DNA of 58,355 bases from Candidatus Nanopelagicales bacterium (GTDB taxonomy: Bacteria; Actinomycetota; Actinomycetes; S36-B12): NCBI GenBank assembly GCA_044240195.1, contig JBIHZX010000004.1, forward strand, positions 1 through 58,355. The letters are read 5' to 3'. The notes beneath the pieces are model-generated. The model did not search any database. It had not been told where the DNA came from and saw only the letters and a program-made list of their open reading frames with translations. The translations under genes and the position numbers were made by a program. Shown piece after piece: positions 1 through 58,355 of this stretch; within the stretch, counting starts at the first letter, position 1, and every line of letters starts with the position of its first letter.

Positions 1-422
1 CTGAACTTGCGCGGAGCATCAATCTGTCGAATCGATCCCGCCGCCGTTGGGGCGTAATCGGGTTTATTTGATTCAGGTACAGGTGGCTCTTCCACGTGAC
101 CCCCCGCGATATTCGCAGCTCTCGCCTCAACTGCTCCCGGTGCAATGATTGCACTGTCCAGCAATAAATTCTCGGCGCCGTACAGCCACCGACCGTAGTA
201 ACCATCATCGATGTAGTGCTCTCGATCTAGTCGATTCATAGCATGTCTAAAAGCGTCTAGATTTGACCCAGAAATCCTCATTGATAATAGGGCTAAGGCA
301 AAGGCCCGCCCCTCCCACTTCTCAGGAAAGACCGCCTCGTCGGGGTCGATAATCGGGGCTTGTCCCCAACCAGAATCGCCACCCATGTCGGCCACCCCAC
401 TGGCCGGTTGAATTTCTATCAT
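1..422 (-). CDS. nthB: Nitrile hydratase beta subunit (N-terminal part; runs off window edge)
   Basis: Not in ORF track. Manual translation from ATG at 422 (GAGGAGG RBS upstream): MIEIQPASGVADMGGDSGWG...DEAVFPEKWEGRAFAL...NLDAFRHAMNRL...YIDDGYYGRWL, matching NHase beta motifs DMGG, FxxxWEGRAFA, FRHAxxR and YYxRWL. Confidence 0.88.
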   Translation of the reverse strand, partial: MIEIQPASGVADMGGDSGWGQAPIIDPDEAVFPEKWEGRAFALALLSMRISGSNLDAFRHAMNRLDREHYIDDGYYGRWLYGAENLLLDSAIIAPGAVEARAANIAGGHVEEPPVPESNKPDYAPTAAGSIRQIDAPRKF

Positions 423-481
423 CAAACCCTCCTCATCTAGGGAAACCTGACGGCCCCTGAACCTTACGACTAAAGACCTGA

Positions 482-522
482 TGTCTTGTGGGTGTTGAAC
501 AATGTCCAACACCCACAAGACA
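482..522 (-). terminator. 16-bp perfect inverted repeat between the DsrE-family gene and nthB (terminator/attenuator or mRNA-stabilising stem)
   Basis: TGTCTTGTGGGTGTTG (482-497) / CAACACCCACAAGACA (507-522), 7 nt after the stop at 529. Confidence 0.6.
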
Positions 523-528
523 AAGCAA

Positions 529-1017
529 CTACAGGGTCCAGGTGTTCATCTGGAATGCGCCCTCACTCCAAGCTGTCAGGGCGGTGTCGAGCACGTCAAG
601 CGGGTTGAACGGGATAACCCCTGGAATGAGGTCATCTTCGCCGAATCCGTAAAGAGCACCCATCGCAAAGCGACATGCGTAAATCTTCGCGCCTTCTTTC
701 ATGAGCGTCTTGAGCTGCTCATTGATTGCGAGGTGACCTGGGAATGCGGCCATCCCAACACCGGGGTAACCGCGAGTGCCTGAGGCTGCGAGAACTCCGG
801 GTCCGTAGAGGACGATGCTGACTTCGAACCCTTTACGCACCAAACGTGTTGACGTCAACAAGTTGACGAGCAGAACCGATCCTTCGTAAGGAACAGTGTG
901 GATAAAAATGTATGCTTTCTGTCCGGGTTTGGCCTTGATGTCAGGGAATAGTTTTTCCTCTGCATTAAATAGTGACTCTCCGTCTGCCGGTAGAGTTCTG
1001 ATTACGGTTTTTGGCAT
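529..1017 (-). CDS. MSMEG_0572/Sll0783 (NitB-like) DsrE-family protein
   Basis: Motifs HTVPYEGSV, LVRKGFE, LYGPGV, AFPGHLA, IYACRFAMGALYG and PLDVLD. Start placed at ATG 1017 after a GGAGGA RBS. Confidence 0.85.
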   Translation of the reverse strand: MPKTVIRTLPADGESLFNAEEKLFPDIKAKPGQKAYIFIHTVPYEGSVLLVNLLTSTRLVRKGFEVSIVLYGPGVLAASGTRGYPGVGMAAFPGHLAINEQLKTLMKEGAKIYACRFAMGALYGFGEDDLIPGVIPFNPLDVLDTALTAWSEGAFQMNTWTL

Positions 1018-1047
1018 TATTCCTCCATCGTGTTGTGTTGTGTTCAA

Positions 1048-1299
1048 CTAGATCGCCGGTCCCTCCGGCGACGTCTGTTTGGCCCAGTTCTTCCTGTGGC
1101 TTCCGGGCATGGCCACCATGATCCGTCTGCGTAAGCCCCACGGCATGATCCGGTAAATCGGAATGAATACACCGGTCCAAAAAAATTGACCACTCGTGCT
1201 TGGCGTCTCAATTCCGTGATTGCGTGCAACACGTGCTTGTGCATCACGCAATAAATAAAATTGGGCATTCTCGCGCAGCCACTTCGATGGTGATTTCAT
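1048..1299 (-). CDS. Small basic Trp/Arg-rich hypothetical protein
   Basis: ATG overlaps the upstream stop codon (TGATG), implying translational coupling within the operon. Confidence 0.65.
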   Translation of the reverse strand: MKSPSKWLRENAQFYLLRDAQARVARNHGIETPSTSGQFFWTGVFIPIYRIMPWGLRRRIMVAMPGSHRKNWAKQTSPEGPAI

Positions 1300-2642
1300 C
1301 AACGCCCCAACTGCGACGCAACACCCTTTTGGGCAGCCACCGCGATCGGCTCGTTGAGTGCACCTATTGGTGGTGAGTAAACATTTTCCATGGTGGCCAG
1401 GTCATGCAGCGTCAATCCAGCCTTGACCGCTACTCCGAGGAAGTCAGCTCTTTCTTTGATTCCTTCTCCGCCCACCATTTGGGCTCCGATCAGGCGTAGT
1501 GTTCCTTTTTCGGCGATGAGCTTCACTCGGACTTTTTTAACGCCCGGGTAGTAACGAGCTCGTGAAATACCGTCAGCAACCGCCACCACGTGCGGTATGC
1601 CCAACGCATTCGCTGTCACCTCGCCCAGTGCCACTCCGCCGATCATCCACTTCCCAGCCACCATGCCCCAAGGAACATAAACAGGGTTGTACGTTCGGTT
1701 CCCGCCAGCAGCATTAGCGCCGGCCACTTTCCCCTGGGCGTATGCGTGGCTCCCGGTGAGACCTTGGAGCGGTAGGCCGCCGAGGCCGTGGGGAATCTCG
1801 CACACATCACCACTGGCCCAGACGCCGACCGCTGATGTCTGCATGCCCCCGTCAACGATAAGCCCCCCCGTGCTGCCAGTTTTTAATCCAGCCGCGATCG
1901 CCAATTCATTATTGGGGACCTTGTGCGTGGCCACCACAACAAGATCGCATTCAATGTCTCCCCCTGATGTGCGAACTCCACGTACGGCACCTGACTCATC
2001 GCCGAGAAACTCTTCCAAGGTCGTGTTCCAGTGCATGGTGACACCGAGCTCCGTCCATGACTCATGGACGAGTTCGACAATGTCGGGATCTGCCACTTCC
2101 CCGAGCGCCCATGGGTTCGGGTCGATCACATGTGTTTCGATTCCCCGGTGAGCCAGAGCTGTGATCATCTCAACGCCGAGCGGACCCGCCTCAACAACGA
2201 CCGCCTTTTTAACGGTGTCTAGACGTTTATCCCACTCCATTGCCTCACGGATATTCTTCACGTAATAAAGACCATCAAGGTCCCCACCGGGCACTCCCGG
2301 GTTCGCATAGGAGAAACCCGTCGCGATGACGAGAGAGTCGTAGTGCATCGGCTGACCAGATTCGATCTGAATGGTCTTCGATTTTGTGTCTAATGAAGTG
2401 ATCTTCGTCTGGTACCGGATATCAATGCCTGCATCAACGTAAGCCTGCTTATCAGCCAGAAATAGTGCTTCAAAACTTGGAATTTCTTTTCCATGTACGA
2501 AGGGAATTCCGCAGGGGCTGTAGGCAACGTCTTCATTTTCCGTGAAGACGGTAACTGATGCCGAGGGGTCCACTGCTTTGGCACCACCGGCGGCGCCGAG
2601 TCCCGCGCCTCCGCCTCCGATGACGATAATATGCTGTGCCAC
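1299..2642 (-). CDS. FAD-dependent pyridine nucleotide-disulfide oxidoreductase (NADH oxidase/CoA-disulfide reductase type, single Cys)
   Basis: GGGGAG FAD motif, YSPCG redox Cys, ATG motif, GD motif, C-terminal YSPP dimerisation motif. Confidence 0.88.
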   Translation of the reverse strand: MAQHIIVIGGGGAGLGAAGGAKAVDPSASVTVFTENEDVAYSPCGIPFVHGKEIPSFEALFLADKQAYVDAGIDIRYQTKITSLDTKSKTIQIESGQPMHYDSLVIATGFSYANPGVPGGDLDGLYYVKNIREAMEWDKRLDTVKKAVVVEAGPLGVEMITALAHRGIETHVIDPNPWALGEVADPDIVELVHESWTELGVTMHWNTTLEEFLGDESGAVRGVRTSGGDIECDLVVVATHKVPNNELAIAAGLKTGSTGGLIVDGGMQTSAVGVWASGDVCEIPHGLGGLPLQGLTGSHAYAQGKVAGANAAGGNRTYNPVYVPWGMVAGKWMIGGVALGEVTANALGIPHVVAVADGISRARYYPGVKKVRVKLIAEKGTLRLIGAQMVGGEGIKERADFLGVAVKAGLTLHDLATMENVYSPPIGALNEPIAVAAQKGVASQLGR

Positions 2643-2770
2643 TTATGCTCCCGTCAATTAAAAAGTTAAGATCCTTAGACATACACGATAGACTACTTTT
2701 CATACACTATGTTGAATAATCCAAAAAAAGTTCATAAGCTTTTTTTACCGGTTTTGGGCACCAAACACCC

Positions 2771-3421
2771 ATGAATCAACGAAGGGATGTCCCAGTGGCG
2801 CGCACCTCCACTAAAAGTGAAACCGCAATAAAGCCGAAATCGGATCAGCCCCTCGAGCTCGACGAAATCGTCAGCCTGATCGGTCCAAAAATTGCAGGAT
2901 TGCGCAAGGCTCAGGGCCTATCCCTTCAGCAACTCGCTTCGACGAGTGACGTCTCGGCCGCTGCAATTCATAAGATTGAACGCAGTGGGATGGTCCCCAC
3001 GGTGACAACGCTTCTGAAGTTGGCGGGTGCACTTGGGGTGCCGGTGAGCTACTTCGTTGCCGAAGACGACCCGCACCCTGAATCCGTACACCTCACCAAA
3101 TCTGAATCCCGGAGACCCGTTTATACGCCACATGATGGTCTCGCCCTAGGTGGCATCAGTGGGTCCTACCGCCAGTTTCAAGCGGCGGCAGCAGTCGCAA
3201 GTATGTCGGCGGGAGCAAATAGTGGTGTCAAACTACTCAAGCATCCAGGGGAAGAGTTGGTTTACGTACTAAGCGGGCGGGTTCGCTTTACCGTCGGTAA
3301 TGATGAGTACGCCCTCAAAGCAGGGGATTCCTTACACTTCAGGGGGGATGTGCCGCATCACTGGGAAAATTTAGGCAAGGTGACTGCCCAGTTGATCTGG
3401 CTCGCTTTGAGAAATGGCTAA
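2771..3421 (+). CDS. XRE-family HTH + cupin transcriptional regulator
   Basis: LRKAQGLSLQQLA...IHKIERS...PTVTTLLKLA HTH; HPGEELVYVLSG...GDSLHF...PHHWEN cupin. Confidence 0.9.
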   Translation: MNQRRDVPVARTSTKSETAIKPKSDQPLELDEIVSLIGPKIAGLRKAQGLSLQQLASTSDVSAAAIHKIERSGMVPTVTTLLKLAGALGVPVSYFVAEDDPHPESVHLTKSESRRPVYTPHDGLALGGISGSYRQFQAAAAVASMSAGANSGVKLLKHPGEELVYVLSGRVRFTVGNDEYALKAGDSLHFRGDVPHHWENLGKVTAQLIWLALRNG

Positions 3422-3429
3422 TAGTTGTG

Positions 3430-3828
3430 TCAATTCCCCCGATTGACAACGCTAATCTCCGGTAATGCTTTCAACGTATTAGTCACGTAGCACACACGCT
3501 CGGCTGATGCAATGAGTTTGGCGGCGGTCTCCTCGGGGACCGGAATTCTCACACTGATCTGAATTTGGCTGAACCTGGTTCCTTCATACGTGCCCGTCAC
3601 ATCCACTTCAATACTTGATAATTCCAGATCTCTTTTACGGGCCGCATATGCAAGTGACAGTACGAAGCACGATGCCACAGCGCTCAGTAGCAGATCTGTC
3701 GGCGCAGGACCTGTGTCCGTGCCCCCTACCCGAACAGGTTCATCGACCCGAGACGAAAACTCGCCGGCCATCACGTCAACTTGAAAGCCACCAAGCCATC
3801 GTGCGGACACCAATCGATCTGCAACCAT
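3430..3828 (-). CDS. OsmC-family protein
   Basis: DEP..GGTDTGPAPTDLLLSAVASC and AERVCYVTNTL two-Cys pattern. Confidence 0.85.
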   Translation of the reverse strand: MVADRLVSARWLGGFQVDVMAGEFSSRVDEPVRVGGTDTGPAPTDLLLSAVASCFVLSLAYAARKRDLELSSIEVDVTGTYEGTRFSQIQISVRIPVPEETAAKLIASAERVCYVTNTLKALPEISVVNRGN

Positions 3829-3919
3829 GTAATCCACCTCATATAATTCATCTCCACTTAACTACTATGGATTTACATTAAAGTATACAAATGCCAGTCA
3901 CGGCCGGTATTGTTTTCGC

Positions 3920-5005
3920 GTGGACCGCACTCGAATCCGTGAACTTTTTTTTCTGTTCCTTGCCGTAGCCGCGCTCAATATCGCTGGGTGGGGGACATAC
4001 GCCTATTACTTACATGCTGAACCAACTAATACTGCCTATGTGGGAGTAGGGCTAGTGGCGTACGTCTTAGGGATAAGACATGCCTTTGATGCGGACCACA
4101 TCGCAGCGATTGATGACAGTGCAAGATTGATGGTCAACCAGGGACGTCGACCGATTGGTTTAGGGTTCTACTTTGCAATCGGCCACTCGACAGTGGTCTT
4201 GCTGATGTGTGTGGGAGTGAGTGTTCTCGCCGGAACCTTCGTCTCGTCCGGCCAAATCTATCTGCAAGATATTGGTGGCCGGATCGCCGCTCTGGTGGCG
4301 GCCATTTTTCTCTTAGGCGTCGGGCTTTTAAACTTTAAGGTTTTACAACGGCTTCGAAATACCAAACGAGATCTGAAAAGCGGTGCCATTAGCCCTGCTG
4401 AGTTGGAATCCCGTCTCTCTGGCGCATCGCCACTTGCTCGACTCCTTGGTGGCAAAAAGATGAACCGGCTGCAATCAAGTTGGCAGATGTTTCCCATTGG
4501 TTTCATCTTTGGACTCGGCCTTGAGACTGCTTCAGAAGTCACGCTACTCAGCCTCTCCGCCGCGGGTGCCGCGGATGGTCACCTACCAATTGGCGCCATT
4601 CTCGCTTTGCCCCTTTTGTTTGCGGCAGGTATGACGCTGTGTGATTCCATCGATTCGGTCACCATGGTTCATGCCTACAGTTCAGCAAGCACGACGGCAC
4701 ACGACCGACTGTTTTTTAACATTCTCATGACGGGAATCACAGCGACAATCGCGACATTTGTTGGGGCGATCTACCTCTCGCAGGTTCTCGTCGATGAAGT
4801 TGGAATCCGCGTTCTCGAACCAATCGCCCAAATAAATGAGCATTTTGAAAGACTGGGTTACGTCATTGTTTCCGTCTATTTTGTCGTGTGGGCGTGTGCA
4901 TTTTGGGTGTGGCGTAGATCAAAGAAACGAGCCGAGTCCGATGTCGTTGGCGAGTACCGCAGGGCCATAAGTGCGCCGTATGCCAAGTCCAGTCCTGATG
5001 AGTGA
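3920..5005 (+). CDS. NiCoT (HoxN/HupN/NixA/NhlF family) Ni/Co permease
   Basis: Signature RHAFDADHIAAID, FAIGHSTVV, GFIFGLGLETASE, LFAAGM; multiple TM helices. Confidence 0.92.
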   Translation: MDRTRIRELFFLFLAVAALNIAGWGTYAYYLHAEPTNTAYVGVGLVAYVLGIRHAFDADHIAAIDDSARLMVNQGRRPIGLGFYFAIGHSTVVLLMCVGVSVLAGTFVSSGQIYLQDIGGRIAALVAAIFLLGVGLLNFKVLQRLRNTKRDLKSGAISPAELESRLSGASPLARLLGGKKMNRLQSSWQMFPIGFIFGLGLETASEVTLLSLSAAGAADGHLPIGAILALPLLFAAGMTLCDSIDSVTMVHAYSSASTTAHDRLFFNILMTGITATIATFVGAIYLSQVLVDEVGIRVLEPIAQINEHFERLGYVIVSVYFVVWACAFWVWRRSKKRAESDVVGEYRRAISAPYAKSSPDE

Positions 5006-5724
5006 CCCAGCTCCGCGAGGCGGGCGCGGGATGCGCGCGCTGCTCCTTCCTGTCCGTGAGAGCATTCCTGCAAAAGAGTGTGAAGTGTTTCAATCGACTG
5101 CCCTACCGCAGCCCACCTCAGAAATGCGCGCGAAATCTCATGGGTAGCTGCAGTACGCGCGATCTCCTGGCGAATCACCCGGTTATGACCACCAAGTATC
5201 GATTCCACTGCAAGAATTCCCGCTGCGACATCGTCACCTGCTGGCGTTAATCCAATCCCGCGGCCCATGACCGATTCGCAGGCACCGGCGAGATCACCCA
5301 CTTGCAAGAAACCCGCCAGTTCTTCCTCCAATAATTCTTCCTCCAATAAGTGGCCCGGTGGTGTACCTAAAGTGAGATCGGGAACGTGTCCCAACACGGT
5401 TCCAAGAAGTCCGGTCGCTCGTTTAATATCCGGATTCGCCGCGGGTACCCACACATGCTCAGAGACGGACACGACTTGATCGACCACGCGCAATTCTCCA
5501 TCGCGTACTTCTACCGGATCGCCTAAGGAACCCAGAGGCAAAGTGTTCATTCGGGCATGGAGGGGGCCCGAAGGGACGCTAGCGAGGGTGAGTGCGAAGA
5601 CGTGTGCGCCTACTCGGATATACATCGCCTTTCGAAAGCTCGCAATGACCCGGCCCGCCGAGCTTTTGTGAAGCCCTTCGAGGACTCCCTCCCCCGTGTC
5701 AAGGGGAAGGGTCACTCCGTTCAT
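4876..5724 (-). CDS. DUF2877 (YlbF/AllH-like) protein
   Basis: GRGIGLTPAGDD and GHSSGLD motifs; coupled to the DUF1116 gene. Confidence 0.85.
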   Translation of the reverse strand: MNGVTLPLDTGEGVLEGLHKSSAGRVIASFRKAMYIRVGAHVFALTLASVPSGPLHARMNTLPLGSLGDPVEVRDGELRVVDQVVSVSEHVWVPAANPDIKRATGLLGTVLGHVPDLTLGTPPGHLLEEELLEEELAGFLQVGDLAGACESVMGRGIGLTPAGDDVAAGILAVESILGGHNRVIRQEIARTAATHEISRAFLRWAAVGQSIETLHTLLQECSHGQEGAARASRARLAELGHSSGLDLAYGALMALRYSPTTSDSARFFDLRHTQNAHAHTTK

Positions 5725-7145
5725 TCCCCTTGATTAACAGGGTTAACAAGGTCAACAAGGGCTTGCCCAAACCCTTCAAGCGGCGCCGTCGCAACGCCAG
5801 CCCCTATCTGCCCTACCCCTGACGAAAGATGAAGAATTCCCGTGGTGACCTTGGGGCTAATTCCCGTCTCAACCACTTTTCGCACATCGACGCCGAGTGG
5901 GGTGCCTCGAAAGCTCATCGTCGGCAATTTGAATCGGCTGCTTTCTGACACACATATCCGTCTCATGTCTTCGGTGGCCCGGGCAGCATCAGACATCGAC
6001 CCACCGAGAAAAGCCGCCACCGCTGGAGACCCTGCAGCAGCAGCCCCTCCAAGCCCAATCAGCTCGAGTACCGCACTGTCGCCCATATCAAGAGCAGCAT
6101 CTTGGGAACTGAAACCTGCGTAATACAACGCATCTGCCACCGGAGGAGCCGGACAAATATGCCAACGGGGTGAATCCCCCACCTTCACCCCAAAAGTGGT
6201 CCCGTTGCGCGCCATGGTCGTGACAATCGTTGAACCAGATACTTGCTCCGCTGCGAGCATCAGTGATTTTGCCGCCGCCATAGCAATTGTCAGGAAGAAG
6301 AGGTGATTCTTGGACAAATAATGAGCGAACGCCACCGAGCCTTCATCATTTCCCAATCGGGCAATTGATGTGAGCACATCGCGGATTAAAAGATTTGTCG
6401 TCGCCTGCGTACGCATGTGAACGTCGTCGCCCATCTGCACGCCCTGTGATGCTAAGGACAGGATGTCAATCGGACCACTTTCTGTGAGGATCTGTGCGAT
6501 TCTCGGCTGGGCAACATCCCGCAAGAAGATCAGCCTTTCTATCGCCGCTGGTGTCTCACGCCCAAACCACGGAACGTCCCCCGGACCCTGGTTGACGGGC
6601 GCGAATCCAACTGTCCCGGACTCCGCATTCTCAGCTATCCACACCGGGGTCGTAGGTCCGATGGCTGAAGCCATCGGTACCACGGTCCCATGATCATTGG
6701 CGGCAGCAAGTGCGACGGAGCCCTCGGCGAGCAATCGATCGGCTGTTTCAACGTCTTTCGCCCACCCTTCCGCAACTGTTGCAGCGCGCATCGATCGTCG
6801 TACCGGATCACATACGAATTCATAAGCAATGGGTGGACCGGCATGCAGCAGGGTGCGATCGGGGAGTGCAGGCAATGCATCCCGTGCGGACGCCACTCCA
6901 ATGAGCATCGGCACCCCCTTGTCAATCCTGCGAATTGCCTCGGCATTCGCCTTGTCGTATTCCAGTGAATTCATCGCGTAAGAATCAGTGAGTGCCCTGA
7001 GAAGAACCGGTGAATTTCCCGAAGGAACGCGCCAGTCCACGTGAATCACCTCAGCGTCTTGTTCACGGATCGCCTCCGCGAACAGTGGCAGTCCAATGTT
7101 GATTACTGCCGCGTTCTGTGGCAACTTATGCAGGGTTGTTTCCAT
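5721..7145 (-). CDS. DUF1116 (YlbE/AllG-like) protein with an N-terminal FdrA-C-terminal-like segment
   Basis: LLHAGPP, MGDDVHMR, TMARNGTTFG, DMGDSA, GVGQIGAG motifs; N-terminal VINIGL...VIHVDWR. Confidence 0.87.
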   Translation of the reverse strand: METTLHKLPQNAAVINIGLPLFAEAIREQDAEVIHVDWRVPSGNSPVLLRALTDSYAMNSLEYDKANAEAIRRIDKGVPMLIGVASARDALPALPDRTLLHAGPPIAYEFVCDPVRRSMRAATVAEGWAKDVETADRLLAEGSVALAAANDHGTVVPMASAIGPTTPVWIAENAESGTVGFAPVNQGPGDVPWFGRETPAAIERLIFLRDVAQPRIAQILTESGPIDILSLASQGVQMGDDVHMRTQATTNLLIRDVLTSIARLGNDEGSVAFAHYLSKNHLFFLTIAMAAAKSLMLAAEQVSGSTIVTTMARNGTTFGVKVGDSPRWHICPAPPVADALYYAGFSSQDAALDMGDSAVLELIGLGGAAAAGSPAVAAFLGGSMSDAARATEDMRRICVSESSRFKLPTMSFRGTPLGVDVRKVVETGISPKVTTGILHLSSGVGQIGAGVATAPLEGFGQALVDLVNPVNQGE

Positions 7146-7162
7146 ATTCTTGACTCACTTCC

Positions 7163-8617
7163 TTATTGTTGAACGATTTCTCGGGCGCGGATCAGCAGAT
7201 GGGATTCCGCCGATTCAATATTGTGCTGCTCAGTTTCCAAGAGTGTGCGCAAATCAAGGGCCGCCGCCAGAAGACTTTCAGCCATGGCGGTGACGGTGTC
7301 TGGGGCTGCACCTCCGATCGACTTTCGCGATTGGATCAAAGTCATTGGATCAAAGATCTCGTCCAACTCGCCGGCCTCGACTTGTTTCGGATCAAACCCA
7401 CCGTCCTTGAGCGCCCACGTGATGTCCTCCGCGGAAATTCCTCGATCCCCCTCCGCGGCGTGCGTAAGCGCACTGCTAACGACACGGTGAGCAGTGAGGT
7501 AGTCAAGTCCACACGAACGCATCAGGAGGTGGGCGACATCAGCGGCCTCGGTATTCGCACCTTCGATTGCCGATTTCATGCGAGCCTCGTTCACTACGAG
7601 GTCACGCACCACTGAGGTCAACAATCGCGTTACCTGACCGGCCAAGGCTAATGATCGAGGAAGTTCTCCGTAGGCATAAATGTATGTATCACTGCGAGCC
7701 GAGGGAGCCTTGGAAAGGGCCAGTTGTCCCGTCAGACGACCGATCAGAATCCCAGTTGAGCCCCTGATCACCGAAAGTGCGTACGGATTACGTTTTTGGG
7801 GCATGAGCACACTGGGTCGCACCGACGATTCCCCCAATGACAAGAAGCCGAACTCTCTGCTAGCAAAGATTTCGAGGTCTTCGGCGAGCCGATCCTGACC
7901 CAGCGTCAAAGTGGTGGCGGAAAAAAGTACATGCAAAAACGGATCCGTCTGCCACATGGCGTCGCGGACATGCTCGATCGGTTTATTGAATCCGAGGTTG
8001 TGGGCCGCGTGTATCCGGTCCCGAATAACTACCGACCCATTTGCGCCACCGGATCCGGCCACGCTCGAGTTAACATGAACGTACTCAGCAAGTAATCGGT
8101 TAGCGTCTCGAAGTATCGGATCAGCAAACGACAATAAATAGTGACCGAATGTCGAGGCCTGCGCCGGTTGGAGATACGTATAGTCAGGCATTAGTGAGTC
8201 GGAGTGCTCGATACTACGCGCGCAGATCGCCTCGATCAAATCGCACGAGTCCTGTGTCAGCGCGAGCACCTGCTTGCGAACCACTAGTCGGTAGGCCGTG
8301 CGAACTGCCTCCCGTCGCGTTCGACCAGTTCGTAGTGAACCACCGACCGGTCCTATGAGCTCGACAAGAAACTGTTCTCGACACGTCACCATCTCACCGA
8401 TGGACGGGTCATAATTAATTTCTGAGCTGGATAAAGATTCAAGGTGAAGAAGACCGCCGAGCAGGGTCCGTGCCTCCGCACGCGAGATCGCTCCTGCATC
8501 AAACAAATCCAATGCATGTGCAATATCTGCGAGATTAAGTGCATTGTGCAGAATGGGAGCATCGGCAATCTCCCACGCGTACCCGGATTCAGCGAGTTCC
8601 GGCGAGATATCAAACAT
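7163..8617 (-). CDS. Argininosuccinate-lyase-like aspartase/fumarase superfamily protein (XcbC-like candidate)
   Basis: ArgH-like layout (LRTGRTR, MPDYTYLQPAQ, SVLMPQKRNP) with divergent catalytic motifs. Confidence 0.8.
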   Translation of the reverse strand: MFDISPELAESGYAWEIADAPILHNALNLADIAHALDLFDAGAISRAEARTLLGGLLHLESLSSSEINYDPSIGEMVTCREQFLVELIGPVGGSLRTGRTRREAVRTAYRLVVRKQVLALTQDSCDLIEAICARSIEHSDSLMPDYTYLQPAQASTFGHYLLSFADPILRDANRLLAEYVHVNSSVAGSGGANGSVVIRDRIHAAHNLGFNKPIEHVRDAMWQTDPFLHVLFSATTLTLGQDRLAEDLEIFASREFGFLSLGESSVRPSVLMPQKRNPYALSVIRGSTGILIGRLTGQLALSKAPSARSDTYIYAYGELPRSLALAGQVTRLLTSVVRDLVVNEARMKSAIEGANTEAADVAHLLMRSCGLDYLTAHRVVSSALTHAAEGDRGISAEDITWALKDGGFDPKQVEAGELDEIFDPMTLIQSRKSIGGAAPDTVTAMAESLLAAALDLRTLLETEQHNIESAESHLLIRAREIVQQ

Positions 8618-9611
8618 TTTTGGCTACCACGCTTTCACGGCTGCCCGTCACGGTAAGTGATTCAATCGCCGCCGGCAATCCTCCTGTTAGCCACCACACA
8701 ACAGTGTCATTGGACTCACGGGTTATCCGAGAAATTTCGTCGTAAGTCGGGAGACCGTATGCCGGGTCGAGAAGAATTCCAACTCGCCGGAATGCTTCAT
8801 CGCGTGCAAACGCACCATTTTTATCTAGCTCGTGATCATGGGATCCCGCTGCGTCAATGATGGTGACATTGGTCATCGATGGTGCCCCTCGTCCCAAAAG
8901 TTTCGAGGTTTGCGTTGACAAGTCAGTAATGACTCCACGCATCTCATCCACATTTCGGCTTACTGACACCCCAACAACTTTCCACATCGCGCCCAAGAAA
9001 TCACTGCCTGCAAGGAATCCTGCAATCGATGCACCGGACCCAACGGGAAGCACCACGCTTACTTGATTGGGATCGGTCCCCCTCGCGTTGCATTGCTCAT
9101 GCAGTTCAATTGCTGCTCTGGCAAAGCCCAAGCCACCCACTGCAGTGGCACCGCCGCGGGGAACGGGGTACGGCACTTGGCCATCGGCCGCTAGCTCCGC
9201 TGCCCGCCGTTCAACCTGTTCATTTATCACCGAGCGGTCTAGCCCGGTGAAGTGAATTACCGCTCCAGTCGCCTGCGCTACTAACAAAGGTACGGGCCAC
9301 ACATCCATGGGATTTCCTGCCACTTCGATTTCACAATCGAGGCCGACTGCCGCTGCCGCATGCGCACAAGCTCCAATAAAATTAGATCCTGCCGCTCCAC
9401 CGGTAATGACAACATTGGAGTCGCATTTGAGCGCGTCCGCCATGAGATATTCCAGTGGCCTTACTTTGTTGCCGGCCAGCCCGAAACCCGTGAGGTCGTC
9501 GCGTTTGAGAAGCACGGGCGCAGCCGCGTCGAACTGCCACGGCGCCGCGAGGTGCAGGGCTGTCGGAAATTGACCCAGGTGAGTTCGAGGAATTCGATCA
9601 GTCGGATTCAC
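8610..9611 (-). CDS. PLP-dependent D-cysteine desulfhydrase/ACC deaminase family enzyme (XcbE-like candidate)
   Basis: LKRDDLTGFGLAGNKVR (PLP lysine), PRGG, GSGAS, LLDPAY, WLTGG. Confidence 0.85.
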   Translation of the reverse strand: MNPTDRIPRTHLGQFPTALHLAAPWQFDAAAPVLLKRDDLTGFGLAGNKVRPLEYLMADALKCDSNVVITGGAAGSNFIGACAHAAAAVGLDCEIEVAGNPMDVWPVPLLVAQATGAVIHFTGLDRSVINEQVERRAAELAADGQVPYPVPRGGATAVGGLGFARAAIELHEQCNARGTDPNQVSVVLPVGSGASIAGFLAGSDFLGAMWKVVGVSVSRNVDEMRGVITDLSTQTSKLLGRGAPSMTNVTIIDAAGSHDHELDKNGAFARDEAFRRVGILLDPAYGLPTYDEISRITRESNDTVVWWLTGGLPAAIESLTVTGSRESVVAKNV

Positions 9612-10981
9612 TGGCGCCCATTTCGATCAGTGACAGACTGGGTTTCGATCAGTGACAGGCAGTGGTCGATAAGGGGACCGGTGGTGGGCTCGGCACTCAT
9701 CCACTCGAGCACGATTTCCGGTGACACGTTGGCTGCTGCGGCAATCAATGCTGCAATCGACTGAATATCTTCGGTCCCATCTCTTTCAGAGAGAGCCACC
9801 TGCATCAATCCCTGTGCCTGATGTTTGCCCATCTGTGAAGATAGAGCCCGCAGAACCGACTCTGTGTTTCCCGTGCCTGAGGATTCGAGATTGCGTAGCA
9901 TCTTCTCCGGATGAACGCGCAGCCCAGCAACAAGTTCTGCCGCCACGCTAGCTGACTTGCCTGTGCACATGGCGACCTCGGGCAACATGGCCCACTCGGC
10001 TTTCCAGCTTCGGCCATCTCGTTCATGACTGGACACGACACCCTCAACAAGAACTCCTGCCGCGGCACGCGCTATCCGCGACAAGGTGTCCAGGTGCTCA
10101 CTCAATTCCGGGTTTTGCTTGTGCGGCATGGTGATGCTACCGACTGCGTTGACATCTCTTGGTTCGCTGAGTTCACCAATTTCTGGTCGAGCCAACTCGT
10201 AGATTTCGTTGCCGATCCGAGCAAGTGATGATGCCACCGTCGCCATGGTTGTCCCGAATTCTGCGATCCTGTCTCGGGTGGCCGTCCATGACATACCAGG
10301 GTCACCCAGTGCGAGGAGTTCGCAAAATCTGCTCCGTAGTTCCAAGCCCTGATCGGGAAAAAAAGCGAGTCCGCCGGTCGACCCGGCGAGCTGCCCCACG
10401 CTCCACCGCGCCCGCGCCCCGTCAATCCGTTCTATGTGACGATTAATCTCGTCCGCCCACGTTGACACTTTGAATCCGAATGTCACCGGTGTACCCGGTT
10501 GGCCATGGGTGCGCCCAGCAATTGGAGTGTCGCGGTGTTTTTTTGCCAATTCCACACACGAATCACGTAGCTTCACAAGGTCCGCACGGATTAAGTCACC
10601 GCTATCGCGCATGATCATGCCAAACCAGGTATCTGTCAGGTCTTGAACCGTAATTCCAAAGTACACGTACTCTCTGGACGAACTATCGAGAATCTGCTGC
10701 AGTCCACGGATGAGTCCCAGAGTCGAGTGTGATGTTCGCCGGGTTTCCGAACTGATGAAATCTTCATCCAGTAATTCCACCCGTGCTTTGCTCGCGATAC
10801 CCTCGAATGCAGCGTCGGGGATAATTCCCAGTTCGGCTTGGGCTTGTGCCAACGCCACGAGAATATTGAGCCAAGCCTGCAGTCGATGCTTCTGATCAAA
10901 CATTCGATCGTAATCAGGTGTACTCCATCCATGTGCATACATGGATGAAGCGGTCAAACGGTTGTCCACGCCGGGTCCCAT
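9608..10981 (-). CDS. Adenylosuccinate-lyase-like aspartase/fumarase superfamily protein (XcbD-like candidate)
   Basis: GRTHGQ, TFGFK, RDR, GSITMPHKQNPE, HERD motifs. Confidence 0.85.
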   Translation of the reverse strand: MGPGVDNRLTASSMYAHGWSTPDYDRMFDQKHRLQAWLNILVALAQAQAELGIIPDAAFEGIASKARVELLDEDFISSETRRTSHSTLGLIRGLQQILDSSSREYVYFGITVQDLTDTWFGMIMRDSGDLIRADLVKLRDSCVELAKKHRDTPIAGRTHGQPGTPVTFGFKVSTWADEINRHIERIDGARARWSVGQLAGSTGGLAFFPDQGLELRSRFCELLALGDPGMSWTATRDRIAEFGTTMATVASSLARIGNEIYELARPEIGELSEPRDVNAVGSITMPHKQNPELSEHLDTLSRIARAAAGVLVEGVVSSHERDGRSWKAEWAMLPEVAMCTGKSASVAAELVAGLRVHPEKMLRNLESSGTGNTESVLRALSSQMGKHQAQGLMQVALSERDGTEDIQSIAALIAAAANVSPEIVLEWMSAEPTTGPLIDHCLSLIETQSVTDRNGRQ

Positions 10982-11880
10982 GCACGTGCCAATTCATTGA
11001 TCGCTTCACGGATGTCAGCCAAAGATGCACCCCATGGCACGATCACCCGGCCGTTCTCAATTTCTATTGACTCCTCGAGGAGACAGCACTTTGTAATTGT
11101 TGCCATTCCCGAGGATTCTTCGCGTTCCCTTGGGCAGAAGGACACCATCGGCGGGCGGTCGCCATAGAACCACTCATGTATTTGTGCGGATCGTTCACAT
11201 CCGACCATGGTCCAATCTTCGCGATCGGGACGTTGGTCTAGGTAGGAAGTGCGGGCACCATCAATTTCCGTGTCAGCGCCCCGGCAGGGAAGGAGGTAGT
11301 GCCCACTCGGAATTTTCGATCCAAACGAATCTAACGTCAATGCATCGAGATGCGCGACTATCGGGGGTAGGTCTTCGGCCACCTCGAGGAGCCGGCACAC
11401 CTGATCAAACAGTTTCGCGGGAGTCGGGGGGATTACTTCAGTGACGTTGATGTTTAGTGGTTGTGGGTTGAGAATAAAACTGACGTGGGAGTACAGACCT
11501 TCAACAACGACGGCCTTCGCTTGAGGGGCGTAATTCGCTGCGGCGCGCGCTAGATTGGACGGGACTGCCGTGTCAATGCTCGCATCGGCGACGAAGGAGC
11601 ACTCAGTCGGATCTGCCAGGATCTCGACACTCGTCACGGGCGAAAAGAGTGGCACCGGGTCCGCCCTCTGGACCGCTGCCAGCCAAACCCCATTCGGCTC
11701 ATGGACCACGATGAAGCGAGTTCGTCGGTACACCTCTCTACCGGTGAAGTATTCAGTGAGCGACTCCCATGTGAAAGAGTCTGTGGAGTGGGACACGGAG
11801 ACACCTCGGTAGGCGCTGGGAACCACATTCATGCGAGATCGAAGAAGGACGTGACCTGAATCTGTCCTGGTTTCGGTCAC
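10954..11880 (-). CDS. Hypothetical protein with Cys-rich C-terminus (possible metal/Fe-S binding)
   Basis: 308-aa ORF coupled to both neighbours; LPCR, VGCERS..IH, FCPR, TKCC. Confidence 0.75.
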   Translation of the reverse strand: MTETRTDSGHVLLRSRMNVVPSAYRGVSVSHSTDSFTWESLTEYFTGREVYRRTRFIVVHEPNGVWLAAVQRADPVPLFSPVTSVEILADPTECSFVADASIDTAVPSNLARAAANYAPQAKAVVVEGLYSHVSFILNPQPLNINVTEVIPPTPAKLFDQVCRLLEVAEDLPPIVAHLDALTLDSFGSKIPSGHYLLPCRGADTEIDGARTSYLDQRPDREDWTMVGCERSAQIHEWFYGDRPPMVSFCPREREESSGMATITKCCLLEESIEIENGRVIVPWGASLADIREAINELARAWDPAWTTV

Positions 11881-12662
11881 CTGCGCACTCCTGAGGATTG
11901 GGAAATGCCAACGGCAACCAACGCGGTATCTGCGCGCAGTCCTAAACGAAGAGTTTGTAAGGGAAGTAGATCCTCGGGCGCGACGTTGCCCACATTCACT
12001 TCTGGTCCATGTGTATTGATGAACCAGGCTTGTTGATCTTTTCGAGGCGCCTCAAAAAGCACGCGATCGAGCCCTGCCGCCAGCAATGCCGCGTCGATGA
12101 CTTCAGTTTGTGGAGTCCCGTGGGAGTCATAAACACCAACGGTCCCACTCTCCCGTCCTTCAGCCACAATGTATTCGGCACCAGCAACCAAGTCGCCCGT
12201 GATTTCCGAATGCCATTGAGTTGGGGTGAGAATTCGTTCGGCACTCTTGTACCCGGTTTCGGCAAATACTCGAAATGACCGCGCCGATGTGCGAATGAGT
12301 TCCCACTTTTCTTCCATGCTCATATCTGCCACACCTCGAGAAACCTCAACCGCTGTGAATCCGGCCTGTTCCGCCCAATTGAGGCATTCACTTACACGTC
12401 CCTGCGACCAAGCGATCTCCAACAATGTGCCTCCGAGGCAGGCTGTGATCCCGTGTTCGCGTAGGAGTCCAATTTTTGACGCCAAATGTTTCTCTACATA
12501 AGCAGTCCCCCAACCGAACTTCCACACATCGGCAAACTCCGCGTACGAAGCCAGTTGGCTTTCCATCGATCCAAGTGAAATTCCCTTATCCAGCACGTGT
12601 GTCAGCCCGATGGAGCGTGGCTTCTCAGGCAGAACCGGAAGGCTCAGGAAATTGTTCGACAT
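11877..12662 (-). CDS. comA: Phosphosulfolactate synthase (ComA/XcbB)
   Basis: GLTHVLDKG, KFGWGT, GGTLLE, EGRESG, FEAP, NVGN, LRLGLRADT. Confidence 0.92.
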   Translation of the reverse strand: MSNNFLSLPVLPEKPRSIGLTHVLDKGISLGSMESQLASYAEFADVWKFGWGTAYVEKHLASKIGLLREHGITACLGGTLLEIAWSQGRVSECLNWAEQAGFTAVEVSRGVADMSMEEKWELIRTSARSFRVFAETGYKSAERILTPTQWHSEITGDLVAGAEYIVAEGRESGTVGVYDSHGTPQTEVIDAALLAAGLDRVLFEAPRKDQQAWFINTHGPEVNVGNVAPEDLLPLQTLRLGLRADTALVAVGISQSSGVRR

Positions 12663-12678
12663 GTGTCCTATACTACGC

Positions 12679-12714
12679 GTACTTTCACTTTACGACATAT
12701 CTACCCGTGAATAT
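12679..12714. promoter_or_regulatory. Divergent promoter with AC-N9-AC-N9-AC array (possible GlnR site)
   Basis: AC at 12681, 12692 and 12703 (11-bp phasing) between comA and the AIR-synthase-like gene. Confidence 0.3.
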
Positions 12715-12745
12715 TCTGCGCATTGTTACTACATTGGAGGACTCC

Positions 12746-13753
12746 ATGGGCCCGAAGAGCACTGCCCGACAACAACTTGATGACGTTGCAGCAGCTGTGG
12801 CAGGTAATAGCGCCATTGCGGCCAAGCGCGAAATAGGTCTCGTCAGCGAGGCCTTAGGGTCGTCGGGTTTCGTCGAGGGTCCCGGGGATGACGGCGCGGC
12901 CATCGCGATTGGTCACACACTAGGAATCGTGTGCGGAGAAGCAATGTGGCCACCATTTGTCGCAGCAGACCCCCGCGGGGCTGGAATAGCCGCAATTCTT
13001 GCCAACGTAAACGACGTTGCTGCGATGGGTGGCCTGCCCTTGGCAATTGTTGACACCATAGCTGCGGATGAAGCCACCGCGCGTGAAATTCTCAGCGGTC
13101 TGGCCTACGCCTCGTCCTTGTACCGAGTTCCCATTGTTGGCGGACACCTCACGCTCACAGATGGGCAGCCCAGTTTGTCTGCATTTGCGCTCGGCCACAC
13201 TGACAAACTTTTATCGACCACGAATGTTATGGCAGGTCAAGATCTTGTCGTGGCCGCGTGCATTGAAGGATCAATGCATCCAAAATTCCCGTTCTTTGCT
13301 TCATTTACTGAACGAGGCGACAGTCTCGGTGATGACGTGCGTCTTCTGGCACAGATTGCCAAAGATGGCATTGCTGTCGCCGCCAAGGACATCAGCATGG
13401 CCGGGCTTATCGGCTCACTGGCCATGCTCTTGGAGTGGGGGTCCTTCGGTGCAGAGCTCAACCTCGACGTGCTCCCAAGGCCTGAAGGTGTCTCGCTGGC
13501 TGACTGGTGCAACTGTTTCCCATGCTTTGGGTTCATCCTGTGCTGTGAACCATCCAGAACTAATGAATGCCTCGAAGTTTTCACTCGCACCGGACTCGCA
13601 GCCGCCAAAGTTGGGTCCATAAATGGCTCGGGCAGCATCGAGATCCTCGCTGGCGGAGAGCGCCGAGAGGTTCTGAATTTGCTTGAGGATACGGTCACGG
13701 GCTTAGTTCGTTCCCCTAGCAACACCGCAGCAGTTCCCCTGAAAAACATCTAA
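12746..13753 (+). CDS. AIR synthase-related protein (PurM/SelD/HypE superfamily; Sll0787/NitF-like)
   Basis: GPGDDGAA, ANVNDVAAMGG, IVGGH, AKDISMAGLIGS motifs. Start at ATG 12746 after GGAGG; the ORF-track start at 12476 overlaps comA. Confidence 0.87.
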   Translation: MGPKSTARQQLDDVAAAVAGNSAIAAKREIGLVSEALGSSGFVEGPGDDGAAIAIGHTLGIVCGEAMWPPFVAADPRGAGIAAILANVNDVAAMGGLPLAIVDTIAADEATAREILSGLAYASSLYRVPIVGGHLTLTDGQPSLSAFALGHTDKLLSTTNVMAGQDLVVAACIEGSMHPKFPFFASFTERGDSLGDDVRLLAQIAKDGIAVAAKDISMAGLIGSLAMLLEWGSFGAELNLDVLPRPEGVSLADWCNCFPCFGFILCCEPSRTNECLEVFTRTGLAAAKVGSINGSGSIEILAGGERREVLNLLEDTVTGLVRSPSNTAAVPLKNI

Positions 13754-13874
13754 TTTTTTCGTTTTTTTTACGTCAAAATATCGAATTGGCTGACTTCGGG
13801 GTCCGAAATGTGTACTTTTGTGTACACATCAAGTCGTATGATGAATATGCGGCTTACAATCATTGGAGATGAGA

Positions 13875-14405
13875 ATGCCCCCTATTACAATGGTGTTCAT
13901 AATTACAGGACTTGCAGTCTTCACGCAAGCGATGTTCTTTCTTGGCATCGGAGCAAGTGCTGAGGAAGGTAAAAAGAGCCCGATTATCCCAGTTGGATAC
14001 ATTTCTGTAATCGCAGGAATCGTCGACCTGGTTGTCGGTATTTACATTACCGTGGTTCGGCCAATAGAAGATGATCCTTCACTGCTGCTGGCTGGCCTTA
14101 TCGGATTCTACGGTCTGTTCTTCATTGCCTTAGGACTCGCCGAAATTCTGGGCCTTGACCTTCGGGTTATCGGCAATCTAGCTATCCCAACCGCGATCCT
14201 TCCGCTGTTTTGGATTAACTTCTTCTCGGGTAGCACAACCTTTACGTTGATTCTTATCTGGTGGGTCATCGCATTCCTCTCCATTACGTTGACCACGTAC
14301 GGGAAGTTGCAAGCACGGGCCTTGGGAGTCATCTTGATGCTCACCGCGCTCTTCACATTCTTCCTCGTTCCAGTATTCCTAGTCATGGGTTGGAACCTGC
14401 CTTAA
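13875..14405 (+). CDS. AmiS/UreI-like urea/amide channel
   Basis: About 175 aa, six hydrophobic helices, GLDLRVIG motif resembling AmiS/UreI; nitrile hydratase context. Confidence 0.6.
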   Translation: MPPITMVFIITGLAVFTQAMFFLGIGASAEEGKKSPIIPVGYISVIAGIVDLVVGIYITVVRPIEDDPSLLLAGLIGFYGLFFIALGLAEILGLDLRVIGNLAIPTAILPLFWINFFSGSTTFTLILIWWVIAFLSITLTTYGKLQARALGVILMLTALFTFFLVPVFLVMGWNLP

Positions 14406-14412
14406 TCGCTGA

Positions 14413-14476
14413 CGCCTCCGACTGTTCGCTCTCTTATCTGATGGCACAGTCTTATCTGATAGCACAGTCGGAGGCG
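14413..14476. repeat. 13-bp inverted repeat enclosing an 18-bp tandem duplication
   Basis: CGCCTCCGACTGT / ACAGTCGGAGGCG; CTTATCTGATGGCACAGT (14433-14450) and CTTATCTGATAGCACAGT (14451-14468). Confidence 0.75.
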
Positions 14477-14578
14477 CTTCGGCTCATTGTTTCGCTGTAG
14501 CTTGGATCAATTACCCGTAATTTGTTAGGGTGATGCAAACGAGGATGCGGCTCACCCCGAAACATTGATGCACATAGA

Positions 14579-14618
14579 TGAAACCCGGTTACTTCCGTGA
14601 GGAGGTAACCGGGTTTCA
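14579..14618 (-). terminator. Intrinsic terminator hairpin downstream of the fasciclin gene
   Basis: TGAAACCCGGTTACTTCC-GTGA-GGAGGTAACCGGGTTTCA. Confidence 0.7.
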
Positions 14619-14662
14619 GAATTTCTTAGTGAACAATAATTGCTGAACTTAAATTATTGAAC

Positions 14663-15259
14663 TTACGGCATTGTCAGTGCAGCAACATCGACATCTGCTG
14701 GGACGAGCACAGCATCGATTACGTGGATAACACCGTTGCTAGCAAGAACATCTGCGGTAACAACATTGGCTCCGTTAACAGTGACACCGTTTGCTGTCGA
14801 GAGAGTTACGTTCTGTCCTTCAACGGTCGCAACGTCACCGTCGGCGATGTCGGCAGCAAGAACTGTTCCTGGAACAACGTGGTAGGTCAGAATCTTGGTA
14901 AGTGCATCAATGTTCTCTGGAAGCAACAGTGCGTCAAGAACACCTGCTGGAAGTGCTGCGAAAGCCGCATTTGTTGGCGCGAACACGGTGAAGGGGCCTT
15001 CGCCACTCAGTGTTTCGACCAAGCCAGCGGCAGTGACTGCAGCGACCAATGTGCTGAAATCTGGATTTGATACAGCAACGTCAACAATTGTCCCGACGCT
15101 GACCTCTCCGACCATTTCATTAGCTTCTTCAACTGCAGACTCTTCAACGGCAGCGCTTGATTCAGTTGTTGCTTCTTCTGATGTGCTGCTGCATGCTGAC
15201 AAAGTCAGTGCTGCTGCAACTGCTACTACCGCAATTGCGGTGCGACGCATTACTCGCAT
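14663..15259 (-). CDS. Fasciclin (FAS1) domain lipoprotein, MPT83-like
   Basis: Lipobox LSAC; [39 protein letters not shown]. Start at ATG 15259 after AAGGAG. Confidence 0.92.
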
Positions 15260-15458
15260 TTTTTTCTCCTTGATATTGGGAATTATTTTCAGAAATGTGA
15301 TAGCAAGCAACAAATTGAATTTCGGCAAACGCAAACATGGTTAATTACTTAAAGTTAATCAAATTTCCACAATTTGATCCGTTTTCACGATTAAATTCGA
15401 GCGAAAAAGTGACATGAAACACAAGGTGCTGTTCCGTTACCTTCTTATTATTAGGTGT

Positions 15459-16028
15459 CTAGGAAGTGACACCCGTATAGATGAGCACTGAACCAAAGAT
15501 GAAGAATAAAACAGCAGCGCCAATCTTGATAAACTTTTCTGGCAACGCCTTTCCAAGTAACACGCCAACGCCGATTGCAAGAACGTCTGCGGCAACCATG
15601 CCCAGCGTTGAACCAACCCAAGTACCGAACCAACCTTCAGTTGTAGCAAGGGTCACGGTTGCAAGCATTGTCTTGTCTCCAAGCTCAGCCAAGAAGAAGG
15701 CGATCGCGACAGCAAAGAAAGCGGGTCGGTTTGACCGAGAAGCCTTTGATTCCTCTTCCTCGCTGAGTTTGTCACCACGTAAAGTCCAAAAGCCAAAGAA
15801 AACGAAAGCTAGTCCGGCCGCAATGTTGATAGGACCGATTGGCAGGGCAAGTCCAATAACGCTGCCTAAAGCAACAGAGAATAAATGAACAATGGCCGTC
15901 GCCACAGTTATCGCAGCGACCACGGTCCAGAACTTGTAGCGAGTTGCGAACGTCATCGCCATCAATTGGGATTTGTCACCCAATTCAGCGACGAAAATTA
16001 CGGCGAAACTCAGCAGGAAGGCGTCCAC
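15459..16028 (-). CDS. TMEM165/GDT1 (UPF0016) family Mn/Ca transporter
   Basis: Two ELGDK motifs (AELGDKSQL, AELGDKTML). Confidence 0.92.
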   Translation of the reverse strand: MDAFLLSFAVIFVAELGDKSQLMAMTFATRYKFWTVVAAITVATAIVHLFSVALGSVIGLALPIGPINIAAGLAFVFFGFWTLRGDKLSEEEESKASRSNRPAFFAVAIAFFLAELGDKTMLATVTLATTEGWFGTWVGSTLGMVAADVLAIGVGVLLGKALPEKFIKIGAAVLFFIFGSVLIYTGVTS

Positions 16029-16211
16029 CTGTTTACGACCCTCCCTTCGACAACGAATTAGTTCAAGTCGACTGTACCGAGCCCACAGTCGGACATAAGT
16101 AAGGTGCCTGCGATCGCCTTGCTTCCCATCTTTGGTTATTCCCTGACCGAAATACCCCGCTGATGAGACGCCCAGTAATGTTGTCTTCGTTCTCGAGCTT
16201 GCTCAGAACAA

Positions 16212-16283
16212 GCCTCTGTAGCTCAGTGGTAGAGCAACCGCCTTGTAAGCGGTAGGTCGTCAGTTCAATCCTGACCGGAGGCC
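16212..16283 (+). tRNA. tRNA-Thr(TGT), CCA not encoded
   Basis: GCCTCTG/CGGAGGC acceptor stem, GCTCAGTGGTAGAGC D-arm, ACCGC-CTTGTAA-GCGGT anticodon arm, GTCAG-TTCAATC-CTGAC T-arm. Confidence 0.95.
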
Positions 16284-16326
16284 CTGGCAGCAAATGTATG
16301 TGGACATTGCTAGATATGCTCGTTAA

Positions 16327-17463
16327 ATGGCCGTGGACCGACTTTATGCAGACCTTCTCCCCGGAGAAAACTTCAGTGGCGCTCTGAGAATGCGGCCGGA
16401 CGGTATCGGTTCCTACAAGCACATTGCTCGCGTTGCAATCGCCGCAACAATTGCATGGCTTATCGCTACCAATTTTTCCCAAAGCACACTCGGCATTTTC
16501 GCGCCCATCACGACCCTACTTGTTGTCCAAGCCTCGCCGTGGTCGACTCTAGGAATTTCGGCACAGCGCATTGTAGGAACCGGCCTTGGTGTCTTAGGTG
16601 CGTCAATTTGGGTAAATCTGCTAGGACTTTCATGGTGGACATTCGGGCTTGGTGTTCTCATCTCGCTCATCATTGCGCGACTGTTGCCATTTTCCGTGGG
16701 CGGCCAGATCCAAATTCCCATTGCGGTGATCTTTGTTCTCGCGATTGGGCCGAATTCAATGGAACAGGATTTGTGGCGCGTTCTTGACGTTGGAATCGGC
16801 GGTGTAGTCGGGATTGCGGCGGTATTGATCTGGCCACCAAAACCACCGATTGCATTATTTCTCACCTCACTGGCCAAGTACCGGGATGAAATCTATGAGG
16901 TACTTAAAGCCATCGGTGAAGAGTCGGGAACCGACCTGCACGGCCGGGTTCACGACTACATTCCCCAAGCCCGCAATCTGCGCGACGGGGGTCTGCAGGC
17001 GCGCGAGCAACTGACCCAGGTTTCACAGAGCACACGAGTCAATTTGCGCGCTGGAAACATTCGCGCCCAGCTTCCGCAACTAGCATTATCACTGCGCCGT
17101 CTCTTGGGATTTGCAATTCAAGTACGTGGACTCGCCGGTGTCGCCGATGCACTTTATGATCGACGATTGCCTGTTGCACTCACATCTGAGCATTTGAATG
17201 AACTCATCAACTCGCTATTGGAGCAAGCCCACACCGTTATGGGTGGTCCGGGTGAACCAATCGTGCTCGCTGGGGATGCGGGCGCACTGGACTCAAGTGA
17301 TTTTGCCGGCATGATACGAAATACTGCTGCGAATTTCGTCGCTGAGTTTGGCGCTGTCACTTCTTTGTTGGAATCCATCGCCATGCTGGGTCGATTCGAT
17401 TATTTGCGATCACAGGTGCAGGCCTACGGATCAGGTGCTCATATTTTCGACGAAGATCTGTGA
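16327..17463 (+). CDS. FUSC/aromatic acid exporter family membrane protein
   Basis: N-terminal TM block (FAPITTLLVVQ...QRIVGT..GV...RVLDVGIG...LIWPP) followed by a helical cytoplasmic domain. Confidence 0.75.
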   Translation: MAVDRLYADLLPGENFSGALRMRPDGIGSYKHIARVAIAATIAWLIATNFSQSTLGIFAPITTLLVVQASPWSTLGISAQRIVGTGLGVLGASIWVNLLGLSWWTFGLGVLISLIIARLLPFSVGGQIQIPIAVIFVLAIGPNSMEQDLWRVLDVGIGGVVGIAAVLIWPPKPPIALFLTSLAKYRDEIYEVLKAIGEESGTDLHGRVHDYIPQARNLRDGGLQAREQLTQVSQSTRVNLRAGNIRAQLPQLALSLRRLLGFAIQVRGLAGVADALYDRRLPVALTSEHLNELINSLLEQAHTVMGGPGEPIVLAGDAGALDSSDFAGMIRNTAANFVAEFGAVTSLLESIAMLGRFDYLRSQVQAYGSGAHIFDEDL

Positions 17464-17512
17464 AGAATCACAACAGTGCATTTCCCATCCGAGACCACCG
17501 GGTCGTGGGAAC

Positions 17513-18475
17513 TCACTTGTAATTGCGTGCGCGGAACATGTCCTGCAAAACAACCGATGCGGCGACCGATGCGTTCAACGATTCATTGCCCTTCGCCATT
17601 GGGATGTTGACCAACCAGTCACAGCTCTCTTTAACCAGACGGGACAGCCCGGCCCCTTCGGCGCCAATCACAATCACTATCGGGTCTCTCCACGTGTCGG
17701 CCTTGATTTCTTGCAGCGGTGTTGCGCCTTCGGATGCAAGTCCGATCACGGTAAAGCCAACCTTTTGAAGTGAGATCAGTGAGCGGTTTAGGTTGGTGAC
17801 TTGGGCAACCTTGATTCTTGTGAGCGCTCCAGCCGAAGACTTCCAAGCTGTTGCCGTCACGCCAACACTGCGTCGCTCTGGCAGCAAAATTGCTTCCGCA
17901 CCAAAGGCCGCGGCAGATCGAGAGATTGCTCCAAGGTTACGTGGGTCGGTGAGACCATCACAGGCAATAATGCAACGCGAGGATTCAATTGATTTAAGGT
18001 CCGCGTACTTGTATTCGGGGACGGTGAGAACAAGTCCTTGGTGCACGCCGCCGTCAGTCATGCGATCCAATTCTGCGCGTGGGACTTCCATGAGCGGGAT
18101 CCCCAAAGACACAGCAGTTTTCATGGCCTCTCGCCAGCGGTCATCGGTATCTGCTTTTGACTGAACATACAGGGCATTTGCGGGGACTTTCGCTCGCAAA
18201 GCTTCAACGACGGAGTTGCGTCCCATGAGCAGACTGGCGACCCGAGCCTTTGTTCGTTCGACCCTGCGGCCACCACTTCCCTCAGGATTAGTTGCAGCGC
18301 GCCGTTCAGCCGCCTTTTTTTGCTTGGCCTTGGGGTGATGCGGGCGATCAACCGCTTTAGGAGTCGGCCCGCGGCCACCGAGTTTGTCTTTACGGTTTCC
18401 GCCAGAGCCCGTACTTGCACCCTTCTTGGACCCTGGGGTACGCATTGCACCACGACGTTGGGAGTTACCAGCCAT
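17513..18475 (-). CDS. rlmB: 23S rRNA (Gm2251) methyltransferase RlmB
   Basis: GRNSVVEAL, HQG, DPRNLGA, GAEGAG, ESLNASVAA SPOUT motifs; follows cysS. Confidence 0.93.
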   Translation of the reverse strand: MAGNSQRRGAMRTPGSKKGASTGSGGNRKDKLGGRGPTPKAVDRPHHPKAKQKKAAERRAATNPEGSGGRRVERTKARVASLLMGRNSVVEALRAKVPANALYVQSKADTDDRWREAMKTAVSLGIPLMEVPRAELDRMTDGGVHQGLVLTVPEYKYADLKSIESSRCIIACDGLTDPRNLGAISRSAAAFGAEAILLPERRSVGVTATAWKSSAGALTRIKVAQVTNLNRSLISLQKVGFTVIGLASEGATPLQEIKADTWRDPIVIVIGAEGAGLSRLVKESCDWLVNIPMAKGNESLNASVAASVVLQDMFRARNYK

Positions 18476-19899
18476 TAGTTCGATTCCTTAGATTGTGGGG
18501 CACGAATGCTAAATCGCACACCCTCTTTTGTGTCTTCAAGAGCAATACCAATTCGATCCAGTTCATTACGAATCGCATCTGCTGCTTCAAAGTCTTTACG
18601 TACGCGGGCATCGGCTCGTTGATCAATTGCCACCTGAACGAGTTGGCCGATTATTTCTTGGTTCCCTGACTGCTCTTGCTTCCATTGCGGATCCAGGGGG
18701 TTCATGCCCAACACGTCGAGCATGCTTACCACGGAGACCAGATCTTCCCTCACCTCTTTCGCATTGCCTTCGGCAAGCTTGGTGTTTGCCGCTCGGACAA
18801 CCTCGTGAATTACTGCAATGGCGTTGGGGACACCAAAGTCGTTATTCATTTCAATGTCAAACTTCTCCGCGCGCGCAGTGCCGTCAACGTCAACATCCGA
18901 AATATTTAGCGCTTCCATCGCTCGGGTAATAAATCCACGAATTCTTTCGAAACCTATTCCTGCTTCTTGGACCGCCGAGTCGGAGAACTCCAACATGGAG
19001 CGGTAATGCGATCCCGCCAAGTAGTAACGCAGATGAAGTGCCGGAATTCGAGTGAGCACTTCACTGACTAAAAGCGAATTGCCAAGTGACTTACTCATTT
19101 TTTCACCAGCAGTCGTCACCCAAGCGTTATGCATCCAGTACTGGGCGAACGGATCGCCTGCAGCTTTTGATTGGGCAATTTCATTTTCGTGGTGTGGGAA
19201 AATCAAATCAATCCCACCCCCGTGAATATCAAAAGACGTGCCTAGAAATTTACGAGCCATTGCTGAACATTCGATGTGCCAACCGGGACGACCAGGACCC
19301 CATGGAGTGTCCCAGTGTGGCTCATCCGGTTTTGCGGCTTTCCACATTGCAAAATCGCGTGGATCACGTTTACCGAGCGCGACCGCATCATTGGCCGCCA
19401 ACATGTCATCAATTTTTTGGCCGCTCAAAGAGCCATAGGAAGCATCTGAGCGAACATCGAAGTAAACGTCACCTGCTTGCGCGTATCCGTGATTCGCATC
19501 AATGATTTCCTGCATCATGTCGATCATTTCGGGGATGTGACCGGTTGCGCGTGGCTCAGCCGTTGGCGGGAGGCACCCCAGCGCTTCATATGCGGCCGTG
19601 AATGCGCGTTCATTTTTAAAGGCAACAACCCAATAAGGGACGTCGTCGTGCCCAGCATTATGAATAATTTTGTCGTCAATGTCGGTCACATTGCGAACGA
19701 ATGTCACGTTATAGCCAGCAGCGGTGAGCCAACGCCTGACAACGTCAAAGGCTATGCCGCTACGAATATGACCAACATGCGGCGGGGCCTGAACCGTGGC
19801 ACCACACAGGTATATGCCAACCTTGCCACTCTCAAGGGGAACAAAATCCCGCACGGAGCGCGTTGACGTGTCATAAATCCGCAAAGTCGGTAGGGTCAC
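18475..19899 (-). CDS. cysS: Cysteine--tRNA ligase
   Basis: [37 protein letters not shown]. Confidence 0.98.
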
Positions 19900-19941
19900 T
19901 ATGCGAACATTACTAGTGTGAAGAATTTGGCTGGTAAATGC

Positions 19942-20424
19942 TTATTTTCCCATGACGCTGGCAACCGCAATTGCCGCGATTCCCTCACCACGGCCCGTAA
20001 GCCCAAGGCCATCGGAGGTGGTTCCCGAGACTCGAACGGGCGCACCGATCGCAGCACTGAGGACGTCCTCGGCCTCCTGCCTTCGAGTTCCTACTTTTGG
20101 TGAGTTGCCAATTATTTGGACTGAGACGTTAACAATTGAGAATTGATGCCCGTTAACCAACTGAGCAACATGGGACACCAGACTCACACCGGAAGCGTCG
20201 GCCCATTGTGGATCCCCCGTTCCAAAAACTGCGCCAAGGTCACCAAGGCCCGCTGCTGAGAGAAGTGCGTCACATATTGCGTGAGATGCGACGTCAGCGT
20301 CGGAGTGACCGTCGAGCCCCGGTTCACCGGGCCACAGTAGACCGGCAATCCACAATGGTCGACCGGGAGCGAACGCATGCACGTCCGTTCCAATACCTAC
20401 AAACGGGTATTTAGGTGATGACAC
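19942..20424 (-). CDS. ispF: 2-C-methyl-D-erythritol 2,4-cyclodiphosphate synthase
   Basis: GIGTDVH, GHSDADV..HA..DALL, TGRGEG; start estimated at GTG 20424. Confidence 0.95.
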
Positions 20425-21121
20425 CGCTTGCCCTTCTTTTGGCAATAATTGTTTCTGCGATTGCAAGATCAAATGGCCGAGTGATTTTCATTGCTTCAAT
20501 GTGGCCTTCAATCACTTTCACAGTGATTCCCATCGCTTCAACGAGTCCTGCGTCATCAGTAAATATGCCTTGGGATTCATCGAGTTGCGCGTGGGCGCGC
20601 TGCAATAGTTCACGATCAAATCCTTGTGGGGTTTGAATAGCGCGCAGCGAATTACGATCAATTGTTGCCAGTACGTCACCATCATTGTTCACTTCTTTGA
20701 TGGTGTCGGTGACTGCCAACCCAGGAACCACGGCCGGGTTTCCCGCTCGAACCGCGGCAACAATGGCAGTTACTAATTCAACGGGGACCAGCGGCCGAGC
20801 GGCGTCATGAACGAGAACCACGTCAACATCTGCTGGTAACGCGATGAGCGCCCGGGCAACAGATTCTTGCCGGGTATCACCACCGGCAACAACGCTGACT
20901 TTGTCAGAGAAACTTTGCTGGGCAAGAAGTGCTGTTACTGATTCAACGTCACCGGGCGGAGCGGCCACTACAACTAGGTCGACACTGCGGGCAGACGCCA
21001 ACGTACTCACTGCATAAATAAGAATGGGTACTCCGGAAATCTCGCGTAGAGCTTTAGGCTCCCCCGGGCCAAGCCGTTCTCCACGACCAGCCGCCGGGAC
21101 AAGTGCCGCGGTGCGATTCAC
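20411..21121 (-). CDS. ispD: 2-C-methyl-D-erythritol 4-phosphate cytidylyltransferase
   Basis: [35 protein letters not shown]. Confidence 0.96.
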
Positions 21122-21134
21122 TTTCCCAACTTTC

Positions 21135-21617
21135 TTAGGAAGCTAAGACCTCATCAAGTATTTCTTCAGCCTTTACTTCGTTGGTTTTTTCAGCCAATGC
21201 AAGTTCGCTCACCAGGATCTGGCGGGCCTTAGCCAACATCCGTTTCTCGCCTGCGGAAAGTCCACGATCCTGCTCGCGACGCCACAGGTCACGAACTACT
21301 TCAGCTACCTTGATGACATCACCTGATGAAAGTTTTTCGAGATTGGCCTTGTAGCGACGGCTCCAGTTGGTTGGCTCTTCGGTGTATGGCTGGCGAAGCA
21401 CGCTAAACACACGATCCAGGCCTGCTGCGTCAACAACGTCACGAACACCCACTAGGTCGACATTGTCGGAAGGGACTCGAACCGTGAGATCCCCTTGGGC
21501 CACTCGGAGCACCAGATACTCGCGATCCTCACCCTTGATTGTCCTCATTTCGACCGCTTCGATGAGTGCGGCCCCATGATGGGGATAAACGACAGTCTCG
21601 CCGACCTTAAAAGCCAT
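21135..21617 (-). CDS. carD: CarD RNA polymerase-binding regulator
   Basis: [14 protein letters not shown]...NWSRRYKAN. Confidence 0.97.
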
Positions 21618-21742
21618 ATTGATGAGCCCCTTTCAGAGAACCCAACTTTACCATGGTGACCCCAGCCCACCTTCGGCAGTGAGACGCTCCCCTAAAGCCA
21701 TGAGGCAACTACCAGCGCGAATGGAATCCACCAGGGTCATCC

Positions 21743-22267
21743 TTGTATCCTGACCGCGTGAAGAAACCCGCCGAAATTAACCGCCCGGTCAAACTCCGAT
21801 CCATTTATGTGGCGGCTGCCGGACTCACCCTGCTTTCACTGTCCCTCACGGGCTGCTACAACGGTCAACAGGCCAGTACCAATGTGCAGGCAACCCAACC
21901 TTCGGGCAACGGGAATACCCTTCGAGCTGGGCAAATGACGGTTGATAATGCAACCGTCGTCCAAGACGAAGCAGGCAATGCCACGGTCCTCATGCGAATC
22001 ACAAATCAAGGTCTCGAATCGGACACATTGATGGCTGCTGTTGTGGGTGAGCAGCCGGCAACGATTACACCTGGACCCGTTGAGATTGCACCGGGTGAAT
22101 CAATTTCATTTGCCTGGGATGCTACACATTTCGTAAATCTCCCAGGACTCAACGCAACCATGAGCTCTTATGTCCCGCTGGGTCTTCAGTTTGCCATTGC
22201 CGGCATTACCGAGACTGATGTCTTGGTGGTTCCACCAACCGGCATTTACGCTGATATAAAACCGTAA
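21743..22267 (+). CDS. Lipoprotein (LpqE-like position, divergent from carD)
   Basis: Lipobox LTGC; synteny with carD. Confidence 0.65.
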   Translation: MYPDRVKKPAEINRPVKLRSIYVAAAGLTLLSLSLTGCYNGQQASTNVQATQPSGNGNTLRAGQMTVDNATVVQDEAGNATVLMRITNQGLESDTLMAAVVGEQPATITPGPVEIAPGESISFAWDATHFVNLPGLNATMSSYVPLGLQFAIAGITETDVLVVPPTGIYADIKP

Positions 22268-23011
22268 TTAAACGTACGCCGCAACAATCACGGTCAAAAT
22301 TGGCGCAATAATCAGCGCCGGCAACAGGTCACCAACGGCAACTGATTTAATGCGCAGCACGCGCAGGCCCACGCCGATCAACAACACTCCGCCGGTTGCA
22401 GTGATCGATGCAATCATTGCGCTTGACAGGAACGGGCCAACAAATACCGCGAGAATTGTGAAAAATCCTTGAACGACCCCGACGGAGATGGCCGAGGCGA
22501 TTACCCCCCAGCCGAGTGAGGCTGCAAATGCAATTGACGCGAAACCATCGAGTGACGCTTTCAGGGCCAACTGGTCAATTCCTGTGCCGAGACCGTCAGA
22601 GAGCGAACCAAGAATTGCCAGAGGACCAATACAGAAAATCAAGCTCGCGTCTACGAATCCTTCGATGAATCGAGCCCGACCCGCGGAACTTTCCCCCCGA
22701 GAGAATTTAGCTTGAAGCCACCCGCCAACTGATTCAAGTCGCGCCTCAATGCGAAGAAATGAACCGAGGATTCCCCCAATAATCAGTGAGCCCAGAACAA
22801 TAAGCAGCGTGGCTGAGCCACCCACTTCATCAATCCAATCCTGATCCCGCAGCGCGACAATATTGAGTGCCGCAATGACGAGTACAAGCATGCCAAGAGA
22901 GTCTGTGACAACAGCTCGGGTTCGCTCGGGAAGTCGGTGACCTAAACCAATGCCAATAAGTGAGCCAATAACAATTGCAACAACGTTAATGATTGTGCCT
23001 AGGCCTACCAC
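22268..23011 (-). CDS. DUF554 family membrane protein
   Basis: GTIINVVAI..GS, FCIGPLAILGS..DGL, KASLDGF. Confidence 0.88.
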   Translation of the reverse strand: MVGLGTIINVVAIVIGSLIGIGLGHRLPERTRAVVTDSLGMLVLVIAALNIVALRDQDWIDEVGGSATLLIVLGSLIIGGILGSFLRIEARLESVGGWLQAKFSRGESSAGRARFIEGFVDASLIFCIGPLAILGSLSDGLGTGIDQLALKASLDGFASIAFAASLGWGVIASAISVGVVQGFFTILAVFVGPFLSSAMIASITATGGVLLIGVGLRVLRIKSVAVGDLLPALIIAPILTVIVAAYV

Positions 23012-23040
23012 GTGAAGATCACGACCCACAGTTTATCAAA

Positions 23041-23721
23041 CTAGATGTCGAACTTGTATCCCAATCCGCGAACGGTATGAATATGACTCGGGTGTGAGGG
23101 ATCAACCTCAATTTTTGCACGTAAACGCTTGATGTGAACGTCCAACGTTTTGGTATCACCGACGTAATCTGCTCCCCAGACTCGATCAATGAGCTGGTTT
23201 CGAGTGAGTACTCTGCCCGAATTTCGTACCAAGAATTCCAGGAGGTCAAATTCCTTGAGAGGCATAGTGACATGCTCTCCGCGAACGGAGACAATATGTC
23301 GCTCAATGTCTATACGTACGGTTCCCGCTTCGATTGTTGGCGGCAATAGTTCATCTTGTTCGCCGTTGCGACGCAGAACAGCGCGAACTCGCGCTAAAAG
23401 TTCGCGCGATGAAAAAGGTTTGGTTACATAGTCGTCAGCGCCAAGTTCCAAACCAACAACTTTGTCCACTTCACCATCTTTTGCCGTCAGCATGATGATG
23501 GGGACAGTTGATTTGCCACGAATGATTCGGCACACTTCGGTACCAGAAATCCCGGGGAGCATTAAGTCAAGGAGTACCAAATCTGGACCGTGCTTGTCGA
23601 ACTCTGTAAGTGCAGCATTTCCATCTGTGGCAATAAAGACTTCGTAGCCTTCACGACGCAACATGAAAGACAGTGCGTCCGAGAATGAGTCTTCGTCTTC
23701 AACAATAAGTACTCGCGTCAC
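23041..23721 (-). CDS. regX3: OmpR-family response regulator RegX3/PhoP
   Basis: VEDE, LLDLMLPG, ELGADDYVTKPF, YVGDTKTLDVHIKRLR. Confidence 0.93.
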   Translation of the reverse strand: MTRVLIVEDEDSFSDALSFMLRREGYEVFIATDGNAALTEFDKHGPDLVLLDLMLPGISGTEVCRIIRGKSTVPIIMLTAKDGEVDKVVGLELGADDYVTKPFSSRELLARVRAVLRRNGEQDELLPPTIEAGTVRIDIERHIVSVRGEHVTMPLKEFDLLEFLVRNSGRVLTRNQLIDRVWGADYVGDTKTLDVHIKRLRAKIEVDPSHPSHIHTVRGLGYKFDI

Positions 23722-24866
23722 GAAACTTTACCTCTCACCACGGAAAGAGTGTCAACCGCGAACTCATGTGAATCACGTGAGTCGTCAAGCATCGGGTTGT
23801 AGGAAGGAATCCGCAGAGTAAATGTTGAACCTGTTCCCACTTCCGACCACACGACTACTTCTCCTCCATGGTTTTGGCAAACATGTTTCACAATGGCCAA
23901 GCCCAGGCCGGTTCCACCCGTACCGCGTGAGCGAGCGGGGTCAACCCGGTAGAAGCGTTCAAATACTCGGTCCAAGTCATGTGCAGGAATACCAATGCCG
24001 GCGTCTTTAACCGAGATTTCTACAATCCCATCAACCTCGCGCGCGGTAACCGAAACACGCGTGTTTTCCGTCGAGTAATTGATTGCATTTGTCAGCAAAT
24101 TGCGCAGGGCTGTGAGGAGTTGGCCCCGATCCCCCAAAATCACAGACTCTTGGGGGTCGCCCCGAATAATCTCAACACCCATTCCACCGGCAAGAGTTTT
24201 AACCTCCTCGATTGACCTATTGATCAATTGATCGGTTTCAACCAACTCCGCGCGGTTCATCGGGTCATCACTTTGAAGCCGCGAAAGATCTATGACGTCT
24301 TGGATCAGGTTCCCGAGCCGCTTCGCCTCAGCTTGCATTTTCTCCGCGAAGTGTTCTACCTGCTCCTTGTCATCCGCCGAAGACAACACCGCTTCAGCAA
24401 GGAGTGAGAGTGCGCCAACGGGAGTTTTCAATTCGTGGCTGACGTTGGCAACAAAATCACGCCGTACGGCATCGACTCGACGTTCTTCAGCCAGGTCGTC
24501 AATTAAAACCAGGATGGCTCCAGAGTTGAGAGGCGCAATTCGCACCTTTACTTCCAGTAACTCACGTCCTAGTGGAGGGCGGCGTACACGTAACACCTGC
24601 TCACGAGGTGAGCCGTCATCGGCAACCTGTGAAATAATTTCGGCAATATCGGGGACCGCGACCGAACTGCGGTTCACAATTCCTAAAGTGAGCGCCCGGG
24701 TACTAGCCCGAAGTACGGTGCCGTCAGGGGCCACCACGAGCGAAGCTGAGGGAACAATCGACAAAAGTCGCACAATTTCCTCTGAGACCGCGGGGTAGAT
24801 CGCCGCCGAGCGTGGGGGATTTTCCCCCTGCTCACCTCGTTGTTTTAATGCCACGACCCTTACCAT
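23718..24866 (-). CDS. senX3: Sensor histidine kinase SenX3/PhoR (start uncertain)
   Basis: RRDFVANVSHELKTP H-box, N box, FERFYRVDPARSR.TGGTGLGLAI. Confidence 0.92.
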   Translation of the reverse strand: MVRVVALKQRGEQGENPPRSAAIYPAVSEEIVRLLSIVPSASLVVAPDGTVLRASTRALTLGIVNRSSVAVPDIAEIISQVADDGSPREQVLRVRRPPLGRELLEVKVRIAPLNSGAILVLIDDLAEERRVDAVRRDFVANVSHELKTPVGALSLLAEAVLSSADDKEQVEHFAEKMQAEAKRLGNLIQDVIDLSRLQSDDPMNRAELVETDQLINRSIEEVKTLAGGMGVEIIRGDPQESVILGDRGQLLTALRNLLTNAINYSTENTRVSVTAREVDGIVEISVKDAGIGIPAHDLDRVFERFYRVDPARSRGTGGTGLGLAIVKHVCQNHGGEVVVWSEVGTGSTFTLRIPSYNPMLDDSRDSHEFAVDTLSVVRGKVS

Positions 24867-24946
24867 AGGGCTCTGGGAGAACACTGCTTCCAAAAAGTGG
24901 TCAGACACGTGAAAGTTCCGCCAAGGTTTCACCAACTGAACCTGAA

Positions 24947-24979
24947 ATTTACCTGCCGTTTGCTTGCCGGTCACTTACG
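24947..24979 (+). promoter_or_regulatory. PHO-box-like 11-bp direct repeats between senX3 and phoU
   Basis: ATTTACCTGCC GTTTGCTTGCC GGTCACTTACG; the last unit fits the Streptomyces G(G/T)TCAYYYR(G/C)G consensus. Confidence 0.55.
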
Positions 24980-25039
24980 GTGTTCGCGCATCTAAACTAT
25001 GGGCCTAGGCTTAGAGCCCTGAGAGGAAGTGAGGCCGGT

Positions 25040-25699
25040 ATGCGCAAGGCCTATGACGAGCAGGTTGAAATGATAACTGCCGACCTGGTCGAGGTAACGC
25101 GACTTGTCGGATCAGCGATGAACAGGGCAACCCAAGCGCTGCTCGATGCTGATCTTCAATTGGCTGAGGCTGTTATTGATTTTGATGCCAAAGTTGACAT
25201 ATTGACATCCGGCATTGACGAGAGGTGCTTTGAACTCATTGCACAGCAACCCGGCGTTGCCGACCTTCGGGTACTTCTCGGCGCAATGCGCATCTCCAGT
25301 TCCCTTGAACGTATGGGCGATCTCGCTGAGCACGTTGCCAAGCAGGCCCGTATGCGTCACCCCAGGGTTGCCGCACCTCAAGCGGTACGCGCAACATTCG
25401 CGGAGATGGGTGGCCTGGCTGAGGCCATTGTTTCAAAGACCGGGTCAGTTATTGCCACAAAAGATGTCAGCCTTTGTGTTGATATAGCCCGCCACGATGA
25501 AGAGATGGATCGCCTCCATCGGGAACTTTTCACCATCGTTCTCTCACCTGCATGGAAGTACGGCGTTGAAGAAGCGATCGATGTGACTTTGCTTTCTCGC
25601 TTCTACGAGCGTTATGCAGATCATGCTGTTTCCGTGTCAAAGCGCGTGGTAACCATCGTTACCGGTGAACCCTACGTCGCCGTTTCGCTTACGAATTAG
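25040..25699 (+). CDS. phoU: Phosphate signalling protein PhoU
   Basis: MRKAYDEQ..., QQP.VADLR, LERMGDLAEH, RFYERYADHAVSV; divergent from senX3. Confidence 0.95.
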   Translation: MRKAYDEQVEMITADLVEVTRLVGSAMNRATQALLDADLQLAEAVIDFDAKVDILTSGIDERCFELIAQQPGVADLRVLLGAMRISSSLERMGDLAEHVAKQARMRHPRVAAPQAVRATFAEMGGLAEAIVSKTGSVIATKDVSLCVDIARHDEEMDRLHRELFTIVLSPAWKYGVEEAIDVTLLSRFYERYADHAVSVSKRVVTIVTGEPYVAVSLTN

Positions 25700-25709
25700 G
25701 TTCTTATAA

Positions 25710-26954
25710 ATGCGCGTTGCACTGCTCTCCATCCACACATCACCGCTGGATCAACCAGGTACCGGTGACGCGGGTGGCATGAATGTTTACATTGTGGAGA
25801 CTGCAAAGCGCTTAGCTCAAAGTGGGATTGAAATTGATATTTTTACCCGGGCAACCGCCTCGCGTTTGGTTCCATCAGTTGAACTAGTGCCCGGTGTGAA
25901 GGTGATTCACATTACTGCCGGCCCATTTGAAGGGCTTCTCAAAAATGACCTTCCCGGTCAGTTGTGTGCTGTTACCGCTGGAGTACTTCGCACCGAAGCC
26001 GCGCAACCTGAGGGCTACTACGACCTCATCCACTCCCATTATTGGCTTTCCGGCCAAGTTGGGTGGCTCGCCTCCGAACGCTGGCGCGTGCCACTGCTTC
26101 ACACAATGCACACAATGGGCCGTGTAAAAAACTTGGGACTCGCGGCTGGCGAAAAAGCCGAGCCAGATATGCGGATTATTGGTGAGCAGCAAGTCGTCGA
26201 TGTAGCTCAACGCCTGATTGCCAACACCGAACTTGAAGCGACTGAACTCACGGAACATTACGGAGCAGATCCAGCAAAAATTGATGTTGTGAATCCCGGC
26301 GTTGACCTGGAACTTTTTTCTCCGGGATCACAATCCGATGCTCGTAGGGAACTCGGCATCCCGCTCGATGCCAGCATGTTGCTATTCGTTGGTCGAATTC
26401 AACCATTAAAAGCTCCCGATATTTTGATTCGAGCTGCAGCAGAACTGGTTGCCATGCGCCCCGAGTTACGCAGTTCTCTTGTTGTCGTGATTTGCGGTGG
26501 CATGTCCGGTTCGGGGATTGACCACCCTGAAGCACTGCGCGACCTGGCTAATGATCTAGGGATCCTTGATTTAATTCGATTCGAACCACCGAGCAGCCGA
26601 GAGAAGCTTGTTTCTTGGTATCGAGCGGCTGATCTGACAATTATTCCTTCATATTCTGAATCATTTGGCCTCGTCGCAGTCGAGTCCCAAGCGTGCGGCA
26701 CCCCGGTTGTCGCATCTGCTGTTGGTGGTTTGAAAACTGCAGTGGCCAACAACGTCAGTGGTCGTCTCATCGATGGCCATAACCCCATCGCTTACTCGCA
26801 CGTCATCAACCAATTACTGACAAATCCGTTGGCTCGCGAGGAACTTAGCAAAGGGGCTCGGATGCATGCGGCGGCATTTGGCTGGGAAAACACCACAGCG
26901 GGGTTGATTGATTCCTATAACCGCGCGCTAAGTACTTCACGGGTTTCCTTGTGA
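25710..26954 (+). CDS. mshA: D-inositol-3-phosphate glycosyltransferase
   Basis: HTSPLDQPGTGDAGGMNVY, HSHYWLSG, GRIQPLKAP, ESFGLVAVE. Confidence 0.96.
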   Translation: MRVALLSIHTSPLDQPGTGDAGGMNVYIVETAKRLAQSGIEIDIFTRATASRLVPSVELVPGVKVIHITAGPFEGLLKNDLPGQLCAVTAGVLRTEAAQPEGYYDLIHSHYWLSGQVGWLASERWRVPLLHTMHTMGRVKNLGLAAGEKAEPDMRIIGEQQVVDVAQRLIANTELEATELTEHYGADPAKIDVVNPGVDLELFSPGSQSDARRELGIPLDASMLLFVGRIQPLKAPDILIRAAAELVAMRPELRSSLVVVICGGMSGSGIDHPEALRDLANDLGILDLIRFEPPSSREKLVSWYRAADLTIIPSYSESFGLVAVESQACGTPVVASAVGGLKTAVANNVSGRLIDGHNPIAYSHVINQLLTNPLAREELSKGARMHAAAFGWENTTAGLIDSYNRALSTSRVSL

Positions 26955-27433
26955 ACGTAACCAGTGACATTGAAAAATTTCTCACTGACTCGAACCTCTC
27001 ATTCACCCGCAATGAAAATATCATCATCGTCACTATCCCAGGAACTCACAAGTTGAGCACTACTTGTTCCATGAGTGTTGGAACCTCAACTCTCACTTTA
27101 AATGCATTTGTTTCGCGAAAACCCGATGAAAATCACGAAGAGGTTTATCGCTGGTTACTCGAACGAAACCTAAGAATGTACGGAGTTTATTTTGCAGTCG
27201 ACAACCTCGGCGACATTTACCTCGCCGGCAGAGTGCCACTGAGCTGCGTTGATGAAGCCGAACTCGATCGACTAATCGGGTGTGTATCGCAATACTCCGA
27301 TGGCGCGTTTAATACGATACTTGAATTGGGATTTGCCACCGCAATCAGAAAAGAATGGCAGTGGCGCGTAAGTCGTGGCGAATCTACCGAAAATCTTGAT
27401 GCATTTGCCCACCTCATCGAACCTGAAGCGTGA
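26951..27433 (+). CDS. YbjN domain protein
   Basis: [26 protein letters not shown]; conserved position between mshA and gpmA. Confidence 0.85.
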
Positions 27434-27450
27434 ACCGGCAAGATATGCGC

Positions 27451-28215
27451 ATGAGTGAAACTTCGTACACGTTGATTCTTCTACGTCACGGTGAGTCCGA
27501 ATGGAATGCCAAGAATCTATTCACCGGATGGGTTGACGTTGATCTCAATGACAAGGGCCGCGCGGAGGCGAAAAAGGGAGGCGAGCTACTGGCCGAAGCC
27601 GGGCTCTACCCTGACGTAGTCATCACATCCGTGCTCCAGCGCGCGATCAAGACCTCACAAATTGCGCTCGAGGCATGTGGGCGATTGTGGATTCCGGTCG
27701 TACGCAACTGGCGGCTCAATGAGCGTCACTATGGCGCACTCCAAGGAAAAGATAAGGCGCAAACACTGGCTGAGTTCGGTGAAGAGCAGTTCCTTTTGTG
27801 GCGTCGCTCATATGACACTCCACCACCACCCATAGATCCCAGCAGTGAGTTTGCTCAGAATTCCGATCCCCGCTATGCCACACTCCCGCCGGAGGCTGTG
27901 CCTAGCACCGAATGCTTAGCCGACGTTGTGGATCGCCTGATTCCTTTTTGGGAAGATGTGATTGTTGCAGAACATCTTCGCCGCGATGAAACAGTTCTGG
28001 TTGTTGCCCACGGTAATTCACTACGCGCATTGGTTAAGCACCTCGATGAAATTTCCGATGAAGATATCGCGGCCATAAACATCCCAACGGGAATTCCCTT
28101 GGTGTACAAACTCGATGAGAACCTAAAACCGATTGTTCCCGGTGGTGAATACCTCGATCCGGCTGCGGCTATCAAGGCTGCGGCGGCAGTCGCTGCTCAA
28201 GGAAACAAGAAGTAG
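27451..28215 (+). CDS. gpmA: 2,3-bisphosphoglycerate-dependent phosphoglycerate mutase
   Basis: [36 protein letters not shown]. Confidence 0.97.
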
Positions 28216-28223
28216 CGACCAAC

Positions 28224-28553
28224 CTAACGCTCGTCCTCAGTACCTAATGCTTCGACATATAGCTCTGTTGCATTCTGATTCGTGTCTGGCTTCTTCTTGC
28301 GTAGGATTCCTCGCTTGACTCGATCTCCGTGGTGCTTGACGTGGTGGATACTGCGCTTAGCCCAAGCAAATTCAGTGGCCAGAATTCCTAGGCCCAAAAG
28401 CATCACGACTAACCCGGGGCCAGGCAGCACTGTGAGGGCCACTCCCGTTATGAGCGTCACCATTCCCACCGAAGCGGCAAGAATTTTCCTGATCGGTCTA
28501 GGCAGCGATGCCCAAGAGTCGGTGTAACGCTGGACCCATTGAGATTTAGGCAT
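28224..28553 (-). CDS. PGPGW domain membrane protein
   Basis: LPGPGL...GLGILATEFAWA. Confidence 0.85.
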   Translation of the reverse strand: MPKSQWVQRYTDSWASLPRPIRKILAASVGMVTLITGVALTVLPGPGLVVMLLGLGILATEFAWAKRSIHHVKHHGDRVKRGILRKKKPDTNQNATELYVEALGTEDER

Positions 28554-28570
28554 CGATTAACTCTCTGCGC

Positions 28571-28849
28571 CTATTTGCGTCCGGTTATTTCGATCATCTT
28601 TGGACGAATATCAAACAGATAAATCAGGGCAATTACGGTTCCAGCGATTCCAAAGATTGACAGTGCCAAAGATGGCGCCAGTCCGGCGAGCACGGATACC
28701 CCGGTAAGAGCAACCCACAGCAGTTTTGTTTGCCGCCCGATAAACGGGAAGTATTCGGCCGGCCGGCGAATTGCATCGACTAAGGCGAATAGCTTCACCG
28801 CAAGCAGGATGGCCCAAAGTGCATAAACCACGAGAGTTTCAAAGCCCAT
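28571..28849 (-). CDS. DUF2516 family membrane protein
   Basis: ALVDAIRRP...TK..W...IYLFDIRPK. Confidence 0.85.
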   Translation of the reverse strand: MGFETLVVYALWAILLAVKLFALVDAIRRPAEYFPFIGRQTKLLWVALTGVSVLAGLAPSLALSIFGIAGTVIALIYLFDIRPKMIEITGRK

Positions 28850-28880
28850 GGAATGATGCTAACCGACGCCCCCGGCATAT

Positions 28881-28913
28881 GCGAAATCCCGCCGGTTTCC
28901 CAGCGGGATTCGC
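28881..28913 (-). terminator. Putative intrinsic terminator hairpin
   Basis: GCGAAATCCCGCCGG-TTTC-CCAGCGGGATTCGC (imperfect stem). Confidence 0.5.
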
Positions 28914-28950
28914 GAATAACTGTTCGGATTAACTCACGAGCCAATTGAAT

Positions 28951-29217
28951 TTAGACACCGATTGCTTCGCGCACCAGTGTCACTGTTTGACCGGCATTGT
29001 GCCGGATTTTGGTTGCTGCTTCAGACGCTGTTGCATAACCGTCTTTTGCGGCAGACTTCATTGCGTCAATGGCTGTTCCGACACCATCCATGTTTACAGC
29101 GGACATGTCAATCTTTGGGAAATCAACCTTGGGGAATTCAACCTTGGGAATATCAATTTTTGGCAATTCGACTCCAAAGAAGTTGAATTTATTTGATGTG
29201 TTCATTTCTTCCGACAT
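28951..29217 (-). CDS. Small protein with pentapeptide repeats, at the hbhA-equivalent position
   Basis: VELPK IDIPK VEFPK VDFPK IDM repeats, then an Ala-rich helix; lies between an Rv0474-like HTH gene and DUF2516. Confidence 0.7.
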   Translation of the reverse strand: MSEEMNTSNKFNFFGVELPKIDIPKVEFPKVDFPKIDMSAVNMDGVGTAIDAMKSAAKDGYATASEAATKIRHNAGQTVTLVREAIGV

Positions 29218-29234
29218 TTCATCCTCTTTCATTT

Positions 29235-29612
29235 TCATTGTGTTTTCTTATTCGTATTTGATTCCATAGTCGAACCGTTTTCTGCTTGGAACGCTGCGTA
29301 AATCTGAAGCAGTGTTGTGCGCTGTCGCTCGGTCAAGGTTCGATCCGAAGCAATGGCGGTGGTCACAACTTCGTCACCCGCACGATCGCTGAGGATGCCC
29401 GCTTGGACGTAGAGGCTCTCCGCGGAGATCCTGAGTCCTTGGGCAATCCGATTCAGGATTTCAGCACTGGGTTTGCGCAATCCGCGCTCAACTTGGCTCA
29501 GATATGGATTCGACACCTCGGCAGCCTTTGCCAGCTGGCGAAGTGACATTTGAGCTTGGTCACGCTGGTCTCGGATAAAAGAACCGAGTCCGCTGACATC
29601 TATTCCGGCCAT
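29235..29612 (-). CDS. XRE-family HTH regulator (Rv0474-like)
   Basis: LGSFIRDQR..AQMSLRQLA..AEVSNPYLSQVERGLRKPSAEIL. Confidence 0.92.
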   Translation of the reverse strand: MAGIDVSGLGSFIRDQRDQAQMSLRQLAKAAEVSNPYLSQVERGLRKPSAEILNRIAQGLRISAESLYVQAGILSDRAGDEVVTTAIASDRTLTERQRTTLLQIYAAFQAENGSTMESNTNKKTQ

Positions 29613-29629
29613 GGCTCCAGTATGCACCC

Positions 29630-29661
29630 AAGTGCTTGCAATTGCAAACGGAAGTGCTTGC
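29630..29661. promoter_or_regulatory. Operator-like palindrome and direct repeat upstream of the XRE gene
   Basis: TTGCAATTGCAA palindrome at 29636-29647; AAGTGCTTGC at 29630 and 29652. Confidence 0.55.
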
Positions 29662-29858
29662 TGGGGCTAGCGCCGTATTTTTAGGTAAAATGTGGATGGA
29701 AATAACCACGGGAAATCGGCACTACAACGTGACCATAGAAATCCCACTCGGTGTGCCCGTTCCGGGAACACGCGGCAAGGAGCATGGCCGAGTTACGAAG
29801 TGTCCCAACCGACGATCCCGAGTACCTTTCCATAATCCGATCATGACACGCTTAAGTG

Positions 29859-30338
29859 ATGCGGGCGATAGTGCAACGGGCAATTGACGCCAATGTGGTT
29901 GTTGATCACACAGTAATCGGCTCATTTGCCGGACCTGGACTGGTCGTTCTGGTGGGGGTGACCCACACGGACACCACAGCTGCGGCTAATAAATTGGCGG
30001 AAAAGATATTTGGATTACGAATCTTTGATCAAGAGTTTATTTCGCAATTTGACCAAATCTGTGTTCCGCCAGGATCCTCACGTGAACTCAGCGCGGGGGA
30101 ATTGGGACTGCCCATGTTGGTGATTAGCCAATTCACACTTTATGCATCAACAAGCAAAGGTCGCCGTCCCACCTGGGATGCTGCTGCGCCCGGCGAAGTC
30201 GCTGAACCACTCGTTGAAGCTGTTGCCCAGAAGTTGCGCCAGTTGGGAACGCAGGTTTCACAAGGAAAGTTTGGTGCGGACATGAATGTCTCATTAACCA
30301 ATGCGGGGCCCATGACGTTGATCATTGACGTTGATTAA
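29859..30338 (+). CDS. dtd: D-aminoacyl-tRNA deacylase
   Basis: MRAIVQR, SQFTL, KGRRP, FGADM.VSLTNAGP. Confidence 0.95.
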   Translation: MRAIVQRAIDANVVVDHTVIGSFAGPGLVVLVGVTHTDTTAAANKLAEKIFGLRIFDQEFISQFDQICVPPGSSRELSAGELGLPMLVISQFTLYASTSKGRRPTWDAAAPGEVAEPLVEAVAQKLRQLGTQVSQGKFGADMNVSLTNAGPMTLIIDVD

Positions 30339-31366
30339 TTGTCAGTGACAACCAATTCTTGATTTGCCGTGATCACATTGCCGTCATGTAACACATGCAA
30401 TGTTTCGTCAGCGGGTGTTGAACGTTTGATGACCGCTGTTGCGATGGGTCCGAGTTCATAGTGCCTTGCGGGGGTTGCGATAAAGCCAATTACCTTGCCG
30501 GCCGCTGTTGTGACTTCGTCACCGTGTGAAGGTAAATCACTGTCGCTGCCATCAAGATGAAGGAGAACAAGCCGGCGCGGCGGTTTACCCAGGTTGTAGA
30601 CACGGGCAACGGTTTCTTGGCCACGGTAACAACCCTTTTGTAAGTGGACACCAGATCCAATCCAACCAAGTTCGTGGGGCAAGGATTTATGGTCGGTCTC
30701 ACGAGCGAACTGGGGAACAGCCGCGGCGGTCCGAATCGCGTTATAAGCCCACGTTCCTGCACGATTGGGAAATTGATCAAGTCGCTCCGCCAGCTTTGAT
30801 CGAGGAACAATTACCTGACGGCCAAGGAATAGTTCAGGACGGGCGGCAACGTACTTGTCCACATATCCCACGCCCGCAATTCCTGCGCCAGCGAACTCGT
30901 CCGGGGTGAGCCACGTGATGACACTGGGATCAACGGCGTGCACCGGTTCCCAAACCACCGCAAATACCTCGCTTACGTCAGCGACCTCAACGCGTAACAT
31001 AAACCGCATTGAATTGAGATAGGCAGTCAGCGCGGTGGCAGTGTTCGGAGGTGTAATGAGCCAGGTTGTCTCTCCGTCGTCAACTACATGTAACTCTTGT
31101 TCAACGTGCCCGTGTGGACTGAGAATCAAAGCGATCCGGGAGACATGTGGCTCCAAGTTTTCCAAGAATGCGGTGGTCAGGCTGTGCAACCACGAGAGTC
31201 GATCCACTCCCGTAACGGTAACGACACCCCAGTGAGAAAGATCGACACTCGCCTCACCGGCAATGAGTAAACGCTGCTCACGATGCGGGTCGCCGTAGTG
31301 CCAAGCTACACCGAAATCAAGATCCGACTCTGGTGCGGGGATTGGGGTGATGCCAACTTCACCCAT
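30335..31366 (-). CDS. ygfZ: YgfZ/GcvT-family folate-binding protein
   Basis: WHYGDP..EQR, KGCYRGQETVAR signature. Confidence 0.92.
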   Translation of the reverse strand: MGEVGITPIPAPESDLDFGVAWHYGDPHREQRLLIAGEASVDLSHWGVVTVTGVDRLSWLHSLTTAFLENLEPHVSRIALILSPHGHVEQELHVVDDGETTWLITPPNTATALTAYLNSMRFMLRVEVADVSEVFAVVWEPVHAVDPSVITWLTPDEFAGAGIAGVGYVDKYVAARPELFLGRQVIVPRSKLAERLDQFPNRAGTWAYNAIRTAAAVPQFARETDHKSLPHELGWIGSGVHLQKGCYRGQETVARVYNLGKPPRRLVLLHLDGSDSDLPSHGDEVTTAAGKVIGFIATPARHYELGPIATAVIKRSTPADETLHVLHDGNVITANQELVVTDN

Positions 31367-31799
31367 TTGTTTTTGACTCCAATTTATTGGCGCAAACTTT
31401 ACACAAACCGGTCAGTGCCATGTGGGTCATGTGGGCGTTGAATCCGTAGGTTTCTTGCAGGTCAAGTGAAAATTCAGCAGCCGCAGCGGCCGGAATGCTG
31501 GTCACTTCCGCGCAGTTGTCACACACAAGATGAATATGCGGGGACTCATCTTGCGAGTGATAAACGGGTGCGCCGTGCCCGATGTGTGTATGCGTGATCA
31601 AGCCAACGCTCTCCAGCACTTCTAGGGTCCGGTAAATGGTTGAGAGATTCACACCTGATGCCGTCTTTTGCACCGAGGACAGGATCTCCTCGGGTGTTCC
31701 ATGCCCCAGTTGGTTCACCGACTCCAGTACTAATTGTCTCTGCGGGGTAATGCGAAAACCTTGCTCGCGAAGCCGGTCCTCCCAGGGCGTCGATTCCAT
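31359..31799 (-). CDS. Fur-family regulator (Nur-like position)
   Basis: RITPQR, LSTIYRTL, HIHLVCDNC, GLCKVC. Confidence 0.92.
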   Translation of the reverse strand: MESTPWEDRLREQGFRITPQRQLVLESVNQLGHGTPEEILSSVQKTASGVNLSTIYRTLEVLESVGLITHTHIGHGAPVYHSQDESPHIHLVCDNCAEVTSIPAAAAAEFSLDLQETYGFNAHMTHMALTGLCKVCANKLESKTNG

Positions 31800-31804
31800 G
31801 GGAA

Positions 31805-32326
31805 CTACAGGTCTTCAACTGCTGGGCGTAATTTCGCGGAAAGATGATTTTGCATGGGCTGCTCCATCGCTGCCATGTCAAAAGTCCACACAAGTTGTGA
31901 GTCAAACAATCCGTAAAGGCGCTCGCCATGGGTATACGGTTTCGCGCTTTCGGTTCGAATAACAACGTCAGTTTTCAACGTTGCTCGTGCGCTCGTAATT
32001 TTTGCGTTGTCCAAACCAAGCACCTCGGTTGTACCAATATAGATTTCGGCAAAACCCGTTGGGTGAGACAGAACTAATTCAATCTGATTGTCAGGGCGTG
32101 GACGCCAATACCCTGACTCGGTTGCGAGCGGTTTAATTCGCTCGCCTGCTTCGTCGAGGAGCCAACTGCGGGAAACATAGTTAATAAATGGTCGACCATC
32201 ACAGGAAAATACAACCTCCTGCCCGAATCTAAAATCCTCAATTGTGGGGTAAGTACCCAGTCCGACTCCAACCCAGCTTCCGATCAGCCACGAAAGTGGC
32301 ATGACCTCAACAGGAAGCTTGTCCAC
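31805..32326 (-). CDS. FABP-like/nitrobindin (DUF1794) protein
   Basis: PLSWLIGSW.G.G.G.YPTI, ESGYWR, RLYG, HLSA.L. Confidence 0.9.
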   Translation of the reverse strand: MDKLPVEVMPLSWLIGSWVGVGLGTYPTIEDFRFGQEVVFSCDGRPFINYVSRSWLLDEAGERIKPLATESGYWRPRPDNQIELVLSHPTGFAEIYIGTTEVLGLDNAKITSARATLKTDVVIRTESAKPYTHGERLYGLFDSQLVWTFDMAAMEQPMQNHLSAKLRPAVEDL

Positions 32327-32329
32327 AGA

Positions 32330-32431
32330 TCAGCCTTGGCCCTTGAAGAGTTTGGCCACAACGTAAAACGAGAAAAAACCGGCGGCAGCGATTGCAATAA
32401 CGAGGAGTGATGTGTACACGAATTCCAACAT
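32330..32431 (-). CDS. 33-aa single-TM small protein
   Basis: Manual translation MLEFVYTSLLVIAIAAAGFFSFYVVAKLFKGQG*; fills the gap between two co-oriented genes. Confidence 0.65.
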   Translation of the reverse strand: MLEFVYTSLLVIAIAAAGFFSFYVVAKLFKGQG

Positions 32432-32440
32432 GTGCGCACT

Positions 32441-33247
32441 CTACCCTTTCACGCCATTTTGCTCATATGGGACATGAGACCTCAGCCATTCTCCGATGGC
32501 AGTCAGAGTTTCCGCGCTAATGGCTGTCTCGGCGTGCCCGAACCCCTCAACCACAATCACCGTGGCATTTGCATTGCCGGCTCGCTCGATCGCATTTTCC
32601 AAAGCGTATGCATGCTCAACCGGGAAGTACTTGTCCACGTCACCGTGCACGATTAACAGTGGCATGTGTGAGAGCCGCTCAACCGCAACCTCAGGTGAAA
32701 TCGGGGGTGGATCTGGCCACGGTGTACTGGAAACATGGACACCTTTGCCACGCAAAACCAGGCGACCCGCTTGGGTCTCAATCAGGCGATGAACCACCCG
32801 CATAATCGGTGTTCCGCGGTAAAACCAAAATGCGGGGGCGCTCACGCTCACGACAAGATCCGGTTTAGCCGCACCCTGTGCCAATGCAGCCTGACGCAAT
32901 ACGACTGATCCACCCATGGAAAAGCCAACGGTTGCCACGCGACGGTAACCGAAGTCGCGAGCGTGGGCTACGGCTGCGTCAACATCATAAATTTCATCCA
33001 TGCCCATCGTGCCTTCACCACCGGAATCCCCGTGACCGCGAAGGTCGAGCGCAAGTACCCCGCCAAATTCCCTCAATGCCGCGACCACTTTTTTGACATG
33101 GTCTTGCTCACGGTTCCCCGTGAATCCGTGGGCCAGAACAATCCCTAGGGCGAGTGGATCTGAATCGGTCTTTGCGTGAACCCACGTTGAATGGGTTCCC
33201 GCAATGCGCACTTCATCCCGCGTATACAGGGTGAATTCGGAGTGCAT
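32441..33247 (-). CDS. Alpha/beta hydrolase
   Basis: HGFTG, DLRGHG.S, GFSMGG nucleophile, HGD.D, GFGHAE. Confidence 0.9.
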
Positions 33248-33343
33248 ACCCCTATTTTGCCGGTTAGCTCCGGTGACTTAGTCGGCACCTATATATGCAC
33301 GAAATATGCAATCGGTAGTCTAAGCCTTGATTTAGGAGGTGGC

Positions 33344-34063
33344 ATGCGAATAGTTCTCTTGACCCGTGCCATGCACTCTTCCGCTGAAGTCCTTCCAGCG
33401 TTGACGCTCCTCAACCACAGCGTTCGCGTTTTGGGAGCAGAACCATCTTCTTTATTGGCGGTCGATAATTCCGATGTCGTCCTCGTTGACGGACGCATGG
33501 ATCTCGCAGCCGTTCGAAGTTTCACACGATTGCTGTGTGACACGGGTGCTGGTGCACCCATCCTGCTGATCACCACCGAAGGGAACCTCACCGCGGTCCA
33601 AGGTGACTGGGGAATTGACGACTTCATGTTGAATACGACTTCCCCCGCTGAACTTGAAGCACGACTGCGGATCGCTGTTGCTCGCTACAACATTAGTTTG
33701 GGAATTGACGCGAATCGCAGCCCTGAAGAAATTAATCTCGGAGCCCTCCACATTGACGAGGTCAGCTACAGCGTTCGACTTAATGGTCGTCCTCTCGATT
33801 TAACATTTAAAGAATTTGAGTTGTTGAAATATCTCGCTCAACACCCAGGTCGAGTTTTCACTCGCGCCGTTTTATTGCAAGAAGTGTGGGGTTACGACTA
33901 CTTTGGTGGAACCCGCACCGTTGACGTGCATGTCCGACGTCTTCGCGCGAAACTTGGTTTAGAGAATGAAGCCCTTATCGGCACAGTGCGAAATGTTGGT
34001 TATCGATTTGTTCTCGAAGCCCCGGAATCTGCAAACGGGCGTATCGATCAACTTCAGTCGTAA
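33344..34063 (+). CDS. glnR: Nitrogen response regulator GlnR
   Basis: [58 protein letters not shown]; AGGAGG RBS before ATG 33344; upstream of mshD. Confidence 0.92.
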
Positions 34064-34069
34064 CGCATC

Positions 34070-35047
34070 ATGTCTCATCAGTCGTCGGTTATCTCAACGG
34101 TAGTTCTCGGCCACCTTGATCCCGTGCAAGTGGATCAGATAACGCAACTACTCAACAGCGCAACTGAATTTGATGGTGTTCGTCCGTTGAGCGAGCATGC
34201 ATGGCTGCACCTTCGCTCCGGTGAAAGTGGCCTGCACATACTTGGGCTTTCTGATGATCACGGAGTTCACGGAGTTCACGGGGACGACCATTCACACATT
34301 GTTGGTTACGCGCACGTGGACGTCACCGATCTCGTTGAAGGTGCGAGTGCTGAGTTGGTTGTTGCTCCAGAATCACGAAACAGTGGGGTGGGTCACGCGT
34401 TAGTAGAGCAGGCATTGAAAGTCTCACCCGACGGGCGACTGCGCCTTTGGGCGCACGGCCTCACAAGTGGTGCACAATCTCTCGCTGACTCCCTTGGTTT
34501 CGTACTGAGTCGCTCCTTGTGGCAAATGCGACGCTCACTTTTCGCACCACTTCCACCAGCACAGATTCCAGCCGGTGTATCGATCCGGGCGTTTGATCCG
34601 GCAACTGATATCGAGGGGGTATTGGCTGTCAACGCACGCGCCTTCGCCGATCTACCAGATCAAGGTAACTGGACAAAAGCCGATATCTTGACGCGGCTGA
34701 AGGAGTCCTGGTTTAACGCAGACGGATTCTTTATCGCTGTTGACTCACACACCGATGCCATCATCGGATTTCACTGGACCAAAGTTCATGGATCTGGCGG
34801 ACATGGATCAGATCACAGCCACGAGACAATTGGCGAGGTGTACGTGCTTGCCGTTGATCCGGAAAACCGGGTACCAGGGTTAGGACGGGCCTTGAGCGCC
34901 TGGGGGTTGACGTATTTGCGAAGCCTCGGGCTTAGCCAGGCAATGCTCTATGTCGATTCTTCCAATGAGCGGGCTATCGCCCTCTATGAAAGCATGAAGT
35001 TCGTGCATTGGGATACCGACGTCATGTACCGGCGGCCCGTTCACTAG
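34070..35047 (+). CDS. mshD: Mycothiol synthase
   Basis: [45 protein letters not shown]. Confidence 0.95.
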
Positions 35048-35058
35048 AGAAGTCCGAA

Positions 35059-35102
35059 ATTCAACAGCACTTGGCTCCTTGATCGCCTTGGGTTCACCTT
35101 GC
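35059..35102 (+). promoter_or_regulatory. PHO-box-like 11-bp repeats upstream of ppk1
   Basis: In-phase units ATTCAACAGCA, GATCGCCTTGG and GTTCACCTTGC. Confidence 0.5.
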
Positions 35103-35129
35103 AGTACCTCCTCATGGCACGATACGCGC

Positions 35130-37304
35130 ATGAGTATCTCGGACTATTCGGCTGACGGTCCCCCAACGGGTGAATTTGCGGCAATTATCCTCAAAGATGA
35201 GTACGCCAGCGACCTACCGGCGAATCGGTTCCTCGACCGAGAACTCTCCTGGCTCGCATTTAACAAACGGGTCCTTGACCTGGCCGAGGACACCGGACTG
35301 CCGCTCCTTGAGCGTGCCAAGTTTCTCGCAATTTTTGCTAGCAACCTTGACGAGTTCTTTATGGTCCGGGTGGCTGGCCTTAAACGTCGCATAGCCACCG
35401 GCATTGCTGTGCGAGCCGCCAGCGGATACACCCCCAAGGAAGTTCTCGAAAATATTTGGGAACGGGCATTCGCACTGCAACGGCAACAGGCGGACTACTT
35501 CGTGAACACCGTAGAACCTGAGCTGACCCAAGCGGGTATTCATATCCTGCGTTGGGATCAACTCACGCCGGTTGAAAAAACTGAAATGGACCTCTTCTTT
35601 GACGCACAGGTTTTTCCGATCTTAACTCCACTTGCGGTTGATCCTTCGCACCCTTTTCCCTACATCAGCGGGCTCTCACTCAACCTTGCCGTCGTGGTCC
35701 AAAATCCAACAACCGGAAATCAACTTTTCGCCCGTGTCAAGGTTCCACCGTTACTTCCACGTTTCATTGAAGTTGGTCCTTCCCGCTACGTGCCACTTGA
35801 AGACATCATCGCCGCGCATTTGAGTGACCTGTTCCCTGGAATGGAGATCCGAGAGCACCATGCCTTCCGGGTCACCCGCAATGAAGACGTTGAAGTTGAA
35901 GAAGACGACGCAGAAAATCTCCTCCTTGCCCTCGAACGTGAATTGGTGCGTCGACGTTTTGGACCTCCCGTGCGCCTTGAAGTCGAAGAAAACATCGATC
36001 CTTATGTCCTTGATCTGCTGGTGAGCGAGCTTGATGTCACCGACCTGGAAGTATTCCGACTTCCTGGACCTTTGGACTTAACCGGTTTGTGGACAATTGT
36101 GAGTCTTGACCGCGATGATCTCAAGCAACGTAAGTTCGTTCCTAAAACTTCACGAGCCCTCTCCGATGTTGAAAGTTCCAGCGCTCCTGACATTTTGAGT
36201 ATCGTCCGTGAAAAAGATGTCCTACTGCACCACCCGTATGACTCTTTCTCAACCAGCGTTCAACTTTTCCTCGAACAGGCTGCCGTTGACCCACAGGTTT
36301 TGGCCATCAAGCAAACCCTTTACCGCACTTCCGGTGATTCACCAATTGTTGATGCCCTTATCCTCGCAGCAGAAGAGGGTAAACAAGTACTTGCAATTGT
36401 CGAAATCAAAGCACGCTTTGATGAACAAAACAATATTGATTGGGCACGCAAACTTGAACAGGCTGGGGTACACGTTGTTTACGGGCTCGTTGGATTAAAA
36501 ACCCACAGCAAGTTGTCCATGGTGGTCCGCGACGATGGTGACCAACTTCGCAGGTACTGTCATATAGGTACCGGAAATTATCACCCAAAGACGGCGCGCC
36601 TCTACGAAGATTTCGGTCTGCTGACAAGTAACCCGCAGGTGGGCGAGGACGTGTCGAATCTTTTCAATGTTCTATCCGGGTATTCAATGAACACCGATTA
36701 CAACCGTCTCCTTGTGGCCCCACACTCCGTTCGAACTGGCCTGATCGCTCGCATTGACCGGGAAATTACACACCACCTTGAAGGTCGCCCGTCCGGTATT
36801 CGTTTCAAGTGCAACTCACTAGTTGACGAGGCGATCATTGACTCGCTGTACCGAGCATCGATTGTGGGTGTCCCCATTGATATTTGGGTTCGTGGAATTT
36901 GCGCCCTGCGCCCCGGCGTTCCCGGGCTGAGCGAAACGATCCGGGTTGTCAGTGTTATGGGGCGCTTCCTTGAGCACAGCCGGGTTTACACCTTTACCAA
37001 TGGTGGTAACCGATCCGTGTGGATTGGTTCGGCCGACCTAATGCACCGTAATCTGGATCGGCGGGTTGAGACCTTGGTGAGCATCCTTGACCCTGAACAA
37101 ATTGCTGAGATAGAGGATTTACTCAACTTGGGATTTGCCCCAGGTAGCGCGGCATGGGATTTGAATGCTGACGGGAATTGGAATCGACGGTTATTCGATG
37201 AATCAGGTACACGTCTCACCGATGTTCAAGAACTGTTGATCGCTATCCAGAGTAAGCGCTCTAGTGCACTGGAGTCGGGAGTGCTCACCGGTGAAGTTTC
37301 CTAG
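35130..37304 (+). CDS. ppk1: Polyphosphate kinase 1
   Basis: [56 protein letters not shown]. Confidence 0.97.
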
Positions 37305-37331
37305 ATCTTGCTCACGGGCAATGTCAAAGCC

Positions 37332-38684
37332 ATGAAATCACCCACGAGCGCTTCACACGTTGAGACCGAGTTCAAATTCCGAGTCCCTCTGGACTTTGAT
37401 TTTCCAAGTTTTCCGCAATCACTGGGTACCTGGGCCAACGAATCAGTTCGAAATATGGATGCCACGTATTGGGACACGGCTGATGCAACCTTGTTACGTT
37501 GGGGAATCACTATGCGGAACCGCACCGGGGGTGGAGATGATGGCTGGCATCTCAAGATCCCGACACCGACAACAACACCTACCAATGCTGCGAGTGTGCG
37601 CACCGAACTTCACCGTGACGGGGCGAGCGCAACTCCCCCGGTTGAATTTCTTGAGTTGCTTTCAGCAATTTTGCGAGGATCTGAAGTTATTCCTATTGCG
37701 CGCGTTCACACCGAGCGCAAACCCCAAGTTCTTGCCGATTCACGTGGTGCGATCATTGAATTAGTCGACGACTTGGTCACCCTGTCCCGCGGTACTCACA
37801 TACTCGATGAGTTCCGAGAGATCGAAGTTGAATTGATGGATGACGGCGCGCTGCCAGAAGCCCTGGTGATCGGTGAGATTCTGGGTAATGCCGGCGCCGA
37901 GTCCAGTTCGGTCAGCAAAGCCGCCGGTGCGTTTGGGCCGGCCGCTCAGAAGCAATCGGATATTCCCCAACTTCCCAAGCCAGGGAAAGGTGATCTGCCA
38001 TGTGATCTCATGCGGTGGGCACTCTCCCGCCAGGTGCGCAAGATTTTCCACGCTGAAATAACCAGCAGAATCAGCAACGAAACCATGACTCTCACCACAG
38101 AGTTAACGAGCCTTGAAGATTTGCTCACTGCACTGCGCAACTGGCTCAATACAGAGGAACAAGAATTTTTGCGGGAAGATCTCGCCTGGTTGATCCGCGA
38201 ATTGAGTGTTGGCACAGAGTTGTCCCAGCAGCATGAACTTGCTAACGCTGCGATTGATTCCCTTTCTGACCTTGGCGATCACCACGAAGCCGAAGTGGCA
38301 ATCGAACGGTATTTCACGAGCAAGAGTGAAGCGGCTAGATCCAGCCTTCAAGCCGCTCGCCGCAGTGACCGTTACCTGTTCCTGTTCAGCGATCTGGTCA
38401 ACCTTGCCCGCATACCCGCAGTTGTCTCCGAAGCTTATGAAGAAAATAGTATTTGGGACCGCATTTCGCAAGACCCGTGTGACCAGATCACTGTTGCGCG
38501 GCATTTCAAGGACATCTTCAAAAAGAAGAGTAAAAATATTGGCAGGAATCTCAAGTGCACGCGTACGCGTGCTCCAGATTCGAATGTCGGTGAGCTAATG
38601 CGACAAATCGCCCTGTCCGGAAAGAGTGATCCTGCGGAATCTTTTGCATTGGGCATCGCGCTGGCGGTAAGGTCAAAACCATGA
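37332..38684 (+). CDS. CYTH domain protein with degenerate CHAD-like C-terminus
   Basis: ETEFKF, YWDT.D..L...G...R.R, GWHLK, EIEVEL. Confidence 0.8.
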   Translation: MKSPTSASHVETEFKFRVPLDFDFPSFPQSLGTWANESVRNMDATYWDTADATLLRWGITMRNRTGGGDDGWHLKIPTPTTTPTNAASVRTELHRDGASATPPVEFLELLSAILRGSEVIPIARVHTERKPQVLADSRGAIIELVDDLVTLSRGTHILDEFREIEVELMDDGALPEALVIGEILGNAGAESSSVSKAAGAFGPAAQKQSDIPQLPKPGKGDLPCDLMRWALSRQVRKIFHAEITSRISNETMTLTTELTSLEDLLTALRNWLNTEEQEFLREDLAWLIRELSVGTELSQQHELANAAIDSLSDLGDHHEAEVAIERYFTSKSEAARSSLQAARRSDRYLFLFSDLVNLARIPAVVSEAYEENSIWDRISQDPCDQITVARHFKDIFKKKSKNIGRNLKCTRTRAPDSNVGELMRQIALSGKSDPAESFALGIALAVRSKP

Positions 38685-39607
38685 GCATCGTAATTTCCGC
38701 CGCGGGTACTATCTTGATTCGCAGCGGTGAAGTGCTGCTCGTTCACCGGCCACGCTATGACGATTGGTCTTTCCCCAAGGGCAAGGTTGACGGCGCTGAG
38801 TTGCTGTCCCTCACCGCGATTCGGGAGTGTGAAGAGGAGACCGGTTTCCTAGCTGTACTTGGTCCCAATCTTGGTATTGACCGGTACGAGACTTCCCTGG
38901 GCAAAAAAGAAGTTCACTACTGGCGCGCGCATGTGCTCGAGGATCTTGGCTTTGCCCCCGATGAAGAAGTCGACAAAATCGCGTGGATTCCCTTCGACCA
39001 GGTTGCCCAGCATCTGACGTATGCGCAGGATTTGGAATTCCTCGAGCGTGCAATCGCATTGCCCCCTACCTCACCGCTGATAATTCTCCGACACGCAAAA
39101 GCCGTGAAGCGTTCAGACTTCACCGGCGAAGATGACAGTGATCGACCCCTGTCGGGGCGCGGCCGACGTCAGTCAAAAACAATTACTGAAGTGCTCGAAG
39201 GCTTTGGAGTAGAGCACGTTATTAGCTCACCCATGCGGCGCTGCCAGGAAACTGTGAAAAGATTCGTCAAGCATCTTTCTGCAACTCCCACGCTGGTCGA
39301 CGCCATCAGTGAATGGGGATATGAACAAAACCCAGAGGATCTTGATCCCGCTATCGAATTAGCGATGAACAACCCGACACCCACAGTTTTATGCTCGCAC
39401 CGACCGGTCCTTGACGCGATTTTGGACACGGTTGCTCGGTTGGGTGGAATATCTGAAACCGAGCGCACGGATGGAATCTGGTCAACCAAACTTTCCCCAG
39501 GTTCTTTCGTTGTTGTGCACCGAGCATTTCACCTCGATGGGCACGTCAACACGGTGAAAATTGTTGCGGCTGAACACCATGAAGTCCCCGGGAATCAAGA
39601 AACCTGA
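38681..39607 (+). CDS. mutT1: MutT1-type NUDIX hydrolase + histidine phosphatase domain
   Basis: HRPRYDDWSFPKGK...RECEEETG; LRHAKA..R. Confidence 0.88.
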   Translation: MSIVISAAGTILIRSGEVLLVHRPRYDDWSFPKGKVDGAELLSLTAIRECEEETGFLAVLGPNLGIDRYETSLGKKEVHYWRAHVLEDLGFAPDEEVDKIAWIPFDQVAQHLTYAQDLEFLERAIALPPTSPLIILRHAKAVKRSDFTGEDDSDRPLSGRGRRQSKTITEVLEGFGVEHVISSPMRRCQETVKRFVKHLSATPTLVDAISEWGYEQNPEDLDPAIELAMNNPTPTVLCSHRPVLDAILDTVARLGGISETERTDGIWSTKLSPGSFVVVHRAFHLDGHVNTVKIVAAEHHEVPGNQET

Positions 39608-39630
39608 TTGGTTCGGGTAAATTTAGTTAC

Positions 39631-40326
39631 ATGCGAACAACCACGGTGGTCGTGACCGCAACTATTTTTACATTATTCGCCCTGGCCGGCTGTTCAACAG
39701 AAACTTCCCCAAACACGAATACCTCAACGCCCGTTGCCCCCAGCACCAGCCCTTCAGCAAATATTTTGGACAGTGCAATAGTGGCAACGCTCTCCCGAGG
39801 TACCGCTGTCTTGCTGATCACGATTGATTCAAACGACTCCCAAGTTACAGGAACTGGCACTACATCCCTTGGTAATAACCGCGGTGAGATTGCCTGGGTT
39901 AATCAGGAATCAAATGAATCGTGGACCGATTTAATTGATTCGGAGGGTACATACTCGCTCGTGGATGGATCTTGGTTCCTCGCGCCCGATGGCACCTCGA
40001 CACCAACTTCAGGAAATATCTCTCCACTGTCACATTTGAATAGCCTCACTTCCCAAAATGACGACGAGCTCACGGGAACTCTGGCATTAACAATAGATTC
40101 GGGGATGAACCTCTCTGACGAGGAACTCGTTGAACTCACCAAGATCTGTGACATGAATCTAGAAGTTGCGATAGCGCTCGATTCAACAGGATTAATCAAC
40201 TCCATAATTAAATCCTTTAATTGCGTGGGCAATGAGCGGGTGAGTGTCACACAACTTGCCAACTTTGGTTCGCCAATCGAACTTTCAACGCCAGAAAATG
40301 TGTTCGAAGTCGACCCAAATCAGTAA
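39631..40326 (+). CDS. Hypothetical lipoprotein
   Basis: Lipobox LAGC followed by a Ser/Thr linker. Confidence 0.7.
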   Translation: MRTTTVVVTATIFTLFALAGCSTETSPNTNTSTPVAPSTSPSANILDSAIVATLSRGTAVLLITIDSNDSQVTGTGTTSLGNNRGEIAWVNQESNESWTDLIDSEGTYSLVDGSWFLAPDGTSTPTSGNISPLSHLNSLTSQNDDELTGTLALTIDSGMNLSDEELVELTKICDMNLEVAIALDSTGLINSIIKSFNCVGNERVSVTQLANFGSPIELSTPENVFEVDPNQ

Positions 40327-40330
40327 CGAA

Positions 40331-41680
40331 CTACGTACCAAGTAGGTAACCGATTCCCTTTTGTGAATTAGCGCCGGTCACGCGCAGGACACATAGACCA
40401 CTTCGCACCAGAGCCACCCGAGAACCCTTAATTGCGCAAATCCCCCGGGATGAAGTGGCTATTTGGATCCGTGGTTTTACCCCGGATTGAGTTGTGACGC
40501 CGGCCCACCGTGCAACAAGTTGCTGTGAGACCTTTGCCGGTGCAGTTCGAACTCCGTTGACAACTATTGCTTGGATCGGCGTCGATGTCGCGCTCGACCC
40601 TAGGCTATTAATGGCTTGCACAACGACCGATAACACGGTCCCAGCCTTTTGATCCGTGACCAGACAGGGTGATGCAGCCGCTGCACACACCGGGGTTAAC
40701 TCACCCGTTTGGCTCAGGAGGGAAACTTGGTAACCGCTAATGGCAAGACCACCGCTGTACGTTGGAGCACTCCAACTCACCAAAACCCGAGCTTCTGGCC
40801 GGGAAGTAGCAATGACGTTGACCGGCGAATTAGGAATTGATGTTTGTGGCGGAACGTATTGATTAATCCACGGTAGAAATGTGGTGATTCGAGCGTATAT
40901 TCCGGGGAAGTTCGCAAGCGCGCACTCAGTCCCCACACTTGTTAGTCCTGCTAAAACTGCACCCGTTGCCGTATTCACGACGAGTGGGCCCCCGCTGTCA
41001 CCCTGACAGGTATCAACTCCACCGCCGACCTTGCCAGCGCAGATTTTGTCAGAACTCGTGAAGGAACTCCCATAGGAGCCGCACGTATTCTCGTTCGGTC
41101 CACCGAGTATCGAAACATCTGCCGCAGATAAAGAGTCACTGAATCCACCGCCAAAACTCGTACTTCCCCAGCCAGAGATCTGAGCCATAGTTCCTGCAGC
41201 CGGCCACGTTGTGGGGTCTTGGGTCAAGGGCAGCGCAATCGGCTGCACATTAGCTGAAAAGGTGAGAGGAACTGCCAATTGCAAAAGGGCTATATCGCCA
41301 TTGAATGTTGTCGGATTCCACGATGGATTAATCGTGATTCCTGATACGGCTAAGGCATTTTGGGTTGAGCGCCCACTCAGATTGGTGATTCCAACAAATA
41401 CTGAAATGTTGCTTGGGGTTGAACCGACTACACAGTGAGCCGCCGTCACCAACCAAGAAGCGCCAATGATTGAAGCGCCACACAGTGTTGGGTTATTTGA
41501 ATTTCGAATTGCAAGGCTGGCCTGCCATGGAGTTGATGAGATAGTGATCGGTGCGCCACCAACAATTCGCGGGGATGCTCCTTGAACCGGAGTAATCAGA
41601 CCTAAAGCAACGAGTAATGCGGATCCAACAGCACACAGGGCGGTACATTTTCTGCGCACTGTGCAAATATACCTGCACAC
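40331..41680 (-). CDS. Secreted trypsin-like (S1) serine protease with FN3 domain (start uncertain)
   Basis: RIVGG, TAAHC, DIALL, CQGDSGGP; FN3 segment (VSWSAP..GG..ISGYQV...VQAIN..G.S). Confidence 0.93.
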   Translation of the reverse strand: MCRYICTVRRKCTALCAVGSALLVALGLITPVQGASPRIVGGAPITISSTPWQASLAIRNSNNPTLCGASIIGASWLVTAAHCVVGSTPSNISVFVGITNLSGRSTQNALAVSGITINPSWNPTTFNGDIALLQLAVPLTFSANVQPIALPLTQDPTTWPAAGTMAQISGWGSTSFGGGFSDSLSAADVSILGGPNENTCGSYGSSFTSSDKICAGKVGGGVDTCQGDSGGPLVVNTATGAVLAGLTSVGTECALANFPGIYARITTFLPWINQYVPPQTSIPNSPVNVIATSRPEARVLVSWSAPTYSGGLAISGYQVSLLSQTGELTPVCAAAASPCLVTDQKAGTVLSVVVQAINSLGSSATSTPIQAIVVNGVRTAPAKVSQQLVARWAGVTTQSGVKPRIQIATSSRGICAIKGSRVALVRSGLCVLRVTGANSQKGIGYLLGT

Positions 41681-41853
41681 CCACGACGCGGTTTACCGCC
41701 ATATGTCAATGTAATGAGTCGGCGAAGGCCTGCATAAAATTCGCGGGACACCCCACCATGGCTAAAGCCTAGGGGCGGAGCCAGGCACGTCGCGCAGCTT
41801 CACCTATAGGCTCCTGAATCGCCCAGACAGTTTGACCGGCCTAGGCTTTCACT

Positions 41854-43020
41854 GTGCGAGTTGCCCTGCTGACGAAGGAATGGTCCCCTCAGATTTACGG
41901 TGGTGCAGGTGTTCACGTGGATTATTTGGTTCCCGCCTTGGCCGCGCATATTGCGGTGGACGTACATGCATTCGGCGAAAGCTTCCCCGACGCACAGGCC
42001 CACCGGACCCCAGAGTTTCTTGTTGGTGCCAACCCCACTCTCGAGACACTCGGTGTGAACCTTGACATGGTCAACGTAATCTCACAGAGCCAAGTGGACC
42101 TTGTTCACTCACACACGTGGTACACGAACTTTGCCGGCCTATGCGCTTCACTTCTGCTCGACATCCCGCTAGTGATCACCGCCCACTCACTTGAACCGTT
42201 ACGGCCTTGGAAACAAGAGCAGCTCGGAGGCGGTTACCGAGTCTCCTCGTGGGTTGAAAAGAGTGTTTACGAGAACGCCTCAGCAGTTATTGCAGTATCA
42301 GCGGGAATGAAAGCCGATGTCCTGGATTGCTATCCAAATGTGGAATCGGAGAAAGTTCATGTAATCTACAACGGAATCAACACTGATATTTACCGACCTG
42401 ATCCCTCATTTGAGGCTGTCAACAAATACGGAATCAATGCGCAAAAACCCTACTCGCTTTTCATTGGACGAATCACTCGGCAGAAGGGTTTAGCTCACCT
42501 GTTACAGGCAGCAAAGAGTTTTGAACCGGACATCCAGATAGTCCTGTGCACATCTGCCCCTGACACTCCTGAGATTGCAGCTGAAGTACACGAGCTTGTG
42601 GGTGAACTCAAACAAATGCGCGGCAATGAAAATGTCATTTGGATTCAGGAGCAGGTCCCTCGTTCAGAACTCATTGCACTACTCACTCACGCAAGTGTTT
42701 TCACCTGTCCATCTATTTATGAACCCCAAGGAATTGTGAACCTGGAAGCCATGGCGTGTGAAACTGCCGTGGTCGCTAGTGACGTCGGTGGAATCCCAGA
42801 AGTTGTCATTGATGGCGAGACGGGCGTTCTCGTTCATTACGATCAATTTGACCCTGGGTCATTCGAATTGAATTTTGCCAAAGCGGTGAATCGTGTTGTC
42901 GCTGATACCGAACTGTCAAAAAGTCTGGGAGTTGCCGGACGCCAGCGAGTGGTTAAGGACTTTGCTTGGGACTCGATCGCCGCGTCAACAATTGATGTTT
43001 ATCGGTCCGTGATCCGTTGA
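41854..43020 (+). CDS. glgA: GT4 glycosyltransferase GlgA/GlgM (alpha-maltose-1-phosphate synthase type)
   Basis: YGGAGVHV, HSHTWY, HSLEPLRPWK.EQLGGGY, GRITRQKG, YEP.GIVNLEAMAC. Confidence 0.9.
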   Translation: MRVALLTKEWSPQIYGGAGVHVDYLVPALAAHIAVDVHAFGESFPDAQAHRTPEFLVGANPTLETLGVNLDMVNVISQSQVDLVHSHTWYTNFAGLCASLLLDIPLVITAHSLEPLRPWKQEQLGGGYRVSSWVEKSVYENASAVIAVSAGMKADVLDCYPNVESEKVHVIYNGINTDIYRPDPSFEAVNKYGINAQKPYSLFIGRITRQKGLAHLLQAAKSFEPDIQIVLCTSAPDTPEIAAEVHELVGELKQMRGNENVIWIQEQVPRSELIALLTHASVFTCPSIYEPQGIVNLEAMACETAVVASDVGGIPEVVIDGETGVLVHYDQFDPGSFELNFAKAVNRVVADTELSKSLGVAGRQRVVKDFAWDSIAASTIDVYRSVIR

Positions 43021-43949
43021 GTAAATCCACACATCCATATACAGGTTATGCCCTTTACCTTTCCGCAGCTCTCCTTTTCGCGCTCAATGGAACTGTCGCG
43101 AAATCCATCTTGTTAACGGGGATTGACCCCGCCCGACTTTCTCAACTTCGAGTGACCGGCGCTTTCCTAGTGCTTCTGGTCTATGTCGCACTTCGAAACC
43201 CCACCGCCTTGCGCCTCACCAAAAAAGAAATCCCGATGTTGACCGCCTATGGAATTCTTGGTGTAGCCGGAACTCAGTACCTGTACTTCGTCTCTCTCAC
43301 TTACCTGCCGGTCAGTATCGCCCTGCTCATTGAATTCACCTCACCGCTCATGATCGCTTTATGGTTTAGATTCGCTTGGAAAGAACCAACTAAAAAGAGC
43401 GTTTGGGTTGCCCTCGGTATGGCACTGGCCGGTTTGGCGCTCGTTGCTCAGGTCTGGCTCGGTTTCGCACTGAATGCGGTCGGAGTTTTGGCGGCCCTTG
43501 CCGCAGCCGTCTCACTGTCAATTTTCTATGTTTTGGGTGACAAGCAACTTCGCGTGGCTAACCCGCGTGATCCTGTTTCTCTGACCATGTGGGGATTCGC
43601 CGCTGCGTCGTTGTTCTGGTTGGTTGCCCAGCCTTGGTGGACTTTCCCGTGGAGCGCACTTTCGGGAAATTCCGAACCACTCAGCGATGCGAATATTTCT
43701 TTTCCCATTTGGGTTATGACCATTTCGATGATTTTGTTGGGGACAGTCATCCCTTTCTCGCTGGCACTCGCATCAATGAAGTACCTTCGCGCTTCACAGG
43801 CGTCAACCGTTGGCCTCACTGAGCCACTCTTCGCCACCCTGATCGCGTGGATTCTGCTCGGAGAGGCCCTTTCGGCAACCCAAATAATTGGTGGGGCCTT
43901 GATTCTGCTCGGTGTTTTTATCGCCGAGCGGGCTCGTCTCACGGCTTAA
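43017..43949 (+). CDS. EamA/DMT family transporter
   Basis: About 10 TM helices in two EamA repeats; LIEFTSP, LTEP. Confidence 0.88.
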   Translation: MSKSTHPYTGYALYLSAALLFALNGTVAKSILLTGIDPARLSQLRVTGAFLVLLVYVALRNPTALRLTKKEIPMLTAYGILGVAGTQYLYFVSLTYLPVSIALLIEFTSPLMIALWFRFAWKEPTKKSVWVALGMALAGLALVAQVWLGFALNAVGVLAALAAAVSLSIFYVLGDKQLRVANPRDPVSLTMWGFAAASLFWLVAQPWWTFPWSALSGNSEPLSDANISFPIWVMTISMILLGTVIPFSLALASMKYLRASQASTVGLTEPLFATLIAWILLGEALSATQIIGGALILLGVFIAERARLTA

Positions 43950-43999
43950 TTGATCGTTCTCACAACAGATAGAACAGCTGACAATGTCATAATGTCTAT

Positions 44000-45187
44000 G
44001 TGAATGAGAAGCGAGTACTAATTGTTGGTGGTGGACTTGGTGGCCTTCGAACTGCCGAAGCGTTACGCGCTAATGGCTTCATCGGAGAGATCGCGATTGT
44101 GGGTGACGAGGAATACCAGCCCTACAACCGACCACCACTTTCCAAAGAGGCGCTCAGTTCTGGGCTTTCGCACGATGAACTCAAATTCCGGCAACGTGAT
44201 TCAGTCGCCGACGTCACGTGGATTCTCGGTAGCGCGGTTGAGAAATTAGACACGGATGCGCGCGAGGTAACCCTCGCTGATGGAACTACTCAAAAATTTG
44301 ATGCACTCGTAGTTGCAACCGGTATCCGCCCACGGCTACTCCCTATTCCCGGCCCAACACAGGGACTGCACACCCTAAGAACTATTGACGATGCCCGATC
44401 GTTGAAAGATGCAATTACACCGGGGAGCAATGTAGTAATTATTGGAAGTGGATTTATCGGCTGCGAACTCGCTGCAACGGCGACAAAACTTGGCGCTACT
44501 GTGCATGTGGTCTCACTCGATGATCAACCAATGATCATGCCCATGGGCGCTGATCTTGGCGCGGCAATGCGCAGACGCCATGAAGAAAAGGGTGTTACCT
44601 TTCACCTTGGTCGTACCGTTTCACAGTTCAATGGTGAAGCCGGTATTGACAGTGTGACACTTGACTCGGGTGAGACACTCCCGGCTGACGTTGTCGTAGA
44701 AGCAATCGGTTCTGTACCAAACACCGAATGGCTGAAAGACAACGGTCTCAATCTTGATAACGGTGTTCTCGTTGATTCCAATATGCGTGCTGTTGGATCC
44801 ACCCTTCCCATCTACGCTGTGGGCGACGCGTCCAACCACCCCAATAAGTTTTATGGTGATCAAACTCGCCGGATTGAACATTGGAATATGCCAACAGAAA
44901 CGGGGAAACGTGCCGGCGCCGCACTGGCAGCTGAACTCGCCGGATCCTCACTACCAACGGATGAGTTCTTCGCTCTGCCAGCATTCTGGTCTGACCAATA
45001 CGAATTCCAGTTGCAGTCCTATGGTCTGCCGGGAGCCGCGAGCAGTAACAGAGTTGCCAGTGGGAACCTTGATGGACCTTGCATCGTTGAATACTTCAAC
45101 AGCGATAACGAACTCTGCGGTGTTATCGGAATTGACACGGTCAAGGAACTCATGTCTTACCGCAAGCAATTCATGGAAATGAAATAG
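44000..45187 (+). CDS. Ferredoxin reductase-type FAD/NAD oxidoreductase
   Basis: GGGLGG, PYNRPPLSK, GSGFIGCE, RIEHW, FWSDQY. Confidence 0.9.
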   Translation: MNEKRVLIVGGGLGGLRTAEALRANGFIGEIAIVGDEEYQPYNRPPLSKEALSSGLSHDELKFRQRDSVADVTWILGSAVEKLDTDAREVTLADGTTQKFDALVVATGIRPRLLPIPGPTQGLHTLRTIDDARSLKDAITPGSNVVIIGSGFIGCELAATATKLGATVHVVSLDDQPMIMPMGADLGAAMRRRHEEKGVTFHLGRTVSQFNGEAGIDSVTLDSGETLPADVVVEAIGSVPNTEWLKDNGLNLDNGVLVDSNMRAVGSTLPIYAVGDASNHPNKFYGDQTRRIEHWNMPTETGKRAGAALAAELAGSSLPTDEFFALPAFWSDQYEFQLQSYGLPGAASSNRVASGNLDGPCIVEYFNSDNELCGVIGIDTVKELMSYRKQFMEMK

Positions 45188-45190
45188 CCC

Positions 45191-46708
45191 ATGGGGGTGA
45201 ACTTTCCGCAAGGTGGAGACCACAAACGCAGCACGACTGCTACAGGTCGGGCGATCTTCGCTGACTCGGTGCGTGAAATTGACCCGGCACTCGCAGCTCG
45301 AATCGAACATACAAAGGATTGGCGCAAGGGCTACATTGAACCGCTCCGCGAAATCGTGATCGCAGCCTCGCAAACCCCCGATGCAGCGATTCAGATCTCA
45401 CGTGCGGGGCTTGAGTCGGCTCACCGGCGCTTCGTTTACGCCCAATCGCACGGTGATTCTCCCCTCGATTCAGCCATGAATGCAGCGGCCCCCACAATCG
45501 AATCCGTATCGGTTACCGGGCGAGCCTCTCGTGAAGAGACCCTATCTATTACTTATCGAGGACAGAGGATCTTCGGGAGTGACCTACGCAGGCAAATTGA
45601 TAAATGGGTCCAAGATGGAATCGCAGAGCCAAGTTTCGGCGCTGCACTTCATCTGCTGATGGACAACCCAGACTGGCTCGACCTCTCTGGTACCGATATC
45701 GCGGTCCTCGGCGCTGGCGCAGAAATGGCTCCAACCCGATCTCTGCTTCGATGGGGTGCACGTGTTCACGCCCTGGATTTGCCACGACCTGAGATTTGGC
45801 AACGACTTATTGATATCGCGCGAAATACTTCCGGTTCAATTCGGATTCCTATCAGTCAAGGTGCATCAGGCGCCATGCCGTTTGTCACCGGTGGGACCGT
45901 ACACACCGAAGATGACCAGGTTGTCGCAGCTGCGAGTGGTGTTGACCTTCTTGAACAACCGGGTGCGATTGCCCAGTGGCTCAATGAAATTGAGAACCCA
46001 TTCGTTCTCGGCAACTACACCTACGCCGACGGCCCCACACATGCAACATTGAGTATGAGTGTTGATGCGATCTTCAGGAAACTAAATTCCCAACGCAAGG
46101 ACATCACTCTTGCATTTCTAGCAACACCAACGGATGTTTTTATGGTTCCTATGTCGTGCGTTGATGAATCACGCAAACGTTGGGATACTCGAGGTATTAG
46201 TGGATTCTTTCAAACACCGCTTCGCGCATTCGGTCAGTTTGAACCGAATTATCCCCGGTCTTATCAAACAAAAAGTGGGATTGAAGTTGGACTCAATGAC
46301 TCGCTGGTCCCCCAGCAAGGTCCCAACTATTTACTTGCAAAAAGAATTCAACGTTGGCGCGCACTTGCCGCTCGAGCTGATGGAGTACCCGTCTCACTCA
46401 ATCTTGCCCCAGCAACCCGAACCCAATCAGTTATAAAGAATCGAGCGCTAGCAGCCGCCTATGCTGGCGCTGGAAGGTTCGGTGTCGAAGTCTTTGAACC
46501 GGCCACCTCAACAGCCCTCATGGCAGCGCTACTGGTCCACGATTTACGCAATCCCCTCTCAGTAGCAAATCCGAGTACCGCGCTGGACAACCCAATGGAC
46601 CTGTTCGTTGTCGGTGCTAATCACGGTGGCCTTTGGCGCACGGCTTATGCACCTCGATCAGTACTCGGGGTTGCAGCGATACTTGGAATGTTTGAGTCAC
46701 GGGCTTAA
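45191..46708 (+). CDS. Hypothetical protein with Rossmann-like motif
   Basis: 505-aa ORF 3 nt after the reductase; VLGAGAEMAP. Confidence 0.75.
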   Translation: MGVNFPQGGDHKRSTTATGRAIFADSVREIDPALAARIEHTKDWRKGYIEPLREIVIAASQTPDAAIQISRAGLESAHRRFVYAQSHGDSPLDSAMNAAAPTIESVSVTGRASREETLSITYRGQRIFGSDLRRQIDKWVQDGIAEPSFGAALHLLMDNPDWLDLSGTDIAVLGAGAEMAPTRSLLRWGARVHALDLPRPEIWQRLIDIARNTSGSIRIPISQGASGAMPFVTGGTVHTEDDQVVAAASGVDLLEQPGAIAQWLNEIENPFVLGNYTYADGPTHATLSMSVDAIFRKLNSQRKDITLAFLATPTDVFMVPMSCVDESRKRWDTRGISGFFQTPLRAFGQFEPNYPRSYQTKSGIEVGLNDSLVPQQGPNYLLAKRIQRWRALAARADGVPVSLNLAPATRTQSVIKNRALAAAYAGAGRFGVEVFEPATSTALMAALLVHDLRNPLSVANPSTALDNPMDLFVVGANHGGLWRTAYAPRSVLGVAAILGMFESRA

Positions 46709-46726
46709 CCTGCGGTTGTGACATAG

Positions 46727-46765
46727 GAAAGCCCGCGTAACGGGGGGGGTGTTACGCGGGCTTTC
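46727..46765 (+). terminator. Intrinsic terminator-like hairpin
   Basis: 15-bp perfect inverted repeat GAAAGCCCGCGTAAC / GTTACGCGGGCTTTC with a G8T loop. Confidence 0.75.
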
Positions 46766-46785
46766 GATCAGCTCGAGATTCTCAA

Positions 46786-47496
46786 GTGATGGCTTTATTC
46801 TGCCTGAATAGTTTGCGCTTCGCCACATTTATTGCGGAGGTTGTGGATGGCAACCCGACTAGTCTTGTGGATGTGGACAGCGTTGAACTCAGTGTGATTT
46901 TGCTCGCTGGTGGATCCAGTCGGCGAATGGGAAGCGATAAAGCAAACATAGAGTTTGGGAGCGGTACCTTGCTCACTTTTCAATTAGAACAAATCCCTAG
47001 TACATTCTCCGTGGTCGTGGTCGGTGAAACCATCGACACTAGATCAGAAGTCACTGGGCCCATGATTACTGGGCCCACGATCACCTGCACTCGTGAGAAT
47101 CCACCGGGTGCGGGGCCAGTTGCTGCGCTTGCCGCTGGATTGGAACAGGTCAACACTCCTGCCATTGCATTGCTCGCAGTTGATGCACCATTTGCATTAC
47201 CCCGCCTTCTCCGATGCAAACTTGACCCGAATTCACATGCATTGATCCCACGCGAACACGGTGGCAAAGTTCAATACCTAGGTGGCTTGTACCGCAGTGA
47301 ATCCCTTCGGCGCGCACTTGAGCAACTGGACTCTCCTGCAGATAAAAGTATGCGCGAACTGACAGCTCATTTGCCATCAATTGACTATCTTGAACTGGGT
47401 CCAGAAGATGGCCAGGACTTTATGGATATTGATACCCCACAGGATTTGGTGACCGCACGGGAGTTTCTGCGCACGCACCCTAGAGTCAAGCCATGA
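46786..47496 (+). CDS. mobA: Molybdenum cofactor guanylyltransferase-like (true start probably near 46867-46873)
   Basis: ILLAGGSSRRMGSDKA, GPVAAL.AGL, LAVDAP, DIDTPQDL. Confidence 0.85.
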   Translation: MMALFCLNSLRFATFIAEVVDGNPTSLVDVDSVELSVILLAGGSSRRMGSDKANIEFGSGTLLTFQLEQIPSTFSVVVVGETIDTRSEVTGPMITGPTITCTRENPPGAGPVAALAAGLEQVNTPAIALLAVDAPFALPRLLRCKLDPNSHALIPREHGGKVQYLGGLYRSESLRRALEQLDSPADKSMRELTAHLPSIDYLELGPEDGQDFMDIDTPQDLVTAREFLRTHPRVKP

Positions 47497-47738
47497 ACGA
47501 ATGGCTGCAGGAAGTGATCAAGGCACTCAACCTCGGCGAGGTTACCCAGGGCGTGAGCGATTCAGACCTCAAGGCGATCCTCGACGGAGCGCGGCACGCG
47601 GCCCACCAGGTTGAACGACCCGCTGCTCCCGTAACCACCTACTTGATGGGGATGGCAGTCGCTCGCGGTGGCGACCTACAAGAAATCTCAGACACGATTG
47701 AAGCCCTGGCCAGGACCTGGGCACAAAAGGACAGCTAG
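47493..47738 (+). CDS. DUF6457-type MobA-associated small protein
   Basis: W...V..AL, ILD.AR.AAH.VERPAAPVTTYL.G. Confidence 0.8.
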   Translation: MNEWLQEVIKALNLGEVTQGVSDSDLKAILDGARHAAHQVERPAAPVTTYLMGMAVARGGDLQEISDTIEALARTWAQKDS

Positions 47739-47742
47739 ACAC

Positions 47743-48912
47743 GTGGTGACAGGTCACAGCGATACGCACACCGAGAATTCCTGGGAAAAAGTACGAGAAT
47801 TTGCCTATTCATTTGCTCACAAAGGTCGAACAGAAGTCATATCACTTGATGCAGCCGACAAAAGAATGTGCGCCGAAAATCTAATTGCTTTAACAAACCT
47901 TCCGTTTGCCAATTCAAGTTCAATGGACGGCTGGGCGGTTAACGGCAGCGGTCCGTGGACAGTGACAACCGCACCACAACTTGAAAAAGATCAAGCGAGC
48001 ATTCTCACAACGGGTGCCGTACTCCCGGTTGGAGCGCAGGCAATTCTCAGAACCGAGGACGGGGTCCTTGTAGGTGATCACCTAACAGCCAACACGGACA
48101 AAAGCGCCAATACCGAAGACATTCGCATTGCGGGTGAAGAGTGCCAAATGGGTCAAACTCTGTGTACTCCCGGAGCGACCCTCAATCCGGCACTGATCGG
48201 CTTACTCGCTGCAACCGGACATGATCAAATCAAGGTTTTTGCGCAGCCCTACGTCCAAGTAATTGTTACCGGAGATGAACTTCTCGCAATCGGACTGCCT
48301 ACGCGAGAACATGTACGCGACTCACTCGGAATCCAAATCCCAATGTGGCTAAAGCGCATGGGGGCGCAGGTGCTGCCTGTGCTCTACATTGGAGACCAAG
48401 CAGAAGAAATATCGGCAGCACTAATTGCGTCACCGGCTGACATTGTGCTGACAACCGGTGGAACCGCAGCCAGTGCAAAAGATCACTTCATCGACGTTAT
48501 TGCATTTGCAGGCGGTGAGGTTCATTTTGACAGCGTTGCCGTGCGACCGGGACACCCAATGAAATTTGCAGCGGTACCCAATCCGGCAGGGCAACAAATC
48601 CCGGTAATAGGCCTGCCCGGAAACCCGTTAGCCGCGATTGTTGCCCTTGCAACACTTGTCCAACCGATGCTGAACAAACTCCTAGGTCAGCCATTGCAAC
48701 CTTTAGTTCCCGTTACAACATCACGTTCACTTGAGGCTGGGAAGTCAGGGACAAAACTTGTACCCGGTTGGGTGACCGACACAGGATTCACGCCAGCCGA
48801 ATTTGGCGGTTCCGCAATGTTGCGTGGGCTGAGCACCTCAACCGGATTCGGTGTTATTGAATCCGCGGTAAACAGCGGAGACACGATGGCTTTCCTGCCA
48901 CTTCCCGATTAG
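47743..48912 (+). CDS. moeA: Molybdopterin molybdenumtransferase
   Basis: SSMDGWAV, TGDEL, TTGG, VRPGHP, GLPGNP. Confidence 0.92.
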   Translation: MVTGHSDTHTENSWEKVREFAYSFAHKGRTEVISLDAADKRMCAENLIALTNLPFANSSSMDGWAVNGSGPWTVTTAPQLEKDQASILTTGAVLPVGAQAILRTEDGVLVGDHLTANTDKSANTEDIRIAGEECQMGQTLCTPGATLNPALIGLLAATGHDQIKVFAQPYVQVIVTGDELLAIGLPTREHVRDSLGIQIPMWLKRMGAQVLPVLYIGDQAEEISAALIASPADIVLTTGGTAASAKDHFIDVIAFAGGEVHFDSVAVRPGHPMKFAAVPNPAGQQIPVIGLPGNPLAAIVALATLVQPMLNKLLGQPLQPLVPVTTSRSLEAGKSGTKLVPGWVTDTGFTPAEFGGSAMLRGLSTSTGFGVIESAVNSGDTMAFLPLPD

Positions 48913-48915
48913 GAA

Positions 48916-49776
48916 TTACTCGCACACGGAACCGTCTTTGTCACGATCGATATACCAAAAGTACTCGGCGTCCCGACCTTTTATGTAGGGTCCGTAGCCC
49001 GCTCCGATGGCTTCCCCGCAAGTGTCAAAACGTGGATCGCTAGCAGAATTTGATGGTCTCGAACTGCTATTTGAATTAGATGGCACAGTATTCGTACCAG
49101 TCGTGGTTTGGGCTATCGGCGGTATCGTCATAGTTCCCTTGCAATTCGACAGTAATTGACGCAACTTTGTTTTCTCTCGGCTGTCCACCGACAACCGCCA
49201 GCGAAACTTGACGCCAATCCAGCTCTTTGCATACAGACAAAGATTTTCATTTGGTAGCCAATCACTTGGATCACGATCACTTTTTGAACGATTAGAACTG
49301 GCACTCACGGCAATCAGGGACAGGGGGTAACCCTGATCGTTTGCAAAGCGCTCTCTCGTTGCACTATCCCATCGCCAGGCACCCGAATCCCAGGCTTCTT
49401 TTAATGGAACAAAATGATCGATGTCAAATGAGCTCGAATTGGTCGTGGTTACACCGTCATATTGGGAAACCCACCTACCATTAACAACCTTGCAGTCAAA
49501 AACGGTCCCAGCGATTCTTTCATCGATGAGAACCTCCTCGCGAGTATCACAGCCATCAGAGTCAAGGTCAGACCAATGCCGAAATAGCTCGCGGTTGTAG
49601 CCGGAAGTTACTTCATCGGAAACCGGAAGGGAGTTTAAAAGGCGGACCGGATCAACCTTAGAGGCAGAAGTTGCGGTAGGCGCGTAACCAAGTGAGTATC
49701 CAAGTGAAATCGCAGCAATCAGTGCCAATACTAAAAGTCGCGAAAGAAAGGCCTTGCGGACTGGGAACACAATCAT
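48916..49776 (-). CDS. Secreted HNH-type nuclease (DUF1524) with C-terminal Excalibur Ca-binding domain
   Basis: Signal peptide; CDTREEVL, IDHFVPLKEAW.SGA, NRSKSD.DP..W.P; FDTC.EA...G......Y..DRDKDG.VCE. Confidence 0.88.
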   Translation of the reverse strand: MIVFPVRKAFLSRLLVLALIAAISLGYSLGYAPTATSASKVDPVRLLNSLPVSDEVTSGYNRELFRHWSDLDSDGCDTREEVLIDERIAGTVFDCKVVNGRWVSQYDGVTTTNSSSFDIDHFVPLKEAWDSGAWRWDSATRERFANDQGYPLSLIAVSASSNRSKSDRDPSDWLPNENLCLYAKSWIGVKFRWRLSVDSREKTKLRQLLSNCKGTMTIPPIAQTTTGTNTVPSNSNSSSRPSNSASDPRFDTCGEAIGAGYGPYIKGRDAEYFWYIDRDKDGSVCE

Positions 49777-49778
49777 GT

Positions 49779-49811
49779 AACCCCCTTGCTATGAACTATA
49801 ACAAGGGGGTT
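49779..49811 (-). promoter_or_regulatory. Hairpin overlapping the nuclease gene RBS, or terminator of the upstream gene
   Basis: AACCCCCTTG / CAAGGGGGTT inverted repeat ending 2 nt before ATG 49776. Confidence 0.5.
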
Positions 49812-49820
49812 GACCAGGAA

Positions 49821-50108
49821 CTAACCTTCGAGAGGAATTCGAATTTCTTCGTCACGAGCGATTAAATTTCCATCAGCATCGTAAATACTGATGATTTCGT
49901 CTTCGATCACCAAGTCACCGTCAGCATCGAGTACATCGATAATTTCGTCGACTATTGAACCCTGTGGGCCGGTAGCAACGATAATTTCATCTGCAATGGC
50001 GCCAACAACTTCACCATTTTCGTCGAGCACAATATTGATTGTCAGGTCGTCGCCGACTTCAATTTCATTTGGATCCACAATTTCATTTGCCACGATTCTC
50101 GCTTCCAT
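49821..50108 (-). CDS. Small highly acidic repeat protein
   Basis: 95 aa, about 27 D/E and no Lys; repeated DE-I-I...D-x-[DN]-G units. Confidence 0.65.
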   Translation of the reverse strand: MEARIVANEIVDPNEIEVGDDLTINIVLDENGEVVGAIADEIIVATGPQGSIVDEIIDVLDADGDLVIEDEIISIYDADGNLIARDEEIRIPLEG

Positions 50109-50128
50109 TCCACTCTAATACTTGAGAG

Positions 50129-51853
50129 TCAAACTTTAGTGAGACGCACATCGCGTACGTGATTGCGGGCTGTCATTGCCCCAGAATCATCAACGGCTAA
50201 ATGTGCTTTCCGTTCAGCAGCAACCCGATCCTGGTAATGCGTGAGTTCTGCCTCGGTTCGCTCCTGACTCCAGCCAAGTTCAGCACCCATGATTTGAGCG
50301 ACCTCTTCTGCCGCTTCCAAGCCTTGATCGGGTGTTTCAATTGAGAGGTGGGTTCGCCGGGTCAAAATGTCGTCGATGTGCAGTGCGCCCTCATGGGTTA
50401 CCGCGTATAGAGCTTCAACCCGCAGGTAGCCTGCTCCACCTGCTATTGGCTGGGCAAGTTCGGGACGGTACTTCAGGATCGAAGTAAGGTCGCCCACCAT
50501 CGATCCATAACGGCCGAGCAGGTGATCGATTCCTTTGGCGGTGAGCCCAAAGTTTTTTCCGGTTGTCCTCAAATCGGTTTGGACCTGATTAAAGTTTGCC
50601 GCGCCCATCAACAAGATATCTTCTGTTTCACTCTTGGGAATTTCCTGCACAAGGCCACGACTTTGGAGATCAATAATTGCCGCGTTGACCGCGTCTTCGG
50701 CCATAATCCGATAGGTGGTGTATTTGCCACCGGCAATTGTGGTGAAACCAGGAACGCTCGTTTCAACGGCGTGCTCCCGACTCAGGTCACTGGTTGCACC
50801 CTCTTTGCCCTTGATCAGTGGACGCAGTCCGGCATAGACGCCATCAATGTCGTCCACGGTCAGTTCCACATTGAGAACCCGATTAACGTTTCGCAAAAGG
50901 TACTCAATGTCAGTTGCGCTGGCAGCGGGGTGATCAAGTCCTAGATCCCAAGGGGTGTCCGTTGTTCCAATGAGCCAGTGCGCACCCCACGTGCGGATAA
51001 ACAAGACGCTGTCCTCGGCTCTTACAAATACGGAAACCTCAGAGTTGATTCGGTCACGTGGAACCAGAATGTGAACACCTTTTGAGGCCTGCACCGAGAA
51101 GTCAGATTCACCGCCAGCCATTTTTTGAAGGGTGTCTGTCCACACTCCCGTTGCGTTAATAACCGTCTTGGCTGCGATGTGGAATTGATTTCCACTTTCT
51201 AGATCCTTCACGTCGGCGCCGGTGACCGCTCCCGATTGGTCATGCGAGATGCCAATAACTTTTAGTGCTGCCGCTGCTACGGCGCCGTATGCGGCTGCCG
51301 TGCGGACTAGTTCCAGCGTGTGACGTGAGTCGTCCACCTGGGCATCAAAAAACGAAATGCCTCCGACCAAACTTTTTTGTGACAGGCCAGGTGCGCGTTC
51401 CAGTACCTGCTTACGACTCAAGTTTTTGTGGCGGGGAACGGCACCTGCCCCGCCGATGGTGTCATAGAGAAAAAGACCAGCACCCATGTATGCGCGCTCC
51501 CAAATTCGATGCTCAATCGGGTAAATGAATTCAATTGGGCGAACTAGGTGGGGACACAATTTTTCTAGCATGAGGCCTCGTTCCTTTAATGCCTCACGGA
51601 CCAAACCAAAGTTGAACTGCTCCAAGTAGCGCAGTCCACCGTGGAAAAGTTTGCCGGAACGACTCGATGTTCCGGCCGCCCAGTCTCGCATCTCAATGAG
51701 CGCAACACTTAATCCTCGAGACGCTGCGTCAAGGGCTGTCCCGGCTCCGGTGACGCCACCGCCAATCACCAATACATCAAATTCCTGCTCAGCCAACGTG
51801 GCCAAAGCGCGTTCGCGCTGGCTGGGGCTAAGGACTGAATCCGCTAATTTCAC
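50129..51853 (-). CDS. glpD: FAD-dependent glycerol-3-phosphate dehydrogenase/oxidase
   Basis: GGGVTGAG.ALDAASRGL, GTSSRS.KL.HGGLRYL, GTTD, YAGLRPL, GGKYTTYR. Confidence 0.93.
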   Translation of the reverse strand: MKLADSVLSPSQRERALATLAEQEFDVLVIGGGVTGAGTALDAASRGLSVALIEMRDWAAGTSSRSGKLFHGGLRYLEQFNFGLVREALKERGLMLEKLCPHLVRPIEFIYPIEHRIWERAYMGAGLFLYDTIGGAGAVPRHKNLSRKQVLERAPGLSQKSLVGGISFFDAQVDDSRHTLELVRTAAAYGAVAAAALKVIGISHDQSGAVTGADVKDLESGNQFHIAAKTVINATGVWTDTLQKMAGGESDFSVQASKGVHILVPRDRINSEVSVFVRAEDSVLFIRTWGAHWLIGTTDTPWDLGLDHPAASATDIEYLLRNVNRVLNVELTVDDIDGVYAGLRPLIKGKEGATSDLSREHAVETSVPGFTTIAGGKYTTYRIMAEDAVNAAIIDLQSRGLVQEIPKSETEDILLMGAANFNQVQTDLRTTGKNFGLTAKGIDHLLGRYGSMVGDLTSILKYRPELAQPIAGGAGYLRVEALYAVTHEGALHIDDILTRRTHLSIETPDQGLEAAEEVAQIMGAELGWSQERTEAELTHYQDRVAAERKAHLAVDDSGAMTARNHVRDVRLTKV

Positions 51854-52005
51854 CTCGCCATCTTCGCAGGTCACCGATACTGCCCCCGTTACGGTTCGGA
51901 CCTAACTTTTCAATGGTGAAGATTGTCCTTAACCCAGAAGTCACTGCCCATGTCAAAGGGCGAGCAGGGCGAGCAACGATCGTTGATCCGACTTAGAGTG
52001 GCCTA

Positions 52006-54534
52006 GTGAGATTTCCTAGGCGCCTGTTCTCAATCGGGTCAGCGCTGGCTCTCAGTGGATCCTTTCTTGGTGGATTGGTTATTAGCCCAGCCGCCCACGC
52101 CGCAAGTGAACCCGAAGCCCTACGAATTCCCGGTGGCCCCGCCTCGGCCACAGACCAGACCCCGGTTGATCTAGACGCGGATCTGTACCTGCCCGAGCAA
52201 GTACCCGCGCCGGCCGTTGTTCTGGCCCACGGTTTCGGTGGAGACAAGTCCGGGAGCGCGGATCAAGCCACACAATTAGCCGAGGCTGGGTTTGTTGTCC
52301 TGACCTACTCTGCCCGCGGATTCGGTGATTCGACCGGGCTGATCTCAATGAATTCGCCCGACTTTGAAGTCGCGGACGCCTCACGGCTGATCGACTACTT
52401 GGCCCAACGAACCGAAGTCACCCAAGACGGTGAGGGTGATCCCCGCGTTGGGTTTGCCGGTGGGTCTTACGGTGGCGCACTCGCTTTGCTCATTGCCGGC
52501 TACGACGACCGGGTAGACGCACTCGCATCGGATATCACCTGGAACGATCTGGAATCCTCGCTCTTTGGTCAAAGTGTTGAAGGATCAACGCAACTCGGCG
52601 TTTACAAAAACTTGTGGACCGGTTTCTTTTTCAGTGTGGGCTTGCGCACCACCGACGGGAAAGTGACACGCTGCGGAAGATTTAGCCCAGAGTGGTGCGC
52701 CGCGTACACCGAGTCGGCAACCACCGCTCAGGTGACGCAAGCAACTAGCACACTGATGCGGCAATCCTCACCCATCAGTGTCACCGACCGGATCACAGCA
52801 CCTTCACTCATTAGCGGTGGGCAGGCTGACTCGCTATTTCCCCTAGCTCAAACAAATGCAAACGCCGAACAGATTATGGAAGCATCTCCACAAACACCCG
52901 TTTCAGTGCTGTGGCACGGGATGGGCCACGACGGTGGCACCAATGAACGCGAACGACTGGAAACATCAATAATTAATTGGTTTGAAAAGCACTTGCAGGA
53001 AGCTCCCGAGAGTCCAGCGGTAACCGAACCCTTTGAAGTGACACTAACTTCGGGTGAGATCTCGATCCAAAACAATCAACCGCAACCCACCGTTGTCGCC
53101 GGGGCCAATTACCCCGGACTTTTTGGCAGTAAACAACAGTCGATCCCGGTACTGGGTCCACCACAACAAATCCTGTCACCCGCGGGTGCAAGCCCAGCGG
53201 CCATTAGTTCAATCCCAGGGTTTGGTGGCTCACTTGCCGGAAACCTTGGCTCCTTTGTCTCTAGTTCTTTCCCCGGTCAAAGTGCATTCTTCCAATCGCA
53301 ACCACTTGACGCTGCCACCGAAATAATTGGTTCAAGTCAAGTCGAAATCGCGTTCGCATCCGAAGAAGAGGTCAGCGACGCCGTATTCTTTTTGAGCCTG
53401 CAGGTCGTTGGGGCAAATGGTCGAGCAAGTTTGCCCCAAGGACTTGTCGCACCGGTGAGATTCGATTCATTGGGGGCCACTCCCCAGGTTGTAACCGTGG
53501 ATCTCCCCGCTATTGCTTTAACGGCAAACGCGGGTGATTCGCTCCGCCTCGTTGTGAGCACCACCGACCTGGCCTACCGGATGCCCCTTGACGAACGCCT
53601 CTACACGGTTGCAATGCCTCAGGGCGCAATCAACGTTCCCTTGGTTGCAGGTTTAACCCCCGTCGGTGGCGAGGATGCAACGTTCACCTGGCTCCTATTA
53701 ATTATCCCGACACTGGTGATTGCGGGTGCGATTCTCTTTGTGCTGCGTCCACGTGAACCAAAGCCAGTCCACGAGATTGCATACGCGGACGCAATAAGTG
53801 ATCCACCCGTAGTGATTGAAAATCTGTTCAAGACTTATAAAGGCGGATATCAAGCGGTCAAGGGGGTTAGCTTCGAAGTTCCACGCGGTGTTGTCTTAGG
53901 CCTGCTGGGCCCTAACGGCGCTGGAAAAACCACAACAATGCGAATGATGATGGGCTTGATCGCTCCCACCGAGGGCGAGATCACCCTGTTTGGACACCCA
54001 GTATTTTTTGGGTCCCCGGTTCTTTCGCGCGTGGGTGCACTCGTGGAGGGCGCTGGATTCCTGCCGCACCTCAGTGGGCGTGAAAACCTGGAAATTTACT
54101 GGAAAGCTTCTGGTCGGGTTGGCGAGCCCTACTTCGAAGAAGTTCTGGAAATTGCGGATCTCGGCACGGCAATTGACCGCAAGGTAAAGGCATATAGCCA
54201 GGGGATGCGCCAACGTTTGGGAATCGCCCAAGCCATGTTGGGCAAACCTGACCTGCTCGTACTCGACGAACCCACCAACGGGCTTGACCCACCCCAGATT
54301 AAATCGATGCGAGAGGTCATGAAGAGTTACGCGGACACCGGACGCACAGTCATTGTTTCTAGTCACATGCTCAGCGAGGTTGAGCAAACATGTTCGCATG
54401 TAGTGGTCATGCATCGAGGTCAACTCATTGCAACTGGCAAAGTCGCTGATCTGCTCGCCGGTCGCACCGGTGGCCGACTAGAGGACGTTTTCCTTGACAT
54501 GATCGGCGAGGACTTAACGGTGGGTCAATCATGA
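52006..54534 (+). CDS. Fusion of exported CocE/NonD-type hydrolase, one TM helix and an ABC ATPase
   Basis: Signal peptide; HGFGG, GGSYGG; TM WLLLIIPTLVIAGAILFVL; GPNGAGKTT, YSQGMRQR, LVLDEP, SSH. Confidence 0.9.
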   Translation: MRFPRRLFSIGSALALSGSFLGGLVISPAAHAASEPEALRIPGGPASATDQTPVDLDADLYLPEQVPAPAVVLAHGFGGDKSGSADQATQLAEAGFVVLTYSARGFGDSTGLISMNSPDFEVADASRLIDYLAQRTEVTQDGEGDPRVGFAGGSYGGALALLIAGYDDRVDALASDITWNDLESSLFGQSVEGSTQLGVYKNLWTGFFFSVGLRTTDGKVTRCGRFSPEWCAAYTESATTAQVTQATSTLMRQSSPISVTDRITAPSLISGGQADSLFPLAQTNANAEQIMEASPQTPVSVLWHGMGHDGGTNERERLETSIINWFEKHLQEAPESPAVTEPFEVTLTSGEISIQNNQPQPTVVAGANYPGLFGSKQQSIPVLGPPQQILSPAGASPAAISSIPGFGGSLAGNLGSFVSSSFPGQSAFFQSQPLDAATEIIGSSQVEIAFASEEEVSDAVFFLSLQVVGANGRASLPQGLVAPVRFDSLGATPQVVTVDLPAIALTANAGDSLRLVVSTTDLAYRMPLDERLYTVAMPQGAINVPLVAGLTPVGGEDATFTWLLLIIPTLVIAGAILFVLRPREPKPVHEIAYADAISDPPVVIENLFKTYKGGYQAVKGVSFEVPRGVVLGLLGPNGAGKTTTMRMMMGLIAPTEGEITLFGHPVFFGSPVLSRVGALVEGAGFLPHLSGRENLEIYWKASGRVGEPYFEEVLEIADLGTAIDRKVKAYSQGMRQRLGIAQAMLGKPDLLVLDEPTNGLDPPQIKSMREVMKSYADTGRTVIVSSHMLSEVEQTCSHVVVMHRGQLIATGKVADLLAGRTGGRLEDVFLDMIGEDLTVGQS

Positions 54535-55382
54535 AAACTAAGAAGGCACTTCCTTTTCGGGTTGAATTGATTCGCCAACTCAAGCGCAAGCGGACCCTCG
54601 TTGCACTCATTCTCCTGATCGCACTTCCCCTGATCGTGGTAACGGCCGTCAAGTTTGGCCCGTCCTCTGACAACAATGGCGGTAATGGTGGCGGCGGTTT
54701 CGGTGACGGCGACCTTGATCTGGTGGGCTTGGCCACCTCGGGTGGGTGGAACTTCGCTCTGACCATGATGTTTTTTGCATCTGGTTTCCTGCTTCTCATC
54801 CTGGTCGCAATGTTCGCGGGTGACACGGTTGCAAGTGAAGCTTCCTGGTCAACATTGCGCTATCTGTTGATTGCGCCCGTTCCACGTCGACGATTACTGA
54901 CCATCAAATTGGCCGTGGCATTGCTGTTGTCATTTGTTTCGATTCTGATCTTGGTTGGGTTCTCTTATCTGGTAGGCCTGATCGCTTTTGGCAGCGGGAA
55001 TCTCGCCACTCCAACAGCTGGTGTGTTCAGTAATTCTGAGGCGCTGTGGCGGATGTCAATTATTTCGGTGTACATCTTTATCACCCTGCTGTTCGCAGCT
55101 GGCATTGCGTTCCTTTTGAGTGTTCTCACAGACGTTCCACTGGGAGCCGTGGGCGGCGCCGTTGTCATTGTCATCGTAAGCAATATTCTTGACGCAATTG
55201 ATGCACTCGGGGATCTTCGACAGTGGTTGCCCACCGATTACGGGGCCGCATGGATTGGCGCTCTCAACCGTGAAATTGACTGGACCGGGATGTCCCGCGG
55301 CGTTGCCTACTCGGTCGTGAGTTTCATTATTTTCATCACGATCGCCTACCTGCGTTTTGATCGCAAGGACATCACTTCTTAG
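54531..55382 (+). CDS. ABC-2 type permease
   Basis: Six TM helices; GDTVASEASWSTLRYLL..PV.R; C-terminal F.RKDI. Confidence 0.9.
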   Translation: MKTKKALPFRVELIRQLKRKRTLVALILLIALPLIVVTAVKFGPSSDNNGGNGGGGFGDGDLDLVGLATSGGWNFALTMMFFASGFLLLILVAMFAGDTVASEASWSTLRYLLIAPVPRRRLLTIKLAVALLLSFVSILILVGFSYLVGLIAFGSGNLATPTAGVFSNSEALWRMSIISVYIFITLLFAAGIAFLLSVLTDVPLGAVGGAVVIVIVSNILDAIDALGDLRQWLPTDYGAAWIGALNREIDWTGMSRGVAYSVVSFIIFITIAYLRFDRKDITS

Positions 55383-55410
55383 GGTAAGTTACGCGCGAAA
55401 AGGAGAACCA

Positions 55411-55605
55411 ATGATCACAATAAATATCGATATGGACAGTTGCCAGAACTACGGACAGTGTGTGTTCGAAGCTGAGGACATTTTTCAACTCGACGAGGAC
55501 GGCAATATCCAATACACAAGGGAAGTCTCCGATGACCGCCAGGAAGATGTCGAGAATGCGGTTGACGTTTGCCCTATGCAGGCAATCAGCTTCACCGTTT
55601 CTTAA
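55411..55605 (+). CDS. [3Fe-4S]-type ferredoxin
   Basis: CQNYGQC...CPMQAI; AGGAG RBS before ATG 55411. Confidence 0.9.
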   Translation: MITINIDMDSCQNYGQCVFEAEDIFQLDEDGNIQYTREVSDDRQEDVENAVDVCPMQAISFTVS

Positions 55606-55733
55606 TTCCTGGGTCAGCCTCGGCGTGCCCTGATTTCACCAGCTGTTCCATTATGAGCACAGGCGGGAGGTTACTCCCTCTGATAGTGTCCGAAAACTGA
55701 CCCACCAAACATCATGGAGTAAACGGAGTAAAC

Positions 55734-56951
55734 ATGGACTTTCAACCCAGCGAAAAGGCGCAAGAACTCTCTGACGTGATGTGGGCTTTTCTCAACGATC
55801 GGGTGCTACCCGCCGAAGCCGTATATGACGAATACCGCGCATCCGTTGGCCCTGATGACTTCACCCTGCCTCCCATTGTTGAGGAATTGAAAACCCAAGC
55901 CCGTGAACTGGGACTGTGGAACCTGTTCTTGCCAGAATTCAGTGGACTCACCAACGTTGAGTACGCGCAACTCGCCGAGATCTCCGGTTGGAGTGTTGAT
56001 ATCTACCCCGAGGCAATCAACTGCCAGGCCCCCGACACCGGCAACATGGAAACCCTTCATCTCTTCGGTACCGATGAGCAAAAAGAGCAATGGCTTGAGC
56101 CACTTCTTGATGGCACCATGCGCTCTGGTTTCGCCATGACTGAGCCGTATGTCGCTAGCAGCGACGCCACAAATATTGAATGCACTATCACTCGTGAGGG
56201 TGATGAATACGTAATTAACGGAACCAAATGGTGGACCACTGGCGCGATGGATCCTCGTTGCAAGATTCTGATCGTGATGGGAAAGACTGACCCGAGCGGC
56301 CCAGCTCACCGGCAGCAATCAATGGTTCTTGTTCCTATCGATACCCCCGGTGTTCGGATCGTGCGTTCGCTCCCCGTTTTCGGACGACAGGATCAGCACG
56401 GTCACGCTTGGATCGAGTTCGAAAACGTTCGCGTACCTGTAAGTAACATTCTGGCGACCGAAGGTGACGGGTTCATGATCGCCCAAGCCCGACTGGGGCC
56501 TGGCCGCATTCATCACTGCATGCGTTCAATCGGCCAGGCCGAGCGTGCATTGCAAATGATGGTGGAGCGAGCCAACTCTCGGGTGGCATTCGGTGGCCCC
56601 CTCGCCGACCAAGGATCCATCCAAGAATGGATTGCCGAGTCCCGGATCGAGATTGAGCAAGCGCGCCTTTTGACTATGAAAGCCGCCTGGATGATCGATC
56701 AAGGCGGAGCAAAGTCGGCCAAGACCGAAATCGCGGCCATCAAGGTTATTGCCCCTCGAATTGCTTGTAATGTGATTGACCGGGCCATTCAGGTTCATGG
56801 TGGGCTCGGGGTGAGCGATGACATACTGCTCACGAGAATGTACGGCTGGCAGCGCTCCCTCAAGATTTTTGACGGCCCCGATCAGGTACACCTTCGCTCG
56901 ATCTCCCGCTGGGAACTCAAGCGTCCTCGGGCAGTGAAGCTTCCGACCTAA
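55734..56951 (+). CDS. Acyl-CoA dehydrogenase (FadE2-like)
   Basis: [51 protein letters not shown]. Confidence 0.93.
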
Positions 56952-56955
56952 ATTT

Positions 56956-57915
56956 TCTATCTCCGGTTATCACATCGCTGAAGCTGGCGCTAATCCGATT
57001 TCCCAACTTGCATTCACTCTTGCAAATGGCTTCACCTACGTCGAGGCATACCTTGCCCGCGGCATGAAGGTGGAAGACTTCGCACCCAACTTCTCATTCT
57101 TTTTCTCCAATGGAATTGATGCGGAGTACACGGTGCTTGGCCGGGTCGCTAGGCGCATCTGGGCGATCGCAATGAAAGAACTCTATGGTGCAGACGAGCG
57201 CAGTCAAAAATTGAAGTATCACGTCCAAACTTCTGGCCGGTCTCTGCACGCGCAAGAGATGGACTTCAATGACATCCGCACAACACTGCAAGCATTGTGC
57301 GCGATCAACGACAACTGCAATTCACTTCACACCAACGCATACGACGAAGCCGTCACCACCCCCAGCCAGCATTCAGTTCGGCGTGCACTTGCAATCCAGA
57401 TGATTATCGACCAAGAGTGGGGTCTCTCCAAGAACGAGAATCCACTGCAGGGTTCCTACATCGTGGACGAACTCACAAACCTCGTGGAAGAAGCTGTACT
57501 CGTTGAATTCGAACGAATATCCGAGCGGGGAGGCGTCCTTGGCGCCATGGAAACCGGCTACCAGCGCGGGCGAATCCAGGACGATTCAATGCTCTACGAA
57601 CACAAGAAGCATGATGGATCCCTACCGATTATTGGAGTAAACACATTCCTTAATCCCCAAGGGAGTGGGGAAGCGCAAACCGTTGAACTCGCGCGCGCCA
57701 GTGAAGAGGAGAAGCGATCACAGGTCAAACGTCTGGCCGCCTTCCACGAAAAGCATCGCGTCGAGGCAGAGCCAGCGCTCGCCCGATTGAAGGAAGCAGC
57801 AGCAACAGGGGGCAATACGTTTTCATCTCTGATGGATGCAGTTCGGGTATGCTCAATGGGCCAAATAACCTCAGCATTTTTTGAGGTCGGCGGTCAGTAC
57901 CGCCGCAATGTTTAA
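56956..57915 (+). pseudogene. icmF: 5'-truncated IcmF (fused isobutyryl-CoA mutase); only the C-terminal ~320 codons are present
   Basis: Homology begins mid-domain ([30 protein letters not shown]) with no start codon. In-frame TGA at 56935-56937. [16 protein letters not shown] and terminal [10 protein letters not shown] are IcmF-type. Confidence 0.8.
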
Positions 57916-57970
57916 CTCGTGAATTGTATGACCAACTTAAATTGATTGAATGACCTCAACGGAGGATCTT

Positions 57971-58355
57971 GTGACAATGAGTCCGACACTCGGTATTGAT
58001 CCGATCGAGGAGGCTCGACGCCAGTGGGTAAATCACAACTGGACGAAAGCCGCAGACGGCATGGCGGCGGTAACTTCAATAGTTCGCGTGCAGCAGATCA
58101 TGTTGCAGCGAATCGACGGGGTCCTGCGGCCACTCGATCTCACATTCGCGCGTTACGAAATCCTCACCCTTCTGTCTTTCACCAAACGCGGCTCCCTCCC
58201 CATGACACGCATGGGCACTCTCCTTCAAGTGCACCCAACAAGTGTCACGAGCGCTGTCGACCGGCTAGAGGCGCAGGGTTTCGTCGAACGTCTGCCCCAC
58301 CCATCGGATCGGCGCGCGGTACTGGCATCCATCACGGATCTGGGGCGCGAGCGTT
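57971..58355 (+). CDS. MarR-family regulator (runs off window edge)
   Basis: Not in ORF track. GGAGGA RBS; DPIEEARRQW...LTFARYEIL.LLSF...LQVHPTSVT.AVDRLE.QG.V.R.PHPSDRR. Confidence 0.9.
   Translation, partial: MTMSPTLGIDPIEEARRQWVNHNWTKAADGMAAVTSIVRVQQIMLQRIDGVLRPLDLTFARYEILTLLSFTKRGSLPMTRMGTLLQVHPTSVTSAVDRLEAQGFVERLPHPSDRRAVLASITDLGRER

What the first reader, a model, noticed from the sequence alone, without database searches (positions are those of the whole stretch)
1..14405. Candidate new pathway: coenzyme M biosynthesis cassette embedded in a nitrile hydratase / Nit1C-like cluster
Seen: four tightly packed units. (a) Flavin disulfide reductase, small protein, MSMEG_0572-type DsrE, nitrile hydratase beta. 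(b) XRE-cupin, OsmC, NiCoT. (c) comA, Cys-rich ORF, PurB-like, DcyD-like, ArgH-like, DUF1116, DUF2877. (d) AIR-synthase-like gene and AmiS/UreI-like channel. Known: bacterial CoM is characterised as a cofactor of alkene/epoxide metabolism (Xanthobacter Py2, alkene-oxidising actinobacteria); DsrE/NitB and AIR-synthase/NitF genes belong to the Nit1C nitrile/cyanide cluster; NiCoT and AmiS often accompany cobalt nitrile hydratases. Inference: CoM or a related sulfonate thiol acts as carrier or nucleophile in nitrile/amide nitrogen assimilation (for example capturing an electrophilic unsaturated nitrile/amide or a carbamoyl/cyano unit), with the flavoprotein recycling its disulfide. No alkene monooxygenase or epoxyalkane:CoM transferase is in the window. 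The organism has mshA/mshD, so it has a general thiol buffer already. I do not know of a described CoM-nitrile link.
Basis: partly seen in the sequence, partly recalled or inferred. Interest (0 to 1): 0.92.

Follow-up and report, generated by a model that had tools for sequence, protein, structure and literature searches.

The report
Coenzyme M genes inside Nit1C-type cluster
A lake actinobacterium carries a full coenzyme M synthesis operon built into a conserved nitrogen-scavenging gene cluster, which points to a role for this cofactor outside methane and alkene metabolism.

Summary
15 of the 16 gene calls are confirmed; only "AmiS/UreI-like" is not. The contig's left neighbour (C23), and relatives, extend the unit to about 24 genes: GNAT, radical SAM and unk225; carbamate kinase, FdrA and MSMEG_0565 GT; NHase accessory/alpha/beta with DsrE0572, small84 and a CoADR-like flavoprotein; XRE-cupin, OsmC and NiCoT; AllH and AllG with XcbC, XcbE, XcbD, XcbA and ComA; AIR-synthase-like and a membrane protein.

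All five enzymes of the bacterial CoM pathway are present and packed into one operon with allG-allH.

The same gene set recurs in shuffled order:
- in 6 of 6 evaluable XcbA-positive genomes of two other actinobacterial families;
- in 34 of 35 metagenome loci of at least 10 kb;
- on a plasmid of the cultured methanotroph Methylocystis iwaonis.

No EaCoMT or 2-KPCC gene accompanies it. Epoxide-type xcb clusters were recognised by the same method in the same order.

The hydrolase is the swappable part: NHase here, Amidohydro_2 or Nit6803 nitrilase elsewhere. The conserved link is therefore CoM with the Nit1C core, an AllFGH-like carbamoyltransferase and the flavoprotein, rather than CoM with NHase.

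The chemistry is inferred. I found no paper describing this link.

The parts
1..518 (-). Nitrile hydratase beta subunit, N-terminal part. The ORF runs off the contig and continues on contig C23, about 259 aa in all.
   Evidence: PF21006 85.1 bits. C-terminal half on C23: PF02211 96.7 bits. Full-length homologues in G001, G002 and G003.
529..1047 (-). MSMEG_0572/Sll0783 (NitB) DsrE-like protein with a single invariant Cys125.
   Evidence: TIGR04044 199.9 bits against cut-off 109.85. C125 is invariant in 17 of 17 aligned homologues.
1048..1302 (-). small84: conserved basic 84-aa protein with no family and no Cys. Always lies between the flavoprotein and DsrE0572. Predicted to bind the flavoprotein.
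   Evidence: No Pfam or NCBIfam hit. 15-sequence alignment with invariant W8, R10, Y16, L17, W42, F46, P48, Y50, P54, W55, R58, P66-H69, W73. Complex prediction 0.72 against best control 0.00.
1299..2642 (-). CoADR/NADH-oxidase/persulfide-reductase-family flavoprotein (FDR), single redox Cys44 in YSPCGIP.
   Evidence: Pyr_redox_2 159.4 bits. Best NCBIfam hit CoA-disulfide reductase, 241 bits, far below its cut-off of 578.8. Nearest PDB chains are 6pfz, 3cgb and the CoADRs. C44 invariant in 16 of 16.
2771..3421 (+). XRE-HTH + cupin regulator (PuuR-like), divergent from the FDR operon.
   Evidence: HTH_3 46.5 and Cupin_2 63.2 bits. PuuR 65.7 bits, below its cut-off. Co-conserved next to FDR in G001, G003, G099, G113, G127, G181, G298 and G326.
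3430..3837 (-). OsmC/Ohr-family thiol peroxidase-like protein (Cys57, Cys116).
   Evidence: PF02566 72.6 bits. Co-conserved in most variants, including Methylocystis.
3920..5005 (+). NiCoT-family nickel/cobalt transporter. Present only where NHase is present.
   Evidence: PF03824 198.2 bits. Found in the freshwater NHase-bearing clusters, not in the f16/f23/f24 clusters.
4876..5724 (-). AllH-family (DUF2877) subunit of an FdrA-type carbamoyltransferase.
   Evidence: PF11392 73.3 bits.
5721..7145 (-). AllG-family (DUF1116) subunit. Lies 17 bases downstream of xcbC.
   Evidence: PF06545 213.4 bits. PDB 3clq homologue. Follows XcbC within 600 bases on the same strand in 25 of 28 metagenome loci with enough downstream DNA.
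7163..8617 (-). XcbC-like aspartase/fumarase-superfamily lyase (phosphosulfolactate to sulfoacrylate).
   Evidence: NF052535 416.4 bits: best hit, below cut-off 575. 37% identity to the Xanthobacter Py2 gene.
8610..9611 (-). XcbE-like PLP enzyme (D-cysteine desulfhydrase family).
   Evidence: NF052537 205.2 bits: best hit, below cut-off 450. 37% identity to Py2.
9608..10981 (-). XcbD-like adenylosuccinate-lyase-family enzyme (cysteine addition to sulfoacrylate).
   Evidence: NF052536 544.4 bits: best hit, below cut-off 600. 42% identity to Py2.
10954..11880 (-). XcbA-family (DUF7714) Cys-rich protein, the final reductase of the bacterial CoM pathway.
   Evidence: NF052538 335.6 bits against cut-off 150; PF24830 301.9 bits. 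C199, C228, C249, C265 and C266 are invariant in 12 of 12, including Py2 XcbA.
11877..12662 (-). Phosphosulfolactate synthase ComA (XcbB).
   Evidence: PF02679 252.6 bits against 25.2. TIGR03849 226.8 bits, below its cut-off of 280.
12746..13753 (+). sll0787/NitF-type AIR-synthase-like protein, divergent from comA. The ORF opens at 12476; the ATG at 12746 follows GGAGGA.
   Evidence: TIGR04049 259.6 bits, below cut-off 321.3; AIRS and AIRS_C domains. Start read.
13863..14405 (+). 180-aa polytopic membrane protein. Right-hand end of the cluster in the freshwater clade.
   Evidence: Only a weak DUF981 match and no AmiS/UreI hit. Syntenic in 10 of 11 genome loci. Not found in the f16/f23 clusters.

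Best explanation
The region is the larger part of one accessory gene cluster of about 24 genes. It is a variant of the Nit1C 'nitrogen starvation / cyanide assimilation' cluster that carries its own supply of coenzyme M.

Shown by sequence and comparison:
- A complete bacterial-type CoM pathway (ComA, XcbC, XcbD, XcbE, XcbA) sits in one operon with AllG and AllH.
- The third subunit (FdrA) and a carbamate kinase sit at the far end of the cluster.
- Between them lie an operon of a CoADR-like flavoprotein, a small partner protein, NitB-type DsrE and a cobalt NHase, together with the Nit1C radical SAM, GNAT, AIR-synthase-like and GT4 genes.
- Apart from the hydrolase and the transporters, this gene set travels together across two actinobacterial classes, soil and lake metagenomes and a Methylocystis plasmid.

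Inferred:
- CoM is the pathway's dedicated thiol. It holds or traps a small nitrogen-bearing electrophile.
- The flavoprotein with small84 keeps CoM reduced, acting on a disulfide or a persulfide.
- Nitrogen leaves as ammonia by two routes. One is the swappable hydrolase: NHase, nitrilase or Amidohydro_2. The other is phosphorolysis of a carbamoyl group to carbamoyl phosphate by the FdrA-AllG-AllH enzyme, followed by carbamate kinase, which yields ATP.

The most specific version I favour, at about one chance in four, runs as follows. Cyanide or cyanate is bound as S-cyano-CoM or S-carbamoyl-CoM. NHase hydrates S-cyano-CoM to S-carbamoyl-CoM, which would explain why no amidase accompanies the NHase. 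The succinyl-CoA-synthetase-like FdrA complex then phosphorolyses that thiocarbamate.
For: 1. Anatomy. Overlapping or near-abutting ORFs run from comA through allH. C23 joins the window by a 127-base overlap. All 21 genes lie in the same order on single contigs in G001, G002 and G003. The radical SAM, GNAT and unk225 genes lie beyond CK there.

2. Co-conservation with shuffled order. Six of the six XcbA-positive genomes of the phylum sample with long flanks (families f16 and f23) carry xcb beside AllG (AllH detected by tblastn in 3 of the 6), FDR-small84-DsrE0572 and XRE-cupin. OsmC is beside it in 4 of the 6. CK, FdrA, GT0565 or AIRS are detected in 4 of the 6. Radical SAM, GNAT, Amidohydro_2 and unk225 are conserved across the three genomes compared with G099 (G113, G127, G326), and were named by family scans on G099.

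3. Metagenomes. Of the 80 best of 454 XcbA relatives, 34 of 35 loci of at least 10 kb and 17 of 17 of at least 15 kb hold at least one non-xcb cluster gene. None of the 80 holds EaCoMT or 2-KPCC. AllG follows XcbC in 25 of 28 loci.

4. Another phylum, and a cultured organism. Methylocystis iwaonis plasmid NZ_AP027143.1 carries FDR (59% identity), small84, MSMEG_0572, DUF1116, GT0565, an FdrA-like gene, unk225, cupin, AIRS, GNAT, radical SAM, Nit6803 nitrilase, OsmC and ComA-XcbA-D-E-C within about 21 kb.

5. Not alkene-linked. No Meth_synt_2 gene was found in G000, G001, G002, G003 or G326, while the control rang in 9 of 14 genomes. The same tblastn method did find EaCoMT (48-75% identity) and 2-KPCC (51-54%) beside xcb in four other genomes of the same order, and those loci lack AllG, DsrE0572 and the Nit1C genes. 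In a concatenated XcbA+D+C tree the alkene-linked sequences form one clade (UFBoot 97).

6. Pathway integrity. XcbA cysteines are invariant, including in the characterised Py2 protein. In G584 the operon's xcbA is missing, but a different-type xcbA sits at the cluster's edge.

7. Flavoprotein. It has the single-Cys CoADR/persulfide-reductase family architecture. A 30-33% identical paralogue also sits beside comA in alkene-type clusters. small84 is predicted to bind it: score 0.72, best of 3 controls 0.00. That mark was reached by 58 of 80 solved complexes and 2 of 110 mismatched pairs. The runs agree in at least 73% of contacts and partner pLDDT is at least 70. My own alignments were used, so these counts hold only roughly.

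8. No oxalurate route. No Ldh_2 (AllD or ComC family) gene was found in 5 of 5 cluster genomes, while the control rang in 5 of 14.

9. Literature. The XcbB-C-D-E-A pathway (PMC9457059, abstract and Results part 1). allFGH as oxamic transcarbamylase and ybcF as catabolic carbamate kinase (PMC11326118 and PMC9843812, search listing only). Nit1C is linked to cyanide assimilation, its role is still unclear, and its best nitrilase substrates are unsaturated nitriles (PMC7815647, PMC11049912 and PMC1199592, passages).
Against: - No biochemical or expression datum exists for any gene here.
- XcbC, XcbD, XcbE, ComA (TIGR03849), FdrA and the AIR-synthase-like protein all score below their curated NCBIfam cut-offs. 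XcbE is furthest below (205 against 450), so the product could be a CoM relative rather than CoM.
- Family f24 has the flavoprotein, small84, AllG/AllH, FdrA, CK and the Nit1C core with no xcb genes in the cluster, and no XcbA match in the 7 f24 genomes of the sample. The flavoprotein and carbamoyltransferase therefore do not strictly need cluster-encoded CoM. Those three genomes do have a ComA elsewhere.
- In Methylocystis no CK or AllH was detected in the 45 kb read. A nitrilase would bypass any carbamoyl intermediate.
- A recognisable hydrolase was within reach in only 5 of 47 metagenome loci of at least 6 kb.
- Nothing explains the radical SAM, GNAT, GT4, AIR-synthase-like and unk225 genes. 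NCBI labels them 'biosynthetic process'.
- Kin are not independent: most examples are Actinomycetota.
- The 80 metagenome loci were ranked by likeness to the window's XcbA, which favours this cluster type.
Confidence: 0.55

Rival explanations
1. The cluster is biosynthetic. It makes a sulfonated small molecule under nitrogen stress, such as a signal, a metal or cyanide binder, or a new low-molecular-weight thiol. The xcb enzymes supply CoM or a sulfoacrylate-derived building block. GT4, GNAT, radical SAM, DsrE and the AIR-synthase-like enzyme tailor it. Carbamate kinase with FdrA-AllG-AllH runs toward carbamoylation, and the hydrolase trims an intermediate.
For: NCBI labels the Nit1C GT, radical SAM, AIR-synthase-like and nitrilase genes 'biosynthetic process'. 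GT0565 resembles MshA and BshA (98.7 and 68.2 bits), and a GNAT is present, as in mycothiol synthesis. The radical SAM protein weakly resembles sulfur-inserting LipS2. Authors of PMC7815647 (passage) consider a biosynthetic metabolon. This reading explains the genes that the catabolic model leaves idle.
Against: In E. coli, carbamate kinase beside AllFGH is catabolic (PMC9843812 and PMC11326118, listings only). Nit1C is required for growth on cyanide as the nitrogen source (PMC7815647 and PMC11049912, passages). Three unrelated hydrolase types swapping at one position fits a catabolic release step better than a tailoring step.
Confidence: 0.22
2. CoM is made here as a protective thiol buffer rather than a substrate carrier. 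With the CoADR-like reductase and OsmC it forms a redox or detoxification system, for example against cyanide-induced or peroxide stress, that is merely co-regulated with a Nit1C pathway.
For: An OsmC peroxidase-like gene and a disulfide/persulfide-reductase-family flavoprotein are co-conserved with xcb. Overexpressing CoM synthesis genes protects methanogens from oxidative stress (PMC12713407, listing only). nitB has been linked to cellular redox state in Synechocystis (PMC7815647, passage).
Against: The organism already has mshA and mshD. xcbC is packed against allG in 25 of 28 loci, which points to a shared pathway rather than loose co-regulation. The f24 clusters keep FDR and OsmC without xcb.
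Confidence: 0.12
3. These are classical CoM genes. They serve an epoxide/alkene pathway encoded elsewhere, and the neighbourhood with Nit1C-like genes is incidental.
For: Every described bacterial role of CoM is in alkene or epoxide metabolism (PMC9457059, abstract). Epoxide-type xcb clusters exist in the same order.
Against: No Meth_synt_2 gene in 5 of 5 cluster genomes. None of 80 loci holds EaCoMT or 2-KPCC. The alkene-linked sequences form a separate clade. The neighbourhood is conserved across phyla.
Confidence: 0.03
4. Independent operons lie side by side in an accessory island. The NHase/NiCoT unit, the xcb unit, the AllFGH/CK unit and the Nit1C unit each do separate jobs.
For: The distribution is patchy: 2 of 7 other genomes of the own genus have XcbA. 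The modules occur in different combinations: f24 lacks xcb, and classical Nit1C lacks AllFGH.
Against: The subunits of one enzyme (FdrA against AllG/AllH) sit at opposite ends of the cluster and bracket the other units. Gene order is shuffled but the set is kept at 45-70% protein identity.
Confidence: 0.06

Closest known systems
Nit1C gene cluster (nitBCDEFGH; Podar 2005; Pseudomonas cyanotrophs; Synechocystis sll0783-0787; M. smegmatis MSMEG_0565-0572)
   Same: It has NitB (MSMEG_0572 family), the NitF-type AIR-synthase-like gene and the MSMEG_0565 GT. In relatives, and as a fragment on own-genome contig C108, it also has the NitD radical SAM and NitE GNAT genes. The Methylocystis version even keeps the Nit6803 nitrilase.
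   Different: No Nit6803 nitrilase and no MSMEG_0570 (NitG) match in the own genome; a cobalt NHase stands in that place. The flavoprotein is CoADR-like, not the monooxygenase-like NitH described in the literature. Nine further genes are added (five xcb, AllG, AllH, FdrA, CK), plus OsmC, XRE-cupin and unk225. The regulator is XRE-cupin, not the sigma-54 NitA.
Xanthobacter autotrophicus Py2 xcb CoM biosynthesis with the epoxide carboxylase system (also Nocardioides JS614 and Mycolicibacterium chubuense NBB4 plasmids)
   Same: All five biosynthetic genes are present. The order comA-xcbA-xcbD-xcbE-xcbC is the same as in JS614 and NBB4. XcbA cysteines are conserved. A CoADR-like flavoprotein lies beside comA in both contexts.
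   Different: Identity to the characterised Py2 proteins is 34-42%. There is no EaCoMT, 2-KPCC, SDR or alkene monooxygenase. The sequences form a separate clade. The operon is fused to allG-allH.
E. coli AllFGH oxamic transcarbamylase with AllK (YbcF) catabolic carbamate kinase
   Same: FdrA, DUF1116 and DUF2877 homologues occur with a carbamate kinase.
   Different: The genes are split between two operons at the ends of the cluster. No allantoin-branch genes accompany them, and no Ldh_2 (AllD) gene was found in 5 of 5 genomes. FdrA scores below its NCBIfam cut-off (399.6 against 433). The substrate is unknown.
Cobalt-type nitrile hydratases with accessory protein and NiCoT transporter (for example the Rhodococcus NhlF association; recalled, not from a call)
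   Same: The alpha subunit has VCTLCSCY (that this motif marks the cobalt type is recalled). Its nearest PDB relatives are cobalt NHases. The accessory protein has a His/Asp-rich tail, and NiCoT is adjacent.
   Different: It is co-transcribed behind a disulfide-reductase-like flavoprotein and a DsrE-like protein. No amidase lies in the cluster.
HypF/HypE thiocarbamate-to-thiocyanate chemistry of [NiFe]-hydrogenase maturation (recalled, not from a call)
   Same: A PurM-superfamily enzyme and carbamoyl phosphate metabolism occur with a thiol. This is the precedent for S-carbamoyl and S-cyano intermediates.
   Different: No HypE or HypF homology was tested. The direction would be the reverse (hydration, then phosphorolysis). 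This is a chemical analogy only.

Membership tests
Bacterial CoM biosynthesis (Xcb pathway, Wu et al. 2022) | Phosphosulfolactate synthase (XcbB/ComA) | tested here: met
   PF02679 252.6 bits against 25.2. TIGR03849 226.8 bits, below its cut-off of 280.
Bacterial CoM biosynthesis (Xcb pathway, Wu et al. 2022) | XcbC, XcbD (two aspartase/fumarase-superfamily enzymes) and XcbE (PLP) reaching NCBI's curated cut-offs | tested here: not met
   Each is the best hit but below the narrow 'exception' cut-off: 416.4 of 575, 544.4 of 600 and 205.2 of 450. Identity to Py2 is 37, 42 and 37%.
Bacterial CoM biosynthesis (Xcb pathway, Wu et al. 2022) | XcbA-family iron-sulfur reductase with conserved cysteines | tested here: met
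   NF052538 335.6 bits against 150. Five Cys are invariant, including in Py2 XcbA.
Bacterial CoM biosynthesis (Xcb pathway, Wu et al. 2022) | Product is 2-mercaptoethanesulfonate | not testable with these tools
   Needs LC-MS or enzyme assays.
Bacterial CoM-dependent epoxide/alkene pathway | Epoxyalkane:CoM transferase and 2-KPCC in the genome or beside xcb | tested here: not met
   No PF01717 gene in 5 of 5 genomes. None of 80 loci holds either. Positive cases were found by the same method in G414, G451, G593 and G476.
Nit1C cluster | NitB (MSMEG_0572/Sll0783 family) | tested here: met
   TIGR04044 199.9 bits against 109.85.
Nit1C cluster | Nit6803-family nitrilase (NitC) | tested here: not met
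   Best own-genome match to TIGR04048 is 40.3 bits against 502.6, on another contig. None lies in the cluster of G001-G003.
Nit1C cluster | NitD radical SAM and NitE GNAT | tested here: inconclusive
   Present next to CK in relatives G001 and G002: TIGR04043 382.5 against 303.7 and TIGR04045 88.4 against 68.45. In the own assembly there is only a GNAT fragment at the start of contig C108, and the radical SAM gene is not assembled.
Nit1C cluster | NitF sll0787-type AIR-synthase-like protein | tested here: inconclusive
   Best hit is TIGR04049 at 259.6 bits, below its cut-off of 321.3.
Nit1C cluster | NitG (MSMEG_0570 family) and NitH flavoprotein | tested here: not met
   No TIGR04042 match even at E 10. 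The flavoprotein present is CoADR-like. NitH (TIGR04046) itself was not searched.
AllFGH oxamic transcarbamylase with carbamate kinase | FdrA, AllG and AllH homologues plus carbamate kinase | tested here: met
   PF06545 213.4 and PF11392 73.3 bits. FdrA NF004760 399.6 bits, below its cut-off of 433. CK NF009007 275.1 against 266.
AllFGH oxamic transcarbamylase with carbamate kinase | Acts on oxalurate from allantoin (needs ureidoglycolate dehydrogenase AllD) | tested here: not met
   No Ldh_2 gene in 5 of 5 cluster genomes; the control rang in 5 of 14. Enzyme specificity is not testable here.
Cobalt-type nitrile hydratase | Alpha subunit over the cut-off with a CTLCSC metal site, plus beta subunit and accessory protein | tested here: met
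   TIGR01323 305.1 bits against 249.85. Accessory protein TIGR03889 76.1 against 46. Motif VCTLCSCY. Nearest PDB relatives are cobalt NHases.
AmiS/UreI channel | Match to the AmiS_UreI family | tested here: not met
   No hit at E up to 0.1; only DUF981 at 20.7 bits against 29.

The most novel reading that the evidence does not exclude
Coenzyme M has a third physiological role, after methane/alkane metabolism in archaea and epoxide metabolism in bacteria. In widespread soil and lake Actinomycetota, and in some methanotrophs, it is the carrier thiol of the long-unexplained Nit1C pathway. It captures a one-carbon nitrogen unit (cyanide or cyanate) as S-cyano-CoM or S-carbamoyl-CoM. A hydratase or hydrolase processes this, and a succinyl-CoA-synthetase-like FdrA-AllG-AllH enzyme phosphorolyses the thiocarbamate to carbamoyl phosphate. 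Nitrogen assimilation from these compounds would then yield ATP through carbamate kinase.
Probability: 0.2. Interest if true: 0.95.

Novelty: new variant of a known kind. Interest (0 to 1): 0.8.

Why it matters
- Bacterial CoM is known only from a few alkene and epoxide degraders. Here the complete pathway appears as a standing part of a different, widespread cluster: at least 454 XcbA relatives in metagenomes, many in soil-like high-GC contigs and lake Actinomycetota.
- The function of Nit1C has been open since 2005, even though it is essential for growth on cyanide (PMC1199592 and PMC7815647, passages). A dedicated thiol cofactor, a matching reductase and a carbamoyl phosphate exit route give concrete, testable chemistry for it.
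- A cultured, non-pathogenic carrier exists for experiments: Methylocystis iwaonis SS37A-Re.
- For lake ecology, it suggests that streamlined Actinomycetota invest about 24 kb in scavenging an unrecognised nitrogen source.

Tried and rejected
- Shared operator. I looked for 9-mers or inverted repeats common to the three divergent intergenic regions (2630-2785, 3825-3935, 12650-12760) and the AIRS-membrane gap. Nothing convincing turned up.
- Rfam scan of window 1-16000 at E up to 1: 0 matches.
- ESM Atlas. No usable hit for unk225; only unannotated actinobacterial clusters for small84.
- AlphaFold model of unk225 (pLDDT 86, pTM 0.61) against the PDB with Foldseek: no match at E up to 0.001. 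Its fold stays unassigned.
- Rooting the Xcb tree with the XcbC/XcbD paralogues. The alkene-linked sequences are basal in the XcbD half but split in the XcbC half, so it is unresolved whether the alkene type or the Nit1C type is older.
- Soluble di-iron monooxygenase search (PF02332): no hit, but the control rang nowhere, so this is uninformative.
- Sequencing runs. No RNA holder was listed, so nothing can be said on expression.
- Extending metagenome contigs past the 10-kb flank to find the hydrolase of the compact soil-type clusters was not possible. Whether those clusters lack a hydrolase is open.
- Supplementary files of papers were not consulted. Figure S6 of PMC11049912 and the additional files of PMC1199592 may list Nit1C neighbourhoods that I could not see.
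- Claims of 'not in print' rest on searches only. No paper in that library holds phosphosulfolactate synthase together with any Nit1C term.
- Considered and rejected: thiocyanate hydrolase identity for the NHase. TIGR01323 scores 305 bits against 192 for TIGR03887, and the PDB ranking agrees.

Full report
WHAT IS THERE

The window is a whole 58,355-base contig (C132) of a 1.93-Mb, 139-contig assembly, 93.5% complete.

On the minus strand lie:
- NHase beta (3-518, running off the end);
- MSMEG_0572/Sll0783 DsrE-like protein (529-1047);
- an 84-aa protein with no family (1048-1302);
- a CoADR/Nox-family flavoprotein (1299-2642).

Next come XRE-cupin (2771-3421, +), OsmC (3430-3837, -) and NiCoT (3920-5005, +).

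A seven-gene minus-strand run follows: comA (11877-12662), XcbA family/DUF7714 (10954-11880), XcbD-like (9608-10981), XcbE-like (8610-9611), XcbC-like (7163-8617), AllG/DUF1116 (5721-7145) and AllH/DUF2877 (4876-5724). Neighbouring ORFs overlap by 4-28 bases, with a single 17-base gap.

Last are a divergent sll0787-type AIR-synthase-like gene (likely start 12746, end 13753) and a 180-aa membrane protein (13863-14405).

The membrane protein gives no AmiS/UreI match. That is the only part of the observation I could not confirm.

THE CLUSTER IS LARGER THAN THE WINDOW

Contig C23 (5,076 bases) ends with the window's first 127 bases. It encodes the C-terminal half of NHase beta, NHase alpha (TIGR01323, 305 bits), the NHase accessory protein, an MSMEG_0565-family GT4 glycosyltransferase, FdrA and a carbamate kinase.

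The junction is real. Three other genomes (G001, G002, G003) carry all 21 genes in the same order on single contigs, at 42-98% protein identity. In G001 and G002 the cluster continues past the carbamate kinase with a 217-aa unknown protein (unk225), an MSMEG_0568 radical SAM gene and an MSMEG_0567 GNAT.

The own assembly has only a GNAT fragment, at the start of contig C108, and lacks the radical SAM gene. This is most simply an assembly gap.

The unit is therefore about 24 genes. The three subunits of one enzyme type are split between its two ends: FdrA at one end, AllG and AllH at the other.

WHAT THE PARTS ARE

Wu et al. 2022 (PMC9457059; I read the abstract and Results part 1) showed the bacterial CoM route. 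XcbB (ComA) makes phosphosulfolactate. XcbC eliminates phosphate to give sulfoacrylate. XcbD adds cysteine. XcbE, a PLP enzyme, gives sulfoethanethioaldehyde. XcbA, a [2Fe-2S] protein with no known homologues, reduces it to CoM.

All five are here.
- XcbA passes NCBI's family cut-off (335.6 against 150).
- XcbC, XcbD and XcbE are each the best hit but fall below the narrow 'exception' cut-offs: 416 of 575, 544 of 600 and 205 of 450.
- Identity to the characterised Xanthobacter Py2 proteins is 34-42%.
- Five XcbA cysteines are invariant across 12 sequences, including Py2.

DUF1116 and DUF2877 are now Pfam AllG and AllH. With FdrA (AllF) they form the oxamic transcarbamylase of E. coli, which feeds a catabolic carbamate kinase (PMC11326118 and PMC9843812; I saw only the search listing).

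The flavoprotein belongs to the single-cysteine CoA-disulfide reductase / NADH oxidase / persulfide reductase family. Cys44, in the motif YSPCGIP, is invariant in 16 of 16 sequences. DsrE0572 has one invariant cysteine, C125.

The NHase alpha subunit carries VCTLCSCY, and its nearest PDB relatives are cobalt enzymes. The accessory protein ends in a His/Asp-rich tail. This fits the adjacent NiCoT.

A complex prediction supports binding of small84 to the flavoprotein. The score is 0.72 against a best control of 0.00 among 3 controls. That mark was reached by 58 of 80 solved complexes and 2 of 110 mismatched pairs. The runs agree in at least 73% of contacts, and the partner's pLDDT is at least 70. 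My own alignments were used, so the counts hold only roughly.

IS THE NEIGHBOURHOOD CONSERVED?

Same order, close relatives. The 11 genome-contig loci found with XcbA are all MAGs whose titles name Actinomycetota, several of them Nanopelagicales, and are syntenic as far as their contigs reach. Many 'lake water metagenome' DNA runs hold window 4800-13800.

A sample of the phylum. XcbA is over its cut-off in 10 of 400 other genomes: f16 has 8 such matches among 21 genomes, and f23 and f11 have one each.
- All six with long flanks (G298, G099, G127, G113, G181, G326) have comA-xcbA-D-E-C next to AllG, FDR-small84-DsrE0572 and XRE-cupin. AllH was detected by tblastn in three of the six and OsmC in four.
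- Four of the six also show CK, FdrA, GT0565 or AIRS in the fetched range.
- Gene order differs from the window, and identity is 34-72% across the hits.
- G272 shows the same start on a 9-kb contig.
- G168, G259 and G352 sit on contigs too short to judge.

These clusters have no NHase, NiCoT or 180-aa membrane protein. Next to DsrE0572 they carry GNAT, radical SAM, a highly conserved 286-aa Amidohydro_2 protein (PF04909) and unk225.

Metagenomes. An XcbA alignment found 454 relatives, of which the best 80 were kept. This ranking favours the window's type.
- 34 of 35 loci of at least 10 kb, and 17 of 17 of at least 15 kb, hold at least one non-xcb cluster gene.
- None of the 80 holds EaCoMT or 2-KPCC.
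- AllG follows XcbC within 600 bases in 25 of 28 loci.
- NHase occurs in 3 loci, two of them with 71-74% GC.
- Amidohydro_2 occurs in 2 loci.

Another phylum. On plasmid pSS37A-Re-1 of Methylocystis iwaonis, an alphaproteobacterial methanotroph, the annotated genes are: FAD-dependent oxidoreductase, a small hypothetical protein, MSMEG_0572, DUF1116, MSMEG_0565 GT, an FdrA-like 'oxidoreductase', unk225-like, cupin, DUF983, Pnap_2097, sll0787, MSMEG_0567, MSMEG_0568, Nit6803 nitrilase, OsmC, phosphosulfolactate synthase, XcbA-like, adenylosuccinate-lyase-like, a PLP enzyme and argininosuccinate-lyase-like. Identity to the window's proteins is 34-69%. cydAB lies just upstream.

THE CONTROLS

MSMEG_0572 occurs in 15 of the same 400 genomes.
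- Six of these are XcbA-positive clusters.
- G220 is a cut f16 cluster.
- G144, G316, G215 and G305 look like plain Nit1C cores, and G333 adds Amidohydro_2.
- Three f24 genomes (G136, G393, G338) carry DsrE0572, unk225, Amidohydro_2, radical SAM, GNAT, AIRS, AllG, AllH, CK, FdrA, GT, OsmC, FDR and small84 without any xcb gene. They have a class I/II aminotransferase and a luciferase-like monooxygenase between CK and FdrA.

The CoM module is therefore an addition to an already extended Nit1C type. This counts against a strict need for cluster-encoded CoM. All three f24 genomes do have a ComA elsewhere, beside an ATP sulfurylase and a FAD_binding_2 flavoprotein. The two classical-type genomes tested do not.

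Within the window's own order, XcbA is over its cut-off in 19 of 200 other genomes, including 2 of 7 in the own genus. I fetched five of the higher-scoring type.
- Four (G414, G451, G593, G476) are epoxide-type clusters. They have EaCoMT (48-75% identity to Py2), 2-KPCC (51-54%), a 30-33% identical CoADR-like flavoprotein beside comA, and none of AllG, DsrE0572 or the Nit1C genes.
- The fifth (G584) is a window-type cluster with NHase. Its operon lacks xcbA, but a different-type xcbA sits at the cluster's edge.

The method therefore recognises alkene-type clusters when they exist. In the window's genome and four other cluster genomes, no Meth_synt_2 gene was found.

TREE

In a 28-taxon concatenated XcbA+XcbD+XcbC tree (1,159 columns, LG+G4), JS614, NBB4 and Py2 form one clade (UFBoot 97). 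It is set apart from all Nit1C-linked sequences. Paralogue rooting did not resolve which type is older.

HOW IT MOST LIKELY WORKS

Shown: gene content, packing, co-conservation and absence of the epoxide genes.

Inferred from family knowledge: the cluster makes CoM, or a very close relative. The flavoprotein with small84 keeps a low-molecular-weight thiol or persulfide reduced. The FdrA-AllG-AllH enzyme releases carbamoyl phosphate, which the kinase turns into ATP, CO2 and ammonia. The hydrolase adds water to a C-N multiple bond or an amide.

Three unrelated hydrolases (nitrilase, NHase, Amidohydro_2) occupy the same role in otherwise equivalent clusters. This points to one shared substrate class.

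Nit1C is required for growth on cyanide. Its nitrilases work best on unsaturated nitriles such as fumaronitrile and act poorly on cyanide itself. Its physiological role is called unclear (PMC7815647, PMC11049912 and PMC1199592, passages).

My favoured specific scheme is a thiol-bound C1-N unit.
- CoM disulfide or persulfide traps cyanide as S-cyano-CoM, or CoM traps cyanate as S-carbamoyl-CoM.
- NHase hydrates S-cyano-CoM to S-carbamoyl-CoM. This would explain why no amidase accompanies it.
- The succinyl-CoA-synthetase-like FdrA complex phosphorolyses the thiocarbamate, a reaction formally like succinyl-CoA + Pi.

Neither scheme explains the radical SAM, GNAT, GT4, AIR-synthase-like and unk225 genes. 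For that reason a biosynthetic reading keeps about one chance in five.

No Ldh_2 gene (AllD or ComC family) was found in five cluster genomes. This argues against oxalurate as the substrate and against the archaeal sulfolactate route.

NOVELTY

Searches of the held library found no paper that joins CoM synthesis genes with Nit1C, MSMEG_056x or sll078x terms. No paper holds 'phosphosulfolactate synthase' together with any of them. Subscription journals and supplements were not searchable.

The parts are known families. What is new is the combination, its breadth and the replaceable hydrolase. I rate it a new variant of a known kind, of high interest for three reasons: it gives the 20-year-old Nit1C question testable chemistry, it extends the biology of CoM, and a cultured carrier exists.

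VERDICT

- Observation: confirmed.
- Interpretation: partly supported. The link is real; the NHase is a lineage-specific module; the mechanism is untested.
- Confidence that CoM genes and the Nit1C/AllFGH/flavoprotein genes form one pathway with CoM as its thiol: about 0.55.
- Confidence in the S-cyano/S-carbamoyl scheme: about 0.2-0.25.

Noticed in passing
G414:C3 385000-416000 (L158/L159); G451:C23 (L160/L161); G593:C41 (L162/L163); G476:C8 (L166/L167): Genomes of the window's own order carry epoxide-type CoM clusters. comA-xcbA-D-E-C lies beside a 2-KPCC homologue (51-54% identity to Xanthobacter Py2), an EaCoMT homologue (48-75%) and a CoADR-like flavoprotein. This suggests CoM-dependent epoxide metabolism in this order, whose close relatives of the window come from lake MAGs.
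   Followed up: partly
G584:C3 30000-46000 (L164): This is a window-type cluster with NHase, but xcbA is missing between comA and xcbD. A divergent xcbA (35% identity to the window's, 392 bits to the family model) sits on the opposite strand after the NHase accessory gene. It looks like a gene displacement that keeps the function.
   Followed up: no
G136:C1 2687000-2707000 (L168); G338:C56 4000-24000 (L169): The f24 genomes, whose extended Nit1C cluster lacks xcb, have a lone ComA elsewhere. It lies between a FAD_binding_2 flavoprotein with a LysR regulator and an ATP sulfurylase. This looks like a sulfate-to-sulfite-to-phosphosulfolactate module of unknown end product.
   Followed up: partly
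L024:3714-4367 (-) and homologues. Not assembled in the own genome; it would lie left of C23.: unk225, a roughly 220-aa protein, is conserved in the extended clusters examined, including Methylocystis. It folds confidently (pLDDT 86) as a helical bundle plus a five-stranded sheet. It has no PDB match at E up to 0.001 and no Pfam or NCBIfam family.
   Followed up: partly
NZ_AP027143.1 206053-208488 (L075 12054-14489): In Methylocystis iwaonis a cytochrome bd oxidase (cydAB) lies directly upstream of the flavoprotein-small-DsrE genes. From recall, bd-type oxidases are cyanide-insensitive, which would fit a cyanide context.
   Followed up: no
G326:C1 1712229-1713075; G459:C4 185169-186034: xcbA is read in two frames in G326, and carries an in-frame TGA plus fragments in G459. 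These are possible frameshifts or decaying copies.
   Followed up: no
window 58229-58355 and contig C98: The window's last 60 bases were found, reverse-complemented, 127 bases from the end of contig C98 (2,679 bases). C98 is therefore the likely right-hand neighbour in the assembly graph.
   Followed up: no
window 25713-26933 and 34115-35029: mshA (614.5 bits) and mshD (282.8 bits) are both over their cut-offs. The organism has mycothiol genes on the same contig as the CoM cluster.
   Followed up: yes
L070:1103-2437 (+) and L070:2450-3451 (+) (G338): In the xcb-less f24 clusters, a class I/II aminotransferase and a luciferase-like monooxygenase sit between the carbamate kinase and FdrA. Homologues of the monooxygenase (36-37% identity) also lie near the plain Nit1C cores of G144 and G333.
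   Followed up: no

What the first reader, a model, noticed from the sequence alone, without database searches (positions are those of the whole stretch)
7163..12662. Xcb-type bacterial CoM biosynthesis operon that would be mis-annotated as argH/purB/ACC deaminase
Seen: comA, a 308-aa ORF, and PurB-like, DcyD-like and ArgH-like genes overlap at each junction (11877-11880, 10954-10981, 9608-9611, 8610-8617). Known: the Xanthobacter xcb CoM genes are a phosphosulfolactate synthase, two aspartase/fumarase-family proteins and a PLP D-cysteine-desulfhydrase-like enzyme. Inference: this is the same pathway (PEP + sulfite to CoM). It is not the archaeal route, since comB/C/DE are not in the window.
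Basis: partly seen in the sequence, partly recalled or inferred. Interest (0 to 1): 0.85.

Follow-up and report, generated by a model that had tools for sequence, protein, structure and literature searches.

The report
Coenzyme M genes in nitrogen-starvation cluster
An uncultured freshwater actinobacterium carries all five genes of the bacterial pathway for coenzyme M, a cofactor best known from methane-making archaea, and they sit inside a widely conserved nitrogen-starvation-type gene cluster of unknown function rather than beside alkene-degrading genes.

Summary
Window 7163-12662 (minus strand) holds five overlapping genes, comA(xcbB)-xcbA-xcbD-xcbE-xcbC. The unnamed 308-aa ORF is XcbA, the pathway's terminal Fe-S reductase. 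Each protein's best curated model is the Xcb model. The lyases and the PLP enzyme group with the characterised Xanthobacter enzymes, apart from housekeeping ArgH, PurB and DcyD-like proteins. Separate argH and purB genes exist elsewhere in the genome. The invariant XcbA cysteines and the PLP lysine are kept, and dN/dS is 0.09-0.26.

Two points were not expected. No known CoM-using enzyme was found in the 93.5%-complete genome (McrA, epoxyalkane:CoM transferase, 2-KPCC). The operon also runs on into allG/allH-like genes and lies in a roughly 25-kb supercluster:
- AIR-synthase-like, radical-SAM, GNAT, MSMEG_0565 glycosyltransferase and MSMEG_0572 genes (Nit1C-like, without a nitrilase)
- FdrA and carbamate kinase
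- a single-cysteine CoA-disulfide-reductase-like flavoprotein, OsmC and an HTH-cupin regulator
- in this lineage, a Co-type nitrile hydratase and a Ni/Co transporter

The supercluster recurs in four actinobacterial families, in 34 of 38 long metagenome loci and on a Methylocystis plasmid. My literature searches found no report of this link. The CoM product and its use are inferred, not shown.

The parts
11877..12662 (-). comA / xcbB: phosphosulfolactate synthase (PEP + sulfite -> phosphosulfolactate); first gene of the operon
   Evidence: PF02679 252.6 bits over 4-243 of 243; TIGR03849 226.8, below cut-off 280; 34% identical to Xanthobacter XcbB and 47% to Methylocystis ComA; 45 invariant columns in 16 sequences
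10954..11880 (-). xcbA: homologue of the [2Fe-2S] reductase that makes CoM from sulfoethanethioaldehyde
   Evidence: NF052538 335.6 bits, above cut-off 150; PF24830 DUF7714 301.9; 40.6% identical to Xanthobacter XcbA; five cysteines invariant in 16 of 16 (C199, C228, C249, C265, C266)
9608..10981 (-). xcbD: PurB-like lyase homologous to 3-sulfopropionylcysteine synthase
   Evidence: NF052536 544.4 (cut-off 600) against purB 244.2; 41.9% identical to Xanthobacter XcbD; in the XcbD clade; has the XcbD residue at 35 of 35 class-specific columns
8610..9611 (-). xcbE: PLP enzyme of the D-cysteine desulfhydrase / ACC deaminase fold; the most divergent member
   Evidence: NF052537 205.2 (cut-off 450) against ACC_deam_rel 149.5; 37% identical to Xanthobacter XcbE; XcbE clade SH-aLRT 100; K49 in an invariant GGNK motif
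7163..8617 (-). xcbC: ArgH-like lyase homologous to the phosphate-eliminating enzyme that makes sulfoacrylate
   Evidence: NF052535 416.4 (cut-off 575) against argH 235.5; 37.4% identical to Xanthobacter XcbC; XcbC clade SH-aLRT 97; 22 of 22 class-specific columns, including Tyr148 where ArgH has His
5721..7145 (-). allG-like (DUF1116) gene; sixth gene of the operon
   Evidence: PF06545 213.4 bits; follows xcbC in relatives; 57% identical to the Methylocystis DUF1116 protein
4876..5724 (-). allH-like (DUF2877) gene; seventh gene, ATGA overlap with allG-like
   Evidence: PF11392 73.3 bits; junction sequence; conserved after allG-like
12746..13753 (+). AIR-synthase-like gene (sll0787-related), divergent from comA. 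The ORF is open from 12476; the probable start is ATG 12746, preceded by GGAGGA
   Evidence: TIGR04049 259.6, below cut-off 321.3; start inferred from alignment to a 331-aa orthologue; divergent neighbour of comA in 23 of 38 metagenome loci of at least 8 kb
3920..5005 (+). NicO / NiCoT-family nickel-cobalt transporter, convergent with allH-like (130-base overlap)
   Evidence: PF03824 198.2; TIGR00802 279.3; present in freshwater lineages, found in only 7 of 80 metagenome loci
3430..3837 (-). OsmC-family protein (thiol peroxidase fold)
   Evidence: ORF; PF02566 72.7 bits; 50% identical to the Methylocystis OsmC that precedes its comA; two cysteines invariant in 8 of 8
2771..3421 (+). HTH + cupin regulator (PuuR-like)
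   Evidence: HTH_3 and Cupin_2; 65% identical to the Methylocystis cupin protein; conserved in the supercluster
1299..2642 (-). single-cysteine flavoprotein of the CoA-disulfide reductase / NADH oxidase family; candidate reductase for the thiol product
   Evidence: TIGR03385 241 bits, far below cut-off 578.8; nearest structures 6pfz, 3cgb, 4fx9, 8a56; Cys44 invariant in 12 of 12; 59% identical to the Methylocystis flavoprotein; lowest dN/dS, 0.04-0.06
529..1047 (-). MSMEG_0572 / Sll0783 (NitB) family nitrogen-starvation-response protein
   Evidence: TIGR04044 199.9, above cut-off 109.85; weak DsrE-like match, 21.9 below 22.7
3..518 (-). C-terminal part of a nitrile hydratase beta subunit, cut by the contig start. 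The rest lies on the genome's contig C23, together with the alpha subunit, activator, MSMEG_0565 glycosyltransferase, FdrA and carbamate kinase
   Evidence: 93% identical to the G064 orthologue, which has both NHase-beta domains and TIGR03888 152.2; C23 content
13863..14405 (+). small membrane protein (weak DUF981 match); a conserved neighbour only in the freshwater lineages, so membership of the system is doubtful
   Evidence: PF06168 20.7, below cut-off 29; conserved next to the AIRS-like gene in L009-L018; found in only 5 of 80 metagenome loci

Best explanation
Window 4876-12662 is one translationally coupled operon, comA-xcbA-xcbD-xcbE-xcbC-allG-like-allH-like. Its first five genes are orthologues of the bacterial (Xcb) coenzyme M pathway. 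By homology the steps are as follows. ComA adds sulfite to PEP to give phosphosulfolactate. XcbC eliminates phosphate to give sulfoacrylate. XcbD adds L-cysteine to give 3-sulfopropionyl-cysteine. The PLP enzyme XcbE releases sulfoethanethioaldehyde. The Fe-S protein XcbA reduces that to 2-mercaptoethanesulfonate (CoM). In this organism the thiol is not made for alkene or epoxide metabolism. The operon is a module of a conserved supercluster of about 25 kb. That supercluster combines Nit1C-type genes (AIR-synthase-like, radical SAM, GNAT, MSMEG_0565 glycosyltransferase, MSMEG_0572/NitB), an oxamate-carbamoyltransferase-like set (FdrA, AllG, AllH) with carbamate kinase, an OsmC peroxidase-fold protein, an HTH-cupin regulator, and a single-cysteine CoA-disulfide-reductase-like flavoprotein. 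I propose that the flavoprotein keeps the thiol reduced, and that CoM serves as the dedicated small thiol of this nitrogen-starvation-type system. What is shown: gene content, orthology, conserved residues, purifying selection and conserved linkage. What is inferred: every enzyme activity, the identity of the product, the role of the flavoprotein and the functional coupling.
For: Pathway identity:
- All five ORFs have the Xcb model as their best NCBIfam hit.
- They are 34-42% identical to the biochemically characterised Xanthobacter enzymes (pathway from PMC9457059).
- They fall in the XcbC, XcbD and XcbE clades.
- They carry 22 of 22 XcbC-specific and 35 of 35 XcbD-specific residues, five invariant XcbA cysteines and the invariant GGNK lysine.
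- Housekeeping argH and purB are separate, also in 5 of 5 relatives checked.
- dN/dS is 0.09-0.26.
- The sub-threshold NCBIfam scores are not disqualifying. The CoM-dependent ethene degrader Nocardioides JS614 also fails the cut-offs for XcbC (377.7) and XcbE (314.8).

Linkage:
- In a 201-genome sample of the order, all 9 genomes with an above-cut-off MSMEG_0572-family gene also have XcbA and the same AllG class. In 8 of the 9, XcbA and MSMEG_0572 are on one contig.
- Five congeners without XcbA have no above-cut-off MSMEG_0572 hit and no AllG orthologue; one has only distant AllG-family matches.
- In a 401-genome phylum sample, 7 genomes have both markers 6-12 kb apart on one contig, and 8 of 11 XcbA genomes are of this type.
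- Of 38 metagenome loci of at least 8 kb, 34 have at least one accessory marker and 31 have three or more.
- A Methylocystis plasmid has the same set.

Thiol reading:
- The flavoprotein keeps one invariant N-terminal cysteine in 12 of 12 sequences. These include the orthologous flavoproteins next to comA in JS614 and NBB4.
- Its nearest solved relatives are CoA-disulfide and CoA-persulfide reductases and NADH oxidases.
- In L088 it lies directly upstream of xcbA in the operon.
- OsmC keeps two invariant cysteines.
Against: - No enzyme activity or metabolite has been measured for any supercluster-type protein.
- Identity to the characterised enzymes is only 34-42%.
- XcbE is the weakest member: 205 bits against 300-315 for classical clusters, and the highest dN/dS among the five xcb genes. 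Some soil-type variants (for example L140) have no room for xcbE between xcbD and xcbC. This questions whether the end product is always CoM.
- No known CoM-dependent enzyme was found in the genome: McrA, the MetE-like fold of epoxyalkane:CoM transferase, 2-KPCC.
- No sulfite source was identified. CysD and CysNC are present, but CysH was not found with one query and no sulfite-reductase domain was found in 0 of 11 genomes of the genus.
- The organism has MshA, so it is not short of a small thiol.
- The genome is a 93.5%-complete draft in 139 contigs, so absences are soft.
- Conserved linkage does not prove functional coupling, and the related genomes counted are not independent.
Confidence: 0.65

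Rival explanations
1. The Xcb-like enzymes start as in CoM synthesis, but the pathway is diverted. Sulfoacrylate, 3-sulfopropionyl-cysteine or CoM itself is further built on by the glycosyltransferase, GNAT, AIR-synthase-like and radical SAM enzymes. The true product would then be a different sulfonated thiol or natural product, not free CoM.
For: - NCBI's annotation gives the Nit1C-type genes the GO term 'biosynthetic process', and PMC7815647 mentions a possible biosynthetic function (passages).
- The MSMEG_0565 glycosyltransferase is a distant relative of MshA and BshA, and a GNAT is present. This resembles the enzyme set for mycothiol or bacillithiol (recalled).
- XcbE is the most divergent Xcb member and forms its own supercluster-linked subclade (SH-aLRT 96).
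- Some variants lack xcbE.
Against: - All five Xcb homologues, including the terminal reductase XcbA with every invariant cysteine, are kept in the window and in most loci.
- The classical clusters in JS614 and NBB4 share the same gene order and a related single-cysteine flavoprotein.
Confidence: 0.2
2. The operon is a genuine CoM pathway, but its position among Nit1C-like and AllFGH-like genes is that of a co-inherited genomic island without biochemical coupling. CoM would serve some other, unidentified enzyme.
For: - The whole block is present or absent as a unit among congeners and is plasmid-borne in Methylocystis, as expected of a mobile island.
- Nit1C-type markers occur without XcbA in 9 of 16 genomes in the phylum sample.
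- XcbA occurs without them in the classical type.
Against: - The linkage persists while gene order is reshuffled between families and phyla.
- allG/allH-like genes are translationally coupled to xcbC.
- In L088 the flavoprotein sits between allH-like and xcbA.
- No alternative CoM consumer was found.
Confidence: 0.12
3. The genes are ordinary or spare copies of argH, purB and dcyD/ACC deaminase next to a sulfolactate-type comA, with no role in CoM synthesis.
For: The Pfam domains are the generic Lyase_1 and PALP. Public records of homologous clusters carry such names.
Against: - True argH and purB exist elsewhere.
- The tree placement is with Xcb enzymes.
- Class-specific residues match, including Tyr for the ArgH His.
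- The XcbA-family gene is present.
- ComB was not found.
Confidence: 0.01
4. The pathway runs in the catabolic direction, degrading an environmental sulfonate (for example CoM or sulfolactate) to release sulfite, carbon and nitrogen.
For: No sulfite source was found. The neighbours suggest nutrient scavenging: carbamate kinase, an oxamate-carbamoyltransferase-like set and nitrile hydratase.
Against: None of the characterised Xcb steps is reported as reversible in PMC9457059 (sections read). No sulfonate transporter or sulfite-handling gene was seen in the block. CoM contains no nitrogen.
Confidence: 0.02

Closest known systems
Xanthobacter autotrophicus Py2 xcbABCDE (pXAUT01), the biochemically characterised bacterial CoM pathway
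   Same: All five enzyme families are present. The window's proteins are 40.6% (XcbA), 34.3% (XcbB), 37.4% (XcbC), 41.9% (XcbD) and 37.4% (XcbE) identical and fall in the same clades.
   Different: The gene order is B-A-D-E-C rather than A-B-C-D-E. The Xanthobacter genes lie directly after 2-hydroxypropyl-CoM lyase, 2-KPCC and two SDR dehydrogenases. None of these is found here.
Ethene / vinyl-chloride degrader clusters of Nocardioides sp. JS614 (pNOCA01) and Mycolicibacterium chubuense NBB4, and the 'type B' clusters in the window's own order
   Same: The gene order comA-xcbA-xcbD-xcbE-xcbC is identical. A single-cysteine Cdr-like flavoprotein is associated.
   Different: In those clusters the flavoprotein is a different subfamily (31% identical to the window's). 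The neighbours are CoA-transferases, SDRs and, in the two type B loci compared (L022, L026), a 2-KPCC homologue at 51-54% identity. They have no AllG/AllH, AIRS-like, MSMEG_0572 or OsmC genes.
Nit1C gene cluster (nitB-H; sll0783-0787; MSMEG_0565-0572)
   Same: The following are present in the supercluster: MSMEG_0572/NitB family (above cut-off), MSMEG_0568 radical SAM, MSMEG_0567/Sll0786 GNAT and MSMEG_0565 glycosyltransferase (above cut-offs in the congener G064), and an sll0787-like AIR-synthase homologue (below cut-off).
   Different: No Nit6803-family nitrilase was found (0 of 80 metagenome loci; 0 of 5 genomes above cut-off); the freshwater lineage has a nitrile hydratase instead. The flavoprotein is Cdr-like. 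There are added xcb, FdrA/AllG/AllH, carbamate kinase and OsmC modules. The Methylocystis version keeps the nitrilase.
Escherichia coli AllFGH (FdrA, YlbE, YlbF) oxamate carbamoyltransferase with carbamate kinase
   Same: Homologues of all three subunits and of carbamate kinase are present.
   Different: FdrA scores 396 (cut-off 433) and carbamate kinase 319 on arcC (cut-off 358), although 274 passes the PRK12352 subfamily cut-off of 266. The allG/allH-like genes are co-transcribed with xcb genes, not with allantoin genes. The substrate is unknown.
Archaeal PEP-dependent CoM pathway (ComA, ComB, ComC, ComDE)
   Same: It shares only the first enzyme, ComA.
   Different: ComB was not found (0 of 4 genomes). 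The later steps use aspartase/fumarase-fold and PLP enzymes, as in bacteria.

Membership tests
Bacterial Xcb coenzyme M pathway | Homologues of all five enzymes (XcbA-E) encoded together | tested here: met
   Five contiguous overlapping ORFs, each with the Xcb or ComA model as best hit
Bacterial Xcb coenzyme M pathway | Score above NCBIfam's curated cut-off for each named enzyme | tested here: not met
   XcbA passes (335.6 above 150). XcbC 416.4 is below 575, XcbD 544.4 below 600, XcbE 205.2 below 450. These are narrow 'exception' models: JS614 also fails for XcbC (377.7) and XcbE (314.8)
Bacterial Xcb coenzyme M pathway | Lyases and PLP enzyme group with characterised XcbC/D/E, not with ArgH, PurB or DcyD | tested here: met
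   42-row tree: XcbC 97, XcbD 92, ArgH 99, PurB 99. 18-row tree: XcbE clade 100 against 2 DcyD-like paralogues. The outgroups are few and all come from one order
Bacterial Xcb coenzyme M pathway | Separate housekeeping argH and purB in the genome | tested here: met
   C80:4213-5562, 563.6 bits; C107:6000-7325, 394.7 bits
Bacterial Xcb coenzyme M pathway | XcbA cysteines able to bind a [2Fe-2S] cluster; PLP lysine in XcbE | tested here: met
   Five cysteines invariant in 16 of 16; K49 in an invariant GGNK. Which cysteines bind the cluster is not known from the paper sections read
Bacterial Xcb coenzyme M pathway | Association with a CoM-consuming pathway (epoxyalkane:CoM transferase, 2-KPCC, hydroxypropyl-CoM dehydrogenases) | tested here: not met
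   PF01717 had 0 matches, with the control positive in 9 genomes. tblastn with the Xanthobacter enzymes gave no EaCoMT hit, only a 25% DSOR hit, and generic SDR hits. The genome is 93.5% complete
Bacterial Xcb coenzyme M pathway | CoM is the product | not testable with these tools
   Needs metabolite analysis or an enzyme assay
Nit1C cluster | Nit6803-family nitrilase (TIGR04048) | tested here: not met
   0 of 80 metagenome loci by BLAST marker; 0 of 5 distant carrier genomes above cut-off; only a 33% partial hit in the own genome. A nitrile hydratase alpha, beta and activator are present instead
Nit1C cluster | NitB/MSMEG_0572, radical SAM MSMEG_0568, GNAT Sll0786, AIR-synthase-like sll0787 | tested here: met
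   TIGR04044 199.9, above 109.85, in the window. TIGR04043 380.2 and TIGR04045 91.9, above cut-offs, in the congener G064. TIGR04049 259.6 is below 321.3. In the own assembly the radical SAM gene was not found and the GNAT lies at the end of contig C108
Nit1C cluster | NitH / MSMEG_0569-type flavoprotein | tested here: inconclusive
   The flavoprotein's 25 best NCBIfam hits are CoA-disulfide reductase, NADH oxidase and relatives. An MSMEG_0569-family model is not among the 25 of 46 shown, and I did not search for it by accession
CoA-disulfide reductase / Nox / Npx single-cysteine flavoproteins (for ORF 1299-2642) | FAD/NAD(P)H fold with one redox-active N-terminal cysteine | tested here: met
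   Pyr_redox_2 and dimerisation domains; Cys44 invariant in 12 of 12; best structures 6pfz, 3cgb, 4fx9. It scores 241, against cut-off 578.8, for true CoA-disulfide reductase, so it is not that enzyme. That the motif marks the redox cysteine is recalled
Archaeal ComABCDE route | ComB phosphosulfolactate phosphatase | tested here: not met
   PF04029: 0 of 4 genomes of the genus, including the own genome; the control rang in 7. ComC and ComDE were not tested

The most novel reading that the evidence does not exclude
Coenzyme M, or a conjugate built from it, is the dedicated thiol of the long-enigmatic Nit1C-type nitrogen-starvation system. This would give CoM a third biological role beside methane/alkane metabolism in archaea and alkene/epoxide metabolism in a few bacteria, and would place it in aerobic freshwater plankton, soil actinobacteria and a methanotroph. 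Two concrete versions are compatible with the gene set. (a) CoM contains no nitrogen, so it could be made as a nitrogen-free replacement or supplement for nitrogen-containing thiols under nitrogen limitation. The Cdr-like flavoprotein would be its disulfide reductase and OsmC its peroxidase. (b) CoM could carry a one-carbon nitrogen unit. An S-cyano or S-carbamoyl-CoM would be hydrated by the nitrile hydratase or nitrilase where present. The FdrA/AllG/AllH set would then hand the carbamoyl group to phosphate, and carbamate kinase would yield ammonia and ATP.
Probability: 0.3. Interest if true: 0.85.

Novelty: new variant of a known kind. Interest (0 to 1): 0.7.

Why it matters
- **CoM distribution.** According to Wu et al. 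[quoted passage not shown] Here a complete Xcb-type gene set occurs without any known CoM consumer. In my samples this supercluster context is the commoner one in Actinomycetota (8 of 11 genomes with XcbA in the phylum sample). It is also frequent among metagenome relatives from several kinds of sample.
- **Nit1C function.** The function of the Nit1C cluster has been called obscure since its description in 2005 (PMC7815647, passages). A physical link to a defined thiol-cofactor pathway gives a concrete, testable handle on it. A cultured carrier exists (Methylocystis iwaonis).
- **Annotation.** Current pipelines name these genes argininosuccinate lyase, adenylosuccinate lyase family, PLP-dependent enzyme and hypothetical protein. 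The curated Xcb models are too narrow to catch even the JS614 enzymes.

Tried and rejected
- **Protein homologue search.** I used the search for related loci, the genome search and the search of protein representatives instead.
- **RNA evidence.** No RNA holder was listed for window:4876-12662.
- **Promoters and terminators.** The scans of 1-14500 gave numbers at the shuffled expectation (7 against 8.8; 13 against 13.3), so I draw nothing from them.
- **rRNA.** No small-subunit rRNA was found in the genome. The organism was placed only by the titles of near-identical loci and by gene content.
- **Di-iron monooxygenase.** The PF02332 search found nothing, but its control rang nowhere, so it is uninformative.
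- **XcbA fold.** The model is confident (pLDDT 86.7). Foldseek gave no match with a TM-score above about 0.25. VIA-align gave a best Z of 7.2 to generic alpha/beta domains over residues 140-306 only, within the tool's stated noise. No fold assignment is made, and the N-terminal half was barely tested.
- **XcbA in the PDB by sequence.** 0 hits at E up to 0.01.
- **XcbC paper.** Partovi et al. 2018 (PMC5892593) is not held, so catalytic-residue statements from it could not be checked.
- **Supplements.** These are closed, and I did not ask for them. The SI of PMC9457059 (XcbA redox scheme, alignments) and of the Nit1C papers may bear on residue roles and on known distribution.
- **Literature on the link.** 'Nit1C' plus 'coenzyme M' gave 0 papers. 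A six-term search (Nit1C, phosphosulfolactate, coenzyme M, sll0783, MSMEG_0568, nitrilase) found 70 papers holding at least two of the terms; none of the 25 listed combined a Nit1C-cluster term with phosphosulfolactate or CoM. 'phosphosulfolactate' plus 'nitrile hydratase' gave 1 paper, a sponge metatranscriptome, judged unrelated from the listing only. XcbA/DUF7714/sulfoacrylate terms gave only PMC9457059 and PMC8727900 as relevant. A CoM/Nanopelagicales/acI search gave nothing relevant in the 20 of 8,967 papers listed; the one candidate, PMC11210273, mentions only methyl-CoM reductase. The Desulfobacterota preprint reports archaeal-type comABCDE, not xcb (passages). The library holds open-access papers and bioRxiv only.
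- **Mycothiol replacement.** I considered and rejected the idea that CoM replaces a missing mycothiol pathway, because MshA is present above cut-off.
- **Nitrile hydrolysis as core chemistry.** I considered and down-weighted this. The hydratase was seen in only 5 loci and the nitrilase only in Methylocystis.
- **Sampling bias.** The 80 metagenome loci are the best of 444 ranked by likeness to the window's XcbA. They therefore cannot measure how common the classical type is.
- **Family size.** There are 612 representatives at E up to 0.001 and 197 at up to 1e-30 among 1.84 billion. No context is available for them.

Full report
**1. The observation.**

One search confirms five minus-strand ORFs at the coordinates given: 11877-12662, 10954-11880, 9608-10981, 8610-9611 and 7163-8617. 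The stated overlaps are also confirmed. Three junctions read GTGA, GTGA and ATGTTTGA, and the xcbA/xcbD junction overlaps by 28 bases.

Pfam and NCBIfam give the following:

| ORF | Assignment | Best score | Next best or cut-off |
|---|---|---|---|
| 11877-12662 | ComA | PF02679, 252.6 bits | |
| 10954-11880 (308 aa) | XcbA family | PF24830 DUF7714, 301.9; NF052538, 335.6 | cut-off 150 |
| 9608-10981 | XcbD | 544.4 | purB 244.2 |
| 8610-9611 | XcbE | 205.2 | D-cysteine-desulfhydrase family 149.5 |
| 7163-8617 | XcbC | 416.4 | argH 235.5 |

The operon does not stop there. An allG-like gene (5721-7145) starts 17 bases after xcbC, and an allH-like gene (4876-5724) overlaps it by ATGA.

**2. The known pathway.**

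Wu et al. 2022 (PMC9457059; abstract, introduction and Results read) showed the pathway in Xanthobacter autotrophicus Py2:
- XcbB (ComA) makes phosphosulfolactate from PEP and sulfite.
- XcbC eliminates phosphate to give sulfoacrylate.
- XcbD adds cysteine to give 3-sulfopropionyl-cysteine.
- The PLP enzyme XcbE gives sulfoethanethioaldehyde.
- XcbA, a [2Fe-2S] protein with no characterised homologue, reduces it to CoM.

**3. Are they really Xcb enzymes?**

- *Identity.* Against the Xanthobacter proteins taken from the plasmid record, identities are 40.6% (A), 34.3% (B), 37.4% (C), 41.9% (D) and 37.4% (E).
- *Housekeeping copies.* The genome is a 1.93-Mb draft in 139 contigs, 93.5% complete. 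It has separate argH (C80, 563.6 bits) and purB (C107, 394.7 bits), both above cut-off. The same holds in 5 of 5 relatives checked.
- *Lyase tree.* In a 42-row maximum-likelihood tree (quick search, SH-aLRT only) the window's proteins lie in the XcbC clade (15 rows, support 97) and the XcbD clade (15 rows, 92). Each clade includes the Xanthobacter enzyme and is separate from ArgH (6 rows, 99) and PurB (6 rows, 99). One truncated XcbC row was left out.
- *XcbE tree.* XcbE (16 rows) separates from two DcyD-like paralogues with support 100.
- *Class-specific residues.* The window's XcbC has the XcbC residue at all 22 columns that are invariant in 15 XcbC sequences and differently invariant in 6 ArgH sequences. 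One of these is Tyr148 where ArgH has His in its T-H-L-Q motif. XcbD matches at all 35 such columns. The ArgH and PurB sets are small and come from one order, so these counts are generous.
- *Functional residues.* XcbA keeps five cysteines invariant in 16 of 16 sequences. XcbE keeps the lysine of an invariant GGNK motif; that this lysine binds PLP is recalled.
- *Selection.* dN/dS against two relatives is 0.09-0.26 for the five genes (my own Nei-Gojobori script).
- *Cut-offs.* The sub-threshold NCBIfam scores do not count against membership. The models are narrow 'exception' models, and Nocardioides JS614, a CoM-dependent ethene degrader (recalled), also fails for XcbC (377.7) and XcbE (314.8). 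XcbE is nevertheless clearly the most divergent member here.

**4. The organism and the missing consumer.**

The window also encodes CarD, IspD, IspF, CysS, an RlmB-like methylase, a PhoR-like kinase, polyphosphate kinase and MshA, so this is a bacterium. The carD-ispDF-cysS order is typical of Actinomycetota (recalled). The nearest loci in genome collections (XcbA 60-95% identical) are MAGs titled 'Actinobacteria bacterium', 'uncultured actinobacterium' and 'Candidatus Nanopelagicales bacterium'. Four are titled 'Bifidobacterium breve', an evident mislabel.

The genome shows none of the following:
- McrA
- a MetE-like domain, or any tblastn hit to Xanthobacter epoxyalkane:CoM transferase
- a 2-KPCC homologue better than 25% identity
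- ComB

So the known uses of CoM are not supported.

A sulfite source was also not found. CysD and CysNC are present. No CysH was found with the JS614 query, and no sulfite-reductase domain was found in 0 of 11 genomes of the genus.

**5. Two architectures.**

In a 201-genome sample of the order, 21 genomes have an XcbA-family match.

*Type B.* I inspected five of these loci (L020, L021, L022, L026, L029). Four have a Cdr-like flavoprotein divergent from comA, and no AllG or AIRS genes. In the two loci compared (L022, L026) the second flanking oxidoreductase is 51-54% identical to Xanthobacter 2-KPCC. Their Cdr-like protein is 50-56% identical to the flavoprotein beside comA in JS614 and NBB4. 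These are the classical kind.

*Type A (the window).* It carries, in conserved order:
- an AIRS-like gene, divergent from the operon
- comA-xcbA-xcbD-xcbE-xcbC-allG-allH
- NicO, OsmC and an HTH-cupin regulator
- a Cdr-like flavoprotein
- MSMEG_0572
- nitrile hydratase beta, alpha and activator
- MSMEG_0565 glycosyltransferase, FdrA and carbamate kinase
- MSMEG_0568 radical SAM and Sll0786-type GNAT

In the window's own assembly the block is split. Contig C23 carries carbamate kinase, FdrA, the glycosyltransferase, the hydratase activator, the alpha subunit and the start of the beta subunit, and it abuts the window's first base. The GNAT lies at the end of C108. The radical SAM gene was not found. 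The hydratase alpha subunit has a CTLCSC site, which I recall as the cobalt type. This fits the neighbouring Ni/Co transporter.

**6. How conserved is the linkage?**

- *Order sample.* The 9 genomes with an above-cut-off MSMEG_0572-family gene are exactly those with the low-scoring AllG class, and all have XcbA. XcbA and MSMEG_0572 are on one contig in 8 of the 9; G191 is split over two contigs.
- *Congeners.* The five congeners without XcbA have no above-cut-off MSMEG_0572 hit and no AllG orthologue. One, G148, has only distant AllG-family matches at 26-32% identity.
- *Phylum sample (401 genomes).* 16 genomes have the MSMEG_0572 marker and 11 have XcbA. Seven have both, on the same contig and 6-12 kb apart. 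Independence would predict about 0.4, but related genomes are not independent. The five of these I fetched all show the same supercluster.
- *XcbA-only genomes.* Of the four, one is type A cut by a contig end. Three are type B-like, and two of those have an HPCDH-like (54%) or EaCoMT-like (31%) neighbour.
- *Metagenomes.* 444 stretches encode an XcbA relative, and the best 80 by likeness to the window were kept. Of the 38 loci of at least 8 kb, 34 carry at least one accessory marker, 31 carry three or more, and 0 carry 2-KPCC, type-B Cdr, EaCoMT or nitrilase markers. Four long loci (L090, L095, L110, L112) showed no accessory marker. The ranking favours type A, so this does not measure the relative abundance of the two types.
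- *Across phyla.* A Methylocystis iwaonis plasmid carries OsmC-comA-xcbA-xcbD-xcbE-xcbC. This sits divergently beside annotated Nit6803 nitrilase, MSMEG_0568 radical SAM, Sll0786 GNAT, sll0787 AIRS-like and Pnap_2097 genes. Nearby are a cupin regulator (65% identical to the window's), an FdrA homologue, the MSMEG_0565 glycosyltransferase, DUF1116, MSMEG_0572 and a flavoprotein 59% identical to the window's, including the cysteine motif.
- *Tree.* The supercluster-linked XcbE proteins, including the Methylocystis one, form a subclade (support 96).

**7. Reading the neighbours.**

- *Flavoprotein.* It keeps a single invariant N-terminal cysteine in 12 of 12 sequences, type A and classical alike. 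Its nearest structures are NADH oxidases and CoA-disulfide or CoA-persulfide reductases. It scores far below the true CoA-disulfide reductase cut-off (241 against 578.8). It is the most constrained gene of the block (dN/dS 0.04-0.06). In L088 it lies between allH-like and a relocated xcbA. The simplest reading is a reductase for the disulfide or persulfide of the thiol made next door. This is inference.
- *OsmC.* It keeps two invariant cysteines, as thiol peroxidases of that fold do (recalled).
- *FdrA/AllG/AllH with carbamate kinase.* This mirrors the E. coli oxamate carbamoyltransferase set (Pfam names). It suggests carbamoyl-group chemistry that yields ammonia and ATP.
- *Nitrile-hydrolysing enzymes.* These are lineage-specific: hydratase in the freshwater lineage (5 loci), nitrilase in Methylocystis, and none above cut-off in five other carriers. 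They are not core.
- *Nit1C.* The literature links it to nitrogen limitation and cyanide assimilation and calls its function obscure (PMC7815647, passages).

**8. Verdict.**

It is best filed as a new variant of a known system. It is a true Xcb-type gene set, very probably making CoM. It is decoupled from alkene metabolism and hard-wired into a Nit1C-like, carbamoyl-transfer and thiol-redox supercluster.

Uncertainties:
- whether the product is CoM
- the sulfite source
- the divergent, and in some variants absent, XcbE
- what the thiol is for

My searches found no report of the xcb-Nit1C link. They cover open-access papers and bioRxiv only, and supplements were closed.

Noticed in passing
G179 (L032 + L023) and G076:C65: These are type A superclusters in which xcbA is missing from its usual place between comA and xcbD. 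In G179 the two flanking genes are adjacent. A classical-type xcbA (392-400 bits, 35% identical to the window's) lies a few kb away. This looks like displacement of one xcbA type by the other.
   Followed up: partly
L140, L141, L142 and similar metagenome loci (for example L106, L118, L123, L138): Soil-type supercluster variants show no xcbE hit. In L140 there is no room for the gene between xcbD and xcbC. Either another enzyme does this step or the product differs.
   Followed up: partly
G054:C4:185169-186034: An XcbA-family gene is split in two pieces, with an in-frame TGA. It is probably a pseudogene.
   Followed up: no
window 25710-26954: MshA (TIGR03449, 614.9 bits, above cut-off) is present, so the organism appears to make mycothiol as well.
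   Followed up: no
window 35079-39607: Polyphosphate kinase is followed by a CYTH/CHAD protein and a NUDIX-histidine phosphatase fusion. This looks like a polyphosphate-handling operon.
   Followed up: no
window 45191-46708: A 505-aa ORF has no Pfam or NCBIfam match at E up to 0.001. It follows a ferredoxin-reductase-like gene (44000-45187).
   Followed up: no
window 4876-5005: The convergent genes NicO and allH-like overlap by 130 bases at their 3' ends. The same overlap is kept in L009.
   Followed up: no
L010, L015, L016, L019 (record titles): Four actinobacterial lake MAG contigs carry the title 'Bifidobacterium breve'. This does not fit their gene content or their 60-95% identity to loci titled Actinobacteria or Nanopelagicales. 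It is probably a submission mislabel.
   Followed up: no
L166 6054-8489 (Methylocystis plasmid): Cytochrome bd-type oxidase genes lie just upstream of the flavoprotein-MSMEG_0572-DUF1116 part of the Methylocystis supercluster. Such oxidases are cyanide-insensitive (recalled), which may bear on the cyanide link of Nit1C.
   Followed up: no
L154 4030-4812 (own genome C80, upstream of cysD): A 260-aa ORF precedes cysD-cysNC and has no NCBIfam hit at E up to 1e-10. Its position is where cysH often lies (recalled), so it is worth a look as a possible sulfite-forming enzyme.
   Followed up: partly
L031 6632-7279, L038 3791-4456 and homologues in L083, L140, L157, L159, L160: A protein of about 215 aa with no family match recurs in the supercluster from Actinomycetota to Methylocystis at 27-36% identity. 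It is an unnamed conserved member.
   Followed up: partly
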